In this document: positions 1-64,000 of the stretch, one piece after another
Numbering within the stretch: the first letter of the stretch is position 1
Layout: the number at the start of each line of letters is the position of its first letter
NCBI GenBank assembly: GCA_040390045.1
Contig: JAZJZC010000001.1
Span: 254,318-318,317 of the forward strand
DNA from: Patescibacteria group bacterium
Lineage (GTDB): Bacteria > Patescibacteriota > Minisyncoccia > Phycocordibacterales > SIBU01
DNA: 64,000 nt
Reading direction: 5' to 3'
The notes under the pieces: model-generated
What the model was told of the DNA's origin: nothing
Databases searched by the model: none
The model's input: only the letters and a program-made list of their open reading frames with translations
Made by a program: the position numbers and the translations under genes

Positions 1-1
1 T

Positions 2-54
2 AATTTGGTGAAGTTTGCGTATTAGCAAACCAAGCCAATTTTCACTACGGGATG
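2..54 (+). promoter_or_regulatory. conserved ~53-nt 5' leader motif (copy 1) ending at the fcl start codon
   Basis: AATTTGGTGAAGTTTGCGTATTAGCAAACCAAGCCAATTTTCACTACGGGATG is nearly identical to 6879..6931. Confidence 0.6.
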
Positions 55-981
55 GAAAAAAATTCCAAAATTTATGTTGCTGGACACCGAGGACTGGCGG
101 GGTCGGCAATAGTTCGCAAACTGATTGCTGAAGGCTTTACGAACCTCGTGCTCAAAACGCGATCTGAACTCGACCTTCTCGATCAAAAAGCTGTCGCTCA
201 ATTTTTCGAAAAGGAAAAACCGGAATTTGTTTTTTTGGCAGCCGCGAAAGTCGGCGGCATCATGGCGAATAACACCCACCCCGCAGAATTTATTTATGAA
301 AATTTGGTGGTTCAAACAAATGTCTTGCACGCGGCTCAAAAAAACAACGTGCAAAAATTAGTATTCCTTGGAAGTTCCTGCATCTACCCGCGTCTCGCTC
401 CGCAACCAATCAAAGAAGAATATTTTTTGTCAGGACCTCTGGAGCCAACAAATGAAGCCTACGCCGTGGCGAAAATTGCCGGCATCGTGACTTGCCAAGC
501 CTACCGAACAGAATATGGCTCAAATTTTATTTCAATTATGCCAACCAACCTGTACGGACCAAATGACAATTTCGATCTAGAAAATTCTCATGTCTTGCAA
601 GGATTGATTCGCCGATTCCATGAAGCCAAAGAAAGCGGGGCGCAGACAATTACCCTGTGGGGGACGGGCACCGCGCGACGAGAACTCCTTCAAGTTGATG
701 ATTTTGCCACCGCCGCACTGTTCCTCATGCAAAATTACAACAGCGGAGAGATTATCAACGTAGGCACGGGTACTGACATTTCCATAAAAGAACTTGCTGA
801 AAGCGTGAAAAAAATTGTTGGATTTTCTGGTGAAATTTTGTGGGACACAACGAAACCCGACGGTATGCCAAGAAAACTTCTCGATGTTTCTAAAATTCAC
901 AAACTCGGCTGGAAACATTCCGTTGCCCTCGAGGACGGCATCCATGACACATACGAATGGTATGTCAAAAACGTAAAGTAA
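52..981 (+). CDS. fcl: GDP-L-fucose synthase (GDP-4-keto-6-deoxy-D-mannose 3,5-epimerase/4-reductase)
   Basis: 309 aa; N-terminal KIYVAGHRGLAGSAI Rossmann motif, SSCIYP and YAVAKIAG catalytic region typical of Fcl/WcaG; ATG at 52. Confidence 0.85.
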   Translation: MEKNSKIYVAGHRGLAGSAIVRKLIAEGFTNLVLKTRSELDLLDQKAVAQFFEKEKPEFVFLAAAKVGGIMANNTHPAEFIYENLVVQTNVLHAAQKNNVQKLVFLGSSCIYPRLAPQPIKEEYFLSGPLEPTNEAYAVAKIAGIVTCQAYRTEYGSNFISIMPTNLYGPNDNFDLENSHVLQGLIRRFHEAKESGAQTITLWGTGTARRELLQVDDFATAALFLMQNYNSGEIINVGTGTDISIKELAESVKKIVGFSGEILWDTTKPDGMPRKLLDVSKIHKLGWKHSVALEDGIHDTYEWYVKNVK

Positions 982-997
982 AAAATGAAAAACTAAA

Positions 998-1816
998 ATG
1001 AAGACGTTAATTATTAAACCAAAAAAAACTTTCAGCCTTGAGGACATCAGGGAAGTTTGGCGTTACAAAGAGCTGCTGGTTTTTTTCGTTTGGCGCGATA
1101 TCAAAGTTCGCTACAAACAAACCATTGTCGGCATCGGCTGGGCAATTTTCCAACCGTTTATGACCATGGTTGTGTTTAGCGTTTTCTTCGGCAAACTGAT
1201 TCAAGTGCCTTCGGACGGCATTCCCTATCCAATTTTCGTCTACACTGGACTTTTATTTTGGCAACTATTTGCATCTGCGTTAGGCGATACTTCCAACTCA
1301 CTTATTTCCAACTCAGCCATCATCACCAAAGTATATTTTCCTCGAATAATTTTACCCCTCGCTGATACTGCCAACAAATTCGTGGATTTTTTCTTTGCCA
1401 GTTTGGCTCTCATTTTCTTAATGTTCCACTATGGATATATTCCAGATCTCGCTGGAATTCTTTTGATCCCCGTACTGCTTATAATTACTTCTGCTACGGC
1501 AGTAGGTGCAGGACTGGTGCTCGCGTCAATCAACGTGAAATACCGAGACGTCAGATATATTCTGCCATTTTTTATGCAACTGTTGCTTTTTCTCACACCC
1601 GTTATTTACCCTTCAAGTATCGCTGGAAAATATAGTTGGATCCTTTCGCTCAACCCAATGACAGGCGTGATCAAAGCGGCACGAGCAGGTATTCTCGGCA
1701 CAGGGCCTATTGGGTGGAATTCCCTGGCAATTTCAGCCTTCATGGCAGTGGTATTTTTAAGTATTGGAATTTATTTATTCAAAAAAACTGAACGATATTT
1801 TGCCGATATTGTATAA
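998..1816 (+). CDS. wzm: ABC-2 type polysaccharide/O-antigen export permease (Wzm/TagG-like)
   Basis: 272 aa, about 6 TM segments, typical N-terminal region of ABC-2 permeases; directly upstream of an ABC ATPase. Confidence 0.75.
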   Translation: MKTLIIKPKKTFSLEDIREVWRYKELLVFFVWRDIKVRYKQTIVGIGWAIFQPFMTMVVFSVFFGKLIQVPSDGIPYPIFVYTGLLFWQLFASALGDTSNSLISNSAIITKVYFPRIILPLADTANKFVDFFFASLALIFLMFHYGYIPDLAGILLIPVLLIITSATAVGAGLVLASINVKYRDVRYILPFFMQLLLFLTPVIYPSSIAGKYSWILSLNPMTGVIKAARAGILGTGPIGWNSLAISAFMAVVFLSIGIYLFKKTERYFADIV

Positions 1817-1820
1817 ATGT

Positions 1821-3086
1821 ATGGACCCTATAATTACTATAAAAAATATTGGTAAGCGCTATAACATCACCGGAAGAAAAGGTGGGTATGTTGCCCTGCG
1901 AGATATTTTCTCTGAGTATGTGCGACATCCGTATAGGAGTTTGAAGCACATCGTGAAATACATTCTCGGAAAAAATCGCAATGAAGTTTTTTGGGCACTG
2001 AGAGACATTAATTTCACCGTCGAAAAAGGCGAAGCCATCGGAATCATTGGACCAAACGGCGCCGGCAAATCAACCTTGCTCAAAATTCTCTCGAGAATTA
2101 CTCCGCCAACAGAGGGTGAGATTCGCATTCAAGGTAGAGTCGCATCGCTTCTCGAGGTAGGAACAGGCTTTCATCCGGAACTTTCTGGCCGCGAAAATAT
2201 TTATCTCAACGGCGCCATTTTAGGCATGACTCGAAAAGAAATTGCTGGAAAAATAGATCAGATCATCGAATTTTCCGGAGTGTCACAATTCATTGATACT
2301 CCGGTTAAACGCTATTCATCCGGAATGTACGTTAGGCTAGCCTTCGCCATCGCGGCCCATATTGAACCTGACATTTTAATCGTTGACGAAGTGCTTGCCG
2401 TCGGCGACGCTGAATTCCAAAGGAAATGTCTCGGCAAAATGGATGAAGTGACTCGCGTTGGGCATCGAACAGTAATTTTTGTCAGTCACAATATGGATGC
2501 TATTAGTAGACTCTGTACCAAAACCATCCTTCTCGATAAAGGAAAAATAATTGCCGCCGGAGACACCGATGAAGTCATCGGAAAATATTTGAGCGCCGGA
2601 TACAATTCTGCCACACACCTGCCATTCCCTATTAAAGATCGAGAAGTAAATTTGCATAGCTATTCAGTACAGCAGGATGGAAACGAAACCCTAACCATTG
2701 CGGGCGAGAAACCTTTCAAAGTGCACGTGGATTTTTCAATTGAAAAAATGCTGCGTTCGTTCAGAGCGGGAATCTTCGTAAAAAATATTATGGGCACCGT
2801 CATTACGAGAACTTTTGTGCAAGACTACGCCCGTGAGTTAGAAGAAATCGCTCCGGGAAGATACCGCGCGGCAATTGAAATCCCTCCGGGACTTTTGATG
2901 ACAGGCGAATACCACCTTGAGCTTAAAATTTTCTGCCTTGGTATCACCAATTTCTTTGAAGACGAACACATTGAAAAAAATATCACGGTGTATTCACCAA
3001 AAAATTATAACGAGGTTCGCTCAAAAAATACCGACCTCCGAGGTTACTTTTTAATACCAAGTAAGTGGGAAACAAAAAAGGAGTAA
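1821..3086 (+). CDS. wzt: ABC transporter ATP-binding protein, Wzt/TagH-like, with C-terminal carbohydrate-binding-type extension
   Basis: Walker A GPNGAGKST, signature YSSGMYVRLAFA, Walker B ILIVDE; about 170 aa C-terminal extension; start taken at ATG 1821 (MDPIITIKNIGKRY). Confidence 0.75.
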   Translation: MDPIITIKNIGKRYNITGRKGGYVALRDIFSEYVRHPYRSLKHIVKYILGKNRNEVFWALRDINFTVEKGEAIGIIGPNGAGKSTLLKILSRITPPTEGEIRIQGRVASLLEVGTGFHPELSGRENIYLNGAILGMTRKEIAGKIDQIIEFSGVSQFIDTPVKRYSSGMYVRLAFAIAAHIEPDILIVDEVLAVGDAEFQRKCLGKMDEVTRVGHRTVIFVSHNMDAISRLCTKTILLDKGKIIAAGDTDEVIGKYLSAGYNSATHLPFPIKDREVNLHSYSVQQDGNETLTIAGEKPFKVHVDFSIEKMLRSFRAGIFVKNIMGTVITRTFVQDYARELEEIAPGRYRAAIEIPPGLLMTGEYHLELKIFCLGITNFFEDEHIEKNITVYSPKNYNEVRSKNTDLRGYFLIPSKWETKKE

Positions 3087-3093
3087 CCTCGTC

Positions 3094-4200
3094 ATGACGA
3101 ACGATTCAAAAAAATTAATCCGAGTGAAGGTCTCAACTTCAAGTCCTGCCGTGCCTCACATTAAAACGACACCGGGCTCCAAAGGAGTTGTTGGAAATTT
3201 CCAATTTTTCATCGATCAGGATGTGAAAGACGTCGATTGGTGGGTGGTGGTGGACGGATTTCCACAAAAAGAAACTGCTTCGTGTCCAAGAGAAAATACC
3301 ATTCTCATCACTCAGGAAACCGAAGTGGTCAAAACCTACAGCCAAAAATACATTGATCAATTCCATTGGATAATTACTAGCCAGCAAACTCTCAAACACC
3401 CGAGGCAAATTTTCACCCAACAAGGCCATCAATCCTATCTGTTTCTGAGGCGGCGAGAAGCGGGGCAAAGCCTCGAAAGTTTTCAAGCACAATTTAAAAC
3501 CTACGACGAGCTCCGCGCTCAAACGCCCGCTGACATTCCAAAATCCAAATTGCTCTCAACGGTTATTTCTCAAAAATTACGCACAGAAGGTGCTCAAGCG
3601 CGACACCATTTTGTGATGGAATTACGGAAACACTTCGGTGATCGGTTTGATATTTTCAGTAATAAACTCGCAGACAACAGTCAAAATGTTTTTGGTCCGG
3701 AAGCCAAAACCACGCCCTACAAATGGGATGCGGTTGCGCCATATAAATATTTGCTTTCGATTGAAAACAGTTACGCTCCGAACTGGTGGACCAATCACCT
3801 CTTCGACGGCTTCATCGCTGGCGCCTACCCTATTTTTTACGGCCATCCATCTGTGTTTAATTATTTCCCAAAAAATTCTCTCACCTTAATCGACATCAAT
3901 GATCTTCCCGGATCAATCGCCACCATCGAAAGGGTTTTCTCAGAAAACTATTTTGAGAAATACCAAAAAGAAATTTGGGAGGCACGAAGACTTGTCTTGG
4001 ATAAATATTATCTGTTCGGCATGTTGGCTGAAGAAATAGCAAAACTTCCCGCTGGAAAAAATCCAACACGCATTACTCTTTTCCCCGAGCAGAAACCGTG
4101 GCTGAAGAAAAAAATTGTTGAAACATTGCGCGGAAAAGGAGTGTTATATACCATACCAAGGAAGTTATATAGAATGTATCGAAAAATCCGTTATGATTAA
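3094..4200 (+). CDS. putative fucosyltransferase (GT10-like C-terminal domain)
   Basis: C-terminal KYLLSIENSYAPNWWTNHLFDGFIAGAYPIFYGHPSVFNYFPKNS resembles the GT10 alpha-1,3/4-fucosyltransferase motif (K-F/Y-x-L-S-x-E-N-S ... IPIYWG-x-P); AAAAGGAG RBS before the ATG. Confidence 0.5.
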   Translation: MTNDSKKLIRVKVSTSSPAVPHIKTTPGSKGVVGNFQFFIDQDVKDVDWWVVVDGFPQKETASCPRENTILITQETEVVKTYSQKYIDQFHWIITSQQTLKHPRQIFTQQGHQSYLFLRRREAGQSLESFQAQFKTYDELRAQTPADIPKSKLLSTVISQKLRTEGAQARHHFVMELRKHFGDRFDIFSNKLADNSQNVFGPEAKTTPYKWDAVAPYKYLLSIENSYAPNWWTNHLFDGFIAGAYPIFYGHPSVFNYFPKNSLTLIDINDLPGSIATIERVFSENYFEKYQKEIWEARRLVLDKYYLFGMLAEEIAKLPAGKNPTRITLFPEQKPWLKKKIVETLRGKGVLYTIPRKLYRMYRKIRYD

Positions 4201-4876
4201 AAATAAAAAAATTGTGGCGCTCATACCTTTGCGCGGAGGGTCAAAATCAATCCCGTACAAAAATATAAAAAACTTAGGAGGAAAACCTCTGGCTTTTTGG
4301 GTATGCCAAGCGGCTTTAGAATCAAAATACATTGATGCGGTGTATGTTTCGACTGAGGATGAAAAAATTAAAAAAACTATTGAAAATCTCAAACTTCCTA
4401 TAAAAATTATAGACCGACCGGAAAACCTAGCGACCGATGTTGCAACTGACGAAGCGGTCCTATTGCATGCGATACAGGAAATTAAATGTGACATCTTGAT
4501 TGACCTCCACGCCACTCACCCTTTGACTGACGCATCACATTTGGATTCCGCTCTGGAAAAGTTTGTTAAAGGGGGTTATGATTCGATGCTTACAGGAGTG
4601 CTATTTAAAAACTTCTACTGGACACGAGAAGGTGTGCCGCTCAATTACAATCCCTTGAAAAGACCGATGCGACAACAGTGGGAAGGCACGGTGACCGAAA
4701 ATGGCGCGTTTTACATCACAACTCCAGACACGCTCCGAACGCACGGAAATTTTTTAGGAGGAAAAATAGGCATTTATGAAATGCCGAAGGACATCTACGT
4801 TGATATCGATGAACCGTCGGACTGGGAAAAGGCGGAAAAAATGTTCGCTTTAAAAAAGGTGACCAAAAACGATTAA
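4193..4876 (+). CDS. neuA: acylneuraminate cytidylyltransferase family protein (CMP-nonulosonic acid synthetase)
   Basis: N-terminal KIVALIPLRGGSKSIPYKNIK motif of CMP-NeuAc/CMP-KDO-type cytidylyltransferases; start at ATG 4193 overlapping upstream stop. Confidence 0.7.
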   Translation: MIKNKKIVALIPLRGGSKSIPYKNIKNLGGKPLAFWVCQAALESKYIDAVYVSTEDEKIKKTIENLKLPIKIIDRPENLATDVATDEAVLLHAIQEIKCDILIDLHATHPLTDASHLDSALEKFVKGGYDSMLTGVLFKNFYWTREGVPLNYNPLKRPMRQQWEGTVTENGAFYITTPDTLRTHGNFLGGKIGIYEMPKDIYVDIDEPSDWEKAEKMFALKKVTKND

Positions 4877-4894
4877 AAAATTAGCGCACAAAGC

Positions 4895-6790
4895 ATGAAA
4901 AATAAAACCATAAAAATAGGCGATCGAATAATTGGGGAGAACCAGCCAGCCTTTATTATTGCCGAAGCTGGCATCAACCACAACGGCCATATTGAATTGG
5001 CAAAAAAATTGATTGATCTTGCGGTTACCGCCAGGGCTGACGCCGTAAAATTTCAGATGCGGGATTTTAAAACTCTCTACACCGATAATGCCTGGAACAA
5101 CACGAAACATGAAGATATTGCTTCGCAGTATGTTTTATCGCTCATTCGTGAATCGGAACTCTCTTTTGATAATTTTAAAGAACTTTCTCGATACGCCAAA
5201 TCAAAAGGAATTATATTTCTCTGTACGCCGTTTGACGTCGCGAGCGTTGATGCTTTGGAAAAATTGGGCGTACCTGCGTATAAGGTTTCGAGTGGTGACA
5301 TGGTGAATTTTGAATTACTTGAATATATCGCCAGCAAAAACAAACCGATGCTTCTTTCGACCGGTATGTCCACCTTCGACGAAATAGAAAAAACCGTCAA
5401 ACACTTGGATACTCTTGGCGCCGAATATATTTTGCTTCATTGCAACAGCACCTACCCAACCCCCGGAAAGGATATTAACCTTCGATTTATTCAGATTCTT
5501 AAAGAAAAGTTTGGCGGCATTGTCGGCTATTCCGGACATGAATTGGGAATTGCGGTAAGCACTGCGAGCGTCGCCCTAGGTGCCAAAGTAATCGAGCGCC
5601 ATATTACTCTTGATCACACCATGAAGGGGCCCGACCACGCAGTCAGTCTTGAACCAGCCGGCATCGTCAAACAAGTTCGAGATATTCGCTATCTCGAGTT
5701 GGCCTTACAAGGTGATAAAAAATTCATCACTTCAGGAGAATTCATGAATCGTAAAATTATGGGCAAAAGCCTGGTGGCTAAAGCCGCCATTAAGAAGGGC
5801 GATACGATTACCCGTCAAATGGTAATCGCCAAAAGTCCCGCCAAAGGTCTTTCTCCACAAAAATTGTACGAACTTGTTGGCACCAAAGCCCTTCGGGATA
5901 TTCCGAAGGAAGGTTACTTTACTGAAGAGGATTTAGGCAAAAAAAAGATTGATAGAACTTTTTCCTCAAACAGAAAGTGGGGGCTCATTGTCCGCCCACA
6001 TGACTTTGAAGAGATGATCGAGGGTCTTAAGCCTTCATTTGTAGAGTTCCATTTCAGTTCACATGACTTAAAAAATCCGATTGTCCTCAAAGATCATCCC
6101 GAACTAGAACTGATTGTTCATGCGCCTGAACTCTGGGGAGATGAGCTGCTTGATTTTTCTTCAACTGATCCTGCCACCATTAAACATTCAATTAAATACA
6201 TCAATGACCTCTTGAACACTGTCCGTTCAATGCGTAAACATTTTGGGAAAACTCCTCCAAAAGTAAAAGTGGTGCTTCACCCGGGTGGCATGAGTTTCGA
6301 TCAATTTGTTACAAAAAGTGAGCGCGCAAAAATGTACACCAAGCTCGGTAATGCTTTGAAAAAAATTGATCAAACCGGCATCGAGCTTCTCTTGGAAAAT
6401 CAAGCTCCCCTGCCATGGTATAAAGGCGGATCGTGGTTTTCCAACACCTTCATTGACGCCGATGAAATATTTGAGTTTGCGAAAAAACACGGCTTCAGTC
6501 TCTGTTATGATAGTAGCCATGCGCAGTTGTACTGCTCATTAGCCAAAAAAGATCCGATTGAATACTTCAAAACTCTGAAACCCTTGGTTAAACACGTTCA
6601 CCTCTCTGACGGCATCGGTACTGACGGTGAGGGCATTCAAGTAGAAGAAGGTGATGTGCCGTGGAAATTACTCATGCCGGAAATCCTAAAAACGGATACA
6701 ACAATCGCCCCAGAAATCTGGATGGGACACCGCAACAATGGCGAAGGGTTTATTACAGGACTCAAACGACTGAAAAAATATGGGTTATAA
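4895..6790 (+). CDS. neuB: N-acetylneuraminate synthase family (NeuB/PseI/LegI) fused to a C-terminal sugar-phosphate isomerase/epimerase-like (xylose isomerase-like TIM barrel) domain
   Basis: The N-terminal ~330 aa (FIIAEAGINHNG, then a SAF-like domain GKSLVAKAAIKKGDTI) match NeuB; the C-terminal ~300 aa (HAPELWGDELLDF..., HPGGMS..., LLLENQ..., YDSSHAQLY) look like an AP-endonuclease-2/xylose-isomerase-like TIM barrel. Confidence 0.65.
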   Translation: MKNKTIKIGDRIIGENQPAFIIAEAGINHNGHIELAKKLIDLAVTARADAVKFQMRDFKTLYTDNAWNNTKHEDIASQYVLSLIRESELSFDNFKELSRYAKSKGIIFLCTPFDVASVDALEKLGVPAYKVSSGDMVNFELLEYIASKNKPMLLSTGMSTFDEIEKTVKHLDTLGAEYILLHCNSTYPTPGKDINLRFIQILKEKFGGIVGYSGHELGIAVSTASVALGAKVIERHITLDHTMKGPDHAVSLEPAGIVKQVRDIRYLELALQGDKKFITSGEFMNRKIMGKSLVAKAAIKKGDTITRQMVIAKSPAKGLSPQKLYELVGTKALRDIPKEGYFTEEDLGKKKIDRTFSSNRKWGLIVRPHDFEEMIEGLKPSFVEFHFSSHDLKNPIVLKDHPELELIVHAPELWGDELLDFSSTDPATIKHSIKYINDLLNTVRSMRKHFGKTPPKVKVVLHPGGMSFDQFVTKSERAKMYTKLGNALKKIDQTGIELLLENQAPLPWYKGGSWFSNTFIDADEIFEFAKKHGFSLCYDSSHAQLYCSLAKKDPIEYFKTLKPLVKHVHLSDGIGTDGEGIQVEEGDVPWKLLMPEILKTDTTIAPEIWMGHRNNGEGFITGLKRLKKYGL

Positions 6791-6821
6791 TCCCGTAGTA
6801 GAAATTGGCTTCGCTGTTTGC
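6791..6821 (-). repeat. inverted copy of the leader motif directly after the neuB-fusion stop codon
   Basis: TCCCGTAGTAGAAATTGGCTTCGCTGTTTGC is the reverse complement of GCAAACAG(CGAA)GCCAATTT(C)TACTACGGGA; with copy 2 it forms a ~30-nt inverted repeat around a ~75-nt spacer. Confidence 0.6.
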
Positions 6822-6878
6822 TACAACAAACTTAAAGTATAATATGAGAGTTTCAATTACAAAACTTAGCTTAATCTA

Positions 6879-6931
6879 AATTTGGCGAAGTTCGCTTCAC
6901 AGCAAACAGAGCCAATTTTCACTACGGGATG
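6879..6931 (+). promoter_or_regulatory. conserved leader motif (copy 2) ending at the TylF-like methyltransferase start codon
   Basis: AATTTGGCGAAGTTCGCTTCACAGCAAACAGAGCCAATTTTCACTACGGGATG. Confidence 0.6.
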
Positions 6932-7594
6932 AAAATTTTAAACCAATTTAACAGCGATGACAGTTTTCTGTACGAAAACGGTTTTTATCTCACCGCCAAA
7001 CCAGACCGACTTGGAAAACTTTTGGCGCACTACGAGCTCTACAAAAAAATTGCTGATTTGCCCGGCGCTATCGTTGAGTGCGGCGTATTTAAAGGCGCAT
7101 CACTCATCCGCTTCGCCACATTTCGAAATTTGTTTGAAGCAGAACACTCGAGAAAAATCATCGGCTTTGACATGTTTGGAAAATTTCCAGAAACTAAATT
7201 TAACGAAGATAAAAAATACCGCAAAAAATTTATTGACACTGCAGGCGAAGAAGGAATTACAGAAACTGAGCTTACGCAAGTCTTTGAACTCAAGGATTTG
7301 AAAAATTATGAATTGCTAAAGGGAGATATTAACAAAACGGTTCCTGAATACATAAAAAATAATCCGCACTTGAAAATTGCCCTACTCCACATCGACACCG
7401 ACGTCTACGAACCCGCAGTGACCATCCTCCGTGAAATGTATGACCGCGTCGTCCGCGGCGGCATCATTGCCTTTGATGACTACGGCACCTTCCCTGGCGA
7501 GACCAAGGCCGTCGATGAATTCTTCAAAGACAAAAAAGTTTCGATTAAAAAATTACCTTTTTCTCACATTCCCTCTTTTATCGTAAAACCGTAA
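6929..7594 (+). CDS. TylF/MycF-family sugar O-methyltransferase
   Basis: HIDTDVYEPAVTILREMYDRVVRGGIIAFDDYG matches the macrocin O-methyltransferase family signature; GVFKGAS SAM motif. Confidence 0.7.
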   Translation: MKILNQFNSDDSFLYENGFYLTAKPDRLGKLLAHYELYKKIADLPGAIVECGVFKGASLIRFATFRNLFEAEHSRKIIGFDMFGKFPETKFNEDKKYRKKFIDTAGEEGITETELTQVFELKDLKNYELLKGDINKTVPEYIKNNPHLKIALLHIDTDVYEPAVTILREMYDRVVRGGIIAFDDYGTFPGETKAVDEFFKDKKVSIKKLPFSHIPSFIVKP

Positions 7595-8292
7595 TGAAAA
7601 GTGGAGCTGTAATAAAACGAGGTGGAACAGATACTGAGAGACTCTATCTTGAGAGCCTTGATTTTAAAATGCCAACCGGAGAAAACGTGCAGGTCACAAA
7701 AACAGCAAGTGATGTCCCCGGCTACAATATGAAAGAGCATATTGCGCGACATACGGGGCGATACGCGCTTTTAAATCTATATGGCAAACCAGGGAACACC
7801 GTACTCGATTTCCCTTGCGGAAGCGGCTATGCATCTAAAATTGCAAAAAATCTCGAGCTCAATTACGAAGGAAAAGAATTCGACCGGGTAACTGTCGAGT
7901 ATGCCCGGCGCCTCTACGGCGCAGAACACATTACTTTCAATGAAGGCGATTTTACAAAACCAAACCTTTCAGAAAAAAGCTTTGATATAATTGCGTGCAT
8001 AGAAGGACTCGAACACATGGAGCAAAAATACCAACTTCCTCTTATCCAATCTTTCTATAAAAGCTTAAAAAAGGATGGAGTACTCATTGTCAGTTCCCCG
8101 GAAAATCCAACCGGAAAATCCGGACCGAGCATAACCAACAAAGATCATATTTGGGAGTTGACTAGAATCGACTTTAGTAAACTCCTGTCTAAAGTTTTCG
8201 GAGAAAAGAATGTTGAACTTCTGAGCTACAAAGCCCGATTAAGTACTGGAGTAATCTCGACCTGCTTCTATGGCGTCTGCCATAAAAACTAA
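7594..8292 (+). CDS. class I SAM-dependent methyltransferase
   Basis: VLDFPCGSGY motif I; overlaps neighbouring genes (ATGA-type coupling at 7594). Confidence 0.55.
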   Translation: MKSGAVIKRGGTDTERLYLESLDFKMPTGENVQVTKTASDVPGYNMKEHIARHTGRYALLNLYGKPGNTVLDFPCGSGYASKIAKNLELNYEGKEFDRVTVEYARRLYGAEHITFNEGDFTKPNLSEKSFDIIACIEGLEHMEQKYQLPLIQSFYKSLKKDGVLIVSSPENPTGKSGPSITNKDHIWELTRIDFSKLLSKVFGEKNVELLSYKARLSTGVISTCFYGVCHKN

Positions 8293-9172
8293 TCCTTTTG
8301 CTACCATGAGAACCGTCTTAAAAAAAATCCCGATACTAGGAAACCTTTTAAAAAAAACTGGTGATATCCGCCGTGCCATAAAAGACTCCTTTAATTCCTA
8401 CAATTTTTACCGACGTTACAAAAAAATTCTTAGGGCGAACGAGGTCATGGCTGGAAGCGCAAGGAATAAACGCGTCTTCATACTAGCAACTGGCCCCTCA
8501 ATCAAATCACAAAATCTTTCGATACTGAAAGACGAAATCTGCATCAGTGTCAGTAATTTTTTTGTCCATCCGGATTTTAAAACCATCCTTCCTAAATATC
8601 ACGTATTTGCCCCATCACACGACCCAATTCCAGACTCTCAGATTGTCCTCTGGTTTGCTGACGCCGAAAAACATTTCCCTGAAGGCCAAGAAGTTTTTGT
8701 GGCACTTCACGACAAATTCTTGGTAGATGGAAATAATCTTTTTAAAAAACAAAAAGTTCGGTACTATCAGATTGATTACGCCCGCAAAGGAAAAATTGAA
8801 AAAATAGATTTCACCAAACGTATTCCAGCCATTCAAACCGTGGCCCATCTCGCTACCTACCTTGGTTTGTATTTAGAACCTCAGGAATTATATCTTTTAG
8901 GAGTTGATCACGATTGGATATTGCATATCGACAAAGGTAGACATTTTTATGAAGAAGAAAAAAGTGTACTTGTCCAAGGCATTCCCCAAAAATCCCCAGT
9001 TCAAAAAGATCTAGAAGATGAGTTCCGAAACTATCTCAATTTATGGCATCTATATAAAAATATTCGCGCCTACGCCGCTAGCCACGGAGTAAGCATTAAA
9101 AACGCCACTCCGGGCTCTTTACTCGACGTGTTCCCGCGAGTGAACTTGGAAACTCTTTTCGAGCGTAAATAA
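8270..9172 (+). CDS. DUF115 / MptE-like (Maf-like) protein, putative nonulosonic-acid transferase
   Basis: VFILATGPSIKS and LLGVDHDW motifs resemble the 6-hydroxymethylpterin diphosphokinase MptE-like/motility-accessory-factor family; start uncertain (8270 or 8306). Confidence 0.45.
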   Translation: MASAIKTNPFATMRTVLKKIPILGNLLKKTGDIRRAIKDSFNSYNFYRRYKKILRANEVMAGSARNKRVFILATGPSIKSQNLSILKDEICISVSNFFVHPDFKTILPKYHVFAPSHDPIPDSQIVLWFADAEKHFPEGQEVFVALHDKFLVDGNNLFKKQKVRYYQIDYARKGKIEKIDFTKRIPAIQTVAHLATYLGLYLEPQELYLLGVDHDWILHIDKGRHFYEEEKSVLVQGIPQKSPVQKDLEDEFRNYLNLWHLYKNIRAYAASHGVSIKNATPGSLLDVFPRVNLETLFERK

Positions 9173-9177
9173 TTTTT

Positions 9178-10836
9178 ATGAACCAGAAACCTCTTTCACT
9201 CTCCGATCCAATCAGTTTCGTCATTCCGGGCTTCAATTGCGCCTCAACAATTCTTGAGTCTATTGAATCGATCATTGATGGTAACTGGACAGAAGGAGAT
9301 GAACTTATCATCGTGAACGATGGATCAACTGACAACACTGAAAACGTGCTTGCCGAAGCTAAGAAAAAATATCCGTTTATTAAAGTTTTCAATGAAAAAG
9401 AAAACCGTGGCTGCCCTGCGGCCCGAAACATCGGCTACACGCATGCCAGTCACGAAATTATCTTCAACCTTTATTCTGACGATGTGTTAGTCCCTGGAAG
9501 TGTGGCAAAACTAAAAGAGTACATGATCTCCGAAAATGCCGACATTGCCGGTTTTGAAGAATATCGCTATTTTAAAGAAGAAAAAAATGGCAAGAAAAAA
9601 ATTACTCATCGTTGGATGTGTAGACCGGGAGTTTTATCGCTACCAGATTTTCTCGCAGGCGATATAAACCCAGGGCCAGGGGGAAACTTCATGTTCATTA
9701 AACAAATCTGGAAAGATGTTGGCGGTGTTTGGGAATATGGAAAAGGTATGCACGAAGCCTGGGGTTTTACACTTAAATGTCTTATGGCAGGAGCCAAGTT
9801 TGTCGTCATGCCAAAAAGTTTTTACTTTCACCGATACGGCAGTAATTCCCTCTTTGTTCGCGAAGCCGAAAAAGAAAATGAGGTGTCACTCATGGCAACC
9901 AAAATGATTACGCCGTACCTCGATCGACTAGAACCAAGCGACAAGGCTTACATCCAAAGTGAGGAAGGCAGCAAAAATTGGTACAGCTCACTTGACCGCG
10001 CTCCCATTCGACTTAAAGGCGAACCGTTCGGTAAAACGGGTGTTATTGTTGTGGCAACTGACGCTCGATTAAAAACTCTGGTCTTGAGAAAAATTAAAAT
10101 TGCCTACCCTATCTATCGACGCGCTAAGGCCTTACTCTCACGAACCAAATCCTACGTTCGGTTTATCAAACAATTCAAATCGTTTCAAAAATCAAATTCT
10201 CGATTTGTAATGAGCTGGAAAGAACACCGAGCTTTTTTACGAGACGCCGATAAAAATTTTAGTTTTGATCGCCACTATGTCTACCATCCGGCATGGGCAG
10301 CGCGTGTCTTAAAAGAAACCAGCCCCCAAGAACATGTTGATATTTCATCGACCGTTCACTTTTGTTCAATCGTCTCAGCTTTTATTCCGGTGAAATTTTA
10401 CGACTATCGAAAAACTGATATCCGGCTCTCAGGCCTCTCTTGTGGCGAAGCTGACTTATTGAAATTACCCTTCGAATCAAACAGCCTTCAATCACTTTCC
10501 TGCATGCACACCATAGAGCACATTGGCCTTGGCCGCTATGGCGATCCAATAGACCCTGATGGAGATCTTAAAGCCGTTGCCGAACTAACTCGAGTATTGG
10601 CAAAAGGTGGCACACTTTTATTCGTAGTACCAATTGGAAAACCGAAAATTATTTTCAATGCCCACAGAATTTATTCGTATGATCAAATTCTTACCGCTTT
10701 CAAAACTTTGACCTTGAAAGAATTCTCTCTAATTCCAGAAAAACAATCAGCCGGTGGAATTATAAAAAATGCCACGAAAGAAAGAGCCGATCAGGAAGAC
10801 TACGGCTGCGGTTGTTTTTGGTTTACAAAATCGTAA
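9178..10836 (+). CDS. GT2 glycosyltransferase fused to a DUF268-like putative methyltransferase domain
   Basis: N-terminal IIVNDGSTDNT...DDV is GT2-like; the C-terminal HTIEHIGLGRYGDPIDPDGD region resembles DUF268/class I methyltransferase-like domains. Confidence 0.55.
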   Translation: MNQKPLSLSDPISFVIPGFNCASTILESIESIIDGNWTEGDELIIVNDGSTDNTENVLAEAKKKYPFIKVFNEKENRGCPAARNIGYTHASHEIIFNLYSDDVLVPGSVAKLKEYMISENADIAGFEEYRYFKEEKNGKKKITHRWMCRPGVLSLPDFLAGDINPGPGGNFMFIKQIWKDVGGVWEYGKGMHEAWGFTLKCLMAGAKFVVMPKSFYFHRYGSNSLFVREAEKENEVSLMATKMITPYLDRLEPSDKAYIQSEEGSKNWYSSLDRAPIRLKGEPFGKTGVIVVATDARLKTLVLRKIKIAYPIYRRAKALLSRTKSYVRFIKQFKSFQKSNSRFVMSWKEHRAFLRDADKNFSFDRHYVYHPAWAARVLKETSPQEHVDISSTVHFCSIVSAFIPVKFYDYRKTDIRLSGLSCGEADLLKLPFESNSLQSLSCMHTIEHIGLGRYGDPIDPDGDLKAVAELTRVLAKGGTLLFVVPIGKPKIIFNAHRIYSYDQILTAFKTLTLKEFSLIPEKQSAGGIIKNATKERADQEDYGCGCFWFTKS

Positions 10837-10839
10837 AAA

Positions 10840-11832
10840 CTATTTTCTTCGAGAGCTTTTCTTTTTTTGAGCGTTCTTTTTAAAAACTAAAATGTTGTAG
10901 TATTTTTCGGCTGAAAATGAAAATTTCGGACCGATATTCTCGTCGAGTTCTTCGAGAATGGATTCGATACTCCCTTTCGGCTTAAACCCTAAAATTTTCT
11001 TGGCTTTGTCGATCAACACTTTGTAGTTACGTTTATCCGGAACATTTTTCACTTCAACTTCCAATTTCTTGCCGTGTTTCTCCGCAAAATGTTTGCGAAT
11101 TTTTTCGCCGACTTCTCCGACAGTGAAGTTACCTGAAGAAATATTGAAAATGCCACTGACCGAAAGTGGTGCAGAAACCGCGAGCACATAGGCGTCTACC
11201 GCGTCCGCAATCGTAAGAATCGGCCTCCAAATACCTGGGTTATTCACCGTAATCTTTCCGATCGTCTGTGCCTTCATGTACATCGTGTTGACGATAAGAT
11301 CAAAACGCATGCGTGGACTCCATCCGGAAATGGTACCTTTGCGCAAACTGATTACTGAAAAATTTTCATCTTGAAAATACATCACACCAAATTCCCCTTT
11401 TCGTTTTGAAATACCGTAGGGATACAAACTGGTTGCTACGTCCTCCTCATGTAGTGGTTTGTTGTCAGTGAAACCGTACACCGAACCGGAACTGGCGTAG
11501 ATAAAACGCCCGACGCCCGCGAGTTTCGCAACGTAGGCAAGATAGGCTGGAGCCGCGCCGTTGTAAATAAAATTTTGGGACGGCGAAAATTCCGCCATCG
11601 GATCATTCGATAATCCCGCCAAAAAAATCACTTGGTCAAATCCTTTCAAACTCTCAACATCAATATCGAAAACATCTTTCTTAATGACCGGTACGGATTT
11701 TGGCAAATTATTACCAAACCACAATAAATCGAGCACTGTAACTTTATGGCCTTCTTGCAAGAGTTTAGGCACAAGTCGTGAACCGACATAGCCTGCGCCA
11801 CCGGCTACTAAAATTTTTTGTTTAGCGGACAT
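10840..11832 (-). CDS. NAD-dependent epimerase/dehydratase (extended SDR) family protein
   Basis: KILVAGGAGYVGS Rossmann motif, YPYGISK catalytic YxxxK. Confidence 0.65.
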   Translation of the reverse strand: MSAKQKILVAGGAGYVGSRLVPKLLQEGHKVTVLDLLWFGNNLPKSVPVIKKDVFDIDVESLKGFDQVIFLAGLSNDPMAEFSPSQNFIYNGAAPAYLAYVAKLAGVGRFIYASSGSVYGFTDNKPLHEEDVATSLYPYGISKRKGEFGVMYFQDENFSVISLRKGTISGWSPRMRFDLIVNTMYMKAQTIGKITVNNPGIWRPILTIADAVDAYVLAVSAPLSVSGIFNISSGNFTVGEVGEKIRKHFAEKHGKKLEVEVKNVPDKRNYKVLIDKAKKILGFKPKGSIESILEELDENIGPKFSFSAEKYYNILVFKKNAQKKKSSRRK

Positions 11833-13081
11833 TTAAAGTTTTGAAAAATTCTTCAAATGAATTGATCAAGTGCTTCATATGTGGATCGAGCAGACCATGA
11901 TTGCATCCGATAAGAAATCCGTTGCGCATAATGTTGTCAGCCACAGGGTACCCACCGGTGAGTTTCTTGGCCTCGATATTTCTAAATCCAGGCTGGCGTA
12001 AAATGTTTCCGGTAAAAATTGGTCGTGTTTGAATATTTTTCTCTTCCAGAAACTTAGTAATCTCCATTCGAGTAAACGGCGCTCCATCACGAATGGTCAG
12101 TGGAAAGGCGTGCCAAAAAGTTTCCGCTTTAGGGTGAGCTTTCGGCATTACAAAAAAGTCTTCATACTTTTTGAAAAAATCCAAAAGCATCTTGGCATTT
12201 TTTCTGCGGCGAGCAACAAATTGAGGAAAACGTTTCAATTGCTCAAGACCAAAAGCGGCGTTAATTTCTGTCGATTGAAAGTTATAACCAAGTTCGCTAA
12301 AAACAAATTTAGCATCGTACGGCATGCCATCGAGATCTCCGGTAAAACGTTTCTTGAGTTCTTCAGACTTTTCGTAAAAACCAAAGAGCGTTGATTCTCG
12401 TCCCCAGTTGGCTTTGATCAGGGCCTTCTTAGCTAGGGCACCATCGTGAAATGACACCAAGCCTCCTGCGCCAGCAGTTGTAATAACATGCGCCGCATAG
12501 AAACTCGTGGTAGAAATGTCAGAGTAGGTTCCGGTTGGACGCCCAGCAAACTTTGCACCAAGCACGTCACATGAATCTTCAATAAACCAAAGTTTGTGCT
12601 TCCGTGCAAAAGCCTGGAGCTTCCCGAGATCCGCCATATTTCCCATAAGCGAGGGAATCATAATTGCCTTAGTTTTTTTAGTGACCAAACTCTCCATTTG
12701 ATCGAGATTTATCTGATAGGTTCCTTCTACGACGTCGGCGAAGGCTGGTACCAAACCAAGTTGAACCAAGGGAGCGACGGTGGTTGCAAAGGTTAAAACC
12801 GGAGTAATAACTTCACTGCCACGTGGCAAATTAAGCGTATCAATTGCTAAAAAATTGGCTGAAGATCCGGAGTTGAGCAGGATGCCAAATTTCTTCCCAA
12901 ACATTTTGGAAATTTTCTGCTCGAAATCGCGGACTCGTGGACCGCTGGCAATTTTGGTTGGATCCTTCAAAACATCATTTACAGCCTTGATTTCTTCCTT
13001 TCCGTAGACAGTTAAAAGGTATGGAACTCGAATGTCTTTATGTTTCATATAATTTTGCGTAATCATAGCAAAAGGGTGCAT
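11822..13081 (-). CDS. PLP/PMP-dependent 4-keto-6-deoxy-sugar 3-dehydratase, ColD/RfbH(E1) family
   Basis: DegT-fold protein whose usual PLP lysine is replaced by His (SFYAAHVITTAGAGG, compare ColD SFYSHHIATMEGG); the C-terminal GLEQLKRFPQFVARRRKNAKML and TRPIFTGNILRQPG strongly resemble ColD; ATG at 13081 chosen (ORF track begins at a TTG). Confidence 0.7.
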   Translation of the reverse strand: MHPFAMITQNYMKHKDIRVPYLLTVYGKEEIKAVNDVLKDPTKIASGPRVRDFEQKISKMFGKKFGILLNSGSSANFLAIDTLNLPRGSEVITPVLTFATTVAPLVQLGLVPAFADVVEGTYQINLDQMESLVTKKTKAIMIPSLMGNMADLGKLQAFARKHKLWFIEDSCDVLGAKFAGRPTGTYSDISTTSFYAAHVITTAGAGGLVSFHDGALAKKALIKANWGRESTLFGFYEKSEELKKRFTGDLDGMPYDAKFVFSELGYNFQSTEINAAFGLEQLKRFPQFVARRRKNAKMLLDFFKKYEDFFVMPKAHPKAETFWHAFPLTIRDGAPFTRMEITKFLEEKNIQTRPIFTGNILRQPGFRNIEAKKLTGGYPVADNIMRNGFLIGCNHGLLDPHMKHLINSFEEFFKTLNVR

Positions 13082-13137
13082 CCTTTTCAATGAAATGCTT
13101 TTCCGAGGATTTTCTGAAAAAAATTATAAAATTTGCA

Positions 13138-14151
13138 CTAATATTTTCCTAAAACTTTTGAATCAATGTCAGCAATTTCAGATCGCCCCGTAAACAACAT
13201 CGCTCGTTTCAGTTCTGAAGAAAATTTGTTGAAAGTCGTTTCCACACCCTTTTTTCCACCACCAATAACGCTGTAAAGCATTGAACGTCCAACAAGAACC
13301 GCATCGGCTCCAAGAGCCAAGTACACGAACACGTCGTAACCGTTTTTCACTCCCCCGTCCACCAGAATTTTTATTTTTCCTTTCAATTTCTTAGCAATGA
13401 GCGGCAAAATATCCGCCGTCCCTAAAGAATAATCGATTGACCTACCACCATGATTGGAAATCACAATCGCATCGAAACCACTTTTGTATGCAATCACAGC
13501 ATCTTCAACACTCATAATACCTTTTAAAAACATCGGGCCAGAAAAGAGTTGCCGTATTTTTTTTAATTCTTTCGCATCTTTTCGAGTAACCTGCCCAGTT
13601 TCTAAAAGTTTCCCCGCCGCGCCATCAAGATCAATCCCTATCGCGGTCACCCCTGCCTTTTTTAATTTTTCAATTCTTTCTTTGAGTTTCTCAAAATTTC
13701 TTGGCTTGCACACAGCGATTCCACCAACACTTTTTATTAAATCCGGCACAAGATACTCCGAACTGGTATCAAAACCATCGCCGCACATACCGAGTGTGCC
13801 AGCATCTTTAGAGCCTTCGAGAATCGCTTGATGAAAATCTTTTTCTTTTATAAAGTCTTTTAAGCTAGTTTTAATTCCGCCCATCGAAGCTGGCAAAATA
13901 GGAAATGCTAATTTGACGCCGAAAAGTTCCACAGAGGAGTCCGGTGTAAAATGCTTGCCAAGCAAACAAATTTTAATAAAATATTTTGCGAGAGCTTCTC
14001 GATTTCGCAAAAATGTCACGCCGCCACCAACCGCACCGAGCCCCGGCACACCCGCTTCAAGAATTTTTCCACCATATTCTCCGGAAGACTCGACAATTCC
14101 TTGTTTTGCCAAAATATCTTTACCTTTTTTTATAATTTCTTCGGAGGTCAT
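13138..14151 (-). CDS. FMN-dependent alpha-hydroxy-acid dehydrogenase-family oxidoreductase
   Basis: IVISNHGGRSID and VDGGVKNGYDVFVYLALGADAVLVGR motifs of FMN-dependent TIM-barrel oxidoreductases; start at ATG 14151. Confidence 0.55.
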   Translation of the reverse strand: MTSEEIIKKGKDILAKQGIVESSGEYGGKILEAGVPGLGAVGGGVTFLRNREALAKYFIKICLLGKHFTPDSSVELFGVKLAFPILPASMGGIKTSLKDFIKEKDFHQAILEGSKDAGTLGMCGDGFDTSSEYLVPDLIKSVGGIAVCKPRNFEKLKERIEKLKKAGVTAIGIDLDGAAGKLLETGQVTRKDAKELKKIRQLFSGPMFLKGIMSVEDAVIAYKSGFDAIVISNHGGRSIDYSLGTADILPLIAKKLKGKIKILVDGGVKNGYDVFVYLALGADAVLVGRSMLYSVIGGGKKGVETTFNKFSSELKRAMLFTGRSEIADIDSKVLGKY

Positions 14152-14152
14152 A

Positions 14153-15112
14153 TTAAAAACCGAACTTTTTAAAATGTTCGATCGTGCGGTCAAGGCCTGC
14201 ATGAAGAGAAACTTTTGGTCGCCAGGAAAAATGGGAAAAGGTTTCCGTCATGTCTGCCTGCCAAACATCACTGTCATAAGAAACAGAACGAAATGTTCCC
14301 CACTTCACTTCACTTTTAGATTGGGTTTTTTGAAGAATGTGAGAGACGACATCTCCGATTGAGGTTCGAACGCCAGAGCCAATATTAAAAATTTCTCCTT
14401 TATATTTTTCCGCTTTATCAGCCGCCTCGAGCAAGAGCTCAACAACATCCGAAACAAAAACAAAGTCGCGCGACACCGTCGGCCGAGTCAGAGCAATTTC
14501 TTTACCGGCTAATGCCTGAGCAATAATTTTTGAGGTCAGTCTTTCTTTTTCATTGGCTGGACCGTACGGAGTAAAAAGTCTCAAGGTTACAATAGGCTTG
14601 TTCTGCGCTCGAGCCAAAGCTTGTCCGTACAGCGTAGCGGCAAGTTTGGTGACACCATACAACTCTCCAGGCTGACAAATTTCCGATTCAGCGATCGGAT
14701 GATCTTTAAAACCATACTCGAGAAAACTGCCCATGCTCACAAAAAAATCGTACGGTAGAGATGCAGTCGCTTCAAATAAGTTTATAGTCCCTAAAACATT
14801 TGTCGCAATAATCGTTCCATTATCCGCCCCCACACCACTGACCACACTTGCCACACCAAGATGAAAAATTCCTTTTGGCTTAATTTTTTTTACAATTTTC
14901 TCAATCGAAGCTTTGTCAGAAAGATCACCGTGATGAACAGAAATTTTAGAGATGATGCCTTCAAGTCGCCAAAAATTTGAAGCGGGACGAGCTAAAACAT
15001 GCACCTCGAAACCGCGCTCGACAAGTGCGTGCACCAAGTGAGACCCAACGAAACCCGTCCCGCCGGTCACGAGAATTGGACCGCTTAATTTAAATTTTGA
15101 AATCTCTGACAT
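14153..15112 (-). CDS. NAD-dependent epimerase/dehydratase (SDR) family protein
   Basis: ILVTGGTGFVGSHLV, YGVTK catalytic motif; ATG at 15112 (ORF track begins at an upstream TTG). Confidence 0.65.
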   Translation of the reverse strand: MSEISKFKLSGPILVTGGTGFVGSHLVHALVERGFEVHVLARPASNFWRLEGIISKISVHHGDLSDKASIEKIVKKIKPKGIFHLGVASVVSGVGADNGTIIATNVLGTINLFEATASLPYDFFVSMGSFLEYGFKDHPIAESEICQPGELYGVTKLAATLYGQALARAQNKPIVTLRLFTPYGPANEKERLTSKIIAQALAGKEIALTRPTVSRDFVFVSDVVELLLEAADKAEKYKGEIFNIGSGVRTSIGDVVSHILQKTQSKSEVKWGTFRSVSYDSDVWQADMTETFSHFSWRPKVSLHAGLDRTIEHFKKFGF

Positions 15113-15156
15113 AGAAGTCTCAATAGAGTAACACAAGTCTCAAAATTTAGAATAGA

Positions 15157-15195
15157 AAACTGCCCCGATTCGCCTTGCGAATCGGGGCAGTTTTC
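15157..15195. repeat. perfect palindromic hairpin AAAACTGCCCCGATTCGC-CTTG-GCGAATCGGGGCAGTTTT in a divergent intergenic region
   Basis: 18-bp perfect inverted repeat with a 4-nt loop and A/T runs on both sides; the core CCCGATTCGC...GCGAATCGGG is shared with the hairpin at 28796-28838. Confidence 0.7.
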
Positions 15196-15259
15196 TTGAC
15201 AATCTTATTAATTCGTGCTAATAATATTCCAGATTCCGCAAACAAAAGAAGTTCAAAAA

Positions 15260-15784
15260 ATGAAAAAAACCGGTTTAACGACCGCAGAGGCCGAAACCCT
15301 CGCCGAACTCCTCACCAAAGCCAAATTCCCCCTCCCCAAGGAAGTCTTCGACGCCTGGACAGAGACCCTTCCCACCGGGGCTTTCGAGCTCTGCATCACT
15401 CGAAAAACTTCTGATGGCCTTGAAGTTTTCATGCTCCAGCGGCCCGGAGATGACAAGCACTGGCCGTTTGAATGGCACATACCCGGAACAGTCCTACGAG
15501 ACAAAGACACCTACCCGAAACTCTTTGGCCGCCTGATGAAAAGTGAAATTGGTGGCGGAAATTTCGGGAAACTCCGCCCTGTCGGAACTCGCATTTTTCC
15601 GAAGGGCGAAGGTCTGTACCGGTGTCGCCGTGGCCACGAAACCGCCCTACTTTACACAGTGGAGTTTCTCAAGGGAACCACTCCGGACAACGGCTGCTGG
15701 TTTCCAATCGACCAGCTCCCTAAAAACACTGTCTCCTTCCACCACACCCTCGTGGCGATGGTTCGGAAACATCTTGGGGTCTGA
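15260..15784 (+). CDS. hypothetical protein (GC-rich island)
   Basis: ORF with markedly higher GC than its surroundings; an intrinsic terminator follows it; no confident family assignment. Confidence 0.4.
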   Translation: MKKTGLTTAEAETLAELLTKAKFPLPKEVFDAWTETLPTGAFELCITRKTSDGLEVFMLQRPGDDKHWPFEWHIPGTVLRDKDTYPKLFGRLMKSEIGGGNFGKLRPVGTRIFPKGEGLYRCRRGHETALLYTVEFLKGTTPDNGCWFPIDQLPKNTVSFHHTLVAMVRKHLGV

Positions 15785-15802
15785 GCCAACCTCACATCAC
15801 AC

Positions 15803-15837
15803 GAAGACTTGCACCTTTTGGAGCAAGTCTTTTTTAT
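15803..15837 (+). terminator. Rho-independent terminator
   Basis: GAAGACTTGC-ACCTTTTGGA-GCAAGTCTT stem-loop followed by TTTTTATTT. Confidence 0.6.
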
Positions 15838-15856
15838 TTGAGTTATACTTATTGTC

Positions 15857-16714
15857 ATGATTATCATCAAAATCGAAGGGGGGCTGGGCAATCAGATGTT
15901 CCAATACGCGCTCGGGCGCAATCTGTCTCTGACTCACGGAAAAAACTTTAAAATCGACACCTCCTATCTACGAAAAAATAATCAAAGTGGCAGAACCTTT
16001 AGACTCAGCGGATTTAAAATTGTTACGACCGAAGCCACCAAAACCGAAATCAATCGCTACCGTTCGACATTAGAGAAATTTTTCGACCGTATTCGCCCGC
16101 GACCAAACAAGAAAAAAGTGCTTGAACTCAGCAACACCTTCGATCCTGAGGTTTTGAAACGCACCGATGGCTATCTTGTCGGCCACTGGAACGACGCGCG
16201 GTATTTCGAAAGTTCTGAAAATACCATTCTCGAAGATTTCAAACTACAGAAACCATTCGGAGCGGCGGCGGAAAAAATGGCCAGTTTTATTTTTGCCCAA
16301 CCAGAAGCCGTTAGTGTCCACATTCGCCGCGGAGACTATGTCTCAATTCCAAAAATCGCTGACGTCCACGGCGCTCTCCCACTTTCCTACTACGCCGAAG
16401 CCTGCGAAATCATCATGAAGAAAAAACCAAACGCTCATTTTTTCATCTCTTCAGATGATATTGCATGGGCCAAGAAAAATTTTCCTCCACACTACCCCGC
16501 CACATTCATTTCCGATCCAGAAATTCCTGATTACGAAGAAATGACACTCATGAGTTTGTGCAAACATCACATCATTGCCAATTCTACTTTCAGTTGGTGG
16601 GCAGCCCGACTCAATCAGAAAAAAGAAAAAATAATTATTGCTCCAAAAAATTGGTTTCGAGATACCTCGAAAGACGCGAGCAATCTAATTGCCAAAAACT
16701 GGATTCAAATTTAA
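15857..16714 (+). CDS. GT11 alpha-1,2-fucosyltransferase
   Basis: N-terminal IIIKIEGGLGNQMFQYA and HIRRGDY motifs are diagnostic of GT11 FutC/WbsJ-type fucosyltransferases. Confidence 0.8.
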   Translation: MIIIKIEGGLGNQMFQYALGRNLSLTHGKNFKIDTSYLRKNNQSGRTFRLSGFKIVTTEATKTEINRYRSTLEKFFDRIRPRPNKKKVLELSNTFDPEVLKRTDGYLVGHWNDARYFESSENTILEDFKLQKPFGAAAEKMASFIFAQPEAVSVHIRRGDYVSIPKIADVHGALPLSYYAEACEIIMKKKPNAHFFISSDDIAWAKKNFPPHYPATFISDPEIPDYEEMTLMSLCKHHIIANSTFSWWAARLNQKKEKIIIAPKNWFRDTSKDASNLIAKNWIQI

Positions 16715-16756
16715 ATTGATATTTAGGCGCTTGTATACTAAAATCCAGTCTATTAT

Positions 16757-17749
16757 ATGAAAATTTTAATCACAGGAATTGCCGGCCTTTTGGGTTCTCG
16801 ACTGGCTGATTGGATTTTGGAAAACACCGAGCATACCGTTGTCGGCATCGATAACTTAAGCAGCGGCTATCTTGAAAATGTCCACAAAAAAGCCACGTTC
16901 TACAATCTAGATTTAAACGATCCTAAGCTCGACGAGATTTTCCAGAAACATAAACCCGATTACGTTTTTCACTTCGCCGCCTACGCCGCCGAAGGTCTTT
17001 CGCCATTCATCAGAAAATATAATTACACCAACAATCTCGTGGCGACCGCCGGCGTCGTCAATAATTGCATCCGACACGATGTAAAAAGATTAGTATTCAC
17101 TTCTTCGATGGCAGTCTATGGGAAAGGCAATCCACCATTTAAAGAGACTGACGAGCCAAACCCTATCGATCCGTACGGCGTAGCAAAACACGCCTGCGAA
17201 CGCGACATTCAAATCGCCGGCATTCAACACAATCTCGACTGGTGCATCATTCGTCCACACAATGTGTATGGCATCAAACAAAACATTTGGGATAAGTATA
17301 GGAATGTTTTGGGCATTTGGATGTTCCAACATTTAAACGGAAAGCCTCTAACTATTTTCGGTGACGGTGAGCAAACACGAGCGTTTAGCTATATTGACGA
17401 TTGTTTAGAACCACTTTGGAAAGCGGCGATCGATCCCCGCGCGTCAAAACAAATTATCAATTTGGGAGGTACTAAAGAAATTAGCATCAACGAAGCGAGC
17501 AAAATTTTACTGGAAGTCATGGGTGGCGGAACCATCGAACACCTTGAGCAACGTCACGAAGTAAAAGATGCGCATCCAACCTGGCAGAAATCTGTCGAAA
17601 TTCTTGATTACAAAGATGTCACCTCTCTCAAAGAAGGACTCGCGACCATGTGGCAGTGGGCCCAGAAACAACCGATGAGGGAACAATTTGTCTGGGAAAA
17701 ATACGAAATCGAAAAAGGTATGTATTCGTTTTGGAAGAACAAAAAGTGA
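16757..17749 (+). CDS. NAD-dependent epimerase/dehydratase (GalE/UDP-sugar 4-epimerase-like extended SDR)
   Basis: ILITGIAGLLGS, DNLSSG, YGVAKHACE (YxxxK). Confidence 0.7.
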   Translation: MKILITGIAGLLGSRLADWILENTEHTVVGIDNLSSGYLENVHKKATFYNLDLNDPKLDEIFQKHKPDYVFHFAAYAAEGLSPFIRKYNYTNNLVATAGVVNNCIRHDVKRLVFTSSMAVYGKGNPPFKETDEPNPIDPYGVAKHACERDIQIAGIQHNLDWCIIRPHNVYGIKQNIWDKYRNVLGIWMFQHLNGKPLTIFGDGEQTRAFSYIDDCLEPLWKAAIDPRASKQIINLGGTKEISINEASKILLEVMGGGTIEHLEQRHEVKDAHPTWQKSVEILDYKDVTSLKEGLATMWQWAQKQPMREQFVWEKYEIEKGMYSFWKNKK

Positions 17750-17799
17750 TTCTTTCTGTCTCTTCTCTGACTTGAAAACTTTATAACTTTAAAAACTTT

Positions 17800-18828
17800 A
17801 TGAACTCGAGAGTTAGCGTCATCATGCCTGCGTACAACGCGGAAAAATATATTCGCGACGCGGTACAGAGTGTACTTGCCCAGTCTTTTAGAGACTGGCA
17901 ACTTTTTATCGTTAATGACGCCTCAACAGATGGTACAGGAAAAATCCTGGCTGAATTTTCCGGAGAGTCTCGCATTAAAATTATTAACAACACACAAAAT
18001 CTCGGCTCAGTGGTTTCGAGGAATGTTGCGTTTGCTCAAATTCAATCTCAATACGTGGCAATCCTAGATGCCGACGATCTCGCGGAGCAAACACGCTTCG
18101 AAGAACAAGTACAATTTCTCGATGCTCATCCTGATTTCGGACTGGTAGGATCGTGGACGAAAATCATTGATGAAAGTGGCCGCGCCACTGGGCAAATTGG
18201 CCGTGACACCACCCCTGCTGAAAAAGCTCCGATCAAACTCCTCTTCCACAATTTTTTAGCGTTTTCTTCGGTGATGATGCGGCGTACTGCCATGCCGGAA
18301 ATCCCCTTCACCGAAAACTCAGTGCCCGCAGAAGATGTCGATTTGTATTGGAAAATGATTCACCAATGGAAATTCGCCACCCTACCAAAAGTTTTAATCA
18401 GCTACCGCTCGCACCCAAAAGGTATTTCCAAAGTGTACGCGGCAAAAAAACAAGAGGTGATGGACAGGCTAATCAGGGCAGAACTTAATCGTTTCGGCAT
18501 CGAGCCAACAGCGGAAGAATTACAAATTCATCGAACCAATTACGGCTACGCGGGTGCCGACATCGAGCAATTCCTCAGCAAACGAGAGCAGTGGCTTTTG
18601 AAACTGATTGAAAAAAATCGCGAGGCAAAGATTCATCCTGAAAAAATCTTCTCTGAAGTGGTTGCAGAAAAATGGCTTGAGAGTTGCGACGCCAATGCTC
18701 GGTTAGGTTTTAAAACCTGGAAAATTTTTCAACTCTCGCCACTTTCTCAGAAAATTTCATGGCTAAAAAATGGCAAAATGTTATCGAAATTCTGCGTAAA
18801 ATGCCTGCTGTCAAAAGATACAATATAG
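17800..18828 (+). CDS. GT2 family glycosyltransferase
   Basis: VSVIMPAYNAEKYI...IVNDASTDGT...DADD motifs. Confidence 0.7.
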   Translation: MNSRVSVIMPAYNAEKYIRDAVQSVLAQSFRDWQLFIVNDASTDGTGKILAEFSGESRIKIINNTQNLGSVVSRNVAFAQIQSQYVAILDADDLAEQTRFEEQVQFLDAHPDFGLVGSWTKIIDESGRATGQIGRDTTPAEKAPIKLLFHNFLAFSSVMMRRTAMPEIPFTENSVPAEDVDLYWKMIHQWKFATLPKVLISYRSHPKGISKVYAAKKQEVMDRLIRAELNRFGIEPTAEELQIHRTNYGYAGADIEQFLSKREQWLLKLIEKNREAKIHPEKIFSEVVAEKWLESCDANARLGFKTWKIFQLSPLSQKISWLKNGKMLSKFCVKCLLSKDTI

Positions 18829-18895
18829 TTTGCCTTTAGAAAAATTCTACGTTAGAGTATGGTACTGATTTTAGAAAGTAAAGACACCCGCCTTT

Positions 18896-20086
18896 ATGAA
18901 AAAGTGCCATTTGTGTAATAAAAATAAAGCTGTTGAATTTTTAAATCTAGGCAAACAACCACTCGCCAATAAATATCCGGAGAGTGCGACGAAATTTAAA
19001 ACGGAAGACTTTTTTCCACTCGCTGTTTTTTTCTGCACCAACTGTAAAAATGTTCAGCTCGGCACTATTGTTTCTCGAGAAAGAATGTTTGAAGATTATT
19101 ATTACCTCTCGTCGGTGAACCCTGGGTTGGTCAGGCATTTTGAAAAATTTGCTCAAAAAATTAAAAAATCTAAATTTGTGGTGGATGTTGGAAGTAACGA
19201 CGGCATTTTTCTAAAACCCCTCAAAGCCCTCGGTGTGAAAGCCGTTGGTGTTGATCCGTCTATCAATGTCGGCAAAATCGCAAACGATGCGGGACTTACA
19301 ACCATCGTAGCGTTCTTCAATAACGAGAGTGCAGAAACCATCACAAAAAAATACGGGAAACCCGACGTCGTGGTGGCGAGCAGTATTTTCACCCACCTCG
19401 AAGACCCTCATCAATTTATTGACGCAGTAAAGAAACTGATGACAGCCGACGGTGAATTTATTATTGAAGTCGAGTACATCGGCAATATTTTGAAAGATGT
19501 CCAGTTTGAACGATTCTACCTTGATCGAATTTTTTACTATTCCCTCACCTCACTCGCCAATCTTTTCCAAATGCATGGCATGTACGTTTCCGACGTTGAA
19601 GAAATCGAACCACACGGCGGATCTCTTCGTGTCACTGCCAAAAATATCGGCAACGGTAAAAAACCTTCAGCAAAAGTGACAAAACTTTTAAAACAAGAAA
19701 CAGTCACACTTAATCCTAAGAAACTAAAAGAGTTTAAGGAAAGAGTAGAAAGTTATATCAAAGCTTTCCGAGAGAAACTTCTGGAATACAAGAAGGAAAA
19801 ATTAAAAGTTGGCGGGTATGGCGCGCCGGCCCGTGTAGCCACCATTACAAACTTCGGCAAAATCGGACCTGAACTTATCGATTTTATCGTCGATGACAGT
19901 CCACTGAAGCAAAATCGTTTTAGTCCTGGCATGCACATTCCGATTGTACCAAAGGAGCATCTAGCAAAAAATAAACCAGATGTACTCGTCGTGTTTGCAT
20001 ACGAATATTTTGACGATATTAAGAAAAAAACCAAGGAAGGAAAATATCGCTACTTAATCGCCATTCCACCGAGAGAAGTAAAATAA
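18896..20086 (+). CDS. sugar C-methyltransferase (TcaB9/TylC3-like, zinc-ribbon plus class I methyltransferase plus C-terminal domain)
   Basis: N-terminal CHLCNK...CTNCKN zinc ribbon, VVDVGSNDG SAM motif and a C-terminal GYGAPA domain; paralogous to 27018..28415 and 42311..43540. Confidence 0.6.
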   Translation: MKKCHLCNKNKAVEFLNLGKQPLANKYPESATKFKTEDFFPLAVFFCTNCKNVQLGTIVSRERMFEDYYYLSSVNPGLVRHFEKFAQKIKKSKFVVDVGSNDGIFLKPLKALGVKAVGVDPSINVGKIANDAGLTTIVAFFNNESAETITKKYGKPDVVVASSIFTHLEDPHQFIDAVKKLMTADGEFIIEVEYIGNILKDVQFERFYLDRIFYYSLTSLANLFQMHGMYVSDVEEIEPHGGSLRVTAKNIGNGKKPSAKVTKLLKQETVTLNPKKLKEFKERVESYIKAFREKLLEYKKEKLKVGGYGAPARVATITNFGKIGPELIDFIVDDSPLKQNRFSPGMHIPIVPKEHLAKNKPDVLVVFAYEYFDDIKKKTKEGKYRYLIAIPPREVK

Positions 20087-20091
20087 AAACC

Positions 20092-21270
20092 ATGTCACAG
20101 AAAATCATCAACGAAGATATTGCAACCATAGCAAAAGGCTTGGGAAAGGATGCCAAAAAATTTGAAGGCAAGACTATTTTTATGAGCGGTGGTGGCGGGT
20201 TTTTAGGAAAATACATTACCGGCGTACTCTGCTACCTCAACGACAATGTGTTCAACACACCCTGCCGAATTATTTCTGTCGACAACTTTATCACCGGCTC
20301 CCCTCACCCGCATTTCAATTACAAAGGGAGGGCTGATGTTTTGGAAGTTTGGGGCGACATTACCCAACCACTTCCCATCCGTGAACCAATCCACTACATT
20401 ATCCACGCCGCAGGACTCGCCTCTCCAGTTTTTTACAAAAAATATCCGCTTGAAACCATCGACAGCGCGGTGACCGGCGTCAGACATCTACTTGATCTCG
20501 CCAAGAAAAATAAAGATACCATTGAAGGTTTTTTGTTTTTCAGCTCCAGTGAAATTTACGGCGACCCTGACGAAAAAGCTGTGCCAACGCCAGAAACCTA
20601 CCACGGCTACGTTTCTTCTGTCGGTCCTCGCGCTTGTTACGACGAGTCCAAACGTCTCGGCGAAACCATCACCACCATTTATTTTGAGCAATTTGGCATT
20701 CCAGGAAAAATCGTCCGACCGTTCAATGTCTTCGGCCCGGGTATGGGACACAACGATCGCCGCGTGCTTCCGATGTTTGCCTACAAAGCGCTCAATTCAG
20801 AAACCATTCCAGTTCACGGTGATGGTCACCAAACCCGAACTTTTTGTTACATCACTGACGCCATCACCGGCTTTCTCAAGGTGCTTCTCATAGGCCGAGC
20901 CGGTCAAGCCTACAATATTGGCAACGAAGATAACGAAATCTCGATGGCTGACTTGGCCAAACTTTTTGTGGAAATTGAAGGCGGAGGAGCTTCATTTGAA
21001 CTCATCCCCTATCCAGCAACCTACCCAGGCGGTGAGCCACAGAGACGCTGTCCTGATCTCACTAAGGCTGAAGTTGATCTCGCGTATAAATCAGCAGTGA
21101 GTCTCAAAGATGGCTTAACTCGTTTTATCGATTGGTGCCGAACTCAAGAAATGTATGTTGGGAAAGCACCCGGAGCTAAAACGGAAAGTATAAAAAAATC
21201 TGCGCCCAAGAAAAAAACGAAAAAAGTTGCACCTAAGAAAAAATCTTCAAAATCTAAAAAAACTCGATGA
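20092..21270 (+). CDS. NAD-dependent epimerase/dehydratase (UDP-glucuronate decarboxylase-like SDR) with lysine-rich C-terminal tail
   Basis: IFMSGGGGFLGK Rossmann motif, YDESKR catalytic motif; C-terminal tail KKSAPKKKTKKVAPKKKSSKSKKTR. Confidence 0.65.
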   Translation: MSQKIINEDIATIAKGLGKDAKKFEGKTIFMSGGGGFLGKYITGVLCYLNDNVFNTPCRIISVDNFITGSPHPHFNYKGRADVLEVWGDITQPLPIREPIHYIIHAAGLASPVFYKKYPLETIDSAVTGVRHLLDLAKKNKDTIEGFLFFSSSEIYGDPDEKAVPTPETYHGYVSSVGPRACYDESKRLGETITTIYFEQFGIPGKIVRPFNVFGPGMGHNDRRVLPMFAYKALNSETIPVHGDGHQTRTFCYITDAITGFLKVLLIGRAGQAYNIGNEDNEISMADLAKLFVEIEGGGASFELIPYPATYPGGEPQRRCPDLTKAEVDLAYKSAVSLKDGLTRFIDWCRTQEMYVGKAPGAKTESIKKSAPKKKTKKVAPKKKSSKSKKTR

Positions 21271-22157
21271 TCCTAGGACTTATCGGTGTTGGTACATGGG
21301 GAAAAAATATTCTCGCAACCCTTGAAAAAATTCCAAATGTCGAGGTGAAATATCTCTGCGCCAAAAATCCAGAATCGCTCGTAGGCTTCGAAAAGAAATA
21401 CGAAAAAATTTCTGATTGGCGGAAACTTCTCGATAAACCTGATCTTGATGGAGTTTGCATCGCGACACCACCAGCCACTCATGCTGAAATTGCCGCGGCT
21501 TTTGTAGAACGCGGTAAAGCAGTGTTAGTCGAAAAACCGATGGTGACAAACCTTGAAGATGCCCTCAAACTACAAGCCATTGTACAAAAGAAAAGTTCCC
21601 TCCTCATGGTTGGTTTCGAATATCTTTTCAACGACCACATCACCTATCTAAAAAAAGAAATTGAGAAAGGAACTTTTGGAAAAATTCTGGAGGTCACCTA
21701 CGAGCATTATGTAAGCCCCTCGCGATCTGACGTTGATATTTTTTGGGATGTTGCTCCACACCCGTTTTCCATTTTTCAGTATTTATTCAATCCAGAAAAA
21801 TTAACCTCCTCCGAAGGAAAAATCGAGCGTGAGATAGTCTCGGTAAAAATTCAATTTCAAAATTCTCCACTGCTTGAAATCAATGCTACCTCTTCCGGTT
21901 CCACCAAAACTCGAAAACTTGTTTTGCTGGGTGAAAATGCCACGGCGACACTAGACGAAACAGTAACCGAAAATAAATTATCGATCATTAAAAACGGCAA
22001 AATTCTGTTCCCGGAAATACGCGCTTCCGCCCCACTTCAAAACGAACTCGAACATTTTATTCAGTGTATACAGTCCGGCAAAACGCCACTCACCGATGTT
22101 GATTTCGGTTGCAAGATTACGGAGTGGCTCGAAACAATTTCAAAAAATCAAAAATAA
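21267..22157 (+). CDS. Gfo/Idh/MocA family oxidoreductase
   Basis: N-terminal GLIGVGTWGKN Rossmann motif, EKP motif in VLVEKPMV. Confidence 0.7.
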   Translation: MILGLIGVGTWGKNILATLEKIPNVEVKYLCAKNPESLVGFEKKYEKISDWRKLLDKPDLDGVCIATPPATHAEIAAAFVERGKAVLVEKPMVTNLEDALKLQAIVQKKSSLLMVGFEYLFNDHITYLKKEIEKGTFGKILEVTYEHYVSPSRSDVDIFWDVAPHPFSIFQYLFNPEKLTSSEGKIEREIVSVKIQFQNSPLLEINATSSGSTKTRKLVLLGENATATLDETVTENKLSIIKNGKILFPEIRASAPLQNELEHFIQCIQSGKTPLTDVDFGCKITEWLETISKNQK

Positions 22158-22177
22158 TTTCTTGATTTCGTTTTAGT

Positions 22178-22251
22178 CATATACCCCTTATTCGTGAGAA
22201 TAAGGGGTATATGGTAAAAAATAAAATCCCCGCAAGCAAACTTGCGGGGAT
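22178..22251. terminator. two adjacent stem-loops between convergent genes
   Basis: CATATACCCCTTATTC-GTGA-GAATAAGGGGTATATG (15-bp perfect stem) followed by TCCCCGCAAG-CAAA-CTTGCGGGGA. Confidence 0.6.
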
Positions 22252-22267
22252 AGAAAAATCTTCAGAA

Positions 22268-22993
22268 CTAACTTCCCGAGTCGCGCCACTCAAGGTACTG
22301 CAACGCACGAGTGATACTCACAAGGTCGCCTTTCGCCTCATATGTGTGAATGCGCTGGAGCTCGGTCGCGATCAACTGCCGTCGTGTACCTCTCAGCGTC
22401 CCTTGCGAATGGGCGACCGTTTCAGCCCAAGGCAAGGTAGCGCCAACTTGGCAATAGATCTTGAGTGTGGGAACACCGACATCGTACGCTGCGCTCACCG
22501 CCGAGATAAACGCGCGGGGCAGGTGGAACGGCGGCGCGATGATGCACAACTTCGAAAGGTGGTGATGTTGGGCATATTTCATCAATGCCAGCGATTCGGA
22601 GAAGGTATTGAGTGGCTCGAAACAGGGCACCATGTTGATTTTTTCCCTACGAACACCGCATGACACAAAGTGCGTAATCCACGGATAAGAACCGGGGTAA
22701 CCCTTGTTTGTGCCATCTGCGTCGTCAAGAATCAGCAACTGAGATACTCCGCCGGAGAGGCTGAGCCGAATCGCCGGCACAAAGACGGAACCCTGGTTAT
22801 CTGACGTCTGAGTGTACAGATACGCCGGCATATGACTCTCGGGCGGCAACGCGTCCGTTAGGACGATGGTGGTGAGTTGCTGAAGCAGTATTTCTTCTGG
22901 GCTAATTTGGTGGGCCACAAAGCCTCCTTTTGGTTGAATTTTGACGGACAATCCTTGAAACCTCTCGCACGAGCGGTTTCTGATCTGGCACAA
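22268..22993 (-). CDS. DUF218/YdcF-like protein (GC-rich island paralog 1)
   Basis: CIIAPPFHLPRAF and the upstream EPLNTFSESLALMKY region fit DUF218; the N-terminal region is alignable to paralog 45530..46177; no in-frame ATG near the 5' end (TTG at 22993 or GTG), so the start is uncertain. Confidence 0.45.
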   Translation of the reverse strand: MCQIRNRSCERFQGLSVKIQPKGGFVAHQISPEEILLQQLTTIVLTDALPPESHMPAYLYTQTSDNQGSVFVPAIRLSLSGGVSQLLILDDADGTNKGYPGSYPWITHFVSCGVRREKINMVPCFEPLNTFSESLALMKYAQHHHLSKLCIIAPPFHLPRAFISAVSAAYDVGVPTLKIYCQVGATLPWAETVAHSQGTLRGTRRQLIATELQRIHTYEAKGDLVSITRALQYLEWRDSGS

Positions 22994-23115
22994 TTCTACA
23001 CAGATTTGTTACTGTGTCAATGACTCCTTCTGTTCCTCCTTCTTAAAGGAGGTGGCTGAGTCTTCGAGGCCGGAGGATTTTAAATCCCTCCCTCATTAGA
23101 ATGTCGCGCTCCCTT

Positions 23116-24294
23116 TTAAAAGGGAGCATTAACCGACACAAAATCGATAATCCTCTTAGCTCTTTTATCCCAGGTTAAATCTAAAACTTTTTGAAAAGCC
23201 TGTTCGGCAATGCGCGCACCAAAACCCTCGTCATTCAAAACTTTTTCAATCCCCTCTTGTAAACTTTCCATGCTATCCGGCGCTACAAAAACCGCAGTGC
23301 TCTCTTCTAAAATTTCTCGCACTGCCGGCAAATCTGAAGTGACAATCGGTCGGCGCGCCGCCATGTATTCAAACATTTTCATCGGCGACATAAAATTTCG
23401 GTAATATTCTGTGTTTGGATAATTCATCACGAGCACATCCGAAGCTCGCATAAACTTTGCCACGTCCACATGCGAAACATGCTCGATCAACGTAAACGCT
23501 TCCATTGGAATTTTTTCTCGTGAAAGTATTTTGCCAAGCTCATCTTTTTCATCATCACTCAAGCCAACAATAAGAAGGTGCGCGTCAGTTCTCTGCACCT
23601 GAACTAATCTAAAAGCAGCCACTAAAGAATCGACACCCTTATCCATTCCCATAGTTTTATATTTCCCGACATAGGCCACAATTTTAGCGTCCGCCGGTAA
23701 TTTTAAAATCTCGCGCAACTGCGCTTTTGATTCCCCTCCTGAAAAAATTCCGAGATCAACTCCGTTCGGCGCTACCAAAATTTTCTCAGGGTTAAATCCC
23801 GCCTTCACAAAATCATTTTTGATAATGGAATTTACGGTAATCACCTTCTCCGCTCTTTTTAATAACGGGAGCATTCGTCTGCGGTATGCACCAATACCGA
23901 CATGCGTTTCAAAAATCACGCGGTACCCGAGAAACGTCAAAAGGCAGCCCAAATTGTCCATCGTGTAAATAATGCGTTTGCGCGATCCAAAAAGAAAAAA
24001 TAGTAGAACCAACTTATAAAAATGTAGATATTGAAAAACAAATGCCAATCTGCCCAACACGTTACCAAAAATTAAAAAATCAAAACTCCAAATTTTCCGG
24101 ACTCGAAAGGGCGTCTGTACGGAGTAATACTGCATCGGGTCAATTTTAATTTCTTTGAAACGCTTCGGCACAACAAGTTCCACCTCAAGTCCTTGCGCGG
24201 AGAGCGATTCACAAAACCTCGCCAAATAACTGCTATGTGCGGCAGTACTGGGAAATCTGGTGTTGCACAAAACTGTAATTTTGGTTCCCATCAT
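23116..24294 (-). CDS. GT4 family glycosyltransferase
   Basis: Two-Rossmann GT-B architecture; its C-terminal codons lie inside a perfect palindrome GCTCCCTTTTAAAAGGGAGC. Confidence 0.65.
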   Translation of the reverse strand: MMGTKITVLCNTRFPSTAAHSSYLARFCESLSAQGLEVELVVPKRFKEIKIDPMQYYSVQTPFRVRKIWSFDFLIFGNVLGRLAFVFQYLHFYKLVLLFFLFGSRKRIIYTMDNLGCLLTFLGYRVIFETHVGIGAYRRRMLPLLKRAEKVITVNSIIKNDFVKAGFNPEKILVAPNGVDLGIFSGGESKAQLREILKLPADAKIVAYVGKYKTMGMDKGVDSLVAAFRLVQVQRTDAHLLIVGLSDDEKDELGKILSREKIPMEAFTLIEHVSHVDVAKFMRASDVLVMNYPNTEYYRNFMSPMKMFEYMAARRPIVTSDLPAVREILEESTAVFVAPDSMESLQEGIEKVLNDEGFGARIAEQAFQKVLDLTWDKRAKRIIDFVSVNAPF

Positions 24295-25358
24295 TTTTTA
24301 TCTACAACCTGTCTAAAAATTCCTGCTAAATTTTCCGCTAACTTTTTTGTAGTATACCTTTCTGATCTGGTTTTTGCTCGTTCGCCGAGTCGAACCGCGA
24401 ACGCTTGATCAGCCAACAATCTTTCAATAGCTTTTCGTAACGCTCCGGGATTTTCCGCTGGGACAATCAAGCCTTCTCCTTGATCGCTGAAATAATCAGC
24501 AAGTGTTTCCCGCTCGCTTGCAACAATAGCTTTTCCGAGCGACATGGCGTCGAGTAACACGTATTGTCCCGAACAATCAGAGGCGTCTAGATGCTTCTCA
24601 CTTTTAGTTGGAATAACCACAAAAAGCGCTTCCCTATACAACTCTACAAGTTTAGGAAAAGCTACAAAACCCAAAACTTTCAAGTTCGGTGGAATATTTT
24701 TCACACCACTGAGATTTCTCGGCAAGGCGGCAACTCTCACTTCAATTGGCAAATCTTTCACTGCCTCGGCGAGCGTTTGATAATCTCGTCCGTTGTCTTT
24801 CCCAACGCTCAAAATGAAAGGTTTTGTGTTTCGAGAAGGTTCAATTTTTCGTGACATGAATTCAATATCAATACCGTTCGGCACAAAAAATATTTTAGTG
24901 GCGTCAAACCCCTCGGCAATTAAAAAATCCCGCTGAGCGGTCGAAGGACAAACAATCGCATCGAGCGAGGCAATGGTTTTTCGCAAAAGCCAAAGCTTGA
25001 ACTTGTTGTCTGAATTTCTTTTTAAAGTATTCGTAAAAAAAGTATTGTACCAAACGAACTTCGGTCGTTTCATCCGCAAAATAACCTTCGCAACAAGCGG
25101 CAAAAAAAGCGACGCGCCGGAAAAGACAACATCGTATCGAAAAAGCGCTGGCAACAAAAAAAGATTGGTTAGATTAAAATTTTTCTTCCGAATGTAATTA
25201 AGAAAACGGTTTTCAATATACCGCGCGTCCACTCCGAAATCTTTCAAATGATTAAACCCTATCAAATGACTATCAGGCATAGCTCCCTTTTCCCAATCGG
25301 CCAAAAGTTTCCGCCGTTCGCCTGCGAAAAGATAGAGTACGTTAGTGTTGGCAGTCAT
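24291..25358 (-). CDS. GT4 family glycosyltransferase
   Basis: VPNGIDIEF, ILSVGKDNGRDY and a C-terminal E-x7-E-like region; ATG at 25358 (MTANTNVLYLFAG) preferred over the longer ORF. Confidence 0.6.
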   Translation of the reverse strand: MTANTNVLYLFAGERRKLLADWEKGAMPDSHLIGFNHLKDFGVDARYIENRFLNYIRKKNFNLTNLFLLPALFRYDVVFSGASLFLPLVAKVILRMKRPKFVWYNTFFTNTLKRNSDNKFKLWLLRKTIASLDAIVCPSTAQRDFLIAEGFDATKIFFVPNGIDIEFMSRKIEPSRNTKPFILSVGKDNGRDYQTLAEAVKDLPIEVRVAALPRNLSGVKNIPPNLKVLGFVAFPKLVELYREALFVVIPTKSEKHLDASDCSGQYVLLDAMSLGKAIVASERETLADYFSDQGEGLIVPAENPGALRKAIERLLADQAFAVRLGERAKTRSERYTTKKLAENLAGIFRQVVDKK

Positions 25359-25470
25359 AGATTGTTTGAAATTGAACCCAAATGATAGCACAAACTGTAC
25401 ATTGGGAAATAACTTGAATGTCTGTAACAAAAATGCTACTTTGCCAAAAGAATCGTAGAAAAGGAACAAC

Positions 25471-26142
25471 ATGAAAAAAAGACTTCTGCAGAAGTATGCA
25501 GCGTTGGTGCGCGTGGTTCGCGAGGAACACATAAAGGCTGGCATGGAAGCGCAGGGACACTGCTTCTATCACTGCTATGCGGCAGCCAATATGTGTCTCA
25601 CAATTGCGCCGAACAGAAAAATTGCTGAATTGGCGTGGGTAGCGGCGATGCTCCACAACATTGACCACATTTTCGGTAAAAACGTCGTCCAGTGGTACAT
25701 CAATCGCTATCTGGACCTGACGCCCCTTTGCAAACCCGAGAGAGCAATTATTCTCGACGCTGTGCTCAAGCATGGAGACTTCAATTACTCGACCGACGGC
25801 ATTGTCCTTCGAGTCCTGAAGGATGCGGACATGATCGTGAACATGGGACTCACGGTCGCCATGCGCTCCGCCCGGTTTCGCCCGACTACACCGCTTTTCA
25901 ATCCGCGATTTCTCATGCGACGCGATCCTTCAGCAACGTTCAAAGAGCCGGGCACGATCCTCCAAAATCTCAACCACGTTCTCGCGTGGTGGGAAGATGG
26001 TTGGATCCGCCTGCCGAAATCGAAACCCATCGCTCGGCGGAGGTACAAGGCGCTTAGGGCTTATGTCAATGAACTGACCCGACAGCTTGTGGAAGAAGGT
26101 CTGCTCCGGCCGAAGTTCCCCAAAAAACTCATCGTCACCTAA
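25471..26142 (+). CDS. hypothetical protein, tandem paralog A (GC-rich island)
   Basis: His-rich motifs HCFYHC, LHNIDH, KDADM; clearly paralogous to 26278..26961 (shared ELAWVA, LHNIDH/IHNVDH, WIRLPK/WFRLPK); its own terminator follows. Confidence 0.45.
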   Translation: MKKRLLQKYAALVRVVREEHIKAGMEAQGHCFYHCYAAANMCLTIAPNRKIAELAWVAAMLHNIDHIFGKNVVQWYINRYLDLTPLCKPERAIILDAVLKHGDFNYSTDGIVLRVLKDADMIVNMGLTVAMRSARFRPTTPLFNPRFLMRRDPSATFKEPGTILQNLNHVLAWWEDGWIRLPKSKPIARRRYKALRAYVNELTRQLVEEGLLRPKFPKKLIVT

Positions 26143-26151
26143 CAAAAAACG

Positions 26152-26190
26152 CGACCGTTCCGATCAACATCGGAACGGTTTTTCTTTTTT
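26152..26190 (+). terminator. Rho-independent terminator
   Basis: GACCGTTCCGAT-CAACAT-CGGAACGGTT followed by a T-run. Confidence 0.65.
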
Positions 26191-26277
26191 CTCTACCTTC
26201 CCGCACACTATTGACTCAATCCAAAATACATGTTAATGTGCCGTCTAGTTAGAAAACGAAATTCGGTCTTAGAAAAA

Positions 26278-26961
26278 ATGAAACCTCAGAATATCCTACT
26301 ATCCCGATATGGGACATTGGTGGAAATGGTTAGGGCGGATCACATCGCAAAAGGAGCGATCGGCAAAGGACATGACTTCTATCACGCATTACGCGTGGCA
26401 AACATGTGCCTCAAAATTAGCGACTATGACTCCCTGATTGATGAGCTGGCCTGGGTTGCTGGGTTAATTCACAACGTCGATCATCTGTTCCCAGCAAACG
26501 AAATCGGCAGTAACCTTATCCGGTATTTTGATGCGACCAGCCTCTGCGCCGAATACCGCCACATCATAAAGCTCGCGGTTGAACGGCACAGTGGCCGCAA
26601 TCATCCGGACGACAGCGATGTGCAAATCTGCCTCATGGACGCCGACAAAGTGGTGTGCCTCGAAGCTGACGTGATTATGCGCGCGGCACAATTTGTTTGC
26701 CATCTGCCGACGTTTGATCCGCGTTTTGTTCGGACCGACGATCCATCAGCCAATTACCGGAACCCGAAAACGGTGATTCGTGATTTGTTAGGTGTCCTTG
26801 AATGGGTCGATCTAGATGGCTGGTTCCGACTGCCTAAAGCTCTGGAGATGGCACAGGAGCGCGCAAAGTTCATCCGACTTTTCATCAACACCTTCGCCAG
26901 ACAACTGGAGGCCGCGAACATGCTATCGCCGGAATTTCCGGAAGAGCTTATCACCAACTAA
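26278..26961 (+). CDS. hypothetical protein, tandem paralog B (GC-rich island)
   Basis: Start at ATG 26278 by alignment with paralog A (MKPQNILLSRYGTLVEMV vs MKKRLLQKYAALVRVV); its own terminator follows. Confidence 0.45.
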   Translation: MKPQNILLSRYGTLVEMVRADHIAKGAIGKGHDFYHALRVANMCLKISDYDSLIDELAWVAGLIHNVDHLFPANEIGSNLIRYFDATSLCAEYRHIIKLAVERHSGRNHPDDSDVQICLMDADKVVCLEADVIMRAAQFVCHLPTFDPRFVRTDDPSANYRNPKTVIRDLLGVLEWVDLDGWFRLPKALEMAQERAKFIRLFINTFARQLEAANMLSPEFPEELITN

Positions 26962-26975
26962 CGCGAAACCTTTCA

Positions 26976-27008
26976 CAACCGCCCTTGTAACCAAGGCGGT
27001 TTTTCTTT
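26976..27008 (+). terminator. Rho-independent terminator
   Basis: AACCGCCCTTG-TAACC-AAGGCGGTT followed by TTTTCTTT. Confidence 0.65.
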
Positions 27009-27017
27009 GGTTATATT

Positions 27018-28415
27018 ATGATTGAAACATTGCAAAACCCTTGGAAATATGCCAAAATTTGGCACTATCGTACTATGAAATCTCACAAAAAAAGCCCGAA
27101 AAATATAGATCTTCAAGCGGAAGCCCTGAAAGATCTCTACGAGGTTGCTACTGTCTGCAGAATGTGTAAAAGCACTGACCTATTCCCTTATCTTGATTTG
27201 GGATTTACACCACATGCCGACCAATTTCGCGCCGCGCATGAACTTGATATTCCGGAAATTTTTTACCCGCTTCGCGTCCTCATGTGTGAGAATTGCGGAC
27301 TTTCCCAATTGAGCCACATTGTTAATCCAAAAGTTCTGTATCAATTTGATTACCCTTACGAACAATCCATGACCAAAACTGGTCAGGCGCACTGGAATGG
27401 ATTTGCCCAATCGGTAATTTCGAAATTAAACCTGAAGAAAGGCGACGTGGTTGTCGACATTGGCAGTAACGTCGGAACTCTTTTGAAATCTTTTAAAACG
27501 CTTGGTATGAAAACTATCGGTGTTGATCCAGCGCCAAACATTGTAGAAATTGCCAACAAAGAACACGGCATCCAAACTCTCTGCGATTTTTTCGGCACAA
27601 AAAGCGCTAAGAAAGTGAAAAAATTAGTTGGTCCGGTTTCAGTTGTAGTTGGCGCCAACGTCTTCGCTCATATTCACGATTTGGACGACGTAATGCGCGC
27701 GGTAAAATTTCTCCTAAAAAAAGATGGGGTTTTTATTTTTGAATCTCCCTATTTCAAACACCTCGTCGACTCTCTTGAATACGACACGATCTACCACGAA
27801 CATCTCTCGTATCTTTCGGTAAAACCCTTGATTCCATTTTTTAATAAATTCGGTCTTGAAGTTTTCTCAGTTGAAGAAACCGACATTCACGGCGGCTCGT
27901 TCCGAGTATTTGTCGGCAGAAAAGGCGTACACCCGATTGATGCCAGCGTCCAAAAATTTGTTACGATCGAAAAAGAAACCAAACTTCACGAAAAAGAAAC
28001 CATGCTCGATTTTGCCAAACGCGTCCGAAAAAATCGCGACGACTTAATGACCATGATTGAAAAACTTTTACACCAAGGTAAAAAAGTCGCCGCAGTTTCC
28101 GCTCCCGCCAAAGGCATGACGCTTCTTAATTACATTGGAATTTCCAATCGCCACATCACACTTATCTCCGAAAAAGCGCGCCTCAAAATTGGCCGTTTTG
28201 CTCCGGGAGGCCATGGTGGTGGACACATTCCGGTTGTATCTGATGAAGAACTGCTCAAAGAAAATGTTGATTATGCGCTTCTCCTTGCCTGGAATTTTTC
28301 CAAAGAAATTATTGATAACCTAAAAACCTTCAGCGACAAGGGTGGAAAATTTATTATCCCAATTCCCTTCCCGAAAATCGTAGGAGCTAACGAGTACAAA
28401 AAGAATGATAATTAA
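27018..28415 (+). CDS. sugar C-methyltransferase (TcaB9-like) paralog 2
   Basis: CRMCKS...CENCG zinc ribbon, VVDIGSNVG SAM motif, C-terminal domain as in the other paralogs; longer N-terminus, start uncertain (27018 or 27075). Confidence 0.6.
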   Translation: MIETLQNPWKYAKIWHYRTMKSHKKSPKNIDLQAEALKDLYEVATVCRMCKSTDLFPYLDLGFTPHADQFRAAHELDIPEIFYPLRVLMCENCGLSQLSHIVNPKVLYQFDYPYEQSMTKTGQAHWNGFAQSVISKLNLKKGDVVVDIGSNVGTLLKSFKTLGMKTIGVDPAPNIVEIANKEHGIQTLCDFFGTKSAKKVKKLVGPVSVVVGANVFAHIHDLDDVMRAVKFLLKKDGVFIFESPYFKHLVDSLEYDTIYHEHLSYLSVKPLIPFFNKFGLEVFSVEETDIHGGSFRVFVGRKGVHPIDASVQKFVTIEKETKLHEKETMLDFAKRVRKNRDDLMTMIEKLLHQGKKVAAVSAPAKGMTLLNYIGISNRHITLISEKARLKIGRFAPGGHGGGHIPVVSDEELLKENVDYALLLAWNFSKEIIDNLKTFSDKGGKFIIPIPFPKIVGANEYKKNDN

Positions 28416-28791
28416 ACATCTAAAAAATAATTTTGAGGACGAACGTGGGATTATTCACGACATTACAACCCACACACTGATTGATGCTATTACCTACATC
28501 ACCTTTAAAAAAGAAAGCGTGCGAGGCAATCACTTCCACAACAAGACGATGCAGTATGATTATATTTTGGAAGGCAAATTTCTCTGCCGTTCAAGAAAAG
28601 GCTACGATGGCAAAGTGGAAGAAGCTACCGTTTCTGCCGGCGATCTCATCACTCACGAATTCCCCGACCATCACGCCTACAAAGCGCTTGAAAATGGAGT
28701 AATGATAAGTTGCACGTTGGGACCAAGACAGGGTGATGAATTTGAAACTGATGTTGTCAGACTCACAGGGAAAGAGAAACTCATTGATTAA
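28405..28791 (+). CDS. cupin-fold sugar 3,4-ketoisomerase (FdtA/QdtA-like)
   Basis: 128 aa; the RGNHFHNK motif matches the RGxHAH active site of the WxcM/FdtA family; it immediately follows a C-methyltransferase. Confidence 0.5.
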   Translation: MIIKHLKNNFEDERGIIHDITTHTLIDAITYITFKKESVRGNHFHNKTMQYDYILEGKFLCRSRKGYDGKVEEATVSAGDLITHEFPDHHAYKALENGVMISCTLGPRQGDEFETDVVRLTGKEKLID

Positions 28792-28795
28792 TTTA

Positions 28796-28838
28796 AAAAG
28801 CCCCCCGATTCGCAAAGCGAATCGGGGGGCTTTTTTTA
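28796..28838. terminator. bidirectional Rho-independent terminator
   Basis: AAAAAGCCCCCCGATTCGC-AAA-GCGAATCGGGGGGCTTTTTTT between convergent genes; shares its core with the hairpin at 15157. Confidence 0.8.
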
Positions 28839-30581
28839 TTTAAGTGGCGCCGGTTTTTCAATAATAAAATCTCCAAGGGCAAGTGCGTCAATTCCTGAAT
28901 CGAAAAAACAGCGGATGGCTTCTCTCGGCGAACAGGCAATCGGCTCTCCCATGATATTCATCGACGTGTTGAGAAGAACCGGTGTGCCTGTAATTTTTCC
29001 AAACTCAGTTATCAATTTCCAATATCGTGGATTATCTTTCTGGGTGACAGTCTGAGGACGCAAAGTGCCGTCAACATGGACCACCGCGGGCAATTCATGT
29101 TTTCTTTCAGGCTTGCAATCGAATGACGTCACCATAAATTTCTCTGCGCGAGGCTTCACCAAATATTTTTCTTTGACCTCGTCTGCCATTGATGGACAAA
29201 ATGGTCGGAACGCTTCGCGAAACTTTACTCGCGCATTGATGATGTCTTTATTCTCAGCTTTCTTCGGACTCATTAAAATCGAACGATTGCCCAAAGCGCG
29301 CGGACCAGATTCCATTCGTCCTTGAAACCAGGCGATGATTTTGTCTTCAGAAAGCATGTGAGCCACCTCGGAACAAACGTCGTTTGATTTGCGATACTGC
29401 AATCGGCGTTCCTTTAAAATTTTCTCAATCTCGTCATTTGAATATTCAGGCCCCCAGTACAAATGATCCGCCACAGGATTTTTCAAATGTCCTCCCTCAC
29501 TTGCCACAAAAAGCGCCGCTCCGAGTGGCAACCCCGCGTCTCCTGGATTTGGATATGGATGATGAGTTTCTACTTTTCCCGACTGCCAAATTCTTTGATT
29601 GAGCTTAACGTTGAGGAAAATTCCACCAGATGTCGCCAAAATTTTGGTGTCCTCTTTGCTAAGCCACGGCAAAACAAATTCCATCGCTTGCTCTTCAAGC
29701 ACCCTCTGGGCTTCAGCGGAAACATCTTCCTTGCCATACTTTTTTACAATTTCGGCAATGCGGAGGGCCTCATCAGAATGCCAGTGAATCGAACCGAGCA
29801 ATTTAAATTCTTTAGTTTCCGGAAAGTTGTACGGCTTCACCAATTCTCCATTTTTAAATTCAGGATAAAAACCATCTAACACTCCGCGAACTTTTGAGAG
29901 GTCACCGTACGGCGCAAGCCCCATAGTTTTTCCCTCGCCATCTCCATGCCACCAGCCGATAGCCTCAGTGACATTGCTGTAAAACCAACCAAGTGAACTT
30001 TTAAAATCATATTTAACGAGCGGATAAATTTTACCATTCTCCCCTCTCCAAATGCACGATGATTTACCGTCACCTGATCCGTCCATGGTGGCGATAACCA
30101 TTTTCCGATTATCATTTGCGGTAAAGTAGGCGCCAGCGGCATGGGCTAAGTGATGTTCAACAAACGTAACCTTGGGAAGTTTTTCAAGAAAAAAATCTCG
30201 GCAGTACAGAGGTGTTCGTAGGCCGGTACTCGGACGATTGCCGAAAAATAAACTGCGGACGATTCGCTTGCCGGAGAGGTAGATTTTTTCTTTCAGATTT
30301 TCTGCCGGTTTTTCGGGAATAGCTACTTTCAAACCAAAAATACATTCGAGCTGATCGCCAACCGCCAATCCCGCGACCGCGATCTCATCGATTTCTCGCG
30401 CAGAAATACCTGCCATTTTTAAACAAAATTTAATTGAGGCGAACGGCAAATCACTTGAATGCTTAACGTGATTAAAACGCTCCTCGGAAACATCGGCTAC
30501 AATCTGACCGTCAACAATAATCGCCGCACCCGCGCCGTGTCCAAAATGGAGTCCCAAAATAGTGTATTTTTTCTTACTCAT
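28836..30581 (-). CDS. carbamoyltransferase, NodU/CmcH (TobZ-like) family
   Basis: N-terminal YTILGLHFGHGAGAAIIVDG and a large YrdC/Kae1-like fold typical of O-carbamoyltransferases; ATG at 30581. Confidence 0.7.
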   Translation of the reverse strand: MSKKKYTILGLHFGHGAGAAIIVDGQIVADVSEERFNHVKHSSDLPFASIKFCLKMAGISAREIDEIAVAGLAVGDQLECIFGLKVAIPEKPAENLKEKIYLSGKRIVRSLFFGNRPSTGLRTPLYCRDFFLEKLPKVTFVEHHLAHAAGAYFTANDNRKMVIATMDGSGDGKSSCIWRGENGKIYPLVKYDFKSSLGWFYSNVTEAIGWWHGDGEGKTMGLAPYGDLSKVRGVLDGFYPEFKNGELVKPYNFPETKEFKLLGSIHWHSDEALRIAEIVKKYGKEDVSAEAQRVLEEQAMEFVLPWLSKEDTKILATSGGIFLNVKLNQRIWQSGKVETHHPYPNPGDAGLPLGAALFVASEGGHLKNPVADHLYWGPEYSNDEIEKILKERRLQYRKSNDVCSEVAHMLSEDKIIAWFQGRMESGPRALGNRSILMSPKKAENKDIINARVKFREAFRPFCPSMADEVKEKYLVKPRAEKFMVTSFDCKPERKHELPAVVHVDGTLRPQTVTQKDNPRYWKLITEFGKITGTPVLLNTSMNIMGEPIACSPREAIRCFFDSGIDALALGDFIIEKPAPLK

Positions 30582-30680
30582 TTTAAAATTCTTAATCCAA
30601 GAAATCGTATCACAGGATGTGTTCCCCAGCAAAATTTCAACTTTTTATATTCCTCCACTTATGCTAAATTGTTGTGACTT

Positions 30681-31958
30681 ATGCATATCGGGTTCTATTT
30701 CGAAAGTGTAAAACAAGAAGGTGGCGCCTACCAAGTAGCGCTCAACCACCTCGAAGCCCTCCGTGACATACAAAATCACGAATTTATTATCTTTAACACT
30801 TCGCTCGATTTTCCCTTTGATGATTTTAAAAATCTGCCAAATTTTAAAATTATTGATCTCATTAAACGTCCGAAAAACAAAACCGAGGAAAACCCTTCTC
30901 CCACAAGCACTGCTCAAAAAAAGCAAAACCTAAAAAGAAAAGTGGTTTTGTTTTTTTTGGATATTTTAAGGTTTTTTCATCTCTACCGACTGGAAAATTT
31001 TCTAGCCAGATTTAAAGCTCGAGCTCGAGCGAAAATTTTTGACGGCTATGGACTCGACCTTTTGTTGTTCCATGGTACGTCTGAACTTTCGATTTATACC
31101 AACATTCCATCAGTCGTTATTATTCACGACATTCACCACCGCCTCTATCCGCAATTTCCTGAAATGTCTGAAAAAGGTCAGTGGACTAAACGAGAATATA
31201 CCTACAGCCGCATCGACAAAAACACTTTCAGAATTTACGTTGATTCCGAAGTAGGAAAAGAAGATTTAGCACGCGTCTACAACATTGACCCGAAAAAAAT
31301 TGTCATCCTGCGTCCCCTGCCGCCTCCGTATATTCGAACGGAAATTTCGCAATCCGAACTTGTAGAAATTCGCAAAAAATATAATTTACCGGAAAAATTT
31401 CTGTTTTACCCCGCGCAATTTTGGCCACATAAAAATCACAAAAACTTAGTGCTTGCGGCAAAAATTCTCCGCGACCAAGGCGTTACTGTTCCTATCGTTC
31501 TTGTTGGATCGAAAAAAGAGCTCTGGGGAGAATATGATCGAGTGGTCAACCTCGTTAAAGAAAGTGGATTGGAAAGACAAGTCCTATTTCTAGGCTTCGT
31601 CCCAATTGAAGACATTTCGCCGCTGTATCGCCTCGCCACCGGACTTATCATGCCGGTCTATGTCGGTTGGACCTACGTACCGATTGTTGAGGCTTGGGCC
31701 ATGGAGTGTCCTATAATTTATTCGACTGCGCGCGGTTGTAGAGAACAAGGAGGAGATAGCGCTCTGTACGTTGACCCGTACAAACCAGAAGACATCGCTC
31801 TAAAAATAAAAGAATTTTGGCAGAATCCGCAACTGAGAGCGACACTTATTGAAAACGGCAAGCTACGCTTGGCAGCTTGGACGAGAAAAGATTTTAACAG
31901 TACAATTGAGAACGTCATCAATGAATTCGAACAACAAAAACACCATTCCAGTAAATGA
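30681..31958 (+). CDS. GT4 family glycosyltransferase
   Basis: C-terminal GFVPIEDISPLYRLATGLIMPVYVGWTYVPIVEAWAMECPII (E-x7-E region). Confidence 0.6.
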   Translation: MHIGFYFESVKQEGGAYQVALNHLEALRDIQNHEFIIFNTSLDFPFDDFKNLPNFKIIDLIKRPKNKTEENPSPTSTAQKKQNLKRKVVLFFLDILRFFHLYRLENFLARFKARARAKIFDGYGLDLLLFHGTSELSIYTNIPSVVIIHDIHHRLYPQFPEMSEKGQWTKREYTYSRIDKNTFRIYVDSEVGKEDLARVYNIDPKKIVILRPLPPPYIRTEISQSELVEIRKKYNLPEKFLFYPAQFWPHKNHKNLVLAAKILRDQGVTVPIVLVGSKKELWGEYDRVVNLVKESGLERQVLFLGFVPIEDISPLYRLATGLIMPVYVGWTYVPIVEAWAMECPIIYSTARGCREQGGDSALYVDPYKPEDIALKIKEFWQNPQLRATLIENGKLRLAAWTRKDFNSTIENVINEFEQQKHHSSK

Positions 31959-33054
31959 ATCTATCATTTCTGATGAAGCAAAAAAAAACGTGGCGGAAGC
32001 GCTCTCTTCTGGTTGGCTTTCTTCTGGCGGCCCGTTTGTAGGAAAATTTGAAACAGACTTTGCAAAATATTTTGGAACCAAACATGCAGTCACGGTAACA
32101 AACGGCGGCGCAGCGCTCCACATTGCACTCCTTGCGCTTAACATAGGAAAAGGCGACGAAGTAATCGTGCCAGCGTTTACTATGGCTGCGCCGTGGTTTG
32201 CCGTCATGTACACCGGAGCTACTCCAGTTTTTGTAGACTGCGAACTTGAAACTTTTAATATTGATCCGGGCAAAATCGAAGCCAAAATTACTCCAAAAAC
32301 CCGAGCTATTATTCCCGTACACATTTATGGTCACTCCTGCGATATGGATCCGATTCTAGCGATTGCCAAGAAACACAAACTCTTTGTAATAGAAGACGCT
32401 GCGGAAGCTCACGGAGGAGAGTACAAGGGGAAATTATGTGGCGCCATGGGAGATTTTGGTTGTTTTAGTTTTTATGCTAATAAAATTATCAGTACGGGTG
32501 AAGGTGGCATGGTCATCACAAACAACACCGACTGGGCAGAAAAAGCGAGACAACTAAAATCCTATAATTTTTCAAAAGCCAAGAGATTCATTCACGATGA
32601 AATTGGTTACAACTACCGCATGGGAAATCTTCAAGCGGCGGTTGGTTGCGGAGAGTTGGAAAATCTTTCTGTCTACCTAGAAAAAAAAGAACAGATGGCG
32701 CAGAGATATAATAATGGATTATCAAAAATCGCTGGTTTACGTTTACCGATCACTAAGCCTGACGTAAAAAACGTCTACTGGATGTACGCGGTACTCGTTG
32801 ATGAAAAAACTTTTGGCATGAACAGAAACGAATTGCGAAGTAAATTGCTCGAAAAAAATATTGATACCCGAGATTTCTTTTATGCTCCAGAAGATCAGCC
32901 GGTTCTCAAGGACTTACTGAAAAACGAAAAGTTTCCCAACGCCAAGTACGCTGGTGATCACGGACTCTACCTGCCTTCAGGGCTCGCCATTACCGACGAG
33001 CAAATTGAAGCTGTCATACAGGCTATTAAAGAAATTTATGAGAAACAAAATTAA
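31921..33054 (+). CDS. DegT/DnrJ/EryC1/StrS-family sugar aminotransferase
   Basis: AVTVTNGGAALHIAL and FSFYANKII (PLP lysine present); ATG at 31921, overlapping the upstream gene. Confidence 0.75.
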   Translation: MNSNNKNTIPVNESIISDEAKKNVAEALSSGWLSSGGPFVGKFETDFAKYFGTKHAVTVTNGGAALHIALLALNIGKGDEVIVPAFTMAAPWFAVMYTGATPVFVDCELETFNIDPGKIEAKITPKTRAIIPVHIYGHSCDMDPILAIAKKHKLFVIEDAAEAHGGEYKGKLCGAMGDFGCFSFYANKIISTGEGGMVITNNTDWAEKARQLKSYNFSKAKRFIHDEIGYNYRMGNLQAAVGCGELENLSVYLEKKEQMAQRYNNGLSKIAGLRLPITKPDVKNVYWMYAVLVDEKTFGMNRNELRSKLLEKNIDTRDFFYAPEDQPVLKDLLKNEKFPNAKYAGDHGLYLPSGLAITDEQIEAVIQAIKEIYEKQN

Positions 33055-33877
33055 GAAAATTTTTTTAGCAATTACTCCACCAGCCGCGGTACTGCTGGCT
33101 AAAAAAATTTTCGCTCGGAGCCAATATGAATACACCGGCGACTTTGCCAATTGGGAAACTGCGTACAAACAATCAAGCGGCTATGACGATGGTGCAGTTT
33201 TTGAAAAAGTAAAAAAAGCCAGACTACGGGTGCTTTCAGGAGAAAAGAAATACGAGCGAGATTCTGTGGTTTTTGATTCAGTTCAATACTTTTGGCCACT
33301 CCTCTCTGCACTCCTCTTTGCTGCGGCGGAAGAAAAGGGACGACTTTCCGTACTTGATTTTGGAGGCTCTCTCGGTTCAACCTATTTTCAAAACCTAAGC
33401 TTTTTAAAAAATCTCCCGAGTCTTTCTTGGGGTGTTGTAGAGCAAAAACATTTCGTGGAATTCGGAAAAAAATCAGTCGCCAATCCCTCACTGTCATTTT
33501 TTGAAACCATAGAAGAATGTGCCACACAGCTGAAACCGAATGTTGCTCTGTTCTCCAGTTCGATCCAATACCTAGAACGTCCGTACGAAATTTTAGAAAA
33601 AATAAAAAAATTAGGTCTCCCCTACTTAATCTTTGACCGAACAACTATTCTTGATTTCGAACCAGATCGAATTACCCTGCAAACTATTTCCAAAAGAATT
33701 TACGACGCTTGTTTCCCAACGTGGTTTTTAAGCCGTGAAAAATTAATTTCATTTCTCAACGATTCGTATGAGCACATCGAGGAGTGGCCTTCTCTCGGAG
33801 ATCCACTGGCCCTTTCGAGAGCAACAGGACGATATAAAGGTTTCCTGTTTAAACTTAAAAATAAACCGAACCTCTAA
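33038..33877 (+). CDS. putative methyltransferase (TIGR04325/LIC12133-like)
   Basis: NWETAYKQSSGYDDGAVFEKVK and VLDFGGSLGSTYFQ resemble that family; ATG at 33038. Confidence 0.5.
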   Translation: MRNKIKKIFLAITPPAAVLLAKKIFARSQYEYTGDFANWETAYKQSSGYDDGAVFEKVKKARLRVLSGEKKYERDSVVFDSVQYFWPLLSALLFAAAEEKGRLSVLDFGGSLGSTYFQNLSFLKNLPSLSWGVVEQKHFVEFGKKSVANPSLSFFETIEECATQLKPNVALFSSSIQYLERPYEILEKIKKLGLPYLIFDRTTILDFEPDRITLQTISKRIYDACFPTWFLSREKLISFLNDSYEHIEEWPSLGDPLALSRATGRYKGFLFKLKNKPNL

Positions 33878-34938
33878 GCTTTTTCTAAAATATTTTTTAC
33901 CTGTTCGGTTAGGACCGCGCTCGCGCATCGAGTCTTGTATAACTCTTGAGCGCCTAAAGAAATCTGGGCTCTGAGCACAGAATTTTTCTGTAACTCCATT
34001 ATTTTTTCAGCGAGCGCTTCGGGATTTTCAGCCGGTACAAAAAGCGCGTTTACTCTATCCGTCAAAAGTTCGCGGTTACTTTTTGAATCGCGGGTAATAA
34101 ATGGCAGGCCAAGGGCCAGCGCTTCAAAATTTTTATTCTGAATGGTTCGATCGAGGCGTTCGTGATTGCTAAATTGTCCGAGCATTACCTCTGCCGCAAG
34201 CATCGTTTTGCGCAACTCCTCCGTTGAAAGAAAATGAGTAATGAGGGTGACGTTCGACAAATCATATTCCACCATCAAATTCTTAACACTCGTCTGGATC
34301 GGCTCCCCCCATCCAATGATCACAAATTTCACCCTCGCACTTTTCAAAACCCTAGCCGCTTCTATGACAACCAAAACTCCGGTCGCTGGTAAAAACATGC
34401 CGCGAAAAACTACCGTAAACTGAGGATTTTTCTTCACGGTAGGATCAGGATAAAAAACAGCTTCATCAACTCCGGTAAAAACCACTTCGAGTTTGCTCGG
34501 ACTCACGAAAAAATTCTGAGCAATAAAAAGTTTCTGCTGTTCACTCTCAACCAAGATCACATCAGAAAAATAAAAAGCAAAAATATCAGCAATTTTGATT
34601 ATCCAGGCTTTTACAGAAGACTGCGGGTAGATTTCCCTATCAAGCACTGACCGGTCATACCAAGAATCGAGCGCATTAAAAACAATTTTCTTCTTGGACA
34701 AAAACCAAGCCAAGGGTAGTAGCATGGTACTCAAATATCCAACCCATAAAATATCGTACTGACCTTTAAGCGCCTGATGTTTTTTGGCTAATTGAAAAAA
34801 TTTTTTAATCCCGCGAGAATTATCAACACATTCAATGACCGTGTATCCAAGTTTTTTTAGGCCCTCCAAATACACCCGATCGCGAGGAGCGGTGGGATTA
34901 TACATTCCGAAATAACAAATAGTTTTTTGAGGATTCAT
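33874..34938 (-). CDS. glycosyltransferase (GT4-like, GT-B fold)
   Basis: Two-domain GT-B-like organisation, C-terminal FVPAENPEALAEKI. Confidence 0.5.
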   Translation of the reverse strand: MNPQKTICYFGMYNPTAPRDRVYLEGLKKLGYTVIECVDNSRGIKKFFQLAKKHQALKGQYDILWVGYLSTMLLPLAWFLSKKKIVFNALDSWYDRSVLDREIYPQSSVKAWIIKIADIFAFYFSDVILVESEQQKLFIAQNFFVSPSKLEVVFTGVDEAVFYPDPTVKKNPQFTVVFRGMFLPATGVLVVIEAARVLKSARVKFVIIGWGEPIQTSVKNLMVEYDLSNVTLITHFLSTEELRKTMLAAEVMLGQFSNHERLDRTIQNKNFEALALGLPFITRDSKSNRELLTDRVNALFVPAENPEALAEKIMELQKNSVLRAQISLGAQELYKTRCASAVLTEQVKNILEKA

Positions 34939-36404
34939 TTTGTAACTTTAGTGCGTGTATAGACACTATACCCGTGAACGGCTGGAATTTCCACGTACTG
35001 CTCACGTAAAACTTTTTCTCCGGCTTTAGCAAACTGATTATTTGGATCAGTCACAATCACCTCCGGTGGAACTTTCATAAGAACAGGATTTTCGCCAACA
35101 ATCGGTAAGCCTGCGTTATAAAACGTGAGATACGAATACGACGGATCAAGTAGCACGGAAAGCTCCAAGGCATTAAGCAAACCAATAGTTTCTCCAGGAA
35201 ATTTCTCTTCGATGTACTGCGCCATCTTTAAATCATCATCGCCGAAAAAAACTTGAGCAACCGTAAACATTTGAACAAATTGAAATACAATTAAAATACC
35301 TAATATTGAACTTGTAATAAGTTTTTCACTAATCGAAATTTTCTGAAATTTTTCTTTGAAGTACGAAACCGCGAGCGCGATAGCTTTCGGTAGAATAAAA
35401 AGAATTAAAAGTTCGGCAATTAAAATGTAGCGCAACCAACCAGGCGACCGCAGGTAGTAGATAAAAGCCAAAACCGAATATATAAGCGTAAAGGTAAAAA
35501 GTGGTTTTAATTTTTCTTCTTTCAAAATAATTCTTGCGCCGACAATAAGCAGAAAAAATAGGCCGAAATAAATGAGAGTTGAAGAATGGAAAAATCCCGC
35601 GAGGTTGTTTGCCACGTTTTCCGAGATGGAAGAACTGAAGGGATTTTTATAAAAATTGCTCAGTCCAATCCAAGTTTCAGAGGTGAAAGGTTTTGGAATT
35701 AAAATCAAAATCCAGAGAAGTCCGGCGGGGATCATGCCGAGGCCAAGCATCAAGATTTTTCTAAAAAACCCTCTCCATTCAAAAAGAAACGTTACCACAA
35801 TTGCTGGAATGATCAGTCCAAAGACTGAAGGCTTGGCCACCACGGCGAGTCCCCACAAAAGTCCCGCCACAAAATATTTTTGTTTTTCAAGTAAAAAGTA
35901 AAAACCAGCCAAAAGAAATGCAAATCCAGGAATTTCTCCAACTACAGTTCGTCCACTTCCATAAAATGACGCAAAGCTGGCGATGAGCAATAAACTTCCC
36001 CACGCCTGCTCTTTTGAAAATAACTTCTTGGCCAGAAAAAAAACTGCCGATAGTAGAATTAAAATCCAAAGCACCATAAACGTCCGCGCTTGATAGATAC
36101 CGTAACCAAAGATTTTGAAAAATCCGGCCAGAGAAATGGTAACCGGGTAACCAGTCGACTGAATAAACGCCGGCGGTTCAAAAAAAGTATTCGGAGAAAT
36201 TTGAGGACTGAGCACGCCATGAGTAAGGAAACTTCTCGCGATACTGATACTAATCGCTTCATCAATCCAGAGCCGAGGCTTAGTCACAAGCGTTGAAACA
36301 GAAAAAATTATGACAAAAATAATTGTTGCTAAAAAAACAATAATTGAAACATGTTCTGAAAAAAATTGTCGAACTGTTTTTCGCGGAATTTGTTCTTCTA
36401 ACAT
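34935..36404 (-). CDS. GT-C fold membrane glycosyltransferase (ArnT/PMT-like, GT39/83)
   Basis: 489 aa with more than 10 TM segments; the N-terminal loop with a WIDEA motif is typical of polyprenyl-phosphate-sugar-dependent GT-C enzymes. Confidence 0.6.
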   Translation of the reverse strand: MLEEQIPRKTVRQFFSEHVSIIVFLATIIFVIIFSVSTLVTKPRLWIDEAISISIARSFLTHGVLSPQISPNTFFEPPAFIQSTGYPVTISLAGFFKIFGYGIYQARTFMVLWILILLSAVFFLAKKLFSKEQAWGSLLLIASFASFYGSGRTVVGEIPGFAFLLAGFYFLLEKQKYFVAGLLWGLAVVAKPSVFGLIIPAIVVTFLFEWRGFFRKILMLGLGMIPAGLLWILILIPKPFTSETWIGLSNFYKNPFSSSISENVANNLAGFFHSSTLIYFGLFFLLIVGARIILKEEKLKPLFTFTLIYSVLAFIYYLRSPGWLRYILIAELLILFILPKAIALAVSYFKEKFQKISISEKLITSSILGILIVFQFVQMFTVAQVFFGDDDLKMAQYIEEKFPGETIGLLNALELSVLLDPSYSYLTFYNAGLPIVGENPVLMKVPPEVIVTDPNNQFAKAGEKVLREQYVEIPAVHGYSVYTRTKVTK

Positions 36405-36522
36405 TGCACCATCATAGTCAAAAAAAACTACTCCTGCAATAACGTATTGGTTAATAAGATTGTTTTGACTTCATTTTTTTCATGTGATAGTTTGGCAACA
36501 GAATAGAAAACTAAAAATAAAA

Positions 36523-36999
36523 ATGAAAAGGTACAAAAAAAACCTCTGGGTTCGGATCATTGAAAAACTGGACGACGACTTTCTCGGCATCTGTCCACTC
36601 TGGGTCGCCTTAGTTTTATGCGCTTTAGTCATCTCAGCCGTTTGCGGGTTCTATTGGGTTTCCAAACCCCTCGCACCCGCCGATGAACGATTTGGAGGCG
36701 TTGTTGCTATTCTAAACAAGGATAGCGGCGCACAGGGCAGGAACCTATACCGATTTGCGACACAACTCACAAACTCAATGGAAATATCCTTGAGAGATGC
36801 TTCCACAGAAAATATTCGCTTTTTTGCAGACGTGCCGGCCAGCGAGCCGATGTGGTACATCGAAAAAAAAGTAAGATTCCACCTTTGTGTTGGAGTTCCA
36901 TACGCAATTGAGGTTCACATCCACTCGCCTCGTGACCTTCCTGGGGTCGGGTTAGAATTAAACCCTCGCGGTAACCGCCAAGTTCTCGCCTTCGAGTAA
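36523..36999 (+). CDS. hypothetical membrane-anchored protein (GC-rich island)
   Basis: Single N-terminal TM segment, GC-rich; a terminator follows. Confidence 0.35.
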   Translation: MKRYKKNLWVRIIEKLDDDFLGICPLWVALVLCALVISAVCGFYWVSKPLAPADERFGGVVAILNKDSGAQGRNLYRFATQLTNSMEISLRDASTENIRFFADVPASEPMWYIEKKVRFHLCVGVPYAIEVHIHSPRDLPGVGLELNPRGNRQVLAFE

Positions 37000-37004
37000 A
37001 TTTC

Positions 37005-37042
37005 CTAGGCAGATGATCCAATCGGATTGTCTGCCTATTTTC
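37005..37042 (+). terminator. Rho-independent terminator
   Basis: TAGGCAGAT...GTCTGCCTA stem followed by TTTTC. Confidence 0.5.
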
Positions 37043-37077
37043 TATACTATTTAATTTGTTAAAACCTCTCTTTCTCT

Positions 37078-37103
37078 ATGTAACCTTTCGAGCGAAAGGT
37101 TAT
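37078..37103. repeat. 26-nt palindromic element ATGTAACCTTTCGAGCGAAAGGTTAT (left copy)
   Basis: Perfect internal inverted repeat AACCTTTCG-AGC-CGAAAGGTT; a near-identical copy lies at 37898..37925. Confidence 0.75.
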
Positions 37104-37184
37104 AACTTAAAATTTGACAAAACAATAATTTTCGTGTTATCGTGGCGCGAGTCACTTCGAAAAATTCAACTGAGAAAGGCCAGT

Positions 37185-37808
37185 ATGGCTAGTCTTTGGT
37201 ATGCACTTTTCAGCTGGGATGTACCGACCGCAACCCATCAAGAACTTGCCACTGCCCACGCGATCGTAACGCAAGCTCACGGGAGAATGAGGAACGGAAG
37301 TGCTGGGCCAGGAAATCGAATCATGGCAAATGTCACCCGGCTTCTGCACTACCAATTTCCTCATCTTCCAATTATGCCACAAGAGGATGTGGCGTTGGCC
37401 GATCCCACACTTCCCTATTACACCGTCATTGGTGGATTACGGGACACTCGCTGCTTCATGGCAACCGTCGCCAAGAAACACAACACCACGGACGGCGGAT
37501 CTGCAACCGGTGCCTCGAACATGCAATGGAACACTCACGCCATTGCACGAGCCCAAGCGGAAATCTGCAAGCAAAATGGTTGGACGAGGATCATTGTGGT
37601 TGCGTTTCCGATACATTGGGGACGAGCCGCAGCGGTCTACCGGAAACTGGGGTTGACCCCTCTCATGGCTGAGATGCCTGCAGATCTCGGAGCCTACATG
37701 CATCCATATCTGATTCCCAGCGGCCTGCTTGGAATTCAAACTGTCAGCAAGTTCCGAAAGCGAGAACTGCTCTGCCGAATTCTTTTCTGGCTCAAGAATT
37801 GGATTTGA
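37185..37808 (+). CDS. DUF218/YdcF-like protein (GC-rich island paralog 2)
   Basis: IIVVAFPIHWGRAAAVYRKLG motif; GAAAGG RBS before ATG 37185; strongly GC-rich. Confidence 0.4.
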   Translation: MASLWYALFSWDVPTATHQELATAHAIVTQAHGRMRNGSAGPGNRIMANVTRLLHYQFPHLPIMPQEDVALADPTLPYYTVIGGLRDTRCFMATVAKKHNTTDGGSATGASNMQWNTHAIARAQAEICKQNGWTRIIVVAFPIHWGRAAAVYRKLGLTPLMAEMPADLGAYMHPYLIPSGLLGIQTVSKFRKRELLCRILFWLKNWI

Positions 37809-37833
37809 AAATTCGTCTTCGCACCATATCGCA

Positions 37834-37869
37834 AGCGCCGATCCAAGATTTGGTTCGGCGTTTTTTTCT
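37834..37869 (+). terminator. Rho-independent terminator
   Basis: GCGCCGATCCAA-GAT-TTGGTTCGGCG followed by TTTTTTTC. Confidence 0.65.
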
Positions 37870-37897
37870 TAAAAGTTTTGCATAACTTCTTTACCAC

Positions 37898-37925
37898 ATG
37901 TAACCTTTCGAGCGAATGGTTACAT
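37898..37925. repeat. 26-28 nt palindromic element ATGTAACCTTTCGAGCGAATGGTTACAT (right copy)
   Basis: Direct repeat of the element at 37078 with one mismatch in the core; the two copies bracket the GC-rich DUF218 gene and its terminator. Confidence 0.75.
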
Positions 37926-38090
37926 AGAGAAATGCGAGATAAAAAACTAAATTTATTTTTTATTTCAAAATAGAATTTTTGCAGTCAGATGCAGTTCGAG
38001 GCGCAAGTGATTTTGCGACTAAAACGTATTCATATACGTGGCAGGAGCAAAATCGTGAAGCAACGAAGAAGGGCGCTGACTGCAAAAGTT

Positions 38091-38804
38091 CTAACCGAAA
38101 AACCACTTCATCCACGTCGAAAAAATAAACCACAAAATTCTCGCTCCCCATTTCACAAGGTCATACCAATGACCAGTCAGTGTCGATTCCCCTACGCGCT
38201 CGCCAAACGTAATTGGAATTTCAATGAATTTAATTTTTCTGGAAACCACGAGAAGTAAAAGTTCGGTGGCGAAAAGCGCGTTGGTAGTTTTCCAATGTGG
38301 AGCGAGCTCACGTAAAACTTCTTTGTGAAATAATTTACAGGTACATCCGACATCCGTCAGAGAATTGGTACCGAAAAGTACTTCGATAATTTTCGCTTCA
38401 AACACGTCAGCCATTTTCCTGAGAAAACCCATCGAAGCGCCGTGTAAAATGGCGCTCTGGTTGGTGCGTGTTCCAACCACCACCGGAAAATCTTGGGCGT
38501 ACACTAAAAATCGTTCGAGGTCAGATGCGAGGTAAGTCCCGTCGGGTTCTGATAAAAAAATGTAATCCCCTGTGGCTTCAGTAATCCCGCGCTGGTAGCC
38601 ATATCCATACCCTTGTTTAGTTTCGTGAATAAGTCGGGCTCGAGTTTTTTTCACTTCTTCATCCGTTCCAGCCTCAGCATTGTTATTGATGACAACAACT
38701 TCATCGACAAACCCAGTCGCAAAATAATCTTCGATTGATTGTCGAATTGAAGCTTTTTCTTTGAACGTGGAAAAAACCACTGAAACTTTTTTATTTTTCC
38801 ACAT
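38091..38804 (-). CDS. GT2 polyprenyl-phosphate glycosyltransferase (Dpm1/ArnC-like)
   Basis: VSVVFSTFKE..., DEVVVINNN, YIFLSEPDGTY; 237 aa with a C-terminal TM region. Confidence 0.7.
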   Translation of the reverse strand: MWKNKKVSVVFSTFKEKASIRQSIEDYFATGFVDEVVVINNNAEAGTDEEVKKTRARLIHETKQGYGYGYQRGITEATGDYIFLSEPDGTYLASDLERFLVYAQDFPVVVGTRTNQSAILHGASMGFLRKMADVFEAKIIEVLFGTNSLTDVGCTCKLFHKEVLRELAPHWKTTNALFATELLLLVVSRKIKFIEIPITFGERVGESTLTGHWYDLVKWGARILWFIFSTWMKWFFG

Positions 38805-38869
38805 AAGACTGTAATTTTAGTACATAAAAAAATAGCGCACAACTAGGTTGCGCGCTAAACAAAAATATT

Positions 38870-39523
38870 TCAAACGACAGGTTCAAGAACGATCGCCTCG
38901 CGGAAGCCGACGCGAGGGTTGTCATCGGCAGCGTCACCCAATTTGATGTTCACCGCAAGGCCCAAATGATTTTCATACAAGGCGTGAACCACCGGGCCAC
39001 TCACTGGCAACAAATTTTTTGGAAACACCGTTGTAGTTTCTTGATCAAAAACCTCGGCCGTTACCCAATTCAAAAAGCAGCAGCCAATAACATATGCGCT
39101 GAGAGGAAGCGGCACGGTCTGCCGACCAGCAAGCCAGTGTAAGGCATACTTGGCGGGTAATCCCATTGTTCCCGCAGTTGGACATAGATCCCGTTGCACA
39201 ATGTAAAGTTTCGACCCGTTAGGTCTATCGTTCTCTCCGATATGTTCTTGAGCTTCATCGGAAACTCGAATATTGACCCCGGGAAAGTATCTCGCCTTTT
39301 CTAGGGTTTCCCAAACAGTAAGCCCCGGATCGTAGATGACCAAAACCTCCTTCCATGGAAGCCGCGCGGGAAGTTTGAATTTTTTCTGTACATCAAGTTG
39401 CGGTCCAAAATACTTGAGATCAACCCGCGCCATATGTGAAAACCACTTATGGCAATCCGTATCCTCAATCGCAAAGCCGGTAGGAACAACCGGCGCTGCC
39501 TGAACTCTTGTTTGTTCTGACAT
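38870..39523 (-). CDS. hypothetical protein
   Basis: ORF with moderately elevated GC; ATG at 39523 (ORF track begins at a GTG). Confidence 0.35.
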   Translation of the reverse strand: MSEQTRVQAAPVVPTGFAIEDTDCHKWFSHMARVDLKYFGPQLDVQKKFKLPARLPWKEVLVIYDPGLTVWETLEKARYFPGVNIRVSDEAQEHIGENDRPNGSKLYIVQRDLCPTAGTMGLPAKYALHWLAGRQTVPLPLSAYVIGCCFLNWVTAEVFDQETTTVFPKNLLPVSGPVVHALYENHLGLAVNIKLGDAADDNPRVGFREAIVLEPVV

Positions 39524-39669
39524 ATTTGAAGTACCTTTCACTGCTTTTTCTCTCCGATTTCTAACACATTTTTAGAAAAACACAAGGGGTCGTAATAATT
39601 TTCAGCCGGTGCTACAATGCTTTTTGCAGCCATTCTGCTGCAATTAACGCGTTCGGATGAAATTACTTT

Positions 39670-40731
39670 ATGGCAACATTTAACAAAAAAACTCTTCTCA
39701 TCTGTGGTGGTGCGGGCTTCATCGGCTCAAATTTCATCCACCACATTCTGAGCAACTACCCGACCGTTCGGCTCATCAATTTAGACAAGCTCACCTATTC
39801 CGGAAATCTCGACAACCTCGCCGACATTTCGAAAGACAAACGCTACACTTTTATCAAAGGCGACGTGGCTTCTGAAAAAACCATCAAAGCCATTTTCAAA
39901 AAATATTCTCCCGACTACATCATCAACTTCGCTGCGGAAACTCACGTCGATCGAAGCATTCACGTCGGTGCACTCGAATTTATCAAAACCAACATTCAAG
40001 GAGTGTTCAATATTTTGGAAGCTGTAAAGGAAAATAAAAATGTAACAAAATATCTCCAGGTTTCGACAGACGAAGTCTACGGTACGCTCGAGCTCGACTC
40101 AAAAAATAAATTTACCGAAACCACTGCCTTTGATCCCAACGTTCCCTACGCTGCGACTAAAGCCGGAGGCGATCTTTTATGCAATGCCTATCACACCACC
40201 TGGCATGTGCCGGTTGTCGTCACCCACTGCTCCAACAACTATGGCCCGTATCAATATCCAGAAAAATTAATTCCTTTTTTCACCGTACGAATGCTCGAGG
40301 GTAAAAAATTACCACTCTACGGCGATGGCAAAAATGTCCGCGATTGGATTTATGTACTCGATCATTGCCGCGCGCTTGAGCTTGCACTGCTTAATGGTGT
40401 GGCAGGTGAAGTCTATAACATCGGTGCTGATAATGAGTTATCTAATGTAGAAATTGCCACAATGATCGCTAAACAATTTGGCAAGACTACTGACGTGTTT
40501 GAATTTGTACCCGATCGGCCAGGACATGACAGACGCTACGCCATCGACTCGGCAAAAATTGAAAAGGAACTTGGTTGGAAGCCGACCTACTCTTTCGAGC
40601 GGGCATTTAAAGAAACAGTTGATTGGTACAAGAATCATTTACCGTGGATTAAAAAAATTCAAAAGAAAACTGGAGTTTTCAATCCGCACATTGATTTGTG
40701 GAAGAAACATGCAATTGGAAATAAAAAATAA
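39670..40731 (+). CDS. rfbB: dTDP-glucose 4,6-dehydratase
   Basis: LICGGAGFIGSNF, STDEVYG, YAATKAGGD, DRPGHDRRYAID are canonical RmlB motifs. Confidence 0.85.
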   Translation: MATFNKKTLLICGGAGFIGSNFIHHILSNYPTVRLINLDKLTYSGNLDNLADISKDKRYTFIKGDVASEKTIKAIFKKYSPDYIINFAAETHVDRSIHVGALEFIKTNIQGVFNILEAVKENKNVTKYLQVSTDEVYGTLELDSKNKFTETTAFDPNVPYAATKAGGDLLCNAYHTTWHVPVVVTHCSNNYGPYQYPEKLIPFFTVRMLEGKKLPLYGDGKNVRDWIYVLDHCRALELALLNGVAGEVYNIGADNELSNVEIATMIAKQFGKTTDVFEFVPDRPGHDRRYAIDSAKIEKELGWKPTYSFERAFKETVDWYKNHLPWIKKIQKKTGVFNPHIDLWKKHAIGNKK

Positions 40732-40735
40732 AAAA

Positions 40736-41470
40736 ATGACAAACAACACAAACATCAAGGGCGTAATTTTGGCAGGAGGTTTGGGAACAAGACTCTATCC
40801 GCTGACTAAAATTACCAACAAGCACCTCTTGCCAATCTACGACAAGCCGATGATTCTCTATGGGATTGAAACTTTAAAAAACTCTGACATAGAAGAAGTG
40901 ATGATTGTTTGTGGGCGCGAACATGCCGGACACTTTATGAATTTTCTCGGCTCAGGAAAAGAGTTCGGCGTTAAACTTTCCTACGCCATTCAAGATAAAA
41001 ACAACGGTGGTATTTCCGATGCCCTTATGTGCGCAGAGGATTTTGCTGACGGCGCAAGTGTGGCTGTGATTTTGGGTGATAATATTTTTGAAAATAATTT
41101 TTCTAAAGAAATCACCAACTTTAAAAGTGGCGCCATGGTTTTCCTCAAAAAAGTGGCTGACCCGCACCGATTCGGCGTAGCGGTATTTGATACAACCGGC
41201 AAAAAACTTTTGACCATCGAAGAAAAACCTAAAAACCCAAAATCTGATTTCGCCCAGACCGGTTTCTATATTTATGATGCCAATATTTTTTCCAACATTA
41301 AAAAAATTAAACCTTCGGCTCGTGGAGAACTGGAAATTACTGACGCCAACAATATGTATCTCGAACACGGTGAGCTTAATTTTGCGATTGTAAAAGGTTA
41401 CTGGCTCGACGCCGGAACATTTGATTCCCTACTTGAAGCCAGCACTGTAATCGCCTCGAAAAAGAAATAG
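40736..41470 (+). CDS. rfbA: glucose-1-phosphate thymidylyltransferase (short-form sugar nucleotidyltransferase)
   Basis: GVILAGGLGTRLYPLTKITNKHLLPIYDKPMI; ATG at 40736 right after the upstream stop. Confidence 0.7.
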   Translation: MTNNTNIKGVILAGGLGTRLYPLTKITNKHLLPIYDKPMILYGIETLKNSDIEEVMIVCGREHAGHFMNFLGSGKEFGVKLSYAIQDKNNGGISDALMCAEDFADGASVAVILGDNIFENNFSKEITNFKSGAMVFLKKVADPHRFGVAVFDTTGKKLLTIEEKPKNPKSDFAQTGFYIYDANIFSNIKKIKPSARGELEITDANNMYLEHGELNFAIVKGYWLDAGTFDSLLEASTVIASKKK

Positions 41471-41471
41471 C

Positions 41472-42308
41472 ATGAAAACGCTACCGAAAATTTTAATCAC
41501 CGGAAGTAACGGCATGGTTGGTTCATACATCGATTTTGGAATTAAAACTGATCGAGACACACTTGACGTTACCAATCTTGAAGCGGTGATGAGCGCGGTA
41601 CGGAAACACCAACCAAAAGTAATTTTGCATCTCGCCGCACTCACCGATCTCGACGTTGCGGAAAAAAATCCCACACTCGCCTATCACATAAACACTATCG
41701 GCACGTACAACATCGCGCTGGCCGCGCGCGAAGTAAAAGCTAAATTAGTGTACATTTCTTCAACTGGTGTTTTTGATGGAACCAAAAAAACTCCCTACAC
41801 TGAGAAGGACGTGCCAAATCCAAAAAATTATTACGGCCATTCAAAATTCGCAGGAGAATTGATTATTCAAAGCCTGCTGAAAGATTACATTATCGCTCGT
41901 GGCTGTTGGATGTTTGGCGGCGGACCAACGCTTGATAAAAAATTTATTTCCAAAATTGTAGCACAGCTAAAAAATCCTGAGACCAAAGAAATAAAAGCGC
42001 TAAATGATGTGCACGGATCCCCCACCTTCGGCAAAGATATTGTTGAAGCTTTGAAAAAATTGATTTTAAAAGATGCTACAGGAATTTTTCACCTGACAAA
42101 TGCTGGCAACTGTTCCAGATTCGATGTGGCCAAAATTATCGTGAAAGTCTTAAAACCATCCGTCAAAGTGATCGGAGTCACAGGAGACTATTTCAATCTT
42201 CCCGCCAAACGTGTCACCAATGAATCTGCGACCTCTCGAGTAAGCCTCTTACGCCCATGGCAAGAAGCTCTCGAAGAATATTTAAAAAGTGAGTGGAGTC
42301 CTCTGTAA
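41472..42308 (+). CDS. rfbD: dTDP-4-dehydrorhamnose reductase
   Basis: ILITGSNGMVGS, YGHSK (YxxxK), 278 aa, in an rfbB-rfbA-rfbD arrangement. Confidence 0.7.
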   Translation: MKTLPKILITGSNGMVGSYIDFGIKTDRDTLDVTNLEAVMSAVRKHQPKVILHLAALTDLDVAEKNPTLAYHINTIGTYNIALAAREVKAKLVYISSTGVFDGTKKTPYTEKDVPNPKNYYGHSKFAGELIIQSLLKDYIIARGCWMFGGGPTLDKKFISKIVAQLKNPETKEIKALNDVHGSPTFGKDIVEALKKLILKDATGIFHLTNAGNCSRFDVAKIIVKVLKPSVKVIGVTGDYFNLPAKRVTNESATSRVSLLRPWQEALEEYLKSEWSPL

Positions 42309-42310
42309 CC

Positions 42311-43540
42311 ATGGCTCACGTTATTACAAAAAAAATCTGCCGAATTTGTGGTGGGAGTAAACTAACCAGAGTCCTCGACCTCGGCGCGATGCCTCCGGCC
42401 AACGCTTTTCTTACTAAAAGCCAACTGCGAAAAAAGCAGGATAACTTCCCTTTAGCCATTTATTTTTGCCAAGACTGCACTCTCCTGCAACTGATTGATG
42501 TTGTTGATCCCGAAATTCTTTTTAAAGATTATCTGTACCAAACAAGCGCCAGCTCGCCACTGCTCATACATTTTAAAAAATTGGCACAAGAAATTCTGGA
42601 AAAACACATTGCTTCCAAAAATGATTTAGTGGTTGAAATCGGTAGCAACGATGGGAGTTTGTTAGAACATTTTAAAAATCGAGCACGAATTCTTGGCGTT
42701 GATCCTGCAGAAACGATGGTTACAATTGCCGGAGCAAAAGGCGTTCCAACACTCAGTGCTTTTTTTAACGAAGAAACCGCAAGAAAAATTATCGATTCTC
42801 ACGGCCACGCCAAAATTATTCTGGCCAACAATGTGCTCGCTCATATTGATGACTTGCACAGTGTTTTTGCGGGAATCGAAACCCTTCTCGACGCAGACGG
42901 AAAATTTATTTTCGAGGCTCACTGGGTTGGCAACCTCCTTGGAAAGGGCGGGTTTGATCAGATTTATCATGAACATCTTTGTTACTTTTCACTCCACGCC
43001 GTCAATCATCTTGCCAAAAAATTTGGCTTGAAAGTGCTTGATGTTGTTCTAGTTCCAATTCACGGCGAATCCCTGCGCGTCACTTTGGGAAAAGTTGGAA
43101 CTCCAAATGCTCGCGTTTCAGCCTTCATGAAAAAAGAAAAGAAGCTTGGCCTTGAAAAATTCGCGACGTACCAAAAATTTTCCCAAAAAGTGGCGAAAAA
43201 TAAAATAAAACTTTTGGCACTTCTAAAAAAATTAAAACAGGAGGACAAAAAAATTCTCGGCTACGGCGCGCCAGCTAAGGGCAACACCCTTTTAAATTTT
43301 CTTAAACTTGATCAAAACACCTTAGATTTTATTACCGACACGACGGCATCCAAACAAGGCTTGTACGCGCCCGGCACGCGAATTCCTATCATCGCTCCGG
43401 AAAATCTTACGAGCGCCAAACCAGATTATATTCTCTTACTTGCGTGGAACTACGCAGATGAAATTCTCAAAAAAGAAACGGCGCTCAGAAAATCTGGCGT
43501 GAAATTTATTATTCCTGTACCAGAAGTAAAAGTTGTTTGA
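42311..43540 (+). CDS. sugar C-methyltransferase (TcaB9-like) paralog 3
   Basis: CRICGG...CQDCT zinc ribbon, VVEIGSNDG SAM motif, C-terminal GYGAPAKG domain. Confidence 0.6.
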   Translation: MAHVITKKICRICGGSKLTRVLDLGAMPPANAFLTKSQLRKKQDNFPLAIYFCQDCTLLQLIDVVDPEILFKDYLYQTSASSPLLIHFKKLAQEILEKHIASKNDLVVEIGSNDGSLLEHFKNRARILGVDPAETMVTIAGAKGVPTLSAFFNEETARKIIDSHGHAKIILANNVLAHIDDLHSVFAGIETLLDADGKFIFEAHWVGNLLGKGGFDQIYHEHLCYFSLHAVNHLAKKFGLKVLDVVLVPIHGESLRVTLGKVGTPNARVSAFMKKEKKLGLEKFATYQKFSQKVAKNKIKLLALLKKLKQEDKKILGYGAPAKGNTLLNFLKLDQNTLDFITDTTASKQGLYAPGTRIPIIAPENLTSAKPDYILLLAWNYADEILKKETALRKSGVKFIIPVPEVKVV

Positions 43541-43543
43541 ATT

Positions 43544-44350
43544 TTATTTTCTCGGCAAACTCCAAAAACGCCGGCAGATATTGAGATGATAGACGTGCCT
43601 CTCCCACTCAAGTCGCCAGGGCAACCGAGTCCCTCGACAAAAAATTAAATTTCGAATATATCGAAAAAAGTAGAGCGCTGAAATTTTTGCATTTTCTAAA
43701 CACACGAGAAGCCAACCCCACAAAGAAATTTGTCCGCGACGAGTGGCCTCGAGTTCAATATAGTGATTCCATTTTTGTCGATGGAACATCGGGTCAGGAT
43801 TCATTGGCACAAGCATGTAATTTTCTAACTTCAGAACCGGCGAGCCGGATTTTACCTCAATGCGTTCGTGAATTGATTTAATGAAATGAGTAACCGCGCC
43901 TTTGTGAAAAAATCGCATTTGTTGAGTTGGGTACGTGGCGGCGCAATCAACAACCTCTCCCTGTAAAACATATTTTCGTGGAACCCAAAACGCGGCTGAT
44001 GGATGCCCCGTCGAAATAATAGTATTGATTTCAGTTTCCAATTTCGGCGTCATCAGCTCATCAGAGTCCAAGAAAAAAAACCACGAGTGACTGGCCGCCT
44101 CAAGCATTTGATTGCGGACACCAGAAAAATCTATAATTTTATTATTCGCATCCTTAAACTCTGATGCTTGAATGAGCACCTTCACGCCGTAGGCTCGAGC
44201 TAAAGACAGTGTTTCATCGGTTGAGCCGCCGTCACAAATAATTATTTCAGAAAAATTGGCAACCGAATCAAGCGCCTTCTGTAAACTTTCTCCGGAATTA
44301 AAGGTGAGAATTCCTACACTACACTGAATTTTGTTTCCGGTTTTATTCAT
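43544..44350 (-). CDS. GT2 family glycosyltransferase
   Basis: CSVGILTFNSGES...ICDGGSTDET...DSDE motifs; ATG 44350 overlaps the upstream stop (ATGAATAA). Confidence 0.6.
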   Translation of the reverse strand: MNKTGNKIQCSVGILTFNSGESLQKALDSVANFSEIIICDGGSTDETLSLARAYGVKVLIQASEFKDANNKIIDFSGVRNQMLEAASHSWFFFLDSDELMTPKLETEINTIISTGHPSAAFWVPRKYVLQGEVVDCAATYPTQQMRFFHKGAVTHFIKSIHERIEVKSGSPVLKLENYMLVPMNPDPMFHRQKWNHYIELEATRRGQISLWGWLLVCLENAKISALYFFRYIRNLIFCRGTRLPWRLEWERHVYHLNICRRFWSLPRK

Positions 44351-45446
44351 GCTTTTTAAATGACTCAATGTTGGAAATTATTTTAGAAACAAACGATTTT
44401 AAACTGTGATCTCTCTCAACAATCGCCCGCAATTTCAGACCAAGAGAAAATCGCTCTTCCGAACTCATTTTGGCTATACCCAGGATTTTGTCAGATAAAG
44501 CCTTAAAATCAGCCTTTGGATACATTAAATCGCCTACAAATGGCCCTAAAACGTCCTTAAATGCCTCATTACAGGTCAAAATGGGCAATCCCACAGCCAT
44601 AGCCTCCGGGACGACTTTATCGAGGCTGCCGGTATGTCCCATGTTAACGAAAAGATCATACTCGGAAAGCTTATATGGAAGGTCCACATTAGCAACTGCA
44701 CCCTTAAAATTGATGACGCCCGACAAATCCTTTTTAGCAACTTTTTCCTTTAGACGAGCTAAATATGCCTCGTCCAAAAAGGTTAATCTCGGTCCTATGA
44801 TGTCAACCGTAATTGGCGTAGAAATTTCTTGACGGACCTTTTCAATCGCCTCAATCAACGTATCGTAATCTTTCGATGGTGTGATTCTTCCTACTGTTAC
44901 AATCCGAAGTTCCTTTTGGTTTGTGTTCTGTGGTCTGTGTTCCGTGTTAAATTTCCCCGTGTCGATTCCCTGTCCGATCACCTTTACTTTTTTGCTTTTT
45001 AATCTGAACCCGCTCGTAGTCGATGTAAAAACAATATCCGTAAAAAACAAAGCCACTTTCAAATGCCAGGGCGTGCTTTTATGGGCGTACCAAAGCGTCA
45101 CAGTTTTACCAAAAAGTTTCCAAAAAATTCCTCCGAGAACAATGTATTCTGGATTCATGTGGACGAACACTGCGTCGTATTCATTTCTATTTTGTACGAT
45201 ATATCGTACAAAGCGCCACGAATACAGAAGTCGAGAAAAAGTTTTTAGTTTGTAGTTTGTAATTTTTAGCTTTTCTTTTCCCAAAGAAAAAACCTTTACA
45301 TTGTTCGGCAAATTAACTTCGCCTTTTTCAAGACAAATCGCCACCACGCTTTCTGCCTGTTTAGAAAACTCCGCAATCCAACCATGCATAAACCCGAGCA
45401 CCGCGTCTCGCTCATCAATTTTTTGGGTAACAATTAAAATCCGCAT
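44343..45446 (-). CDS. GT4 family glycosyltransferase
   Basis: GT-B with a C-terminal EAMAVGLPILT region; contains a 20-nt palindrome and a GTGGTCTGTGTTCCGTG repeat shared with 50606..51781. Confidence 0.65.
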   Translation of the reverse strand: MRILIVTQKIDERDAVLGFMHGWIAEFSKQAESVVAICLEKGEVNLPNNVKVFSLGKEKLKITNYKLKTFSRLLYSWRFVRYIVQNRNEYDAVFVHMNPEYIVLGGIFWKLFGKTVTLWYAHKSTPWHLKVALFFTDIVFTSTTSGFRLKSKKVKVIGQGIDTGKFNTEHRPQNTNQKELRIVTVGRITPSKDYDTLIEAIEKVRQEISTPITVDIIGPRLTFLDEAYLARLKEKVAKKDLSGVINFKGAVANVDLPYKLSEYDLFVNMGHTGSLDKVVPEAMAVGLPILTCNEAFKDVLGPFVGDLMYPKADFKALSDKILGIAKMSSEERFSLGLKLRAIVERDHSLKSFVSKIISNIESFKKHE

Positions 45447-45529
45447 ACTTCATTGTAACTTAGAAACCTCGTCGCGACTTACTTGCTAAAGTATATCATT
45501 CGTGTTATTGTTTTTTCAGTAAAAAAGGT

Positions 45530-46177
45530 TTGCGATCCAGCCAACCTGAAAGCGAAAGGGAGTTTGTGTTTGACACCTTATTGCAGTACCTCGTAAGCAA
45601 GTGGGGAGTCGAAAACGCGTTGCCTCCAGAGGCTCCGCCAATTGACTTCTTCATAGGAATTTCCTATGGCATGACCCGCACAAATCTTACAGTTGCCACC
45701 GAACGAATCACCCGTCTTACTGCGGAGATGGCGAGAGCGCAGCAAGCGCCAATTATCATTAGTTGCTGTGAATACTTATTTCGAGGCGCAGCATTTAGCG
45801 AGTGGCAACTGCGGCATCGAATTTTCGAAACCTTTCGTGTTCGATACTACCGAGCCGGTGACATGAATAATTCGATGCAGGAATCTCGGCAAATCCTCAA
45901 ATGCGTCTCCGAACATGGATTACCGACAAGACACATCGGCATCGTCACGGGAATTGGCCATTCTCGGTTCGTTAGTGAGCGGTACGGGAAACTTTTCCCG
46001 AACTCGAAAATCACGATTACCTGTGTTCCTTTCGACTCAGAATATCAACCGGATCACCCAGCCTGGATTCAGCGGGGACCGTGGAGGTGGCTCTTCGCTC
46101 ATGTTGCAAGGCAGATACTCTATCACGTGCGTGGCGAGAAAATGGCCGACATGCAACATTGGGTGCCAAAGGCATAA
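45530..46177 (+). CDS. DUF218/YdcF-like protein (GC-rich island paralog 3)
   Basis: IGIVTGIGHSRFVSERYGKLF motif; its N-terminus aligns with paralog 22268 (ENALPPEAPP vs TDALPPESHM); the ORF begins at a TTG (no ATG until codon 47), so the start is uncertain. Confidence 0.4.
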   Translation: MRSSQPESEREFVFDTLLQYLVSKWGVENALPPEAPPIDFFIGISYGMTRTNLTVATERITRLTAEMARAQQAPIIISCCEYLFRGAAFSEWQLRHRIFETFRVRYYRAGDMNNSMQESRQILKCVSEHGLPTRHIGIVTGIGHSRFVSERYGKLFPNSKITITCVPFDSEYQPDHPAWIQRGPWRWLFAHVARQILYHVRGEKMADMQHWVPKA

Positions 46178-46211
46178 TTATCCAAACTGAACTCTCGCAG
46201 TTCAGTTTTTT

Positions 46212-47771
46212 CTATATTTTTTTCTTGGCAATAACGTATAAATGACACGCCACAGCATCCGCTCCGGGCATCCAAAAAAACAGAAAATCAAAAAATTTAA
46301 ACGGGCCCATGAAAAGCATTAAGAAGTGTGTAATAAATGGCGCGGCTTTTTTAGAACCAAAAGATAAAATGACACCGAACCAATAAGCTTTAAACATAAG
46401 GAGCGCGCTAAAAGGACCGGAACGAACTCCTGTTTCAACAATTTCCATTTCTTTAAATAAGTGCCTGAGACCACTTGTCGTCCAACGATTAAAATCATCT
46501 GGCGAGGCATGATACGGGTGAATAAACGGCGCGCTTATATACAAGTAGCCTCCGGGTTTTAAAATACGAATCATTTCCGAAGCTACGACGTTTGGATCTG
46601 CCACGTGTTCGAGCACAGATTCCGACACAAGCGCGGGAATAGAATTGTCAGCAAAAGGTAGCGCAGAAGCATCAGCCACAATATCAACTTCAGGAAATGG
46701 AAAAATATCGATGTTGATAAATTCCTTACCGATTCTTTCAGGACCAGACCCGACGTCGAGAGTCAGAGTATTCTCGGGCAAATATTTTCTAATTTTCCTC
46801 GGGCCATTGACCAACATCAACACCGGGCAGAAAAAATGCCAGATCGCATAATACAAAAGCGGCCACTGTTTGAAAAAAGATTTCAGCCAGTTGATGCCAC
46901 TTTCATGCTCTTCTTTAAATTGCTCACGAGAAGTTTCTGAGATTAAAAATGGCCGACCAGAATTATCTACCGGATATTTTTTACCGTTTTGAGCAACCAA
47001 AAAATTACCTTCTTTTTTTAACGGCTGATGATCAACCGGATCAACAATCAACCTGAGTGTGTCCTTCGCCTGTTTAGCAGCTTCTTTTTTTAAATGTCCC
47101 AAACGATCTTTAATAATTAAAAGTATCGCTTCGATGCCGTCGCGATAGCGAATCTTCTTCCCTTCCCCAACACTTCTCGGAGCGTGAGAGATTGGAACTT
47201 CAAGTACGCGGAAACCAGCGCGAAGCGTTTGCACAATAAACGCAATGTCCCCTTCAAATCTTTTACCAGAATAAAATTGCTTGGCTCGAGCGGGGAAAAT
47301 TTTGTAGCAGGTCCAAACGTCGGTAAATCCGGCTCCGTAAAGTACATTTATCAATTTAGTCGTCACCCAAGTTCCCAAACGTTGCACATAAAACCCACGA
47401 CGCTTCACGTTGTGCAAATTGCGCGAACCGTAAACAATTGTGTTGTCATCCGTCGCAAATTTTAAAAGCTCTGGAATTTCCGCTGGATTGTACTCGAGAT
47501 CGGCATCTTGAATGATTAAAAAATCTCCAGTAGCAAGCGCCAACCCATCCTGAACAGAAGTTCCTTTGCCTTTGTTTTGCGCGTGACGAAAAATTTTTAG
47601 TTCCGAGGCGTTGGCGGTGAGAATGTCTGAAGTCTTGTCCGTTGACGCATCATCCACCGCCACCACTTCGATTTCCCAATCTGGAATACGGACGTTGAAA
47701 ACCCGCTTCAAAAGTTCGGGTAAGGTTTTCTCTTCGTTATAGATCGGAATTATGATTGAAAGCTTACGCAT
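46212..47771 (-). CDS. GT2 glycosyltransferase fused to a class I SAM methyltransferase domain and a C-terminal TM region
   Basis: N-terminal SIIIPIYNEE...VDDASTDKT...DADLEY is Dpm1-like GT2; the middle LTLDVGSGPERIG...ILKPGGYLYIS is Methyltransf_11-like; a hydrophobic C-terminus follows. Confidence 0.65.
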   Translation of the reverse strand: MRKLSIIIPIYNEEKTLPELLKRVFNVRIPDWEIEVVAVDDASTDKTSDILTANASELKIFRHAQNKGKGTSVQDGLALATGDFLIIQDADLEYNPAEIPELLKFATDDNTIVYGSRNLHNVKRRGFYVQRLGTWVTTKLINVLYGAGFTDVWTCYKIFPARAKQFYSGKRFEGDIAFIVQTLRAGFRVLEVPISHAPRSVGEGKKIRYRDGIEAILLIIKDRLGHLKKEAAKQAKDTLRLIVDPVDHQPLKKEGNFLVAQNGKKYPVDNSGRPFLISETSREQFKEEHESGINWLKSFFKQWPLLYYAIWHFFCPVLMLVNGPRKIRKYLPENTLTLDVGSGPERIGKEFINIDIFPFPEVDIVADASALPFADNSIPALVSESVLEHVADPNVVASEMIRILKPGGYLYISAPFIHPYHASPDDFNRWTTSGLRHLFKEMEIVETGVRSGPFSALLMFKAYWFGVILSFGSKKAAPFITHFLMLFMGPFKFFDFLFFWMPGADAVACHLYVIAKKKI

Positions 47772-49146
47772 TTGGAAACCATTTCTTAATCAAACAACGA
47801 CGTAATACTACAAACCCGTAGACCGCGAAAGTAAATATAAAAACATTCACCGGAATCCGGAAACGCCCGTTCATGCCAAAGCCGTTGGCTGAGGTGAGGA
47901 CTGCAAAATAGGCTACCATTATAAGTCCCGTATAGGCAAACGGAGAAAATTTTTCCTTATACAAATACAGCGCGGCGCCGGCAAAAAATAATAGTGTAAT
48001 TGCAATCCAAAATAATCGCACCAAAAGCACAAAAATTCCGGGAGAGCTCGCGTACATCAAAATATCCCGCGCTAATTCGAGCGGATCGGTCAAAAGCAAA
48101 ACCAGCGCCGGCTTGTGCAACACATTTGGAATACTAATTCCTCCGTACCCAAGCACCGTGAGCATGTGATCGTGCGTAAAAAAAGTCACCATGCTAATGC
48201 CCATAGATTTCAAAAGTGCCACTTTATGTTGCATCAAAACCGCCACCGACTTGTCAGTGTAGAAACGTGAATTAGAAAGATCGGCTGGACCACCGGGAAC
48301 TTCATCGACGATTGGAATTGCGCTGAGCTCAGATTCATAACTCGTCCCCTTGTCGATCGAAAGCACGGTAGGCACAAGCACAGTGTAGAGATTGTACGCG
48401 GGCTGAGCAGTCAAACCCCACACCCCAAACTCTTTCTTATTTCTGAGCACCCAAGGCAGAAGAACTAAAGCAACAACAAAAACAAAACAGAGTAACTGTT
48501 TGAAAAACCGGAGCGACAATTGTTTTCGGTAATGCAACAATAACAAAACCGGAATGATAATCGGCAAAAATTGCACCGTCGGCTTAATCAAAATTGAAAG
48601 TCCCAGGAAAAACCCGGCGAGCGCAATTGATTTAGTAGCTTGAGAATCCAAATATCTAAAAATAAAAACCAAAAACAACAAGAATAAAAAGGTAAAACTG
48701 GTTTCTGAAACCACCATGGTGGAAGAATAAATAGCTGCTGGCTCAAGCGCCAGAAAAAGACCAACGAGCCACGTGTACCGGCTTGGGAAAATTTTTCCTG
48801 CGAGATACATCCCAAGAATCGGAATGAGGCTCGAAAGGATGAGTTGGAAAATGTACACCGGCACATACGAGTGAAAAATTTTAGCGATCAACGCCATTGT
48901 GACAATCCATGCTGGTGGACGCATAGCGTTTGGCACAAACGGGGCTTGTGCAGATTCTGAATAGCCATTACCCGCGATTAAATTTTCACTAATTTCGAAA
49001 TAGCCATCCGCACCGCGAACCGTTCCAATAAAGTCGCCGTGATTGAAATTTAAATACACAAAAAAAAGCCCTAACCGAAGAGCAACCGCAATACTGAAAA
49101 TTATCATATAAGCCTTGTGTTTTTGGAAAAAAGCCCTGAAATTCAT
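47764..49146 (-). CDS. GT-C fold membrane glycosyltransferase (ArnT/PMT-like)
   Basis: 460 aa polytopic membrane protein with an N-terminal glycosyltransferase-39/83-like loop. Confidence 0.55.
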   Translation of the reverse strand: MNFRAFFQKHKAYMIIFSIAVALRLGLFFVYLNFNHGDFIGTVRGADGYFEISENLIAGNGYSESAQAPFVPNAMRPPAWIVTMALIAKIFHSYVPVYIFQLILSSLIPILGMYLAGKIFPSRYTWLVGLFLALEPAAIYSSTMVVSETSFTFLFLLFLVFIFRYLDSQATKSIALAGFFLGLSILIKPTVQFLPIIIPVLLLLHYRKQLSLRFFKQLLCFVFVVALVLLPWVLRNKKEFGVWGLTAQPAYNLYTVLVPTVLSIDKGTSYESELSAIPIVDEVPGGPADLSNSRFYTDKSVAVLMQHKVALLKSMGISMVTFFTHDHMLTVLGYGGISIPNVLHKPALVLLLTDPLELARDILMYASSPGIFVLLVRLFWIAITLLFFAGAALYLYKEKFSPFAYTGLIMVAYFAVLTSANGFGMNGRFRIPVNVFIFTFAVYGFVVLRRCLIKKWFPNA

Positions 49147-49189
49147 ACTGGGTATACTAGCACTCGATTTCTCAATACAAAAGCCTCAC

Positions 49190-49648
49190 TTACTTTGTCC
49201 GTTTGAAAATAAAAAGACGATAAATAAAAAAAGTGACACAGGCAATTCCTATAGTCACAAGTAACTTTGAGAAAATATACCAAAGATGCAACACTTCAAC
49301 TAAAACGTACATCAAGGCGGCTGTCACAAAATAATTGGCGAGCGCGACTAAAAAATACCACGTAGCCTGAGCATGAACTCGATCGACAGATGTGTCTTCA
49401 AAAGCCCAAAATTTTTGTAGCGTAAAGCTGACGCAAAATCCAACAAGAAACCCGGCACTGACTGCCGGCACCAAAGACATACCCAAAAAATCTTTACAAA
49501 CGTAGAGTGTGCTCGTGTCAGTTACAAAAGCCGCTCCACCAGAAAAAATAAAAGCAATAACGGTTCGTCTCTTAAAAAGAATACTGTGAACTTTTGGCGA
49601 AAGCGTTTGCAGAAAATTCCAGACGCTTGTTTCGAGCTTCTTGAGCAT
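49190..49648 (-). CDS. GtrA family membrane protein (putative polyprenyl-phosphate-sugar flippase)
   Basis: 152 aa, 4 TM segments, the FxxSGGAAFVTD motif region is typical of GtrA. Confidence 0.7.
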   Translation of the reverse strand: MLKKLETSVWNFLQTLSPKVHSILFKRRTVIAFIFSGGAAFVTDTSTLYVCKDFLGMSLVPAVSAGFLVGFCVSFTLQKFWAFEDTSVDRVHAQATWYFLVALANYFVTAALMYVLVEVLHLWYIFSKLLVTIGIACVTFFIYRLFIFKRTK

Positions 49649-50547
49649 TAATTGTTTTTAAATCGTTTTAGGAAATCAGAACCGTACACACCAGTTAAAA
49701 GATCCAAATCCTTTTTGCTCTTCATCAACAGATCAACATTTTTATCTCGCAAACTTTCCAAAACTTCGACGCCATATGTATCCCCCACCATTTTTTCGTA
49801 CAATTCTGAAAACGCCGCGAAGTCTTTAATAAAACAGTGCCCTCCGGCGCCTCGTCCACTCTTGTGTACCGGCTCCAAATGACTCGCTCCAATCCGCGGA
49901 TCAGCAGCCACAGCATTCTTCACCGTAGACCAATCAATATTTTCTTTTTCTGCCAAATCATGAAAAATGTTGGCAAAGATTAATTTAAAATAGAAAAAAC
50001 AATTTCCTGCGTATTTTATAAGTTCCGCTTCTTTTGCTCCGGTGATTAATTCAAACGGAGCTTTCGGCAAAATCGCCATCACATCCTTCGCCTTAGCCGC
50101 GTGCTCTTTCGAATCTTTTGGAACACCGATAATGTTCCGCTCAGGCTCTGCCGCGTCTTTACTTGCGGTCACTTCTCGTAAAAATTCTGGAGAATGGAAA
50201 ACGTAGATATCTGGATTTTCATTTTGAATGGAAAGCGTCGTGCCAGGAACAATGGTTGATTTAATAACAGCTGTCTTCCCCTTCCCCAAAAGTTTTACGG
50301 CATCACGAATAATATGATCATCAAACCCTTCACTCGTAGTCGGTGTTGGGACTGCGATAAAAACCACATCACAATCTTTAATTTTTGATTTGTTTTGTAT
50401 GTATGGCGTTTCCAATGAATAGCGGACAATAGAAAATCCTCGATTTTCAAAATCATCTGCGTAGGCCTTTCCCACAAAACCCTGGCCAATAAAGCCGACA
50501 AGTGGCTTAGCCTTACTATTTGATTTGGCGGCTTTTTTTGTTGGCAT
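49648..50547 (-). CDS. UDP-glucose/GDP-mannose dehydrogenase family protein (short form)
   Basis: N-terminal VGFIGQGFVGK Rossmann motif and a central GGHCFIKD region (compare GGSCFPKD); only 299 aa, so it lacks the usual C-terminal domain. Confidence 0.5.
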   Translation of the reverse strand: MPTKKAAKSNSKAKPLVGFIGQGFVGKAYADDFENRGFSIVRYSLETPYIQNKSKIKDCDVVFIAVPTPTTSEGFDDHIIRDAVKLLGKGKTAVIKSTIVPGTTLSIQNENPDIYVFHSPEFLREVTASKDAAEPERNIIGVPKDSKEHAAKAKDVMAILPKAPFELITGAKEAELIKYAGNCFFYFKLIFANIFHDLAEKENIDWSTVKNAVAADPRIGASHLEPVHKSGRGAGGHCFIKDFAAFSELYEKMVGDTYGVEVLESLRDKNVDLLMKSKKDLDLLTGVYGSDFLKRFKNN

Positions 50548-50605
50548 AATTCGACTATTTTACACGAAATTTGACTCTAAGCAAAACATATCCCCCCTCT
50601 CGCAA

Positions 50606-51781
50606 TTAGTTCGATTGGTACGCCCCCTCAATTGAATTTTTGTACTCATGTAAATACTGTTCTTTAGTTTTTGCCAATTCGTCCACCGCGTGCGGTGCAA
50701 TTTGCAAAGCATAAAAAGTTCTCAACTGATTATCTTCTATGAGTTGCGAAATGGTGGAAACAAAACAATTCAAATCATTAACAGGACAATCAAATGAGTG
50801 ACCTTTGTGATTAAGTAGTTCCGGTGCGATGCCCACATCAGATGAAACGGCAGGACAACCACTTGCCACTGCTTCAAAAAGCGCTAACCCAAAACCTTCA
50901 TACAAAGAAGTTTGAAGATACAAATTGGCAGTTTTGTAATAGGAAATCGTGTCATGTTGCCAACCTTCAAAAACCACATTTTTAGAAAGCTGTAAGCTGT
51001 TAGCTTGTAGCTGTAAGCTTCTTTTCAGTGGTCCATCACCAACAATCACCAGTCCCGTCGTTGGATATTTTTTAACCAACTTTTTTAAAATTCGCAGAGC
51101 AAACTGAACATTTTTTTCATACGTTAACCGAGCCACTACCAAAATAATAAAACCGAAATGGGAATACTTTTGCTGGAGACTGAAACTTGGTTCGGCGCTT
51201 CGAAGTTTTTCAACGTCCGTAAAAATCGGCAGTATCTTAGTTCGTAATTCGAAATTCCTAATTCGTAATTCTTTCAAAGAATTGAAAATTCTTTGACTAA
51301 CAACACGAATGGCATTCGCTTTGGGCAACACGCGCCTTGCAATTAAAACACGCACCCTATTGAGAAAAGAGGCTCTTTTAAAATACGGATTAAGAAAATC
51401 AGTGTGAATTTGAATGTGCAGTGGCAACTTGAACCGCGTGGCAATTTTCATCGCCACGTAACCGGTTTCAAAAGGATCCTGCCCTGTAATAACGGAATTA
51501 GGAATTAGGAATTTCGAATTACGAATAATACGCTTCCCAATCCAAATGGCGTCAAAAATATAAAACCATCGATTCCAAGAATTTGTACGATATATCGTAC
51601 AATTAGGAGCGATCTGTATCTTATGCTCCGTGGTCTGTGTTCCGTGGTCTGTTCTCCTCGTCGAGAATACAACGATGTGAAGTTCCTCAAAAAGCCCCGC
51701 ATATTCAACCATCCGCGCGCGAACTGCGCTTCCCTCTTCAAATATTTTCCGATCACTGCTTATTGATAAAACCTTGGTCAT
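50606..51781 (-). CDS. GT4 family glycosyltransferase
   Basis: C-terminal VIVGDGPLKRSLQLQANSLQLSKNVVFEG and YLQTSLYEGFGLALFEAVASGCP (E-x7-E region). Confidence 0.65.
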   Translation of the reverse strand: MTKVLSISSDRKIFEEGSAVRARMVEYAGLFEELHIVVFSTRRTDHGTQTTEHKIQIAPNCTIYRTNSWNRWFYIFDAIWIGKRIIRNSKFLIPNSVITGQDPFETGYVAMKIATRFKLPLHIQIHTDFLNPYFKRASFLNRVRVLIARRVLPKANAIRVVSQRIFNSLKELRIRNFELRTKILPIFTDVEKLRSAEPSFSLQQKYSHFGFIILVVARLTYEKNVQFALRILKKLVKKYPTTGLVIVGDGPLKRSLQLQANSLQLSKNVVFEGWQHDTISYYKTANLYLQTSLYEGFGLALFEAVASGCPAVSSDVGIAPELLNHKGHSFDCPVNDLNCFVSTISQLIEDNQLRTFYALQIAPHAVDELAKTKEQYLHEYKNSIEGAYQSN

Positions 51782-52794
51782 ACTTTTTTGCTAATTTCCA
51801 AAAACTCACGGCTAATGTCTTCCCACGTATGAACAAAATTGAACGCTTCAACCTTTTTTTTCTGAGCTTCGTAATTTTCAGGATTCGAAAGCCACAGGAT
51901 TTTTTCGGCTATTTCTTGAATGTTTTCAGGATCGACAAAAATGGCGCAGTTTGTAATCCGTTCATGGAGACCAGTTTCGCGTGTCAAAATAAAAGGCTTA
52001 TTGAAACGAATCGAATCTAAAATCGAATTGGGGCTAATATCGCCCAAAGAAACCAAGATAACCGCGTAGGCTTTAGAAATTTTATCCATAAAAACTTCAA
52101 ACGTGGCATTCCTGACATCGAGCGAAATAGAATCATCGTGAGTTTTAGCCTTCGAAAAAGCTTCTAACAGTCGCGTATTGTTCTTCCATTTGAGCAATCT
52201 TGTTCCAGCGATAAAATTTTTATCTGTTGGTGTATGTGAAATTTCCTTTGGTCCGTAAAAATTTTCCACCACAAAAAGTTTTGCCGAATGTAATTGGTAG
52301 GCTTTTTGAAAAATATCCTTTTGCCACTCAGTACTAAAAATAACCGCATTTGATTTTTGCAATACAAACTTGGTCAAAGAAAATAAAAATTTTTCTTTTC
52401 TAGAAAATTTCCCAACCGACTCAGTATAAAAATTTCGGAATAACACCAAATCCCCCGTCCGCTCAACAAAGGATTCCCACAAAAAATCTCCTCCAGTCCG
52501 AACGATACATTTCTTCCCCAAAAGCCTCGCCGCTAAAAGCGTTGGCAGGGCGACACTAAACGTATCAAAAGCAAAAATCACATCCGTTTTAAAAACCGCG
52601 GAAAGAATTCTAAAAAAGAAATATGCGTGTCGAATACCCGTCGGCAATCGTCTTTCAAAACTGAAAAATTTTACCGCAACGGTATGCCCATCTTTTTTAA
52701 AAATGGTTTCTAAATTTTTACTGTATTGTGCTGGACCGCCAATATCTGGCGGGTAAATACCCGTAGCAATGAGAATTTTCATCTGATTAAGCAT
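51778..52794 (-). CDS. GT4-like glycosyltransferase
   Basis: N-terminal KILIATGIYPPDIGGPAQYS is typical of GT4 N-domains. Confidence 0.6.
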   Translation of the reverse strand: MLNQMKILIATGIYPPDIGGPAQYSKNLETIFKKDGHTVAVKFFSFERRLPTGIRHAYFFFRILSAVFKTDVIFAFDTFSVALPTLLAARLLGKKCIVRTGGDFLWESFVERTGDLVLFRNFYTESVGKFSRKEKFLFSLTKFVLQKSNAVIFSTEWQKDIFQKAYQLHSAKLFVVENFYGPKEISHTPTDKNFIAGTRLLKWKNNTRLLEAFSKAKTHDDSISLDVRNATFEVFMDKISKAYAVILVSLGDISPNSILDSIRFNKPFILTRETGLHERITNCAIFVDPENIQEIAEKILWLSNPENYEAQKKKVEAFNFVHTWEDISREFLEISKKV

Positions 52795-52991
52795 ACCGTT
52801 AATACAATAAAGGGTATTGAACCACAGGGCAAGCCCTGCACCCTAAATGAAATCAAAAACTCGCCTTCCTTCAGCGGTGCAGTGGGTAATCAACCCTTTG
52901 TTGCGACTTCGACTCGGACGCTGTGTACAATCAGAATTGTACACGCGCTCCTCGCTCGTCGCAATAAAAAACAAAGCCCGAGAGAGCTTTG

Positions 52992-53849
52992 TTACACGAA
53001 TATTTTCTCCGGCACAAGCACAGGTGACCTGAACTTACAGAAACTTAGTAATCCGAGATCAGCTTCGTGGCCGCCGCGACAAGACATGATCGTTCCCGCC
53101 ATCAAAGCACTGTGGTGACTGAGTGCTGTGCCACCCAAAATATCTTGCACTCGGTGGAATAGGAATTTCTGAAGAGCTTGAGCTTTTGAGTATTTCTGCG
53201 GCCAACAAACGGTGTTGATCATCGGTGAACCGAAGAGCGATGCCAACCAACAAAAGGCATACCGCCGCTTCGGAGGCCAACCTTGAGCTCTGGCCCGAAA
53301 GATTTCCTCAAGCACTTCCAGATCTCCAGGAAAAACCAAGTGAGCGTTTTTTTCCCCAAGCCCTGGGTAATTGATTTCTACCCTAACTTGGAGATTTGGC
53401 ATACTCTCAAACCTGATCGGGCACAAAGTGACTGAGCGACCCGAAACTGAATAGCCCCACTCGTACTTTCGCGTTGGCGTTATCCACGAAACGTTCTCGT
53501 CAATCTCAAGGGTTTTAGGCTTAACTACATCCCACAAATCCCAACACCGCCCGTGGTACGGAGGCCAACCCGAGCCCGTAACGATGACACCGTCGAGCCC
53601 GGTAAATCGCAGAGGGAGAACGTGCTCAATGATCCGAAGCTTCAAGCCTTCGTGATGAAGGTACAGAAAGCGAAACAATTTACTGTACTTGGCAATCCGC
53701 CAATCGATAGGAAGAAGTAAGTTATGACCCAGATACGGTTTCCAATGCCACCCGGGCTCGTCCGTTGGTGAAAGCGTGAGCCACGCCTTTCTTCCGAAGC
53801 AGTCAAGACCAGTGATAGTCACCGGTTTCTTTAAACGCAGTTTTTTCAT
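52992..53849 (-). CDS. LpxC-family deacetylase (UDP-3-O-acyl-N-acetylglucosamine deacetylase-like)
   Basis: FLFHRVQDILGG matches the LpxC HKxLD motif; HEGLKLRIIEHVL and TGLDGVIVTGSGW agree with the LpxC fold; ATG at 53849; GC-rich. Confidence 0.5.
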   Translation of the reverse strand: MKKLRLKKPVTITGLDCFGRKAWLTLSPTDEPGWHWKPYLGHNLLLPIDWRIAKYSKLFRFLYLHHEGLKLRIIEHVLPLRFTGLDGVIVTGSGWPPYHGRCWDLWDVVKPKTLEIDENVSWITPTRKYEWGYSVSGRSVTLCPIRFESMPNLQVRVEINYPGLGEKNAHLVFPGDLEVLEEIFRARAQGWPPKRRYAFCWLASLFGSPMINTVCWPQKYSKAQALQKFLFHRVQDILGGTALSHHSALMAGTIMSCRGGHEADLGLLSFCKFRSPVLVPEKIFV

Positions 53850-53910
53850 AGGAACAACCAAAGTTTTCTAAACAAACCTTACTGAAAAAAATCCTGCTTG
53901 TCAAACAAAA

Positions 53911-55098
53911 CTAGACCTGCTCAAAAACTTCCTCTTTCATACGTTTTGCGACGAGGCTCCAATCATATTTTTCCTCTACCATTGCTAAGGCATTATCGAT
54001 AATATATTTTCTTGATTCAAAATCTTTCATCAGTTTCTCAACTTTAAGCGCAATGCTTTTTGGATTTCCTACTTCACAAAATAGTCCTGTCTCGCCATCT
54101 TTCAAGAAATCTAATATGCCGCCGACCGGAGTGGCAATGACTGGAAGTCCGGCCGCCATAGCTTCAATAAAAGAATTACCCATGCCTTCTGAAAGCGAAG
54201 GACGGATGAAAATGTCAGACGCCCACAAATACGGTGGCAGATTTTCATGAGAAATAAATCCCGCAAAATTTATTCGATCATGAAGCTTTAAGCTATCAGC
54301 TTGCAGCTTTAAGCTTTTGTGAAGCTCTCCAGTTCCAATAATCAAAAATTTTACATTTTCAGGCAAATACTGAAGCGCATCAATAATATCTCCAACAGCG
54401 TTTTTAACCACCAGGCGTGATGTTGTGACAATCACGGTATCATCTTCCCCGAACCTAAATTCGCTGCGAATTCGGGTTCGTTCCTCTACTTTTAACTTTT
54501 CACTTTCAACTTTAAACTTGCGGACGTCGACGCCATTCGGTACAACTACTGGCGACGTCCGCGCCCCCATCTCCCTCGCAAAATCCGCCAAGTAATGTGA
54601 AATGGTTTGAATTCTGTTGGCTTTCGTAAAAATCATTTTAAAAATCGGGTACATGAGACCAACGCGGCGTTTAATGTAGGAAATCGGATCGCCTTCCTGC
54701 AACGTCAGGACAAAAGGAATTTCGGGTTTACAAAGTTTAAAAAATAGCGCACCAAATCCGGCGTAGTTGGCCATCACTGACCAAATGACATCATAGTGAT
54801 TTTTTCGATGAAGCGAGAGTGCTTTGAAAAAAGCAAAAAATGGAAAAAAATATTTATAAATTTTAAATTTAGCAAGAAAGGCATTGTCCCCCGCTCGCCA
54901 GCCAAAACCAACTCGGTACACATTGACGTTACCGATCCGTTCAAACTTTGGCGCACTCTTGCGTAGCGTAATCATGTCGAAAGAAATTTCCTCGGGGGAA
55001 ATCCTGTCCGTAATTTCTTTCACTGCCACTTCTGCCCCTCCGATAAATCGCGGATAGTAGACTAAAGAAAAAATTAAAATTCGTTTCGTTTTATTCAT
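53911..55098 (-). CDS. GT4 family glycosyltransferase
   Basis: IIGTGELHKSLKLQADSLKLHDRINFAG and SLSEGMGNSFIEAMAAGLPVIAT (E-x7-E region). Confidence 0.65.
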   Translation of the reverse strand: MNKTKRILIFSLVYYPRFIGGAEVAVKEITDRISPEEISFDMITLRKSAPKFERIGNVNVYRVGFGWRAGDNAFLAKFKIYKYFFPFFAFFKALSLHRKNHYDVIWSVMANYAGFGALFFKLCKPEIPFVLTLQEGDPISYIKRRVGLMYPIFKMIFTKANRIQTISHYLADFAREMGARTSPVVVPNGVDVRKFKVESEKLKVEERTRIRSEFRFGEDDTVIVTTSRLVVKNAVGDIIDALQYLPENVKFLIIGTGELHKSLKLQADSLKLHDRINFAGFISHENLPPYLWASDIFIRPSLSEGMGNSFIEAMAAGLPVIATPVGGILDFLKDGETGLFCEVGNPKSIALKVEKLMKDFESRKYIIDNALAMVEEKYDWSLVAKRMKEEVFEQV

Positions 55099-55109
55099 AA
55101 TTATTCAGC

Positions 55110-55946
55110 TTACTCTAGTATCGTATATTCATCCGCCTTACTTTCAGTGGTAGTTTGTTTTGGTTTGGCGACAAACAATCCCAATGCTCCCAGTGCAATC
55201 ACCCCAGCCAAGGCATAAAACCAAACAGACGTGCCAGAAGTTACCTGTGGCTTATCAGTATACGAAACCTTTGTTGAGTTGGATACATTGGCGAGCGAAG
55301 TGTCTTGAACACCGCTCTCCTTCGAAACTTCAACCGGCGAAACCGCAGGCTTAGGTTTGGAAACAGGAACTTCAGTTACTTTTTTCGGTTCAACCGTTTT
55401 TGTAACCGGAGCCGCTACCACTGCTGTTTTTGGTTTTGATTCTTGGTTAACATGTCCGGGTGTCGGAGGCAATGATTTCCAACTACCGTTTATTTTTTGC
55501 AACGAATTACCTTCCAAATAGGTTTTTTCTCCCGTGTACGAAACTGTGTCTTCAACCGTTGTGCTACTACTTTTCAAAATTAAAATTTCCCCCGTCTGAC
55601 TTAAAGAAAATGTGCTATCAAAAATCGTCCCAACAAACTGAGGCCAATCAGTTAAAAACTTTTTAGGATCATCGGCAATAACAGCAAAACCACCCGAGAG
55701 AATTGTAGGGCTTCCTTGAAACAGCGACAATTTGTGGTTGGTCTCCCCTTCTAGAAATTTCCACGTTGAAGTTGAGATGGTCACTGCTTCCAAACCAACA
55801 TTGGTAATTTCAACCCACTCTCGTCCACCATCAGCGCCAAAGGCGTCATACATAATTTCGTTAAAAGCCACTCCCGCAAAAGCAGTCCTAACAAAGAATA
55901 GGCTTGCGAAAATGATTACGAAAAAAAATCTATGAGCGCTCATCAT
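55110..55946 (-). CDS. secreted lamin-tail-domain (LTD) protein with C-terminal membrane anchor
   Basis: Signal peptide; AFNEIMYDAFGADGGREWVEITN resembles the LTD; P/K/V/E-rich linker; C-terminal hydrophobic segment; ATG at 55946. Confidence 0.55.
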   Translation of the reverse strand: MMSAHRFFFVIIFASLFFVRTAFAGVAFNEIMYDAFGADGGREWVEITNVGLEAVTISTSTWKFLEGETNHKLSLFQGSPTILSGGFAVIADDPKKFLTDWPQFVGTIFDSTFSLSQTGEILILKSSSTTVEDTVSYTGEKTYLEGNSLQKINGSWKSLPPTPGHVNQESKPKTAVVAAPVTKTVEPKKVTEVPVSKPKPAVSPVEVSKESGVQDTSLANVSNSTKVSYTDKPQVTSGTSVWFYALAGVIALGALGLFVAKPKQTTTESKADEYTILE

Positions 55947-57825
55947 GATCGACTTTAAGCAAATCGCGCAATACACTTTCCGGAACCTCTTTGGTTTTCT
56001 TTTCTTTCTGTGGAGGAACTTCCTCAACTTTCTTAGGTTCAGCTACTTTTTCTTGCCGCGCGGCGGTAGGTTGAACGGAATTTTTTTCAGCAGCGCTTTT
56101 CTGTGGAACAACCTCAGCAGGAACTTCTTTAGCTTTCAGGAGCGATGAAAGCGCTTTTCGTAATTCATCAAGATTTTCTTTGCCAATCGTTTTTGGTTTC
56201 TTTTGCTGGTCACCAGCCTTTAATTGATTAAGGGAAATCGGCGACGGTGAATTTGAAACTGCAAGAGTCGGATTTTTTTTAGGTGTAGAAAATACTGGAG
56301 CTTGAGTGGTGGGAGTAACAGCCCGAACTGGTCGAGAGTCAATTTGTGGTTTAAGTATCGCGGGTTTGAGTTTCGGCATCAAAGCTAAAAGATCAGCCTT
56401 CAACTTCGAGCCTGAAGCTGAAATGGTAGGAAGCGCGACAGGCGCTGGAGTTGATGGTTTTTTCGCTGGTTCCTCTTTTTTAAGCTCAATTTTTTCCGCT
56501 GGCTTTTCAATCTTTTTCACAACCACGGGAACAATCGGCGCGTGCCATGTTTGAATTCCCTCCTCCACTTTTGCTCTCGGTGCTCCGAATTGAGCACGCG
56601 AAGAAGCGATGATGGCATCTTTATGGGATACGGCAGGTTTTTCAATCGGCGCCATGGTGGTTGCCGAAAATGGAGCCGAACCAACACTATCAATCATCAG
56701 TTTAAGATAAATTTGATACACTCCAAGATTCACCAAATCTTCCGCGGTAAATTGTGGCGCAAATTCCTTTTCGAGAACTTCAGCATCATAGGCTCCGACT
56801 CGAAACGTCACCATCGTTCCCACGTTTCCGAACACCGCCGCTCGCACTTCTTCTTCCATTTGTTCAATGTACTGGTGGGCAATAGTTAAATTTAATTTAT
56901 ATTTTCGAGCTTCGGATAAAATATCAGCAAAACTTTTGTTGGCAAATGATTGGAATTCGTCGACGTAGAGATAAAAATTCGGCAACTTGTTGAGTTCAAC
57001 TTCTGATGCATCAGCGCGCGACATCGCGGCCAAATAAATTTTGGTAATGAGCATGCTTCCCAAAAGATTGGCATTGCCTTCGCCAACTCTTCCTTTTGAA
57101 AGGTTGATGATCATGATTTTTTTCTCATCCATGATCTTTCGCATGTCGAAACTCGAGGTCGGTTGACCGACGATATTTCGAATCAAGGGATTTGAAGTAA
57201 ATTGCCCCACTTTATTTTGAATAGCGGGCGTGGCTTCTGCCGCATATTTGTCGGTATATTTTCCGAATTCATCTACCCAGAAAGAGCGTACCGACGGATC
57301 TTTGATATTGGCCACCACAAGTTTACGAAAATCTTTATCAGCCAACATTCGGTTGATACCAAGAAGCGTTGAACCCGGATACTCGAGAAGAGCCAAAAGC
57401 GTGTTGCTTAAAATGTACGCCATTCTGGCGCTCCAGGCGTCCACCCAAATTTTTTCAAAGGTCGACATGAGGCCGTTGACCACGAGATGCCTTTTGTCAG
57501 GACCAACATCTTCCATAACGTTGAACGAAATCGGATAGTCCATATCAAACGGGGCGAAATATAAAACATCTTTGATGCGATGTTCAGGAACATATTCCAA
57601 AAGTAGTTCGGCGGTTTTGCCGTGCGGATCGATGAAGGCAATTCCCTCACCATTTTGAATATCTTGAATCGCCATGTTTTCAAGCAAGGTTGATTTACCC
57701 ATACCGGTTTTCCCGATGACATAGGTGTGACGAGATCGATCCTTGCGCTTGATGCCAAAAGGAGTTCTTCTGTTACGCGAATCGGTTTGAGCGAAGTACG
57801 TGACTTTGTTATCGTCGGTGGACAT
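55930..57825 (-). CDS. VirD4/TraD-like type IV coupling-protein-family ATPase with disordered P/K/E-rich C-terminal tail
   Basis: Walker A YVIGKTGMGKST, Walker B-like LYVDEF; about 400 aa ATPase core plus a ~230 aa low-complexity tail. Confidence 0.5.
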   Translation of the reverse strand: MSTDDNKVTYFAQTDSRNRRTPFGIKRKDRSRHTYVIGKTGMGKSTLLENMAIQDIQNGEGIAFIDPHGKTAELLLEYVPEHRIKDVLYFAPFDMDYPISFNVMEDVGPDKRHLVVNGLMSTFEKIWVDAWSARMAYILSNTLLALLEYPGSTLLGINRMLADKDFRKLVVANIKDPSVRSFWVDEFGKYTDKYAAEATPAIQNKVGQFTSNPLIRNIVGQPTSSFDMRKIMDEKKIMIINLSKGRVGEGNANLLGSMLITKIYLAAMSRADASEVELNKLPNFYLYVDEFQSFANKSFADILSEARKYKLNLTIAHQYIEQMEEEVRAAVFGNVGTMVTFRVGAYDAEVLEKEFAPQFTAEDLVNLGVYQIYLKLMIDSVGSAPFSATTMAPIEKPAVSHKDAIIASSRAQFGAPRAKVEEGIQTWHAPIVPVVVKKIEKPAEKIELKKEEPAKKPSTPAPVALPTISASGSKLKADLLALMPKLKPAILKPQIDSRPVRAVTPTTQAPVFSTPKKNPTLAVSNSPSPISLNQLKAGDQQKKPKTIGKENLDELRKALSSLLKAKEVPAEVVPQKSAAEKNSVQPTAARQEKVAEPKKVEEVPPQKEKKTKEVPESVLRDLLKVDHDERS

Positions 57826-57861
57826 TTGACCATATTATAGTATGTATTCTAATAATAGACC

Positions 57862-57904
57862 AAGCCCCCGCTCCGCCTTTGGCGGAGCGGGGGCTTATTT
57901 TTAC
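57862..57904. terminator. strong stem-loop/terminator
   Basis: AGCCCCCGCTCCGCC-TTTG-GCGGAGCGGGGGCT followed by TATTTTTTAC. Confidence 0.7.
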
Positions 57905-57945
57905 AAAAGAAAAACCTCCGGCCGAAACCGAAGGTTGAGAGAGAT

Positions 57946-58497
57946 TCAGGCGATTGCCATTGAGGCCACGAAGAGGTCGTGCCGGAATTTTGGGCAAAGC
58001 CATAGTGGCCGAAGTTTTTCAACCAACTCCGAAAAACCAATCTGTGAAAAAACCTGCCGGCATGCTTGCAGGAAATCTGCAAAAACCGCAAAAGCCGACT
58101 TCGCAGCAAGTTTGACAACCTGTGCCGCAACACAAATGTGTTCGAATTCGACTTCACCCAACACAAGCCAGGCACGTACCATGCTCCGAAGCTCCGAGCC
58201 ACATTCTTGCATTTGCCCACGGCCATAGGCGGCTGCGACCCTTGCGGCCCTTTTCGGTTTCATTTTGGGAAATGCGTCAGCCAGTATTGACTGGTCAGCA
58301 ACATCAATTTCCGTTCGGCGCGCAAAAGCCGAAATTGCTTCAATCTGGAGCGTGGTGTAACCTGAATTTTTAGTTTTCACCTGAATACTTATTTTGATTT
58401 GGAGATCGATACCGATGAGAAGAACTGATTGTTCAACACACCGAGCATCTGGATAAATAGTATATAAAATGAAAAGTTGTTTGTCAACAACAGGCAA
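57946..58497 (-). CDS. hypothetical protein (doubtful; TTG start)
   Basis: 183-aa ORF with no ATG near its 5' end; AT-rich 5' part and GC-rich 3' part; VLLIGIDLQIKISIQV loosely resembles a RuvC/YqgF-like N-terminus. Confidence 0.2.
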   Translation of the reverse strand: MPVVDKQLFILYTIYPDARCVEQSVLLIGIDLQIKISIQVKTKNSGYTTLQIEAISAFARRTEIDVADQSILADAFPKMKPKRAARVAAAYGRGQMQECGSELRSMVRAWLVLGEVEFEHICVAAQVVKLAAKSAFAVFADFLQACRQVFSQIGFSELVEKLRPLWLCPKFRHDLFVASMAIA

Positions 58498-58519
58498 TGT
58501 TTTAATTATCCTGTCAAAA

Positions 58520-58565
58520 AAATTAATTTAAAAAAAATAGCCCGATCCTGTGGTGGATCGGGCTG
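58520..58565 (-). terminator. Rho-independent terminator for the minus-strand gene ending at 58581
   Basis: AGCCCGATCC-TGTGGT-GGATCGGGCT with a plus-strand A-run (a minus-strand U-run) after it. Confidence 0.65.
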
Positions 58566-58580
58566 ATTAGCAAACACGGC

Positions 58581-58853
58581 TCAAGCCGCGACACCGCGAG
58601 CGAGATTGCCTCGCCCGCCAAACAGGAACGCCTGCCGTGCGGCAAACTCCGCGTCCGTTCCCGCCCACATGGCAACTCCCGGATCAACCGAGTCGAGAAC
58701 TCTGAGTCCCGCGCGCCTGAGAAGGCCGATTGGGATTTTGGTTCTCTCCTCTATTGGCAAACTCAGAACGTGGGCGCGGATCAGGTGACCGTTGCCGTTG
58801 CGGTGACTGTGGGCGCCTCCATTGATGATGGCCGGCAGAACTAATGCTGACAT
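58581..58853 (-). CDS. hypothetical small protein (GC-rich)
   Basis: 91-aa ORF from ATG 58853; its own terminator follows. Confidence 0.3.
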   Translation of the reverse strand: MSALVLPAIINGGAHSHRNGNGHLIRAHVLSLPIEERTKIPIGLLRRAGLRVLDSVDPGVAMWAGTDAEFAARQAFLFGGRGNLARGVAA

Positions 58854-58949
58854 AATTACTGCTTTGTGATTACTTACTACGTAAACTGGGGGGCTGGGAA
58901 AAACAATACTCCTCGAGTACTTATGTGTCAACGAAAACCTGTGTCTAAC

Positions 58950-60260
58950 TTATTGATTGACACTCACCGCGTCGGCGACTTTAAGCGCCGCGACAGTGTA
59001 ATGGTTTGAAGCATTCCACAACATCCAAGAATTTAAACCAGAATCGTACGTTGCTTGAATTTGTTTATCCACCATCTCTGCCGTATAGGTCGCGCCTAAA
59101 TTAAAATCTTGAAGCCACGGTCTAATTTTTAATTGAGAAAATTCTTCCTTAGGATACAGTTTCGGACTGGTAGAAGCAATGGCCGCCGATCCGTCAAAAG
59201 AAATTTTTGTCGTCGTTGCAATTGATCGCCTCACTGCCGCATCCATGGAAAACTTCACCACTTCGTACGGTTTATCAGCCGGATTTTTAAAACCCATAAA
59301 GGTTGGCGGATAGTGGGATGGATAGACCATCGGGGCAACATAATCAAAATATGGCAGAGCATTTTCAAGCACTTGGCCGATTCCTAAATCATCTGTATTG
59401 GTGGTAGTCATACCAAAAAGATCGGCAGATAAAACAGCGCCCATCGGTTTCAGGTGAGTGTTAAGATAGGCAAAGAAATCTCTCAAGACCGTTGGTTTAG
59501 AATTTTTGCCACTGTACGGATACGCGATATCTTTCATGTTTCCATCAGATGGAAATCGAATATAATCAAAGTTCAATTCATCAAAACCAGCTTTGTAGGA
59601 TTCGGCGCCAATGGCTGTAATATATTTCCACTCCTCTTTTGATCCCGGATCAATCCAGCTAATACCTTTGTAATCTTTCCAAACTGCACCGTCACTTTCT
59701 CGCTTGACTGCAAGTGTCGGTTTCAATTTTACCAAATAGGCATCCTGAAATGTTGAAATTCGGCCGATGACATAAATCCCCCGCCTGTGGAGATCGGCAA
59801 TAAATTCTCGGGCGTCGGGAATACGATTTTCAAACGCGCCAATTTCTTTGAGGTATGGATCATCGGGACTGAATGCAATTCGTCCACTATAATCTTTAAT
59901 GTCGATCACCACAGAATTGATTTCGGTGGTGTCGATAATATTGACGAGCTTACTTCGCAAATCTTTTGATCCGGCAACCCAGCTGGTCATGTAAATCGCT
60001 TTCACCGAGGAAGGTGTGGGTACGTGTGTTGCAACAAACTCTGCCTTTGGATCTTTAGCAGTAGCAATGATTGAAGTGGAAGTAGCGACAGGTCGAGTCA
60101 CATTCAATCCAACACTTGTTGATAAATAACTTGGCAAAATAAAATAACACAAAACGAAAACGGCGAGCACAAGAATTGCAAAGACAAAAAACCACGCGGC
60201 GCGCGCTCGAGAAATTCCCATCTTCTTGCCTGCAATTTTAAACTGTCGGGCTCTGTTCAT
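58950..60260 (-). CDS. membrane-anchored putative glycoside-hydrolase-like TIM-barrel protein (GHL/DUF4015-like)
   Basis: N-terminal TM anchor, then a ~380 aa domain with FDELNFDYIRFPSDG and GQVLENALPYFDYVAPMVYPSHY resembling hypothetical glycosyl-hydrolase-like families. Confidence 0.45.
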   Translation of the reverse strand: MNRARQFKIAGKKMGISRARAAWFFVFAILVLAVFVLCYFILPSYLSTSVGLNVTRPVATSTSIIATAKDPKAEFVATHVPTPSSVKAIYMTSWVAGSKDLRSKLVNIIDTTEINSVVIDIKDYSGRIAFSPDDPYLKEIGAFENRIPDAREFIADLHRRGIYVIGRISTFQDAYLVKLKPTLAVKRESDGAVWKDYKGISWIDPGSKEEWKYITAIGAESYKAGFDELNFDYIRFPSDGNMKDIAYPYSGKNSKPTVLRDFFAYLNTHLKPMGAVLSADLFGMTTTNTDDLGIGQVLENALPYFDYVAPMVYPSHYPPTFMGFKNPADKPYEVVKFSMDAAVRRSIATTTKISFDGSAAIASTSPKLYPKEEFSQLKIRPWLQDFNLGATYTAEMVDKQIQATYDSGLNSWMLWNASNHYTVAALKVADAVSVNQ

Positions 60261-60516
60261 TGGAATTACTTACAAATACTTCGGGTTGTTTTATTTCTAC
60301 TACTGGTTCAGGCGCTGTTGCCACAACGTGAATTTTTTTAGAAGTTCGTTTGTGCTTAACACTGGTAGCTCTCACCGATCTCATAGAAAAAGACATGGCG
60401 AGTAACCACAAACCTAGGGCGAGCAGGAAAAAACTTTTCCATGCGGAAGGAAATCCTAGGGCTGGCAGTACAATCAGAAAAATTCCGATGCCTAATACTG
60501 AATTAATGTATCGCAT
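60238..60516 (-). CDS. small membrane protein
   Basis: 92 aa, two predicted TM helices; overlaps the downstream gene start. Confidence 0.3.
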   Translation of the reverse strand: MRYINSVLGIGIFLIVLPALGFPSAWKSFFLLALGLWLLAMSFSMRSVRATSVKHKRTSKKIHVVATAPEPVVEIKQPEVFVSNSNEQSPTV

Positions 60517-60630
60517 AAAAAGATTATACAGGATGCTCTTGAAAAAAAGAAATTATTAGTCATGTGTACAAAATGCTATAATGACACCAGCGTAGAAATT
60601 TGAAACTTCACCCAAGAAAGGCGGGTGCAT

Positions 60631-61221
60631 ATGAAAATTATAAAACTTTTCGATCCGTGGAAACTAGCAACCTACAGGGCGCGCGATCATGCTGATCATC
60701 TTGAAAGACGGCTTCAAAAATTTTGTCTCCTAAGTACACCAGAAGACGTTGTTGCTAAAGGAGAAAAGTGGGGTAATGGCCAGATACTGACAACTCGAGA
60801 CGGCGGTACTCAGATTTGGCGAGGACAAATAAATAGCGCGTGGTTCGAGCAAATTCCCCAACCAAAATGGATAACACCGACCGGAGACGGAGTACTCATA
60901 GAACTTAAGCTCACCTGGTTTGCTCGGAGAATACCGATCTCTCTTACCTTAGGAAAACGAGAAAAACCAAAGATACTTTGGGTGCGAGATTCACAGAGTC
61001 TCCCATATTCCTTAAAAATTACGATCGCAAGTTTTTACCAGAATAAGGGAGGAAAAGCCTTACTCTCCAGAAACTTTTTTCCCAGACGATTGTTCTTCAC
61101 TACCACTGATGGCGAACAGGGATTTTTTACGAGAGACAACGATCCGGAAAATTTAATACTCCGAGACCACGGTCTGCATGACCCTACTACCGCCAAGCCG
61201 CCTAAGAAAAAGAAAAGTTAG
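60631..61221 (+). CDS. hypothetical protein
   Basis: ORF with GAAAGG RBS before ATG 60631; lysine-rich C-terminus. Confidence 0.35.
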   Translation: MKIIKLFDPWKLATYRARDHADHLERRLQKFCLLSTPEDVVAKGEKWGNGQILTTRDGGTQIWRGQINSAWFEQIPQPKWITPTGDGVLIELKLTWFARRIPISLTLGKREKPKILWVRDSQSLPYSLKITIASFYQNKGGKALLSRNFFPRRLFFTTTDGEQGFFTRDNDPENLILRDHGLHDPTTAKPPKKKKS

Positions 61222-61269
61222 TATACTGGTATCTCTTTGATACCAGTATTTTTTTGATATACTCAAAGT

Positions 61270-61608
61270 ATGACAACATCACTTGAACAAAAACATTGCC
61301 GAGCCTGCGAGCTCGGTGAAGGAAAACTAAATCACGCTGACATCGAAGCTTTTATGACCCACACGCCACAATGGACTGTGGTAAAAGATCACGAGATTTT
61401 TCGCGACTTTAAATTTAAAAACTTTGCTGAAGCGCTCGCCTTTGTAAATAAAGTTGGTGCGCTCGCCGAATCCGAAGGTCATCATCCGGATGTCTCGTTC
61501 GGTTGGGGCTACGTCAAAATTACCCTCTCAACTCATGCGGTAGATGGACTCTCAGAAAATGATTTTATTCTCGCGGTGAAAATAGATACACTAGAAAATA
61601 GTCGGTAG
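61270..61608 (+). CDS. pterin-4a-carbinolamine dehydratase (PCD/DCoH)
   Basis: 112 aa with the EGHHPD signature and FVNKVGALAE region. Confidence 0.8.
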   Translation: MTTSLEQKHCRACELGEGKLNHADIEAFMTHTPQWTVVKDHEIFRDFKFKNFAEALAFVNKVGALAESEGHHPDVSFGWGYVKITLSTHAVDGLSENDFILAVKIDTLENSR

Positions 61609-61635
61609 TAAGTAGACATGTAGAAAAACAAAAGA

Positions 61636-61672
61636 AAAACTTCTGACAAAATGACTGTCAGAAGTTTGAAAA
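61636..61672. terminator. bidirectional terminator between convergent genes
   Basis: CTTCTGACA-AAATGAC-TGTCAGAAG 9-bp stem flanked by A- and T-runs. Confidence 0.6.
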
Positions 61673-61673
61673 T

Positions 61674-62222
61674 TTAGCAAAAGCCCTTAGACGATTCTCT
61701 CACCGGCTCAGTCGCATCAAAAAACACTCTGTCTCCGGTCACGCCACCATCCTGATGCCGAGGCTGGTGTTGAGAAATACGGTTGGCGCCAAGATGCCAG
61801 CCGCCACCTTCCTGCTCGGCGCGGATTGCCCAATCAGTGCCCTTAAGATGGAAAATATTCTCCGCATGTTCGTGAACAACCAGGAACCGATCGATCGTGG
61901 GATCGGGAACCTCACCAGATGGTTGAAGCGCCAGTAACCCAAAGATATGGGCGAGCGGCACTGTGCGAGTTCCCCTTCCCAAAGCGGCAGATATCTCGTC
62001 GTTAGTTGCCCGATCGAGAAGTTTCCCGGCCTTAATTCTCATTGCCGGAACATTTTCCTCAACATAGTCACGAATCAAAACTTTAAAGTTCTGACCGAAA
62101 AGGGCGAATCGAACACTCCTTACAGAATGTTCTTCCTGAAACCCCTCCCGCGCTAAGAAATACGGAACCCGCGGTAATGTAACTGCACCAATGATCTCTA
62201 TCAGATTTGTGGGATAGTTCAT
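61674..62222 (-). CDS. hypothetical protein (GC-rich)
   Basis: 182-aa ORF, ATG at 62222, His-rich motif HEHAENIFH. Confidence 0.35.
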   Translation of the reverse strand: MNYPTNLIEIIGAVTLPRVPYFLAREGFQEEHSVRSVRFALFGQNFKVLIRDYVEENVPAMRIKAGKLLDRATNDEISAALGRGTRTVPLAHIFGLLALQPSGEVPDPTIDRFLVVHEHAENIFHLKGTDWAIRAEQEGGGWHLGANRISQHQPRHQDGGVTGDRVFFDATEPVRESSKGFC

Positions 62223-62322
62223 AACTCAACTTTCTGTCTTTGGCCTTTAGTGGCCGTTTTCTACCGGAAACCTTATCCATAAGTCGCCCCCCTGTCAAAT
62301 ATAAAAATAAAAAGCACCACTA

Positions 62323-62760
62323 CTATAGGGTGCTTGCTTGAGCGCTGATTTCGATACTGTAACGCTCCTTTAAAATTTGCGTAAATCGGTCGACGTCGCC
62401 GGAGCATTCGCCATCGAGAATGGTTGTCATGTAGACTCGGTGATCGAGAGTCAAAACACTTCCCAGACACCAGATCCAGAAAATATTTTTGGCTAAAGCC
62501 GGCGTCGGTATCGCACGCGGATAACAAACAAAGTATGTGCCGGAACGTGGCGACTGACGAGTGTACAAACGTTGCAGAGTAGTTTCATCGTTTGGCCGAA
62601 CCAACTCAATTTCGTAGTGATTGCCTACTGGCACCTGACCGAAGTGGTCGTAAAATTCCTCCGCTTCAAGAAAAAAGTGCGCGGGAGAGGTGGAGAGATG
62701 GCAACGGGCTTGAAACACATGGGTCACAAGGCCAGAGTGCACTGCGATTTCGATATTCAT
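62323..62760 (-). CDS. hypothetical protein (GC-rich)
   Basis: ORF from ATG 62760; a terminator hairpin overlaps its stop codon. Confidence 0.35.
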   Translation of the reverse strand: MNIEIAVHSGLVTHVFQARCHLSTSPAHFFLEAEEFYDHFGQVPVGNHYEIELVRPNDETTLQRLYTRQSPRSGTYFVCYPRAIPTPALAKNIFWIWCLGSVLTLDHRVYMTTILDGECSGDVDRFTQILKERYSIEISAQASTL

Positions 62761-62847
62761 GGTAAAGAAAGAACAGGAATTTTCTAGCGACAAACTAACA
62801 CAAACAGAAAATTTTGGCCACCTTTGTTCAACCTTTCTTTTGTGTAG

Positions 62848-63525
62848 TTATGGATGAACAATCACCACAAACTCCCCTCTCACTTTTTCAGCGTTGCTTG
62901 TAAAAAATTCCAGAAGTTCAGCTGGCGTTCCCATTTTCACTTCTTCGTGAATTTTAGTGAGTTCGCGACAAATCGTCACTTTTTTACTTGGCGCGAATTT
63001 AATTAAAGATTCAAAAGTTTTCAAAATCCGATGGGGAGATTCATAAAAAACCATGGCTCGTTCGGAAGCGGCAATTTCCTTAAAGAGCGTTTCCCTTCCC
63101 TTTTTGTGTGGTAAAAATCCAAGAAAAGTAAAGTCAGCTACTGGCACGCCGGCAATGGAAAACGCAGTGGTAAGTGCTGATGGCCCTGGCACTGATTCAA
63201 TTTTCGCCTCGGGCATGGCTACGCGAATTTGCTTGACTAGGTACGAACCTGGGTCAGAAATCCCCGGCGTTCCCGCGTCGGTCACCAAGGCTAAATTTTT
63301 CCCTTCGGAAAGAAGTTGCACAATTTTCTCAACTTTAATGCCACTGCGTTCTTCGTTGTAGGTCAGCAAATGTTTGTCCAAAATTTCATGCCGATCAAGC
63401 ACGCGCTTGGTCATTCGCGTATCCTCGCACAAAATCACATCGACTTCCTTGAGCACTCGAAGCGCCCGAAGCGTGATGTCTTCTAGGTTACCGATTGGTG
63501 TTGCCACTATATATAAAATTCCCAT
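62848..63525 (-). CDS. rsmI: 16S rRNA (cytidine1402-2'-O)-methyltransferase
   Basis: N-terminal LYIVATPIGNLEDIT and a tetrapyrrole-methylase fold of typical RsmI length. Confidence 0.8.
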   Translation of the reverse strand: MGILYIVATPIGNLEDITLRALRVLKEVDVILCEDTRMTKRVLDRHEILDKHLLTYNEERSGIKVEKIVQLLSEGKNLALVTDAGTPGISDPGSYLVKQIRVAMPEAKIESVPGPSALTTAFSIAGVPVADFTFLGFLPHKKGRETLFKEIAASERAMVFYESPHRILKTFESLIKFAPSKKVTICRELTKIHEEVKMGTPAELLEFFTSNAEKVRGEFVVIVHP

Positions 63526-63551
63526 AATTATTTTAATATTCTTCCGCCTTA

Positions 63552-63570
63552 TAAACTCATTATTCTAATG
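63552..63570. promoter_or_regulatory. 19-nt repeat ATTCTAATGTTCTCAAGAA (copy 1) within an imperfect palindrome
   Basis: AATGTTCT...AGAACATT inverted arms; an identical 19-mer occurs at 63865..63883 on the other side of the ArsR gene. Confidence 0.5.
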
Positions 63571-63847
63571 TTCTCAAGAACTTCAGAACATTCTCTGCTC
63601 GTGATGTAAGTTTATGACGAACCGAAACACTATCCGACTTCTTGAGCACAAGACCAGCAATGGCAAGGCGTCGTAAATGATCTGAGGCTGTCTTATAGTT
63701 TAGTTTAAGTAATTCGGTAACTTCATCAACAGACATTTCTGGTGTTTTCTTTAAAACTTCGAGAATTTGAATTCGCCGATGATTTGCAAATCCACGAACC
63801 AGCCGCTCAAGTGTTCTGTAATTTTTTTGTTTCTCCTTCTTTTCCAT
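63560..63847 (-). CDS. ArsR/SmtB-family transcriptional regulator
   Basis: HTH region RRIQILEVLKKTPEMSVDEVTELLKLNYKTASDHLRRLAIAGLV; ATG at 63847. Confidence 0.6.
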   Translation of the reverse strand: MEKKEKQKNYRTLERLVRGFANHRRIQILEVLKKTPEMSVDEVTELLKLNYKTASDHLRRLAIAGLVLKKSDSVSVRHKLTSRAENVLKFLRTLE

Positions 63848-63864
63848 TCGATTGTAGTTTTTAT

Positions 63865-63883
63865 ATTCTAATGTTCTCAAGAA
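63865..63883. promoter_or_regulatory. 19-nt repeat ATTCTAATGTTCTCAAGAA (copy 2), putative ArsR operator in its own promoter
   Basis: Exact direct repeat of 63552..63570, located just upstream of the ArsR start. Confidence 0.5.
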
Positions 63884-64000
63884 TATCAGAATATACTACT
63901 ACATTCAACTTTATAAACCTTTAACTAATTCCCCTCCTATCTTGTAAATATCTCCGGCTCCGACTGTAATAACCACATCATCAGCTCTAGCACTCTTTTT

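Follow-up and report, generated by a model that had tools for sequence, protein, structure and literature searches.

The short GC-rich islands in a cell-surface glycan locus and its adjoining region in a member of the Paceibacteria (CPR/Patescibacteria) are probably resident, separately transcribed accessory genes whose high GC content derives mainly from the protein composition of their families, a reading to which we assign a probability of roughly 60%. In the window, by which we mean the whole 64,000-nucleotide stretch of DNA analysed, a first-pass annotation had listed eight such segments and estimated them at 55-60% GC on a 40% GC background. Their computed values are:

Segment 1, 15215-15784: GC 0.528
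Segment 2, 22211-22993: GC 0.530
Segment 3, 25471-26961: GC 0.510
Segment 4, 36484-37808: GC 0.480
Segment 5, 45530-46177: GC 0.503
Segment 6, 52800-53861: GC 0.494
Segment 7, 57860-58860: GC 0.505
Segment 8, 61674-62793: GC 0.488

All eight segments are indeed richer in GC than their surroundings (pooled GC of 0.502 compared with 0.421 for the remainder and 0.431 for the whole window), but the estimate was too high, as the segments lie at 48-53% against 42% and the contrast amounts to ∼8 points (50% versus 42%) and not 15-20. A ninth GC-rich gene at 38870-39541 had also been overlooked. At the level of genes the separation is complete: the 11 island genes tested have GC contents of 0.481-0.551 (z of +3.4 to +7.5) with zero overlap with 41 background genes (mean 0.422, sd 0.017, maximum 0.462; Mann-Whitney p = 2e-7), this background being the other genes of the window. 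The islands also differ in their GC-normalised dinucleotide signature, delta* being 0.081 where the null gives 0.024 ± 0.007 (maximum 0.047). Non-glycan genes at the right end (RsmI-like, Pterin_4a, DUF4015, TrwB-like) have a GC of 0.43-0.45 and background genes without a Pfam match one of 0.41-0.44, so the contrast is due neither to low-GC glycan genes nor to unknown function.

The GC excess comes chiefly from protein composition, which orthologs inherit. Relative to background, island proteins contain less Lys, Ile, Asn and Phe and more Arg, His, Trp, Cys and Pro, an amino acid effect that changes GC by +0.029 to +0.126 in all island genes compared with a background maximum of +0.025. Island orthologs in related loci L004, L006, L009, L171 and L172 retain an amino acid effect of +0.03 to +0.08, and in 37 loci of the island 2 family outside the window's subclade dGC12 is +0.027 (p = 3e-5) with dGC3 ∼0. 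The alternative offered earlier, that these genes form a class held to another compositional constraint, is supported: the amino-acid-driven excess marks all island genes, passes to their orthologs and extends across the whole island 2 family.

A further component lies at synonymous sites. Island GC is elevated at codon positions 1, 2 and 3, and islands 1, 2, 3a, 3b and 7b carry a synonymous excess of +0.05 to +0.08 (for island 1 the split is +0.049 amino acid and +0.077 synonymous); in most islands this effect is small (+0.007 to +0.03), and in orthologs it varies from -0.005 to +0.058. In the window's island 2 subclade the gene keeps a GC3 of 0.52-0.69 across hosts whose own GC3 spans 0.37-0.61, with an excess of +0.19 in L091 and +0.21 in L095. 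The codon shift hits all codon families: NNC is preferred to NNT (TTC 0.49 versus 0.27 and ATC 0.48 versus 0.27), and AAG, GAG, CAG and CGG are up too. Protein composition does not account for this variable excess at the synonymous sites of islands 1-3 and 7b, and the excess counts against a purely compositional account together with the host-independent GC3 of the island 2 subclade and the foreign-like dinucleotide signature.

Of the 13 island genes, 7 are preceded by an exact TTGACA -35 box and a correctly spaced -10 box. The features of the islands are:

15196..15225, + strand: island 1 promoter-like site, TTGACA-18-AATAAT, 11/12 matches
15260..15784, + strand: island 1 gene, degenerate Nudix-like, 174 aa, ATG start, GC 0.55
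15803..15839, + strand: island 1 intrinsic terminator, AAGACTTGC...GCAAGTCTT then a T-run, read from the sequence
22226..22251, - strand: island 2 intrinsic terminator
22268..22918, - strand: island 2 gene, DUF218/YdcF-like enzyme family, 216 aa, GTG start, GC 0.55
22993..23020, - strand: island 2 promoter-like site, TTGACA-16-TAGAAT, 11/12
25471..26142, + strand: island 3a gene, HD-domain hydrolase, 223 aa; terminator 26153-26180
26230..26961, + strand: island 3b gene, HD-domain hydrolase, 243 aa; terminator 26983-27015
36523..36999, + strand: island 4a gene, 158 aa, ATG start, Logan gene call; terminator 37006-37037
37071..37102, unstranded: left arm of a palindromic 32-nt inverted repeat flanking the island 4b transcription unit
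37114..37143, + strand: island 4b promoter-like site, TTGACA-18-TATCGT, 10/12
37185..37808, + strand: island 4b gene, divergent DUF218 family member, 207 aa, ATG start, GC 0.53; terminator 37836-37867
37901..37932, unstranded: right arm of that repeat, with 91% complementarity to the left one
38870..39523, - strand: ninth GC-rich gene, 217 aa from ATG, GC 0.49 (ORF to 39541); terminator 38833-38857
45530..46177, + strand: island 5 gene, possibly DUF218-like, 215 aa, probable TTG start; terminator 46184-46208
52970..52993, - strand: island 6 intrinsic terminator
52992..53849, - strand: island 6 gene, putative LpxC-fold zinc-dependent deacetylase, 285 aa, ATG start, GC 0.50
53876..53904, - strand: island 6 promoter-like site, TTGACA-17-TAAGGT, 9/12
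57861..57936, - strand: two tandem terminators 3' of island 7a, 57913-57936 and 57861-57897, the latter also usable on the + strand
57946..58380, - strand: island 7a gene, ∼144 aa, proposed GTG start (uncertain), AISAFARR motif
58459..58487, - strand: island 7a promoter-like site, TTGACA-17-TATACT, 11/12
58581..58853, - strand: island 7b gene, 90 aa, ATG start, GC 0.62; terminator 58539-58564
58903..58931, - strand: island 7b promoter-like site, TTGACA-17-TATTGT, 10/12
61674..62222, - strand: island 8a gene, 182 aa, ATG start; terminator 61637-61667
62270..62298, - strand: island 8a promoter-like site, TTGACA-17-TAAGGT
62323..62760, - strand: island 8b gene, 145 aa, ATG start

Three 11-of-12 promoter matches occur between positions 14000 and 64000 of the window, every one at an island gene, and the earlier description of the islands as promoterless is contradicted by their carrying the best sigma-70-type matches in the scanned region. 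Nearly every island gene is followed by an intrinsic terminator. The hairpins said to bound the islands are present, but they are ordinary intrinsic terminators with T-runs, and equally strong ones stand at the ends of non-island operons (6791-6928 and 28792-28835). As for the TTG and GTG starts that had been suggested, island 2 truly begins with GTG, preceded by a perfect AAGGAGG ribosome-binding site, and island 5 probably with TTG, but the others are artefacts of ORF extension with an ATG downstream (island 1, 15260; island 4a, 36523; island 4b, 37185; island 6, 53849; island 7b, 58853; island 8b, 62760). Two apparent TTG starts in island 7 were rejected because this TTG belongs to TTGACA -35 promoter boxes.

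Several of the island products can be placed in families. The island 1 protein, for which the same gene call was obtained on a Logan contig, scores 20.7 bits against Pfam NUDIX, slightly under the cutoff of 21.1. The GYPG, NT.TES, PFHxPRAF and HSQGTL motifs are invariant in the island 2 family, and the profile of this family is matched at 95% probability by that of the island 4b family (82 representatives retrieved), in which 25 of 35 members match Pfam DUF218. Two of three proposed DUF218/YdcF-like paralogs, islands 2 and 4b, are upheld by these matches, but a weak match leaves the assignment of island 5 doubtful. Islands 3a and 3b, regarded earlier as a tandem pair of paralogous unknowns, are tandem paralogs (3a being divergent, at 43% identity) but belong to the HD-domain hydrolases, with 3b matching Pfam HD at 22.7 bits (cutoff 22) and PDB 3DJB at E = 4e-4. 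The first-pass call of an LpxC-like deacetylase is borne out at the fold level by an AlphaFold2 model of island 6 (pLDDT 83), which has LpxC structures as all of its top 50 PDB matches (E down to 1e-17, TM ∼0.70-0.74); the E-H, HxxxD and GH motifs are conserved. The several small unknowns noted in the cargo remain: islands 4a, 7a, 7b, 8a and 8b stay without an assigned function, as does the ninth gene at 38870-39523. Island 4a has no homolog among the loci fetched, and a homolog search with island 8b gave none.

Inheritance in place was assessed for islands 2, 3, 5, 6, 7 and 8a, no syntenic relative being available for islands 1, 4a, 4b and 8b and the gene at 38870-39523. L091 is collinear with the window (identities of 72% and 69% for two GT4 genes, 47% for island 2, 50% for GFO, 86% for the epimerase and 84% for MT13), and its island 2 ortholog has a GC of 0.52 among neighbours of 0.36-0.45. 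The island 2 ortholog in L006 is syntenic too; in both L004 and L006 HD and island 2 orthologs occupy window-equivalent slots, the island 3b orthologs being 58% (L004) and 53% (L006) identical. More widely, the island 2 family recurs next to MT13-epimerase-GFO and PMT_2 modules. L171 is collinear with the window from TP_methylase to MT13 and holds in place an island 6 ortholog (50% identity, GC 0.52 versus 0.45) and an island 7a homolog (32%, E = 4e-5). L015 and L012 have further island 7a homologs near the RsmI-like gene, and all of these homologs, the L171 one included, are GC-rich; distant GC-rich homologs of island 8a likewise lie near the RsmI-like gene in L086 and L068. The island 5 slot of L171 holds a remnant of the last 30 codons (17478-17567, E = 8e-7), which points to gene loss and not gain. 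Islands 7b, 8a and 8b have no counterpart in L171, the one collinear relative; this, and the position of island 4b within a 32-nt inverted repeat, count against residence of the genes. The first-pass annotation had itself held that islands at the same positions in relatives would speak against inserted cassettes, and comparison with other Paceibacteria places islands 2, 3, 6 and 7a, all GC-rich, in such positions, which covers about half of the islands.

In our reading, in which composition, anatomy, folds and synteny are observed and the biochemical roles and the reason for the composition are inferred, each island is its own small transcription unit of a sigma-70-type promoter, one gene and an intrinsic terminator (island 3, a paralog pair with a terminator between, being an exception), wedged among glycosyltransferase, methyltransferase and sugar-nucleotide operons. 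The cargo, mostly of small hydrolase or tailoring type (two or three DUF218/YdcF-like proteins, an LpxC-fold deacetylase, two HD phosphohydrolases and a degenerate Nudix-like protein), may act on sugar-nucleotide or lipid-linked glycan intermediates by trimming or modifying them. In a genome of 42-44% GC, family-bound protein composition would raise the GC of first and second codon positions, and the lineage-variable synonymous excess, strong only in islands 1, 2, 3a, 3b and 7b, is a second component. The genes would be inherited in place, diverging about as much as neighbouring glycosyltransferases or more, with some slots losing or swapping their gene over time.

An ancestor of the Paceibacteria clade could instead have acquired the genes long ago from donors of 50-60% GC, with synonymous sites now partly ameliorated and protein composition lagging. 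Hosts of the island 2 family span 33-69% GC, the same module occurs in hosts of 0.49-0.53 GC (L096, L097, L132), and the distinct dinucleotide signature, the synonymous excess varying among orthologs as if at different stages of decay, and the shift of all codon families including AAG, GAG and CGG are what a GC-richer donor would give. However, slot-sharing orthologs are only 36-58% identical and L091 neighbours 69-86%, a divergence at which synonymous sites should have long equilibrated, yet GC3 is still raised in L091 and L095. Outside the subclade the island 2 family matches host GC3, so amelioration does work in this family, and no GC-rich donor lineage was found, the labelled matches being Patescibacteria or "bacterium" and the rest unlabelled metagenomic sequences. 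We regard such a transfer as unlikely.

Less likely again is a process that raises GC locally in these genes, for example through GC-biased gene conversion at recombination hotspots. Crossover or conversion tracts would then fall preferentially on these small units as the glycan locus diversifies, driving AT-to-GC changes at all codon positions and quickening protein divergence. The rise at all three codon positions fits, as do a divergence faster than that of most neighbours (island 2 in L091, for example), an excess that persists across lineages whatever the host GC, and the siting of the genes where operons meet, in a locus with mosaic identities among the neighbours (33-89%). But the data gave no direct sign of recombination, the GC of the most conserved neighbours, which should serve better as homology anchors, is ordinary in the window, and the synonymous effect is small in the majority of islands.

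Codon adaptation of highly expressed genes, with strong promoters and selection for C-ending codons raising GC3, would agree with the promoter matches and the preference for NNC over NNT. A concurrent rise of AAG, GAG, CAG and CGG is atypical of translational selection in bacterial codon bias, ribosomal protein S16 and rpoB of the related contig L172 are without GC enrichment, and the excess is mostly one of amino acid composition; we consider this explanation very improbable.

The repeated insertion of foreign cassettes proposed first by the first-pass annotation, whether integron-like, MITE-like or by another mechanism, is largely refuted, and as a recent event we hold it to be slightly less credible still. 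Atypical base and dinucleotide composition, the inverted repeat around island 4b, and slots that differ between the window and L171 (islands 7b, 8a and 8b, and the empty slot of island 5) would suit it. Against it stand the islands' own strong promoters, their presence in both orientations, the occupied slots in relatives and the island 5 remnant. No attC-like or other repeat family common to the island boundaries was found, nor any integrase, transposase or tRNA in the window; neither the window nor 174 loci hold a further copy of the island 4b repeat, at which no target-site duplication was seen. The viral contig collection held no relatives of the three families scanned (island 2, HDb and island 6), and phage-family and defence-system libraries gave no matches for the proteins scanned.

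We give almost no credence to an artefact, either a chimera of the assembly or stretches of non-coding or structured RNA mistaken for genes: islands 2 and 7 do have ORFs on both strands and several island ORFs are without known homologs, but alternative-frame ORFs are no longer than in synonymous shuffles, mRNA folding is not unusual, the window is without Rfam or tRNA matches, and islands 2, 3, 4b and 6 have homologs, conserved motifs and confident folds. A chimera is unlikely: two Logan contigs from run SRR26324623, of 31 kb and 26 kb, show the same sequence, and so does an NCBI MAG contig of 324 kb. The host is an uncultivated ultra-small CPR bacterium.

Sliding-window GC analysis revealed a bump at each of the eight places where the first-pass annotation had marked a GC-rich segment, as well as an extra GC-rich gene (ORF 38870-39541) missing from that list. 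The contrast is real and smaller than had been claimed. On the coordinates originally proposed, the eight segments have 0.48-0.53 GC (pooled 0.502), as compared with 0.421 for the remainder and 0.431 for the whole window, a difference of ∼8 points (50% vs 42%) and not 15-20 points. The genes of the islands (I1 to I8) and the extra gene are as follows.

I1, 15260-15784, borderline Nudix-like gene
I2, 22268-22918, YdcF-like gene
I3a, 25471-26142, HD-domain hydrolase
I3b, 26230-26961, HD-domain hydrolase
I4a, 36523-36999, no functional assignment
I4b, 37185-37808, DUF218-like gene
Extra gene, 38870-39523 counted from its ATG, no functional assignment
I5, 45530-46177, weakly DUF218-like gene
I6, 52992-53849, LpxC-fold putative deacetylase
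I7a, 57946-58380, no functional assignment
I7b, 58581-58853, no functional assignment
I8a, 61674-62222, no functional assignment
I8b, 62323-62760, no functional assignment

The 11 island genes tested have GC contents of 0.481-0.551 (z +3.4 to +7.5) with zero overlap with 41 background genes (mean 0.422, sd 0.017, range 0.375-0.462; Mann-Whitney p = 2e-7). All three codon positions are GC-raised in the island genes, and the pooled islands have a distinct GC-normalised dinucleotide signature (delta* 0.081 vs a resampling null of 0.024 ± 0.007). Judged by GC z-scores and delta*, the islands have the atypical composition expected of a recently acquired genomic island. An assembly chimera is an unlikely source of the islands, because the window's proteins recur, identical and similarly ordered, in Logan contigs of 31 kb and 26 kb (run SRR26324623) and in a 323,682-bp NCBI MAG contig.

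The window comprises a very large surface-glycan locus encoding a Wzm/Wzt-type ABC exporter, NeuB and a cytidylyltransferase (nonulosonic-acid synthesis), many GT2, GT4, GT10 and GT11 glycosyltransferases, PMT_2 and GtrA proteins, Methyltransf_13/14 enzymes, epimerases/dehydratases, aminotransferases and a carbamoyltransferase. From ∼55 kb on there are non-glycan genes (TrwB-like ATPase, DUF4015, Pterin_4a and RsmI-like), with the RsmI-like gene at the right end being 72-75% identical to MAG genes labelled Ca. Taylorbacteria, Ca. Nomurabacteria, Parcubacteria or Paceibacteria. Together with a database protein identical to that of island 6 and annotated as Patescibacteria group bacterium, this places the source among the Paceibacteria of the CPR. 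The GC content of these non-glycan genes (0.43-0.45) indicates that ∼43-44% is the local baseline and no peculiarity of glycan genes; background genes without a Pfam match likewise have ordinary GC (0.41-0.44). GC-rich genes do cluster in and beside the glycan locus, as they make up about one gene in five in the window versus 12 of 980 (1.2%) in housekeeping regions of relatives. The GC of the window's non-glycan genes and the rarity of such outliers in relatives speak against a low-GC glycan locus inside a higher-GC genome. Surface-polysaccharide loci such as O-antigen and capsule clusters usually lie below genome GC. The window resembles them in being a large glycan locus with genes unequal in GC and in conservation, the sugar-nucleotide enzymes being conserved and the transferases divergent. 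Unlike in O-antigen and capsule clusters, its outliers exceed both the locus and the window's housekeeping-type genes in GC, and they are small tailoring enzymes and not transferases.

The islands had been read as repeated insertions of foreign, promoterless cassettes delimited by strong stem-loops. As predicted from sequence, each island consists of one or two small monocistronic units, and the idea that these lack promoters is refuted by their own sigma-70-type promoter-like sites. All three 11/12 matches in a scan of 14000-64000, the best of that region, stand immediately 5' of island genes (I1 at 15196, I2 at 23020 and I7a at 58487), 9/12 or 10/12 matches with a perfect TTGACA precede I4b, I6, I7b and I8a, and a perfect TTGACA is present at the sites of seven island genes. 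Nearly all island genes are then followed by an intrinsic terminator. The stem-loops are thus present, but they are ordinary T-run terminators that differ in sequence, and since hairpins of equal strength also stand at the ends of non-island operons (6791-6928 and 28792-28835) they mark the ends of transcription units. Regarding the proposed TTG and GTG starts, I2 does start with GTG, five bases past a perfect AAGGAGG, and I5 probably starts with TTG. Most of the others reflect extension of the ORF upstream past the promoter, with ATG starts located downstream at 15260 (I1), 36523 (I4a), 37185 (I4b), 53849 (I6), 58853 (I7b) and 62760 (I8b), and the two apparent TTG starts of island 7 are TTGACA -35 boxes.

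Some of these flanking sequences have elements in common. The unusual arrangement TTGACA-17-TAAGGT occurs upstream of both I6 (53876-53904) and I8a (62270-62298), and TTTTTTCAGTAA..AGGTTTG occurs just before the start codons of I5 (upstream region 45505-45529) and I6; judging from their sequence, these may represent a joint regulatory signal. The terminator hairpins at 15156-15197 and 28796-28837, only the first of which adjoins an island, have a common core CCCCGATTCGC...GCGAATCGGGG with 76% identity over 42 nt.

Related genomes contradict insertion for about half of the islands. The related locus L091 is collinear with the window over 18.9-25.5 kb and contains an I2 ortholog at 47% identity, the other genes being two GT4 genes (72% and 69%), a GFO gene (50%), an epimerase (86%) and an MT13 gene (84%). 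In loci L004 and L005 an ortholog of the I3 HD-domain genes is found between the same GT4 gene and methyltransferases as in the window, and L006 (GCA_030647495.1) has both I2 and HD orthologs. A further locus, L171 (GCA_005801925.1), is collinear with 42-63.5 kb of the window and has I6 (50% identity) and I7a in the same slots. In its I5 slot, a gap of 297 bp retains coding sequence for the final 30 I5 residues (53% identity, E = 8e-7), indicating loss in L171 and not gain in the window. No counterparts of I7b, I8a and I8b were found in L171; distant homologs of I8a and I7a lie near the RsmI-like gene in other Paceibacteria. Instead of the absence from relatives' sites that is expected of a recent island, I2, I3, I6 and I7a are therefore in the same slots and I5 has left a remnant.

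We also compared the islands with known mobile elements. They resemble integron cassettes in being small single-gene units of atypical composition, many of them without an assigned function, with a hairpin after each gene. Unlike integron arrays, which are contiguous, in one orientation and read from a common promoter, the island genes have their own promoters, lie on both strands, are scattered among operons and hold fixed positions in relatives. The Pfam annotations of the window's genes include no recombinase (IntI-type integrase included), no attC-type site of common structure was found at the 3' ends of island genes, and the hairpins are ordinary T-run terminators, unlike those of integrons. 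Within the window, no linked mobility genes, tRNA or flanking direct repeats were found at the islands, nor was any repeat family common to island boundaries, the one pair of hairpins that recurs (15156-15197 and 28796-28837) being two similar terminators. The multicopy terminal inverted repeats with target duplication of a MITE or other non-autonomous transposon are also missing, as only I4b has flanking repeats. Here the promoter-gene-terminator unit is bracketed by a 32-nt inverted repeat (37071-37102 and 37901-37932, 91% complementary) in which each arm is a hairpin; we saw no target-site duplication, and the repeat does not recur in the window or in 174 loci. This is the sole cassette-like feature of the islands. 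Structured RNA as island content was rejected, as neither Rfam at gathering thresholds nor a tRNA scan returned anything, and so was a phage or defence origin, given empty scans of viral contigs (I6, HD-domain and I2 families) and of PHROGs and PADLOC (proteins scanned). The GC observation thus holds in weakened form, while the cassette reading is not supported: own promoters, both orientations, no common boundary repeat, no recombinase in the window and conserved slots all speak against it. The island genes are probably ordinary resident accessory genes, and hence of known kinds that call for no new mechanism.

What is supported instead is the alternative that the first-pass annotation had offered, namely a gene class under different compositional constraint. 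Orthologs are GC-richer than their neighbours in every relative examined: 0.52 vs 0.45 and 0.48 vs 0.44 for HD orthologs, 0.51-0.56 vs 0.39-0.45 for I2, 0.52 vs 0.45 for I6 (0.58 vs 0.50 in a housekeeping context) and 0.51-0.56 vs 0.44-0.45 for I7a homologs. We split the GC excess into an amino-acid effect and a synonymous effect. Every island gene has an amino-acid effect, of +0.029 to +0.126, that exceeds the background maximum of +0.025, and it is kept by orthologs (+0.03 to +0.08). In island proteins, Lys is about half as frequent as usual, Ile, Phe and Asn are rarer, and Arg, His, Trp and Cys are commoner. The synonymous effect is large only in I1, I2, I3a, I3b and I7b (+0.05 to +0.08), with orthologs ranging from -0.005 to +0.058.

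A metagenome scan of the I2 family returned 80 loci in hosts of 33-69% GC, 55 of which have enough flanking DNA for measurement. The GC content of the family follows that of the host (r = 0.85, slope 0.82), which rules out a fixed intrinsic GC content. Outside the window's subclade, the gene-minus-host difference at codon positions 1+2 (dGC12) is +0.027 (p = 3e-5) and that at position 3 (dGC3) is close to zero. Loci inside the subclade have a dGC12 of +0.075 (7/7 loci) and a dGC3 of +0.081 (6/7), with a gene GC3 of 0.52-0.69 whatever the host GC3 (0.37-0.61). One family member (L008 10001-10864, 35% identical) lies on a contig of 39% GC that lacks glycan genes and on which its neighbours (HTH_10, DUF87) look archaeal; it shows no GC elevation there. 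We conclude that the general, heritable cause of the GC excess is a family-specific protein composition that is conspicuous in a low-GC host. This conclusion draws on the amino-acid effect in all island genes and in orthologs, and on dGC12 of the I2 family outside the subclade.

For the synonymous part of the excess we consider two explanations possible. In the first, a local process such as biased gene conversion raises GC. GC-biased gene conversion in recombining bacterial genes was reportedly described by Lassalle et al. in 2015, and higher GC in particular genes, at third codon positions especially, together with faster divergence would agree with it, although the synonymous effect is small for most islands. 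In the second, the genes are old transfers from GC-richer relatives. This would account for segments the size of a gene that are atypical in GC, codon usage and dinucleotide signature, and for a synonymous component that varies as if decaying, as in the amelioration model that Lawrence and Ochman are said to have put forward in 1997 for horizontally acquired genomic islets. However, the synonymous excess persists in several lineages, and no mobility genes or identifiable donor were found. Unlike acquired islets, the islands keep their positions in genomes that share only 58-89% identity in the neighbouring genes, so that any transfer would be old. We think it improbable, though worth stating, that separately transcribed, fast-diverging tailoring genes of Paceibacteria glycan loci are actively kept GC-rich, at both the synonymous and the protein level and whatever the host GC, by a gene-local process such as biased gene conversion at recombination hotspots or by in-place replacement from GC-richer relatives; if true, GC bumps would be a readable footprint of cell-surface diversification. 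Two other sources of the synonymous excess were discarded: dual coding (open runs in alternative frames do not exceed the length seen when synonymous codons are shuffled, all fractions at least 0.27) and selection on mRNA structure (island folding z-scores do not differ from background, p = 0.21). Nor does the pattern look like translational selection, because AAG, GAG and CGG rise too.

The guesses made earlier about the cargo were largely correct, and those genes that could be identified encode small enzymes of tailoring type, as would suit a glycan locus. The I2 family has invariant GYPG, NT.TES, PFHxPRAF and HSQGTL motifs. A model of I2 (pLDDT 90) gave as its best PDB match 3CA8 (E = 5e-4, TMq 0.54), E. 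coli YdcF, on which the DUF218 structures were founded, with LmbE-type de-N-acetylases ranking next; I2 is the only gene for which a YdcF-type fold was found. The I4b family has 82 relatives among 1.8 billion representatives, and 25 of the 35 members scanned match Pfam DUF218 (PF02698; best E = 2e-14), I4b itself scoring 16.6 bits, below the cutoff of 27.6. Direct Pfam DUF218 matches were looked for in I2 and I5 and none was found. The I2-family profile matches the I4b-family profile (95% probability, E = 2e-8), to which I5 gives a collinear but weak alignment (E = 0.0016, probability 16%); BLASTP detected no paralogy among the three genes, for which profile comparison is needed. The I4b and I2 families are like the DUF218/YdcF-SanA-ElyC group in profile, and I2 also in fold, but the genes are very divergent, the GYPG and HSQGTL motifs being peculiar to the I2 family. 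A cell-envelope role would fit their genomic context. A 244-aa gene without Pfam match in the related glycan locus L004 (6138-6872; GC 0.54 vs 0.45 for the locus) also has a DUF218-like look (…VGGGE…, …LVAIGVHIPRT…), and tblastn gave no homology to the window's island genes.

The tandem pair in island 3 had been called paralogous unknowns. I3a and I3b are indeed paralogs (43% identical) but are HD-domain hydrolases: I3b matches Pfam HD (PF01966, 22.7 bits, cutoff 22) and PDB 3DJB (E = 4e-4 over residues 45-227), and I3a scores 18 bits, below the cutoff. The resemblance to LpxC, the UDP-3-O-acyl-GlcNAc deacetylase, was borne out at fold level for I6. Its model (pLDDT 83) has the two-domain LpxC fold along its whole length, the top 50 Foldseek PDB matches all being LpxC (E down to 1e-17, TM ∼0.70-0.74). 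E75-H76 is invariant in the family and HRVxD and GH are kept in 7/8 members; the E-H, HxxxD and GH motifs correspond to the zinc and catalytic residues of LpxC from E. coli. I6 differs in being only 15-18% identical to LpxC, has no Pfam match even at E up to 10 (only the distant family member P0031 carries PF03331) and has no other lpx or lipid A genes in the window. CPR bacteria are not known to make lipid A, and the substrate of I6 is thus presumably an N-acetylated sugar intermediate other than that of LpxC. I1 is borderline Nudix-like (PF00293, 20.7 bits vs cutoff 21.1) with a Nudix box that looks degenerate by eye. Family searches and PHROGs/PADLOC library searches gave no functional assignment for I4a, 38870-39523, I7a, I7b, I8a and I8b, and PDB sequence searches returned nothing significant for I1, 38870-39523 and I8a.

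The value of these results is mainly corrective, in that hairpin-bounded, gene-sized GC bumps in CPR genomes should not be taken for mobile cassettes until promoters and synteny have been checked. Our literature search found no published description of this GC-rich-gene pattern. Genes that lacked a usable database label also gain annotation. They comprise a well-conserved family of YdcF-like proteins whose motifs are invariant, another, divergent family of DUF218 type, an LpxC-fold deacetylase whose host would not be expected to make lipid A, and a pair of HD hydrolases. The annotated families are recurrently linked with the same sugar-modification modules in Paceibacteria, and their enzymes are sensible candidates for tailoring the glycans of a cell envelope that is still poorly understood. 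The remaining interest lies in these divergent enzyme families of CPR glycan loci and in the synonymous GC excess of some of them, whose persistence across diverged genomes is the one real puzzle; if biased gene conversion or replacement in place underlies it, the excess would usefully mark recombination in uncultivated bacteria.

Several repeats were observed elsewhere in the window. A perfect 20-nt palindrome, TTGTACGATATATCGTACAA, occurs at 45192-45212 and 51582-51602 within two different GT4 genes, in different reading frames and each time 180-250 nt past the start codon. The 18-nt core of the palindrome, TGTACGATATATCGTACA, is exact in the L171 ortholog (17982-17999) despite 67% protein identity, and is also found in an unrelated Paceibacteria contig (L045 1308-1325) without flank similarity. 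The palindrome appears to be a site that acts at the DNA level, for example an operator, a recombination target or a restriction-modification target. Both GT4 genes also contain a 26-nt direct repeat, TTGTGTTCTGTGGTCTGTGTTCCGTG (44921-44946 and 51621-51660), and the one at 50606-51781 has, near the second palindrome, a 31-nt inverted repeat (51241-51271 and 51495-51525, 97% complementary, 223 nt apart). Finally, the start codons of two operons (genes 52-981 and 6929-7594) coincide exactly with the end of a 57-nt direct repeat (2-58 and 6879-6935, 84% identical), which was not found in related loci. The second copy forms the 3' arm of a long stem (6791-6935; MFE -46.7 kcal/mol, z = -7.3) that encloses the leader up to the bases before the AUG, and the repeat could be a shared regulatory leader.

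Follow-up and report, generated by a model that had tools for sequence, protein, structure and literature searches.

Three reading frames described in the initial annotation as DUF218/YdcF-like paralogs, at 22268..22993 (-), 37185..37808 (+) and 45530..46177 (+) of the window (i.e. the whole stretch of 64,000 nucleotides that was analysed), are all present at these positions and all are coding. The genes, termed here B, F and H, respectively, lie within a supercluster of glycan-biosynthesis genes, and the locus comprises the following features:

13138..55098, no strand: glycan-biosynthesis supercluster holding B, F and H, delineated by Pfam matches; >40 kb
22226..22251, minus strand: putative terminator of B, a hairpin directly 3' of the stop codon (11-bp stem, 7 GC pairs), then TTTATTTTTT
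22268..22918, minus strand: gene B, 216-aa predicted soluble protein of the DUF218 superfamily, GTG start
22993..23020, minus strand: promoter-like site of B, TTGACA, 16-nt spacer, TAGAAT; 11/12 consensus positions
37071..37102, no strand: inverted repeat, left arm of 32 nt, containing a palindromic hairpin (-12.6 kcal/mol)
37114..37143, plus strand: promoter-like site of F, TTGACA, 18-nt spacer, TATCGT, with TG extension
37185..37808, plus strand: gene F, 207-aa predicted soluble DUF218-like protein, ATG start
37833..37863, plus strand: putative terminator of F, hairpin (-18.5 kcal/mol, z = -3.3), then TTTTTTT
37901..37932, no strand: inverted repeat, right arm, complementary to the left arm (37071..37102) at 29/32 positions
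45566..46177, plus strand: gene H, 203-aa predicted soluble DUF218-like protein, GTG start
46184..46208, plus strand: putative terminator of H, hairpin with T-run (-10.3 kcal/mol, z = -4.1)

The true starts are GTG 22918 for B, ATG 37185 for F and GTG 45566 for H, which confirms the earlier claim that two of the genes have non-ATG starts. The TTG codons at 22993 and 45530, with which the maximal reading frames of B and H begin, were rejected, because both the Shine-Dalgarno (SD) sequences and the ortholog alignments favor GTG: AAAGGAGG lies 4 nt 5' of GTG 22918, GAAAGGGAG lies 3 nt 5' of GTG 45566, and the alignments of orthologs of both proteins begin at the GTG starts. The AlphaFold models of B and H also contain a confident N-terminal helix encoded 5' of the first ATG, and together these three lines of evidence bear out that coding begins before the first in-frame ATG. 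The similarity originally invoked between the N-termini of B and H (TDALPPESHM vs ENALPPEAPP) is not significant (BLASTP E = 2.3) and carries no weight, because the linker region is variable in both families. The Met at 37185 is the start in 8 of 8 members of the F family.

Each gene has its own SD, a promoter-like site (B and F) or motif (H) and a terminator hairpin, and judging from these signals each would form a self-contained transcription unit. The whole unit of F is enclosed by the 32-nt inverted repeat, for which the expected number of chance matches is 0; this repeat was found neither at the loci of F homologs nor in any of the 32 loci fetched. The encoded proteins are identical to P0001 (B), P0018 (F; NCBI V4467_01635, Patescibacteria group bacterium) and P0026 (H; NCBI V4467_01680). 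B has 16 orthologs, in all of which the motifs FH..R.F, HSQG and GYPG are invariant, while a full HMMER search returned 143 relatives of H.

Relationship to the DUF218 superfamily

When compared directly with Pfam, B, F and H all remain below the gathering threshold of DUF218 (PF02698), which is 27.6 bits: F scores 16.2-16.6 bits, and B and H show no match at all. By the refutation criterion of the initial annotation, this result formally speaks against the proposed membership, which nonetheless stands at the superfamily level once orthologs, profiles, models and existing names are considered. PF02698 is matched by 7 of 17 members of the B family (best E 2.9e-5), 7 of 8 members of the F family (best E 3.7e-6; one of them, P0025, carried the PF02698 annotation already) and 36 of 60 sampled members of the H family (best E 1.4e-8), seven of the latter at E <= 4e-6, i.e. 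roughly at the level of the threshold. No competing Pfam family is matched by more than two members. After conversion of E-values into bits, no sampled member of the B family appears to pass the Pfam threshold, and because it is apparently missed in this way, the B subfamily is probably under-annotated. P0028, which is 45% identical to H, is named as a DUF218 family protein by IMG.

Profile-profile comparisons with hhalign connect the B and F families (80% probability, E 1.5e-5) and the H and B families (82.5% probability, E 9.7e-6, 84 columns, over the core motif), while the F-H link is weak (19% probability); the connections run through a common N-[TS]…H-x(1,2)-R core. Between the three proteins themselves BLASTP detected no significant similarity (all E > 1), the profile of each family did not match the other two genes, and relatives in other organisms are 36-75% identical to each protein, i.e. 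closer than the other two genes of the same genome. Recent duplication within this genome was rejected on these grounds, and the designation "three paralogs" can be retained only in the sense of homology visible at the profile level. Since the kinship emerges via ortholog families and profiles rather than pairwise, the evidence supports the view that B, F and H represent three subfamilies that are only distantly related within the DUF218 superfamily, each with its own orthologs in other Patescibacteria.

The H-x-x-R motif pointed out initially is confirmed as regards its residues, as every ortholog family retains the His and the Arg with few or no exceptions, but its spacing is H-x-R in H. The core reads NT105...FH132LPR135 in B (H and R invariant; T invariant within a subset of six sequences), NT117...H144WGR147 in F (invariant) and NS103...H132SR134 in H (N, H and E106 conserved). 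The arrangement typical of SanA, i.e. a conserved Thr, a conserved His some 24-29 residues away from it and then an Arg, was found, and in an hhalign comparison of the B family with E. coli SanA, T105 and H132 of B align with T125 and H149 of SanA, both of which are essential (PMC12176290). The third residue of the SanA triad, E182 (His + ~33), has no clear counterpart: the candidates are the nearly invariant E159 in the H family (His + 27), the invariant E186 (His + 54) and E108 in the B family, and the invariant E194 (His + 50) in the F family.

The top PDB match of the AF2 model of B (pLDDT 91.6) is E. coli YdcF (3CA8; probability 1.0, TM 0.52). Profile searches of the PDB did not find YdcF, and it is absent from the top 50 PDB fold matches of the H model (pLDDT 96), the best of which are the USP, LarE and TtuA folds; the order of secondary-structure elements is the same in the H and B models. 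No hydrophobic or transmembrane segment was detected in B, F or H (maxima of the 19-residue Kyte-Doolittle window 1.51, 1.02 and 0.89, respectively), and by the same analysis they lack an N-terminal membrane anchor of the SanA/ElyC/YgjQ type. All three are thus predicted to be soluble, YdcF-like proteins, and because they lack an anchor, they would act in the cytoplasm.

Gene neighborhoods, exchange of alleles and nucleotide composition

According to Pfam matches, the supercluster encodes three C-methyltransferases, RmlB/RmlD-like and other NDP-sugar epimerases/dehydratases, a DegT aminotransferase, a carbamoyltransferase, a UDP-glucose dehydrogenase, a GT11, many GT4 and GT2 glycosyltransferases and two PMT_2 (GT-C) proteins; two of the three genes adjoin GT2 and PMT_2. 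A glycan context recurs at homologous loci, though not everywhere: a homolog of B is located between rpsP and trmD, a homolog of H between pgk and recJ, and no glycan-biosynthesis genes were found in the context of P0010. The suggested link to envelope or glycan biogenesis therefore fits the neighborhood but is not universal. Members of the B family occur in other Patescibacteria, DPANN archaea and a few other lineages, and one stems from a eukaryotic transcriptome.

Related Patescibacteria contigs carry syntenic clusters in which both B and H are found in an unchanged slot and orientation; for F, it is the adjacent GT2 that is retained. The genes differ from their surroundings in divergence: F is 46% identical to its counterpart vs 76% for the adjacent GT2, B is 45% identical to the ortholog in a Saccharibacteria MAG, where the other genes of the 7-gene syntenic block show 45-81%, and H is 36-43% identical to its slot orthologs vs 65-84% for the flanks (six contigs). 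Across the H slot as a whole, flanks reach 100% identity between contigs, while the occupants share 33-77%, which is the combination of conserved flanks and highly divergent occupants that defines replacement-type flexible islands. For B and F, the contrast in divergence between gene and flanks is all that was seen. L022 and L023 form a pair of loci with 94.9% identity in the flanking DNA, whereas their H proteins are 41% identical and the alleles give no blastn match; in this one case, a pair of short metagenomic contigs with a 274 nt flank on one side, the comparison points to replacement of an allele within a fixed slot. Another pair (L020 and L031) is collinear through the H gene (75% DNA and 77% protein identity).

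Among the GC-rich islands we found no shared flanking repeats or recombination sites, the inverted repeat of F being the only flanking one, and no relatives of the genes were found on phages, plasmids or viral contigs. Gene cassettes of the integron type, which would be co-oriented, lack promoters and carry a conserved attC-like recombination site after each ORF, were rejected, since both strands are used, B and F each come with a promoter-like site and common flanking repeats are missing. The idea of a cassette-borne accessory function survives in a modified form, i.e. as complete units that are far more divergent than their flanks and, in H, exchange alleles.

The proposal that each gene resides in its own GC-rich island holds in so far as all three coincide with local peaks of nucleotide GC (whole-gene GC 0.55 in B, 0.53 in F and 0.50 in H vs a window median of 0.427), but such peaks are not peculiar to them, as six or more further small genes of the window match them in GC content. 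The GC predicted from the amino-acid sequences and host codon usage is 0.48-0.50 vs 0.43 in the background, and amino-acid composition accounts for most of the excess in F and about three fifths of it in H. Atypical codon usage behind the enrichment is strong only for B, whose GC3 is 0.64 where the codon usage of the host predicts 0.44 (z = 6.1); F (z = 2.0) and H (z = 2.6) exceed their expected GC3 only slightly, and one control gene reaches 2.1. The pattern is seen again in other hosts: genes of the B family stand out as single GC peaks where the host has a GC of 0.36-0.44, and despite saturating divergence they have a GC3 of 0.55-0.73 vs 0.31-0.46 in the hosts' flanking genes.

Proposed role and alternative explanations

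We consider it reasonably probable that B, F and H encode soluble proteins of three distant DUF218 (YdcF/SanA/ElyC) subfamilies, which occupy fixed positions in the glycan cluster with fast turnover and for which we infer a role in the metabolism of glycan precursors. Each protein would adopt a Rossmann-like fold like that of the adenine-nucleotide alpha hydrolases and may bind a ligand that contains a nucleotide or is linked to phosphate, such as SAM, an NDP-sugar or a sugar carried on polyprenyl phosphate. A glycan precursor would then be the target of the conserved Thr/Ser and His and of an acidic residue working with them, and the glycan would be tuned or diversified as a result, by analogy with the control of flux of lipid-linked precursors by SanA/ElyC. 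To our knowledge, no biochemical activity has been established for any DUF218 protein, and the proposed chemistry is therefore an analogy only. The three genes would constitute the fast-turnover portion of the cluster, whole alleles being replaced, at least at the H slot, via recombination in the conserved flanking genes, and the GC-rich single-gene islands may have resulted from replacement out of a GC-richer allele pool combined with an Ala/Gly/Arg/Pro-rich composition.

Independent recent horizontal acquisitions from a GC-richer donor, with no lasting tie between the genes and their neighbors, would agree with the clearly foreign codons of B, the single GC peaks of its family in other hosts and the presence of this family in very different taxa, including archaea and a eukaryotic transcriptome, as well as with the housekeeping contexts of some members (rpsP-trmD, pgk-recJ) and the inverted repeat around F. 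This scenario, which corresponds to the initially suggested repeated acquisition in separate islands, is not the best reading and appears unlikely to us: because the slots and orientation of B and H and the GT2 neighbor of F are conserved in related contigs, the positions of the three genes are older than this genome, and against it stand also the lack of common flanking recombination sites, the lack of relatives on phages, plasmids or viral contigs, and the largely compositional GC excess of F (about three fifths in H). The same conserved slots, the GC predicted from amino-acid sequence alone, the marginal GC3 excess of F and H, and the collinearity of L020 and L031 through H are what one would expect from vertical inheritance with fast evolution, in which GC richness is intrinsic (due to amino acids or mRNA selection) and no genes are exchanged. 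We nevertheless hold such a history to be improbable, as it conflicts with the L022/L023 pair, in which H alleles that are 41% identical as proteins and show no similarity at the DNA level lie next to a flank 95% identical in DNA, and as the GC3 difference between the B family and its flanks would call for gene-specific selection at synonymous sites.

It is also conceivable that one or more of the proteins, most likely H, falls outside DUF218 and belongs to another Rossmann-like nucleotide-binding family (USP-like or PP-loop-like) with a ligand-sensing rather than an enzymatic function, considering that the H model is closest to USP, LarE and TtuA instead of YdcF, that H and B themselves have no Pfam match, and that H has H-x-R in place of H-x-x-R. 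We regard this as very improbable in view of the 36 of 60 H-family members that match PF02698, with other families matched by at most two, and of the H-B alignment over the core motif; moreover, the fold of YdcF has itself been described as adenine-nucleotide-alpha-hydrolase-like (PMC12176290), so that USP and PP-loop matches of H are to be expected. Compatible with fixed-position genes of fast turnover, but more tentative, is the idea that small GC-rich genes (the three DUF218-like subfamilies and probably the neighboring NUDIX and HD genes) form an accessory pool common to ultra-small prokaryotes (CPR bacteria and DPANN archaea), from which complete single-gene transcription units are exchanged into fixed slots of glycan clusters that are otherwise conserved and occasionally into housekeeping operons. 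If this were true, the cell-surface glycan would diversify gene by gene, and the persistent GC excess would be a signature of the pool.

Comparison with known systems

Although B, F and H are real genes, as accessory genes they are rather unexceptional. The DUF218 family is widespread, and the occurrence of three soluble subfamilies in one Patescibacteria glycan supercluster suggests that the link between DUF218 and glycan precursors may reach well beyond Enterobacterales; as small soluble proteins, B, F and H are potentially usable for biochemistry. The conserved slots and swapped alleles, on limited evidence, raise the possibility that single-gene turnover varies the surface of episymbiotic bacteria.

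E. coli YdcF (3CA8) is a soluble, single-domain protein of about 200-260 aa with a Rossmann-like alpha/beta architecture, as is predicted for B, F and H, although direct sequence similarity of the three proteins to YdcF is not detectable. A weak local alignment of YdcF and the F family puts a Thr of YdcF (VVQDPTMQRR) at the place of the His that is invariant in B, F and H, and unlike them YdcF is encoded outside any glycan cluster. YdcF has been associated with the binding or use of S-adenosylmethionine (PDB 3CA8 entry title; PMC12176290). E. coli SanA, ElyC and YgjQ share the Thr...His core with B, F and H, and the control of polyprenyl-phosphate-linked envelope glycan precursors, including those of the cell wall and ECA, by SanA/ElyC (PMC12176290; PMC3879167) fits the glycan-cluster setting of the three genes. 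These proteins are, however, membrane-anchored with a periplasmic DUF218 domain, in contrast to the anchorless B, F and H, and conservation of sanA and elyC has been reported mainly for Enterobacterales (PMC12176290), whereas B, F and H belong to Patescibacteria and to different subfamilies.

With respect to gene exchange, the closest parallel is provided by the replacement-type flexible genomic islands of O-antigen or "glycotype" clusters, in which a divergent occupant lies between conserved flanks and is exchanged via recombination in these flanks. The H slot shares with them the conserved flanks around a divergent occupant and the apparent flank recombination, but those islands are multi-gene blocks, while here one small gene, together with a promoter-like motif and a terminator of its own, makes up the unit, and the gene that is swapped encodes a DUF218-like protein rather than a glycosyltransferase.

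Genes B, F and H and their relationship to DUF218

The three genes termed here B, F and H, which the initial annotation took for DUF218/YdcF-like paralogs delivered in separate GC-rich islands, belong to three distantly related subfamilies within the DUF218 superfamily (Pfam PF02698, including YdcF, SanA and ElyC) and are not recent paralogs; the observation as such proved largely right. The open reading frames are present as claimed, at 22268-22993 (-), 37056/37185-37808 (+) and 45530-46177 (+), and each of the genes forms a complete transcription unit of its own.

Genes B, F and H and their flanking signals
22268-22918 (-): gene B, 216 aa
23020-22993 (-): near-consensus promoter of B, TTGACA-16-TAGAAT
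22251-22226 (-): terminator of B
37185-37808 (+): gene F, 207 aa
37114-37143 (+): promoter-like site of F, TTGACA-18-TATCGT with TG extension
~37833-37870 (+): strong terminator hairpin of F, with a T-run
37071-37102 and 37901-37932: arms of a 32-nt inverted repeat around the F unit, 29/32 complementary; 0 chance matches expected
45566-46177 (+): gene H, 203 aa
46184-46208 (+): terminator of H

The promoter scan found no promoter-like site for H on its strand; inspection by eye revealed a TTGCTA...TGTTATTG motif upstream of this gene. F and H are identical to V4467_01635 and V4467_01680, respectively. F starts at ATG 37185, B at GTG 22918 (with AAAGGAGG 4 nt upstream), and H at GTG 45566 (with GAAAGGGAG 3 nt upstream), so the TTG codons of the maximal ORFs, implied by the originally proposed boundaries, are not the true starts of B and H. 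The database gene calls agree with the assigned starts (216 aa for P0001, 203 aa for P0026), the orthologue alignments of all three families begin there too, and the AlphaFold models of B and H possess a confident N-terminal helix encoded 5' of the first in-frame ATG. Thus, the proposal that B and H have non-ATG starts and that their coding regions extend 5' of the first ATG is right; the "ALPPE" match put forward in its favor is no argument for it (BLASTP E = 2.3, in a linker that is variable in both families). An antisense ORF overlapping B, at 22211-22663 (+), was treated as a by-product of the GC-rich sequence.

In the direct Pfam scan, B and H have no match and F matches DUF218 at 16.2 bits, below the threshold of 27.6; this is the sole match for the three proteins in Pfam and NCBIfam combined. 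Pairwise BLASTP among B, F and H gave only E > 1, the same comparison among the GC-island proteins found just one related pair (HD-domain proteins), and each family profile searched against the window matches its own gene only. The orthologue families of B and F comprise 17 and 8 sequences, respectively, while H, an apparent orphan in a word-indexed homologue search, turned out to have 143 relatives in a full HMMER search; a search of GTDB genomes for H-family members yielded none. Scanned member by member, PF02698 is matched by 7 of the 17 B-family, 7 of the 8 F-family and 36 of 60 H-family sequences, and no competing family is matched by more than two members. Seven H-family members score at about the level of the Pfam threshold, none of the sampled B-family members reaches it (by conversion from E-values), one F-family member was already annotated as PF02698, and a relative of H at 45% identity is named by IMG "SAM-binding protein YcdF (DUF218 family)". 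Profile-profile comparison links B with F (80% probability, E 1.5e-5) and H with B (82.5% probability, E 9.7e-6, 84 columns), H versus F being weak (19% probability). The common core reads N-[TS]-x-x-[E/x], followed after ~24-29 residues by [IV]-[IV]-x-x-x-x-H-x(1,2)-R. The assignment to DUF218 therefore stands at the superfamily level, on family-member matches and profile links, and fails at the direct Pfam threshold. One B-family member (P0016, 405 aa) comes from a eukaryotic (MMETSP) transcriptome and retains the invariant FH..R and HSQG motifs.

Alignments with the individual E. coli proteins YdcF and SanA (hhalign) were mostly uninformative, with the exception of the B family and SanA, where T105 and H132 of B fall on T125 and H149 of SanA, both essential by alanine substitution (PMC12176290). 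PDB sequence-profile searches with all three families returned nothing relevant. For the AlphaFold model of B (pLDDT 91.6), the top PDB match is YdcF (3CA8; probability 1.0, TM 0.52); the model of H (pLDDT 96), whose helices and strands follow one another as in B, best matches the USP, LarE and TtuA folds. These predicted structures are compatible with DUF218 kinship.

Base composition of the islands

As initially reported, B, F and H all lie on local GC peaks, of 0.50-0.55 against a background of ~0.42 in 400-nt windows (per gene, 0.55 for B, 0.53 for F and 0.50 for H; median 0.427). Elsewhere, B-family genes have a GC content of 0.50-0.60 in hosts of 0.36-0.44, and H-family genes of 0.49-0.57 in hosts of 0.42-0.45. 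The expected values were calculated by resampling the codons of each protein from the window's own codon usage.

Observed and expected GC, with the z-score of third-codon-position GC (GC3)
B: observed 0.552, expected 0.483, GC3 z 6.1
F: observed 0.531, expected 0.502, GC3 z 2.0
H: observed 0.505, expected 0.475, GC3 z 2.6

Amino-acid composition alone therefore lifts the expected GC to 0.48-0.50, and the residual GC3 excess is strong in B but marginal in F and H, with one control gene at z = 2.1. The peaks are real but not specific to DUF218, since a NUDIX-like gene, tandem HD-domain paralogs (43% identical) and several small genes of the cluster, without a Pfam match or unscanned, behave alike. 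The GC3 z is 4.8 for the NUDIX-like gene and 6.3 and 4.3 for the HD pair.

Other GC-rich small genes in or beside the glycan cluster
15215-15784 (+)
25471-26142 (+), first HD ORF
26230-26961 (+)
38870-39541 (-), GC3 z 0.8
52992-53861 (-), GC3 z 3.0
58581-58931 (-), GC3 z 3.1
61674-62222 (-)

Conserved positions and turnover of their occupants

The position of B is kept in a Saccharibacteria MAG (L013), within a syntenic block of seven genes with 45-81% protein identity, in which the orthologue of B is 45% identical. That of H is kept in six metagenomic contigs, in the order GT2 - GT4 - H - GT2/methyltransferase - PMT_2 (GT2 and GT4 being glycosyltransferases and PMT_2 a GT-C enzyme), where identity to the window is 65-84% in the flanks and 36-43% in H. 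Thus, B and H were not independently inserted into this genome, and their positions are old. For F the evidence is limited to a conserved GT2 neighbor, 76% identical where F itself is 46% identical.

Two H-bearing contigs of one metagenome (L022 and L023), which can be compared over 274 nt of flanking gene, are 94.9% identical there in DNA; blastn detects no similarity between their H alleles, whose proteins are just 41% identical. Around the H slot, conservation ends on the left in the gene's 5' untranslated region and on the right at the gene's 3' end. What differs between contigs is the whole unit, including promoter region and terminator. Two other contigs (L020 and L031) are collinear through the H gene; hence both replacement and vertical descent occur. 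Instead of paralogs delivered in separate islands, the data are better described by three old, distinct subfamilies that hold conserved slots, the occupants of which turn over fast.

Of the GC islands, only F is flanked by an inverted repeat, each arm of which holds a palindromic hairpin GTAACCTTTCGAGCGAA[A/T]GGTTA. This repeat occurs in only two copies within the window and is absent from the F-homologue loci and from all 32 related loci; because it is confined to F and missing there, we reject integron- or transposon-like delivery. Integron-like cassettes are likewise excluded by the presence of genes on both strands, the promoter-like sites proper to B and F, and the finding that no flanking repeat or att-like site is common to the GC islands, all of which were checked. 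A role in defense was dismissed, as no island gene has a PADLOC match, and so was carriage by phages, plasmids or viral contigs, for which no matches were found. Two further repeats were observed: bidirectional terminator-like hairpins at 15154-15196 and 28790-28840, 13.6 kb apart, share a near-identical stem CCCCGATTCGC...GCGAATCGGGG (77% identity over 48 nt), and a 31-nt inverted repeat (51241-51271/51495-51525, 97% complementary) of TTCGTAATTC-like units lies within the GT4 gene 50606-51781 (-).

Genomic neighborhood and possible function

Between ~13 kb and 55 kb, the window consists of a single glycan-biosynthesis supercluster.

Gene content of the supercluster
three NDP-hexose C-methyltransferase-type genes
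RmlB/RmlD-like and other epimerases and dehydratases
DegT aminotransferase, carbamoyltransferase, UDP-glucose dehydrogenase
one GT11, many GT4 and GT2 enzymes
two PMT_2 (GT-C) enzymes

The C-methyltransferase-type paralogs (Methyltransf_13/14) lie at 18896-20086, 27018-28415 and 42293-43540, and the first two retain stretches of ~70% DNA identity. The GT4 ORF 24291-25544 (-) and the first HD ORF, which lie on opposite strands, overlap by 74 nt at their 5' ends; translation of one of them probably begins further inside its ORF. A protein of 631 aa encoded at the border of the cluster, by 55930-57825 (-), has weak matches to TrwB/TraG/VirD4 coupling proteins and HerA-type ATPases.

On other metagenomic contigs, homologues of B and F occur in glycan clusters of a similar kind, often adjoining a GT2 of ~240 aa and a PMT_2 enzyme. 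The glycan association of these families is not universal: one B homologue has neighbors without glycan-biosynthesis function, another (L019, 5830-6555; GC 0.60 in a host of 0.44) sits between rpsP and trmD, the normal place of rimM, and an H-family homologue (L032, 6962-7633) sits between pgk and recJ. Judging from the latter two placements, members of the B and H families can also stand alone among housekeeping genes.

By analogy to SanA and ElyC, and from fold and neighborhood, we suggest that B, F and H may be three soluble enzymes, each of which would recognize a ligand linked to a nucleotide or a phosphate and use the conserved Thr/Ser-His core to act on a glycan precursor. We know of no DUF218 protein for which such chemistry has been established, and we regard the three genes as modestly interesting additions to a known, biochemically uncharacterized family. 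No hydrophobic segment was found in B, F or H; in being soluble they resemble YdcF and differ from SanA, ElyC and YgjQ, which are membrane-anchored.

Follow-up and report, generated by a model that had tools for sequence, protein, structure and literature searches.

An operator-like palindrome and degenerate heptanucleotide arrays, two DNA-level features overlying GT4 genes of a Patescibacteria contig

The repeats of the window, that is, the whole analysed stretch of 64,000 nucleotides, are not a product of chance, but two unrelated DNA-level features overlying GT4 coding sequence. The explanation we favour, and regard as reasonably probable, is that the two features are independent, one being a palindrome putatively bound by a TrpR-like regulator as its operator, and the other a set of degenerate heptanucleotide arrays. 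Three genes, all on the minus strand, are involved: gene A (44343..45446; 367 aa, MES2087683.1), gene B (50606..51781; 391 aa, MES2087689.1), and gene D (53911..55098; 395 aa, MES2087692.1), the last with two arrays and without the palindrome. Genes A and B match the Pfam family Glycos_transf_1 (E 4e-17 and E 3e-32, respectively).

The 20-nt palindrome TTGTACGATATATCGTACAA is present in two exact, unstranded copies: at 45192..45211 in gene A, 235 nt from the start codon, where it is read as VRYIVQ and is a putative operator, and at 51583..51602 in gene B, 179 nt from the start codon, where it is read as CTIYRT. The earlier note had placed both copies in different reading frames (RFVRYIVQN in gene A, NCTIYRTN in gene B), and had argued that such exact matches are beyond chance and reflect the DNA rather than protein conservation; all of this was borne out, as zero occurrences are expected for the palindrome and likewise for the 17-mer described below. 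Within the window there were no further matches with up to three mismatches (shuffled sequences again yield an expectation of zero), no sites within five mismatches beyond the two exact copies, and no promoter-like signal above background near either copy.

The two copies differ in their occurrence among orthologues. Eight distinct metagenome contigs have the same 20-mer at the corresponding position of family-A GT4 genes, and an orthologue of gene A, L004, retains the 14-nt palindrome core TACGATATATCGTA; the gene A copy is common to the orthologues of relatives. In the 80 other orthologues of gene B the exact palindrome is absent, and quasi-palindromes are seen instead (at best, 18 of 20 positions), so the gene B copy is new. 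It overlies strand beta-3 (strand E61-65), where it replaces two conserved residues of N-C-W-x-Y-P-T-N-S, Trp and Pro, and it shows a symmetric TG>AC / CA>GT change. The copy may have arisen recently from the natural quasi-palindrome formed by the codons for C-W-I-Y-P-T, via symmetric changes and at the cost of Trp and Pro. Two family-D orthologues (L185 and L001) have the palindrome at the homologous strand, which hence bears it in GT4 families B and D of different genomes. If palindromy alone were maintained, the match between the copies in genes A and B could be a 1-in-16 coincidence.

A candidate regulator is encoded on the same 323,682-nt contig, approximately 200 genes away from the window genes (accessions MES2087489 vs. 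MES2087683, 689, and 692). This protein, MES2087489.1 (133 aa), belongs to the Trp_repressor family and contains a helix-turn-helix. On the contig of the window, its gene is surrounded by four exact copies of the palindrome. Locus L201, which encodes an identical protein, has four exact palindromes in a stretch of 1.3 kb, with zero expected, whereas its other 9 kb contain none. For ten of eleven PF01371 genes (assigned at 36-49 bits, the gathering score being 27), a palindrome is located at most 80 nt upstream, and every palindrome-associated PF01371 gene with both flanks available has palindromes on both sides, up to 4+3 copies. The same was observed for all six regulator genes that had been found without using the palindrome (L001, L078, L201, L202, L204, L206). 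Chromosomal synteny of the regulator gene is conserved, and in L001 it lies inside the glycan cluster.

Moreover, the palindrome and the recognition helix of the regulator co-vary among relatives: SPSTVAR is paired with ACGATATATCGT-type sites, SPSTLTR with TAGTACGATATATCGTACTA, and SMTTIYK with seven copies of TTACAGTTAACTGTAA. Thus, the palindrome is most likely the operator of MES2087489.1, and its positions around the gene of the regulator itself suggest autoregulation. Among the possibilities raised earlier, binding sites selected at the DNA level fit the palindrome well, given the bracketing of the regulator gene here and in relatives and the co-variation with the protein.

Regulators of the TrpR/HisR family bind 20-bp palindromes (TGTAcTnGTnnACnAgTACA) and often regulate their own genes (PMC9413887); the operator in PDB 1TRO is TGTACTAGTTAACTAGTACA. 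Similarly to E. coli TrpR and HisR (YerC) of Firmicutes, the site considered here is perfectly palindromic over 20 bp, its arms having the form TGTA(C)...(G)TACA; the same genome encodes a putative cognate protein of PF01371, with a site just upstream of its own gene; and the consensus is lineage-specific, changing with the protein. On the other hand, MES2087489.1 is longer than these proteins (133 vs. fewer than 100 aa), with an additional segment at the C-terminus. Compared with the E. coli trp operator, the palindrome has its TGTAC arms 2 bp nearer to each other. Up to seven copies flank the regulator gene, lying on either side of it, and the remaining copies are perfect and mostly lie in coding sequence, that of GT4 genes and, by motif reading, of aminoacyl-tRNA synthetases and MiaA, rather than in promoters.

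Far from occurring at background frequency, the outcome that the earlier note had named as refuting its view, the palindrome is hugely over-represented in metagenomes. It is present in no fewer than 120 metagenome stretches whose flanks are unrelated, amounting to 135 occurrences, of which 113 have distinct flanks, and in no viral contig. Intragenic copies span unrelated protein families (GT4 and, by conserved-motif reading, ArgRS, MiaA, ThrRS, and an alpha/beta hydrolase) and tend to be close to the 5' end, 32 of 39 being at most 316 nt from the ORF start. As the palindrome contains no stop codon in any frame, it can be tolerated inside genes as VRYIVQ, CTIYRT, or LYDISYK. Among the copies with distinct flanks, 27%, mostly non-coding, form the tip of longer, site-specific perfect hairpins, which the plain operator model does not predict; some non-coding copies are situated in terminator-like hairpins followed by T runs.

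A position 180-235 nt inside coding sequence is unusual for a repressor operator. Intragenic auxiliary operators and roadblock sites are exemplified by lac O2 in lacZ and gal OI in galE. Similarly to these, the palindrome is a perfect site a few hundred bases into coding sequence, constraining amino acids; unlike them, this putative site has no promoter-proximal partner in the window within five mismatches. The sites parS and those bound by Noc are typically intragenic palindromes. Alternatively, then, the TrpR-like protein could bind the palindrome as an organising or segregation site (cf. parS/ParB, NBS/Noc, SBS/SlmA), the cluster at its own gene serving for nucleation along with scattered intragenic palindromes. 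The clusters consist of 4-7 perfect copies flanking the regulator gene on both sides with a spacing of 77-133 nt, and the remaining sites, many of them inside conserved housekeeping genes, are also perfect rather than degenerate, in line with this alternative. However, PF01371 proteins are known only as small-molecule-responsive repressors, the 5' bias of intragenic sites fits transcription better, and the density of sites is low (two in the 64-kb window and no exact copy in 1.24 Mb of other Parcubacteria loci), so we consider this alternative unlikely, and the operator remains the preferred reading.

Except for the palindrome, every repeat of the window proved to be a degenerate period-7 tandem array of about 30 nt, a property that had not been recognised earlier, nor had the two further arrays in the third GT4 gene (53911-55098). 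The arrays are 28-40 nt long, with 4-5 imperfect units at 78-88% identity; in the window only lag 7 and its harmonic, 14, are enriched. All eight are confined to genes A, B, and D and are given here on the minus strand. Gene B contains four: site 1 (51621..51660; period 7/14, peptide RRTDHGTQTTEH), in a low-confidence surface loop with pLDDT below 50 at residues 45-51; site 2 (51495..51525; coding strand TTCGTAA TTCGAAA TTCCTAA TTCCTAA TTC, peptide IRNSKFLIPNS), for which orthologues have arrays of the IIRDSKFxIxDS type; site 3 (51241..51271; coding strand GAATTAC GAATTAG GAATTTC GAATTAC GAA, peptide ELRIRNFELRT); and site 4 (50987..51019; unit AGCTTAC, peptide SLQLQANSLQL), in the helix following the GDGP strand of the C-terminal domain, a region of 22 aa with or without the array. 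Gene A has one array in the interdomain linker (44917..44948; unit GAACACA, peptide NTEHRPQNTNQ), matched by an array of the same type at the same place in the relative L093, and one after SLGKE (45240..45269; unit ACAAACT, peptide KLKITNYKLKT). In gene D, one array (54283..54317; unit AGCTTAA, peptide SLKLQADSLKL) is homologous in position to site 4 of gene B, and the other (54488..54519; unit AAAGTTN, peptide KFKVESEKLKVEE) lies in the interdomain linker.

Such arrays are a common repeat class of the related Patescibacteria contigs examined, and occur in spacers and other genes as well: orthologous loci totalling 1.24 Mb contain 73 lag-7 arrays, with no other lag exceeding 12, and unrelated contigs totalling 0.79 Mb contain 78, with no other lag exceeding six. 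In 81 gene B orthologues the arrays are found at the four fixed sites only, with units differing from genome to genome. Within glycan loci, all 81 of 81 intragenic arrays are in GT4 genes, a restriction not obviously predicted by a purely neutral process. Deviations from the consensus unit fall at would-be stop codons in 33% of cases vs. 12% expected; in units such as CTAAAAA, for example, TAA is changed to TAC or TAT (Tyr).

The arrays differ in their effect on length. Site 1 of gene B and the post-SLGKE array of gene A are longer than array-free orthologues, the latter being an insertion relative to L002, L018, and L026, whereas at sites 2-4 the array has exactly the length of the non-periodic orthologous sequence, and array-free orthologues retain almost no periodicity. 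Thus, simple slippage expansion is not the whole story. Comparison with orthologues, proposed in the earlier note as a check for insertions, hence supports them at the former two arrays, but neither at sites 2-4 nor at the palindromes, and its suggestion of small inserted elements holds for the added length at these two arrays but not for sites 2-4, equal in length, nor for defined ends or target duplications.

We also find it quite unlikely that the palindrome and arrays are very small mobile elements comparable to REP, MITEs, Rickettsia palindromic elements, or cyanobacterial small dispersed repeats, which could enter genes in any frame because they lack stop codons. Identical 20-mers and unit families (AATTTTC, GAATCAG, CTAAAAA, and others) do recur in unrelated genes and genomes, two arrays are insertions, non-coding palindromes sit at hairpin tips, and non-coding arrays often form inverted pairs. 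Still, no length is added at sites 2-4 or at either palindrome position, implying overwriting rather than insertion; the arrays lack fixed ends, fixed length, and target duplications; there is no associated transposase; the TrpR-like gene is conserved in synteny; and the palindrome co-varies with a helix-turn-helix protein.

Copying of short tracts at the DNA level may account for the similarity between arrays. Near-identical array pairs are 2-3 times more frequent within one locus than between loci, in both orientations. The 17-mer GTGGTCTGTGTTCCGTG is exact at 44930-44946, within the interdomain-linker array of gene A, and at 51630-51646 in site 1 of gene B, the match extending to 23 of 26 bases; its frames differ (NTEHRPQN vs. 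DHGTQTTEH), and a shared repeat of this kind had been correctly noted. The 24-nt inverted repeat reported in gene B is also exact (51241-51264, plus strand; 51502-51525, minus strand), although its second arm had been placed about 8 bases off, at 51494-51517. The full arms are 31 nt long, formed by site 3 downstream (51241-51271) and site 2 upstream (51495-51525); they differ at a single position and are separated by 223 nt. Site 3 mirrors the TAA-to-AAA edit of site 2 (unit TTCGAAA), which changes the consensus N-Y-x-L to N-F-E-L. We infer that site 2 was copied in reverse into site 3, together with a stop-avoiding change that site 3 does not need. Thus, recombination or gene conversion among GT paralogs, as proposed earlier, fits the arrays in the form of short-tract copying.

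Could the same inverted repeat be selected for RNA structure, the arms forming a long-range stem and the palindrome a hairpin that control translation, stability, or termination? In the computed fold of the mRNA segment 51225-51540, the arms pair over their whole length (-103.7 kcal/mol, z = -6.8), although such a z-score arises by construction for any perfect inverted repeat; pairs of intergenic arrays in relatives likewise give long hairpins (z = -4.5 and -3.6), and the terminator-like hairpins also agree with this. However, the pairing partner is not conserved in orthologues, where the orientation between sites is direct, inverted, or none, and the palindrome, being associated with a DNA-binding protein and co-varying with it, seems to be recognised as duplex DNA, which makes this reading very unlikely. 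Even less likely is that the repeat is an intragenic inverton and the arrays are contingency repeats, allowing surface glycans to be switched on and off or varied antigenically. Genes for glycosyltransferases are a classic case of phase variation (PMC2651432); the repeat flanks exactly 285 nt (95 codons), whose inversion would keep the downstream frame and add stop codons, yielding an off state, and gain or loss of one 7-nt unit shifts the frame. Nevertheless, the inverted repeat is not conserved, as L001 has sites 2 and 3 in direct orientation, and in most orthologues these two sites are unrelated; there are only 4-5 units at 78-88% identity; no length polymorphism was seen in clusters at 90% identity, in which strong arrays happen to be missing; no recombinase turned up in those window genes that were scanned; and a search of a collection of 15 billion proteins, although of low power since the genome is a singleton, did not return the truncated protein that inversion would yield. 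The phase or antigenic variation suggested in the earlier note therefore gained no backing: nothing in the data spoke for inversion or phase variation, nor for inserted elements of a defined kind.

Similarly to the contingency loci for LOS/LPS in Haemophilus and Neisseria (PMC2651432), non-multiple-of-three tandem repeats are situated here in glycosyltransferase genes, but contingency repeats are long, perfect, and variable between sibling cells, and the arrays are short and degenerate, and no variation was seen in them. Heptameric repeats are over-represented in bacteria, e.g. Xanthomonas GGGAATC, Nostoc GGGGAYT, and Calothrix STRR (PMC4692102); like these, the arrays are tandem, prefer about four units, have many copies per genome, and often lie near gene ends. 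Unlike them, they are A/T-rich and hence form no G-quadruplexes, comprise many unit families per genome instead of one, are frequent in genes, in frame and at fixed structural positions, and in non-coding copies often form inverted pairs. In quasi-palindrome or template-switch mutagenesis (the Ripley model; Lovett and colleagues), clustered templated substitutions perfect imperfect inverted repeats; the process is known from reporter assays and over short distances. The mirroring of site 2 by site 3 and the symmetric change in the gene B palindrome resemble it, although in this case 223 nt separate the arms, and one of the presumed copy events would link two genes at a distance of 6 kb. In Borg elements, intragenic repeats are reportedly recent and perfect, with unit lengths divisible by three; the arrays considered here have a 7-nt unit read in all three frames, and mostly replace sequence rather than extending it. 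In both cases, DNA-level tandem repeats arise independently inside ORFs and add low-complexity peptide segments, in Borgs creating new protein segments (PMC9879509).

Overall, the palindrome would be the cognate site of MES2087489.1, with a small number of additional perfect copies at other places, which mostly occupy the first 130-320 nt of ORFs; those in genes A and B may act as intragenic operators, by way of either a roadblock or DNA looping. The arrays would be made and homogenised at the DNA level, possibly by slipped or template-switched copying in a 7-nt register, and would now and then be copied, in one orientation or the other, between sites and paralogues; one such copy is probably the 31-nt inverted repeat (site 2 to site 3, reverse complement), and another the 17-mer of genes A and B. 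Selection would act on them only by removing stop codons, and the arrays would survive where the protein tolerates them, since seven codons correspond to three units, with each of the three frames being read in a single array.

The source genome is a metagenome-assembled one of the Parcubacteria-type Patescibacteria, and a glycan-biosynthesis island takes up almost all of the window, comprising epimerases, an ABC-2/Wzt exporter, NeuB, GT2, GT11, methyltransferases and eight GT4-type genes. The repeats considered here lie in three of the latter: gene A (44343-45446; MES2087683.1), gene B (50606-51781, minus strand), which is 100% identical to MES2087689.1 ("MAG: glycosyltransferase [Patescibacteria group bacterium]", 323,682-nt contig), and gene D (53911-55098; MES2087692.1). 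Elsewhere in the island, a 57-nt direct repeat (2-58 and 6879-6935, 84% identical) is situated directly 5' of two glycan genes that encode an epimerase (52-981) and a TylF-type methyltransferase (6929-7594), and may be a leader or promoter segment common to both. At gene ends, two G+C-rich hairpins (15147-15196 and 28790-28843), which have the stem CCCCGATTCGC / GCGAATCGGGG in common, look like intrinsic terminators.

The perfect 20-nt palindrome is exact at 45192-45211 in gene A and at 51583-51602 in gene B, as the earlier note had stated, with 0 occurrences expected by chance. That note had also allowed for such words being at background frequency; the palindrome recurs in public metagenomes of many groundwater and sediment samples, in at least 120 stretches with at least 135 occurrences, at least 113 of which have distinct flanks. 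The same scan overturned the reading of the palindrome as a mere coding-derived quasi-palindrome copied from gene A to gene B, and a scan of viral contigs gave no match, which speaks against a phage origin. Among the matches listed, approximately half of the copies are located within long open frames of unrelated proteins, with VRYIVQ (n = 36), LYDISYK/N (n = 12) and CTIYRT (n = 7) as in-frame readings; by their conserved motifs, the palindrome-bearing proteins include ArgRS, MiaA, ThrRS, an alpha/beta hydrolase and GT4 of family A (the subfamily of gene A), the last in eight contigs where the position of the palindrome matches that in the window. Intragenic copies, again among the matches listed, are concentrated near the 5' end, 32 of 39 lying in the first 130-320 nt of the open frame, and the window copies, at +235 in gene A and +179 in gene B, fall within the range of this general 5' bias.

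Several palindromes are situated directly upstream of a gene whose product starts with MPHVSKH, a 133-aa Trp_repressor-family protein (PF01371; profile scores 36-49 bits vs. the gathering score of 27). All 13 regulator genes with both flanks available have palindromes on both sides, with as many as four copies 5' and three 3' of the gene, and the six regulator genes found independently of the palindrome are all bracketed as well. One such protein, MES2087489.1 (P0173), has PF01371 on record, is approximately 82% identical to the scored relatives (36-49 bits), and is encoded on the 323,682-nt contig that also encodes the window GT4 proteins MES2087683, MES2087689 and MES2087692. In a Logan assembly with a protein identical to MES2087489.1, we observed four exact palindromes within 1.3 kb around the gene, the first one located 26 nt before the regulator start codon; the other 9 kb contained no copy. 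The regulator gene is present in Logan run SRR26324623. The site also co-varies with the recognition helix, three helix variants being paired with three palindrome variants: LKVSPSTVARF/Y with (G/T)TACGATATATCGTA(C/A), LKVSPSTLTRF (in L001, a locus of a relative) with TAGTACGATATATCGTACTA, and LKLSMTTIYKI (in L078, another such locus) with TTACAGTTAACTGTAA, present in seven copies.

Palindromes on both sides of a gene could also be the terminal repeats of a mobile unit. The neighbours of the regulator gene are conserved (Pth, an S1-domain protein, HisRS, FtsA), which marks the TrpR-like gene as a chromosomal regulator rather than a transposable unit and rules this alternative out. TrpR and HisR (YerC) bind 20-bp palindromes of the type TGTAcTnGTnnACnAgTACA, often at their own promoters (PMC9413887), and the operator in PDB 1TRO is TGTACTAGTTAACTAGTACA (PMC2504314). 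The TGTAC/GTACA arms of these operators are common to the present palindrome, but here they are 2 bp closer together. Among the traits of TrpR-family operators, a palindrome of approximately 20 bp, a cognate protein in the same genome, a site at the regulator's own gene and co-variation with the helix are all present, whereas the promoter location is absent, both window copies being intragenic, at 179 and 235 nt into the coding sequence; around the window repeats, scans for promoters and terminators yielded matches at the background level only. Taken at the sequence level, the bracketing of the TrpR-like gene and the co-variation with its recognition helix lend support to a binding site, one of the causes proposed in the earlier note, and to the palindrome as the putative site of the TrpR-like regulator. 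Literature searches returned no paper on the palindrome sequence, nor on either feature, the palindrome or the arrays described below, in Patescibacteria.

Among the matches listed, 27% of the distinct-flank palindromes, mostly non-coding ones, are extended by a perfect, site-specific inverted repeat of 4-13 nt. The outer stems of these hairpins differ at every site (e.g. in contigs L092, 1628-1679, L161, L196, L199 and L142), the one in L092 reaching 16+20+16 nt, and some are followed by T runs, terminator-like. Such longer hairpins are outside the predictions of a plain operator model, and may reflect hairpin-templated extension or use as terminators.

The copies inside GT4 genes differ in their distribution among homologues. 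The gene A copy is common to relatives, being present in eight metagenomic family-A genes (among the matches listed), with a 14-nt core kept in locus L004. The gene B copy is the sole exact palindrome among 81 orthologues. The other gene-B orthologues encode N-C-W-(I/V)-Y-P-T-N-S, and the codons form a natural quasi-palindrome (TTGTTGGATTTATCCAACAA in L004, 18/20); in gene B, symmetric TG>AC and CA>GT changes make it exact, replacing the conserved Trp and Pro. At the homologous strand, two family-D orthologues also carry the palindrome, reading GNCTIYRT in L185 and GNSTIYRT in L001, while window gene D reads GNVNVYRV; in L001, the regulator gene has the D orthologue on one side and the B orthologue on the other. 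That the palindrome has been gained repeatedly and at specific positions points to DNA-level selection and to a connection of the regulator with this glycan cluster. In the GT4 genes, the putative operator might act as a roadblock, by looping or in organisation.

Two other loci of the window have a comparable layout. An ArsR-family HTH gene (63560-63880, minus strand; PF01022, 31 bits vs. the gathering score of 22) is bracketed by a 34-nt repeat, TATTCTAATGTTCTCAAGAAnnTCAGAAnATnCT (63561-63594 and 63864-63897, 88% identical), hence being, like the TrpR-like gene, a regulator with a likely site on both flanks; a word similar to this repeat, GTTCTCAAGAACTTCAGAATG, adjoins the 20-nt palindrome in contig L163 (11430-11450). 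The near-palindrome TGTAACCTTTCGAGCGAA(A/T)GGTTACA, in two copies (37071-37102 and 37898-37932), brackets an ORF without a Pfam match (about 37166-37808), and its TGTAAC...GTTACA arms resemble TrpR/HisR-type sites.

All repeats of the three GT4 genes except the palindrome proved to be 28-40-nt runs of degenerate 7-nt units (Tandem Repeats Finder and an autocorrelation scan), lag 7, with its harmonic 14, being the sole enriched lag among lags 3-15 in the 64-kb window. The window contains eight non-trivial arrays, all intragenic and all in these genes: 44917-44948 and 45240-45269 in gene A; 51621-51660, 51495-51525, 51241-51271 and 50987-51019 (sites 1-4, respectively) in gene B; 54283-54317 and 54488-54519 in gene D. 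At least six different units are used across the three genes, with copy numbers of 3.3-5.0 and 78-88% matches. Four further GT4 genes (within 23116-25544, 30681-31958 and 33874-34938) have no array at the thresholds used; thus, the arrays are confined to particular GT4 subfamilies (A, B and D; C-like in relatives) and not to the fold.

Because 7 is not divisible by 3, three units (21 nt) cover all three frames and yield a 7-residue peptide repeated approximately 1.5 times, such as SLQLQAN-SLQL, LRIRNFE-LRT and KLKITNY-KLKT. Protein-level selection is unable to make a 7-nt periodicity, hence the arrays originate in DNA. This agrees with the earlier reading of the repeats as a DNA-level feature and not protein conservation, and the difference in reading frames on which it was based is confirmed. 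The 17-mer GTGGTCTGTGTTCCGTG has exact copies at 44930-44946 and 51630-51646. The 24-nt inverted repeat of gene B is exact too, at 51241-51264 and 51502-51525, but its second arm had been placed approximately 8 bases off; the full arms (sites 3 and 2) are 31 nt long with one mismatch, and 223 nt apart.

In 80 fetched loci with gene-B orthologues (40-65% identity, 1.24 Mb), there were 73 lag-7 arrays, whereas no other lag exceeded 12. When the 81 orthologues are aligned, the arrays are confined to four places, residues 40-58, 84-97, 167-182 and 253-269, with none elsewhere, the variable C-terminus included; in the AlphaFold model (pLDDT 82.8), these are a disordered loop and three helix-end-plus-loop segments before strands. 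The units vary by genome (GAATTAC, AATTGGA, AAAGCTA, CTAAAAA, AAAGTCT, TTACGCG and others), and other GT4 subfamilies have arrays at the same C-domain helix and at the interdomain linker.

If the arrays were insertions, as the earlier note had suggested for the repeats, they should add length. At sites 2-4, the segment is equally long with or without an array (site 4 measures 22 residues in 17 of the 18 orthologues with an array and in 59 of the 63 without one), and residues are added only at site 1 of gene B and after SLGKE in family A, the only insertion-like arrays. Thus, comparison of the orthologues shows fixed sites, varying units and mostly no insertion, and discrete inserted elements are not supported, there being no termini and no added length at sites 2-4 or the palindrome positions. 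REP/MITE/RPE-like elements have defined ends and a constant unit, whereas here the array length is 27-51 nt, without termini. Long tblastn spans that could suggest an inserted element inside orthologues (L032, L035, L043 and others) are adjacent GT4 paralogues. Decay of ancestral arrays in all orthologues was rejected, as array-free ones have almost no residual periodicity, the lag-7 identity being barely above background.

In the glycan loci, each of the 81 intragenic arrays belongs to a GT4 gene, and the 45 ORFs concerned are all direct GT4 matches. This exclusivity fails in 0.79 Mb of unrelated Patescibacteria contigs, where lag 7 is again dominant (78 vs. at most 6) and arrays occupy spacers and genes read from conserved motifs as IleRS, Pth, TopA, SecA and TsaD. 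In IleRS of three genomes, so identified, arrays are found at two homologous sites with differing units: WPQVESGIRNQESGII (L122, 945-1114), WPEADSRLKIQDSSII (L129, 1100-1267) and WPKVESRIKNQELGIM (L187, 8897-8937), a fixed site with a changing unit, as in the GT4 genes. Non-coding arrays are often inverted pairs folding into long hairpins, an inverted partner within 300 nt being present for 23% of non-coding vs. 4% of coding arrays. In a Campbellbacteria locus (L018, 2640-7090), arrays occupy the spacers between glycan-cluster genes and flank small genes read by sequence as a GIY-YIG nuclease, an NYN-domain protein and a four-helix-bundle protein; one pair there (2647-2765) folds as a long hairpin (z = -4.5). 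Heptameric repeats are over-represented in bacteria, with approximately four units preferred, and poorly understood (PMC4692102). The present arrays share the excess of tandem 7-nt units over other periods with these STRR-like repeats, which have one or few units per genome and are mainly intergenic, whereas here the units are many and, in the window, all intragenic. The repeat class is already known; in-frame arrays at fixed protein positions are a new variation on it.

Phase or antigenic variation, also proposed in the earlier note, would make the arrays or the inverted repeat switches. Contingency loci have long perfect arrays, whereas these have 3.3-5.0 copies and 78-88% matches; and ten clusters at 90% identity, which lack strong arrays (the window proteins being singletons), show no differences in array length among their members, which vary through substitutions and through frameshifts located outside arrays. 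Variation of this kind is not supported. Split or truncated ORFs in one cluster close to a gene-B orthologue (that of P0098: P0135, P0141, P0134 and P0136; contigs of 97-240 kb) have their frameshifts outside array sites, so that in some populations this GT4 apparently exists as a pseudogene. As for an intragenic inverton, flanking inverted repeats and a truncating inversion are present, since inverting 51241-51525 (285 nt, 31-nt arms) would create stop codons while keeping the downstream frame, but a recombinase and a conserved repeat are absent: no recombinase family was found among the 56 window ORFs scanned, and the inverted arrangement is not shared by sites 2 and 3 of the orthologues, which in L001 form direct repeats and elsewhere have no relation to each other. 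An exact protein look-up gave no record of the truncated product predicted for the inverted state (window proteins being singletons). The mRNA segment with the arms folds strongly (z = -6.8) because of the inverted repeat itself, without comparative support.

The arrays appear to have been edited after they arose. TAA in units such as CTAAAAA or AAGCTAA is changed to TAC or TAT where in-frame, which accounts for the recurrent Tyr in KNYKL and KSYKL. If the consensus unit were repeated perfectly, 51 of the 119 distinct coding arrays would hold an in-frame stop; approximately a third of the deviations from the consensus are in would-be stop codons, vs. 12% of positions, a test partly circular as open frames were required. 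These data are evidence for arrays written first as DNA and edited afterwards. Site 2 of gene B reads TTCGTAA TTCGAAA TTCCTAA TTCCTAA, its second unit doing away with a TAA that would be in frame. Site 3 reproduces this array in reverse complement, down to the irregular units, and there a perfect (GAATTAC)n would be stop-free, so that the edit is unneeded; the mirrored base turns the consensus N-Y-x-L into N-F-E-L. Thus, site 3 was presumably copied from site 2 in inverted orientation, the unneeded edit suggesting the direction. Near-identical array pairs are 2-3 times more common within one locus than between loci, direct and inverted ones being equally frequent, and together with the mirrored irregularities they support the copying of short tracts, suggested earlier as a cause. 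The array with the 17-mer recurs in the family-A orthologue of a relative (L093) and in no family-B orthologue. In model bacteria, loss of ExoI, ExoVII, SbcCD and MutS/MutL makes template-switch mutations more frequent. The site 4 arrays of family B in two related genomes, L045 (10759-10796) and L071, differ by 14-nt blocks (TTACTCG TTACTCG TTACGCG TTACGCG vs. TTACGCG TTACGGG TTACGCG TTACGGG), which hints at unit-wise conversion rather than point substitution.

A much wider reading, which we consider improbable, is that in Patescibacteria a dedicated DNA-level process rewrites defined protein surface segments (of GT4 and, in relatives, IleRS, Pth and TopA-like proteins) as 7-nt-periodic sequence without a change of length and copies tracts between sites in either orientation, while in parallel the TrpR-like protein and the perfect intragenic palindromes form a network, regulatory or organisational, by which the coding sequence of conserved genes is shaped and even conserved residues are overridden. 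If true, it would be a previously unrecognised, templated and frame-blind turnover of protein segments.

Much of the low-complexity peptide in these proteins (KLKTKNYKL, ELRIRNFEL, SLQLQANSLQL) is a by-product of a DNA repeat process and not of protein design, which bears on annotation, alignment and structure prediction in these genomes, and the arrays reopen the old question of why bacteria favour 7-nt repeats. Patescibacteria are almost entirely uncultivated, and their gene regulation is barely known. The palindrome supplies a concrete regulator-site pair, with a named protein, an exact 20-bp putative site, co-varying variants and a first list of candidate targets, the cell-surface glycan cluster and several translation genes, and the putative DNA-binding site would be strong enough to displace conserved enzyme residues.
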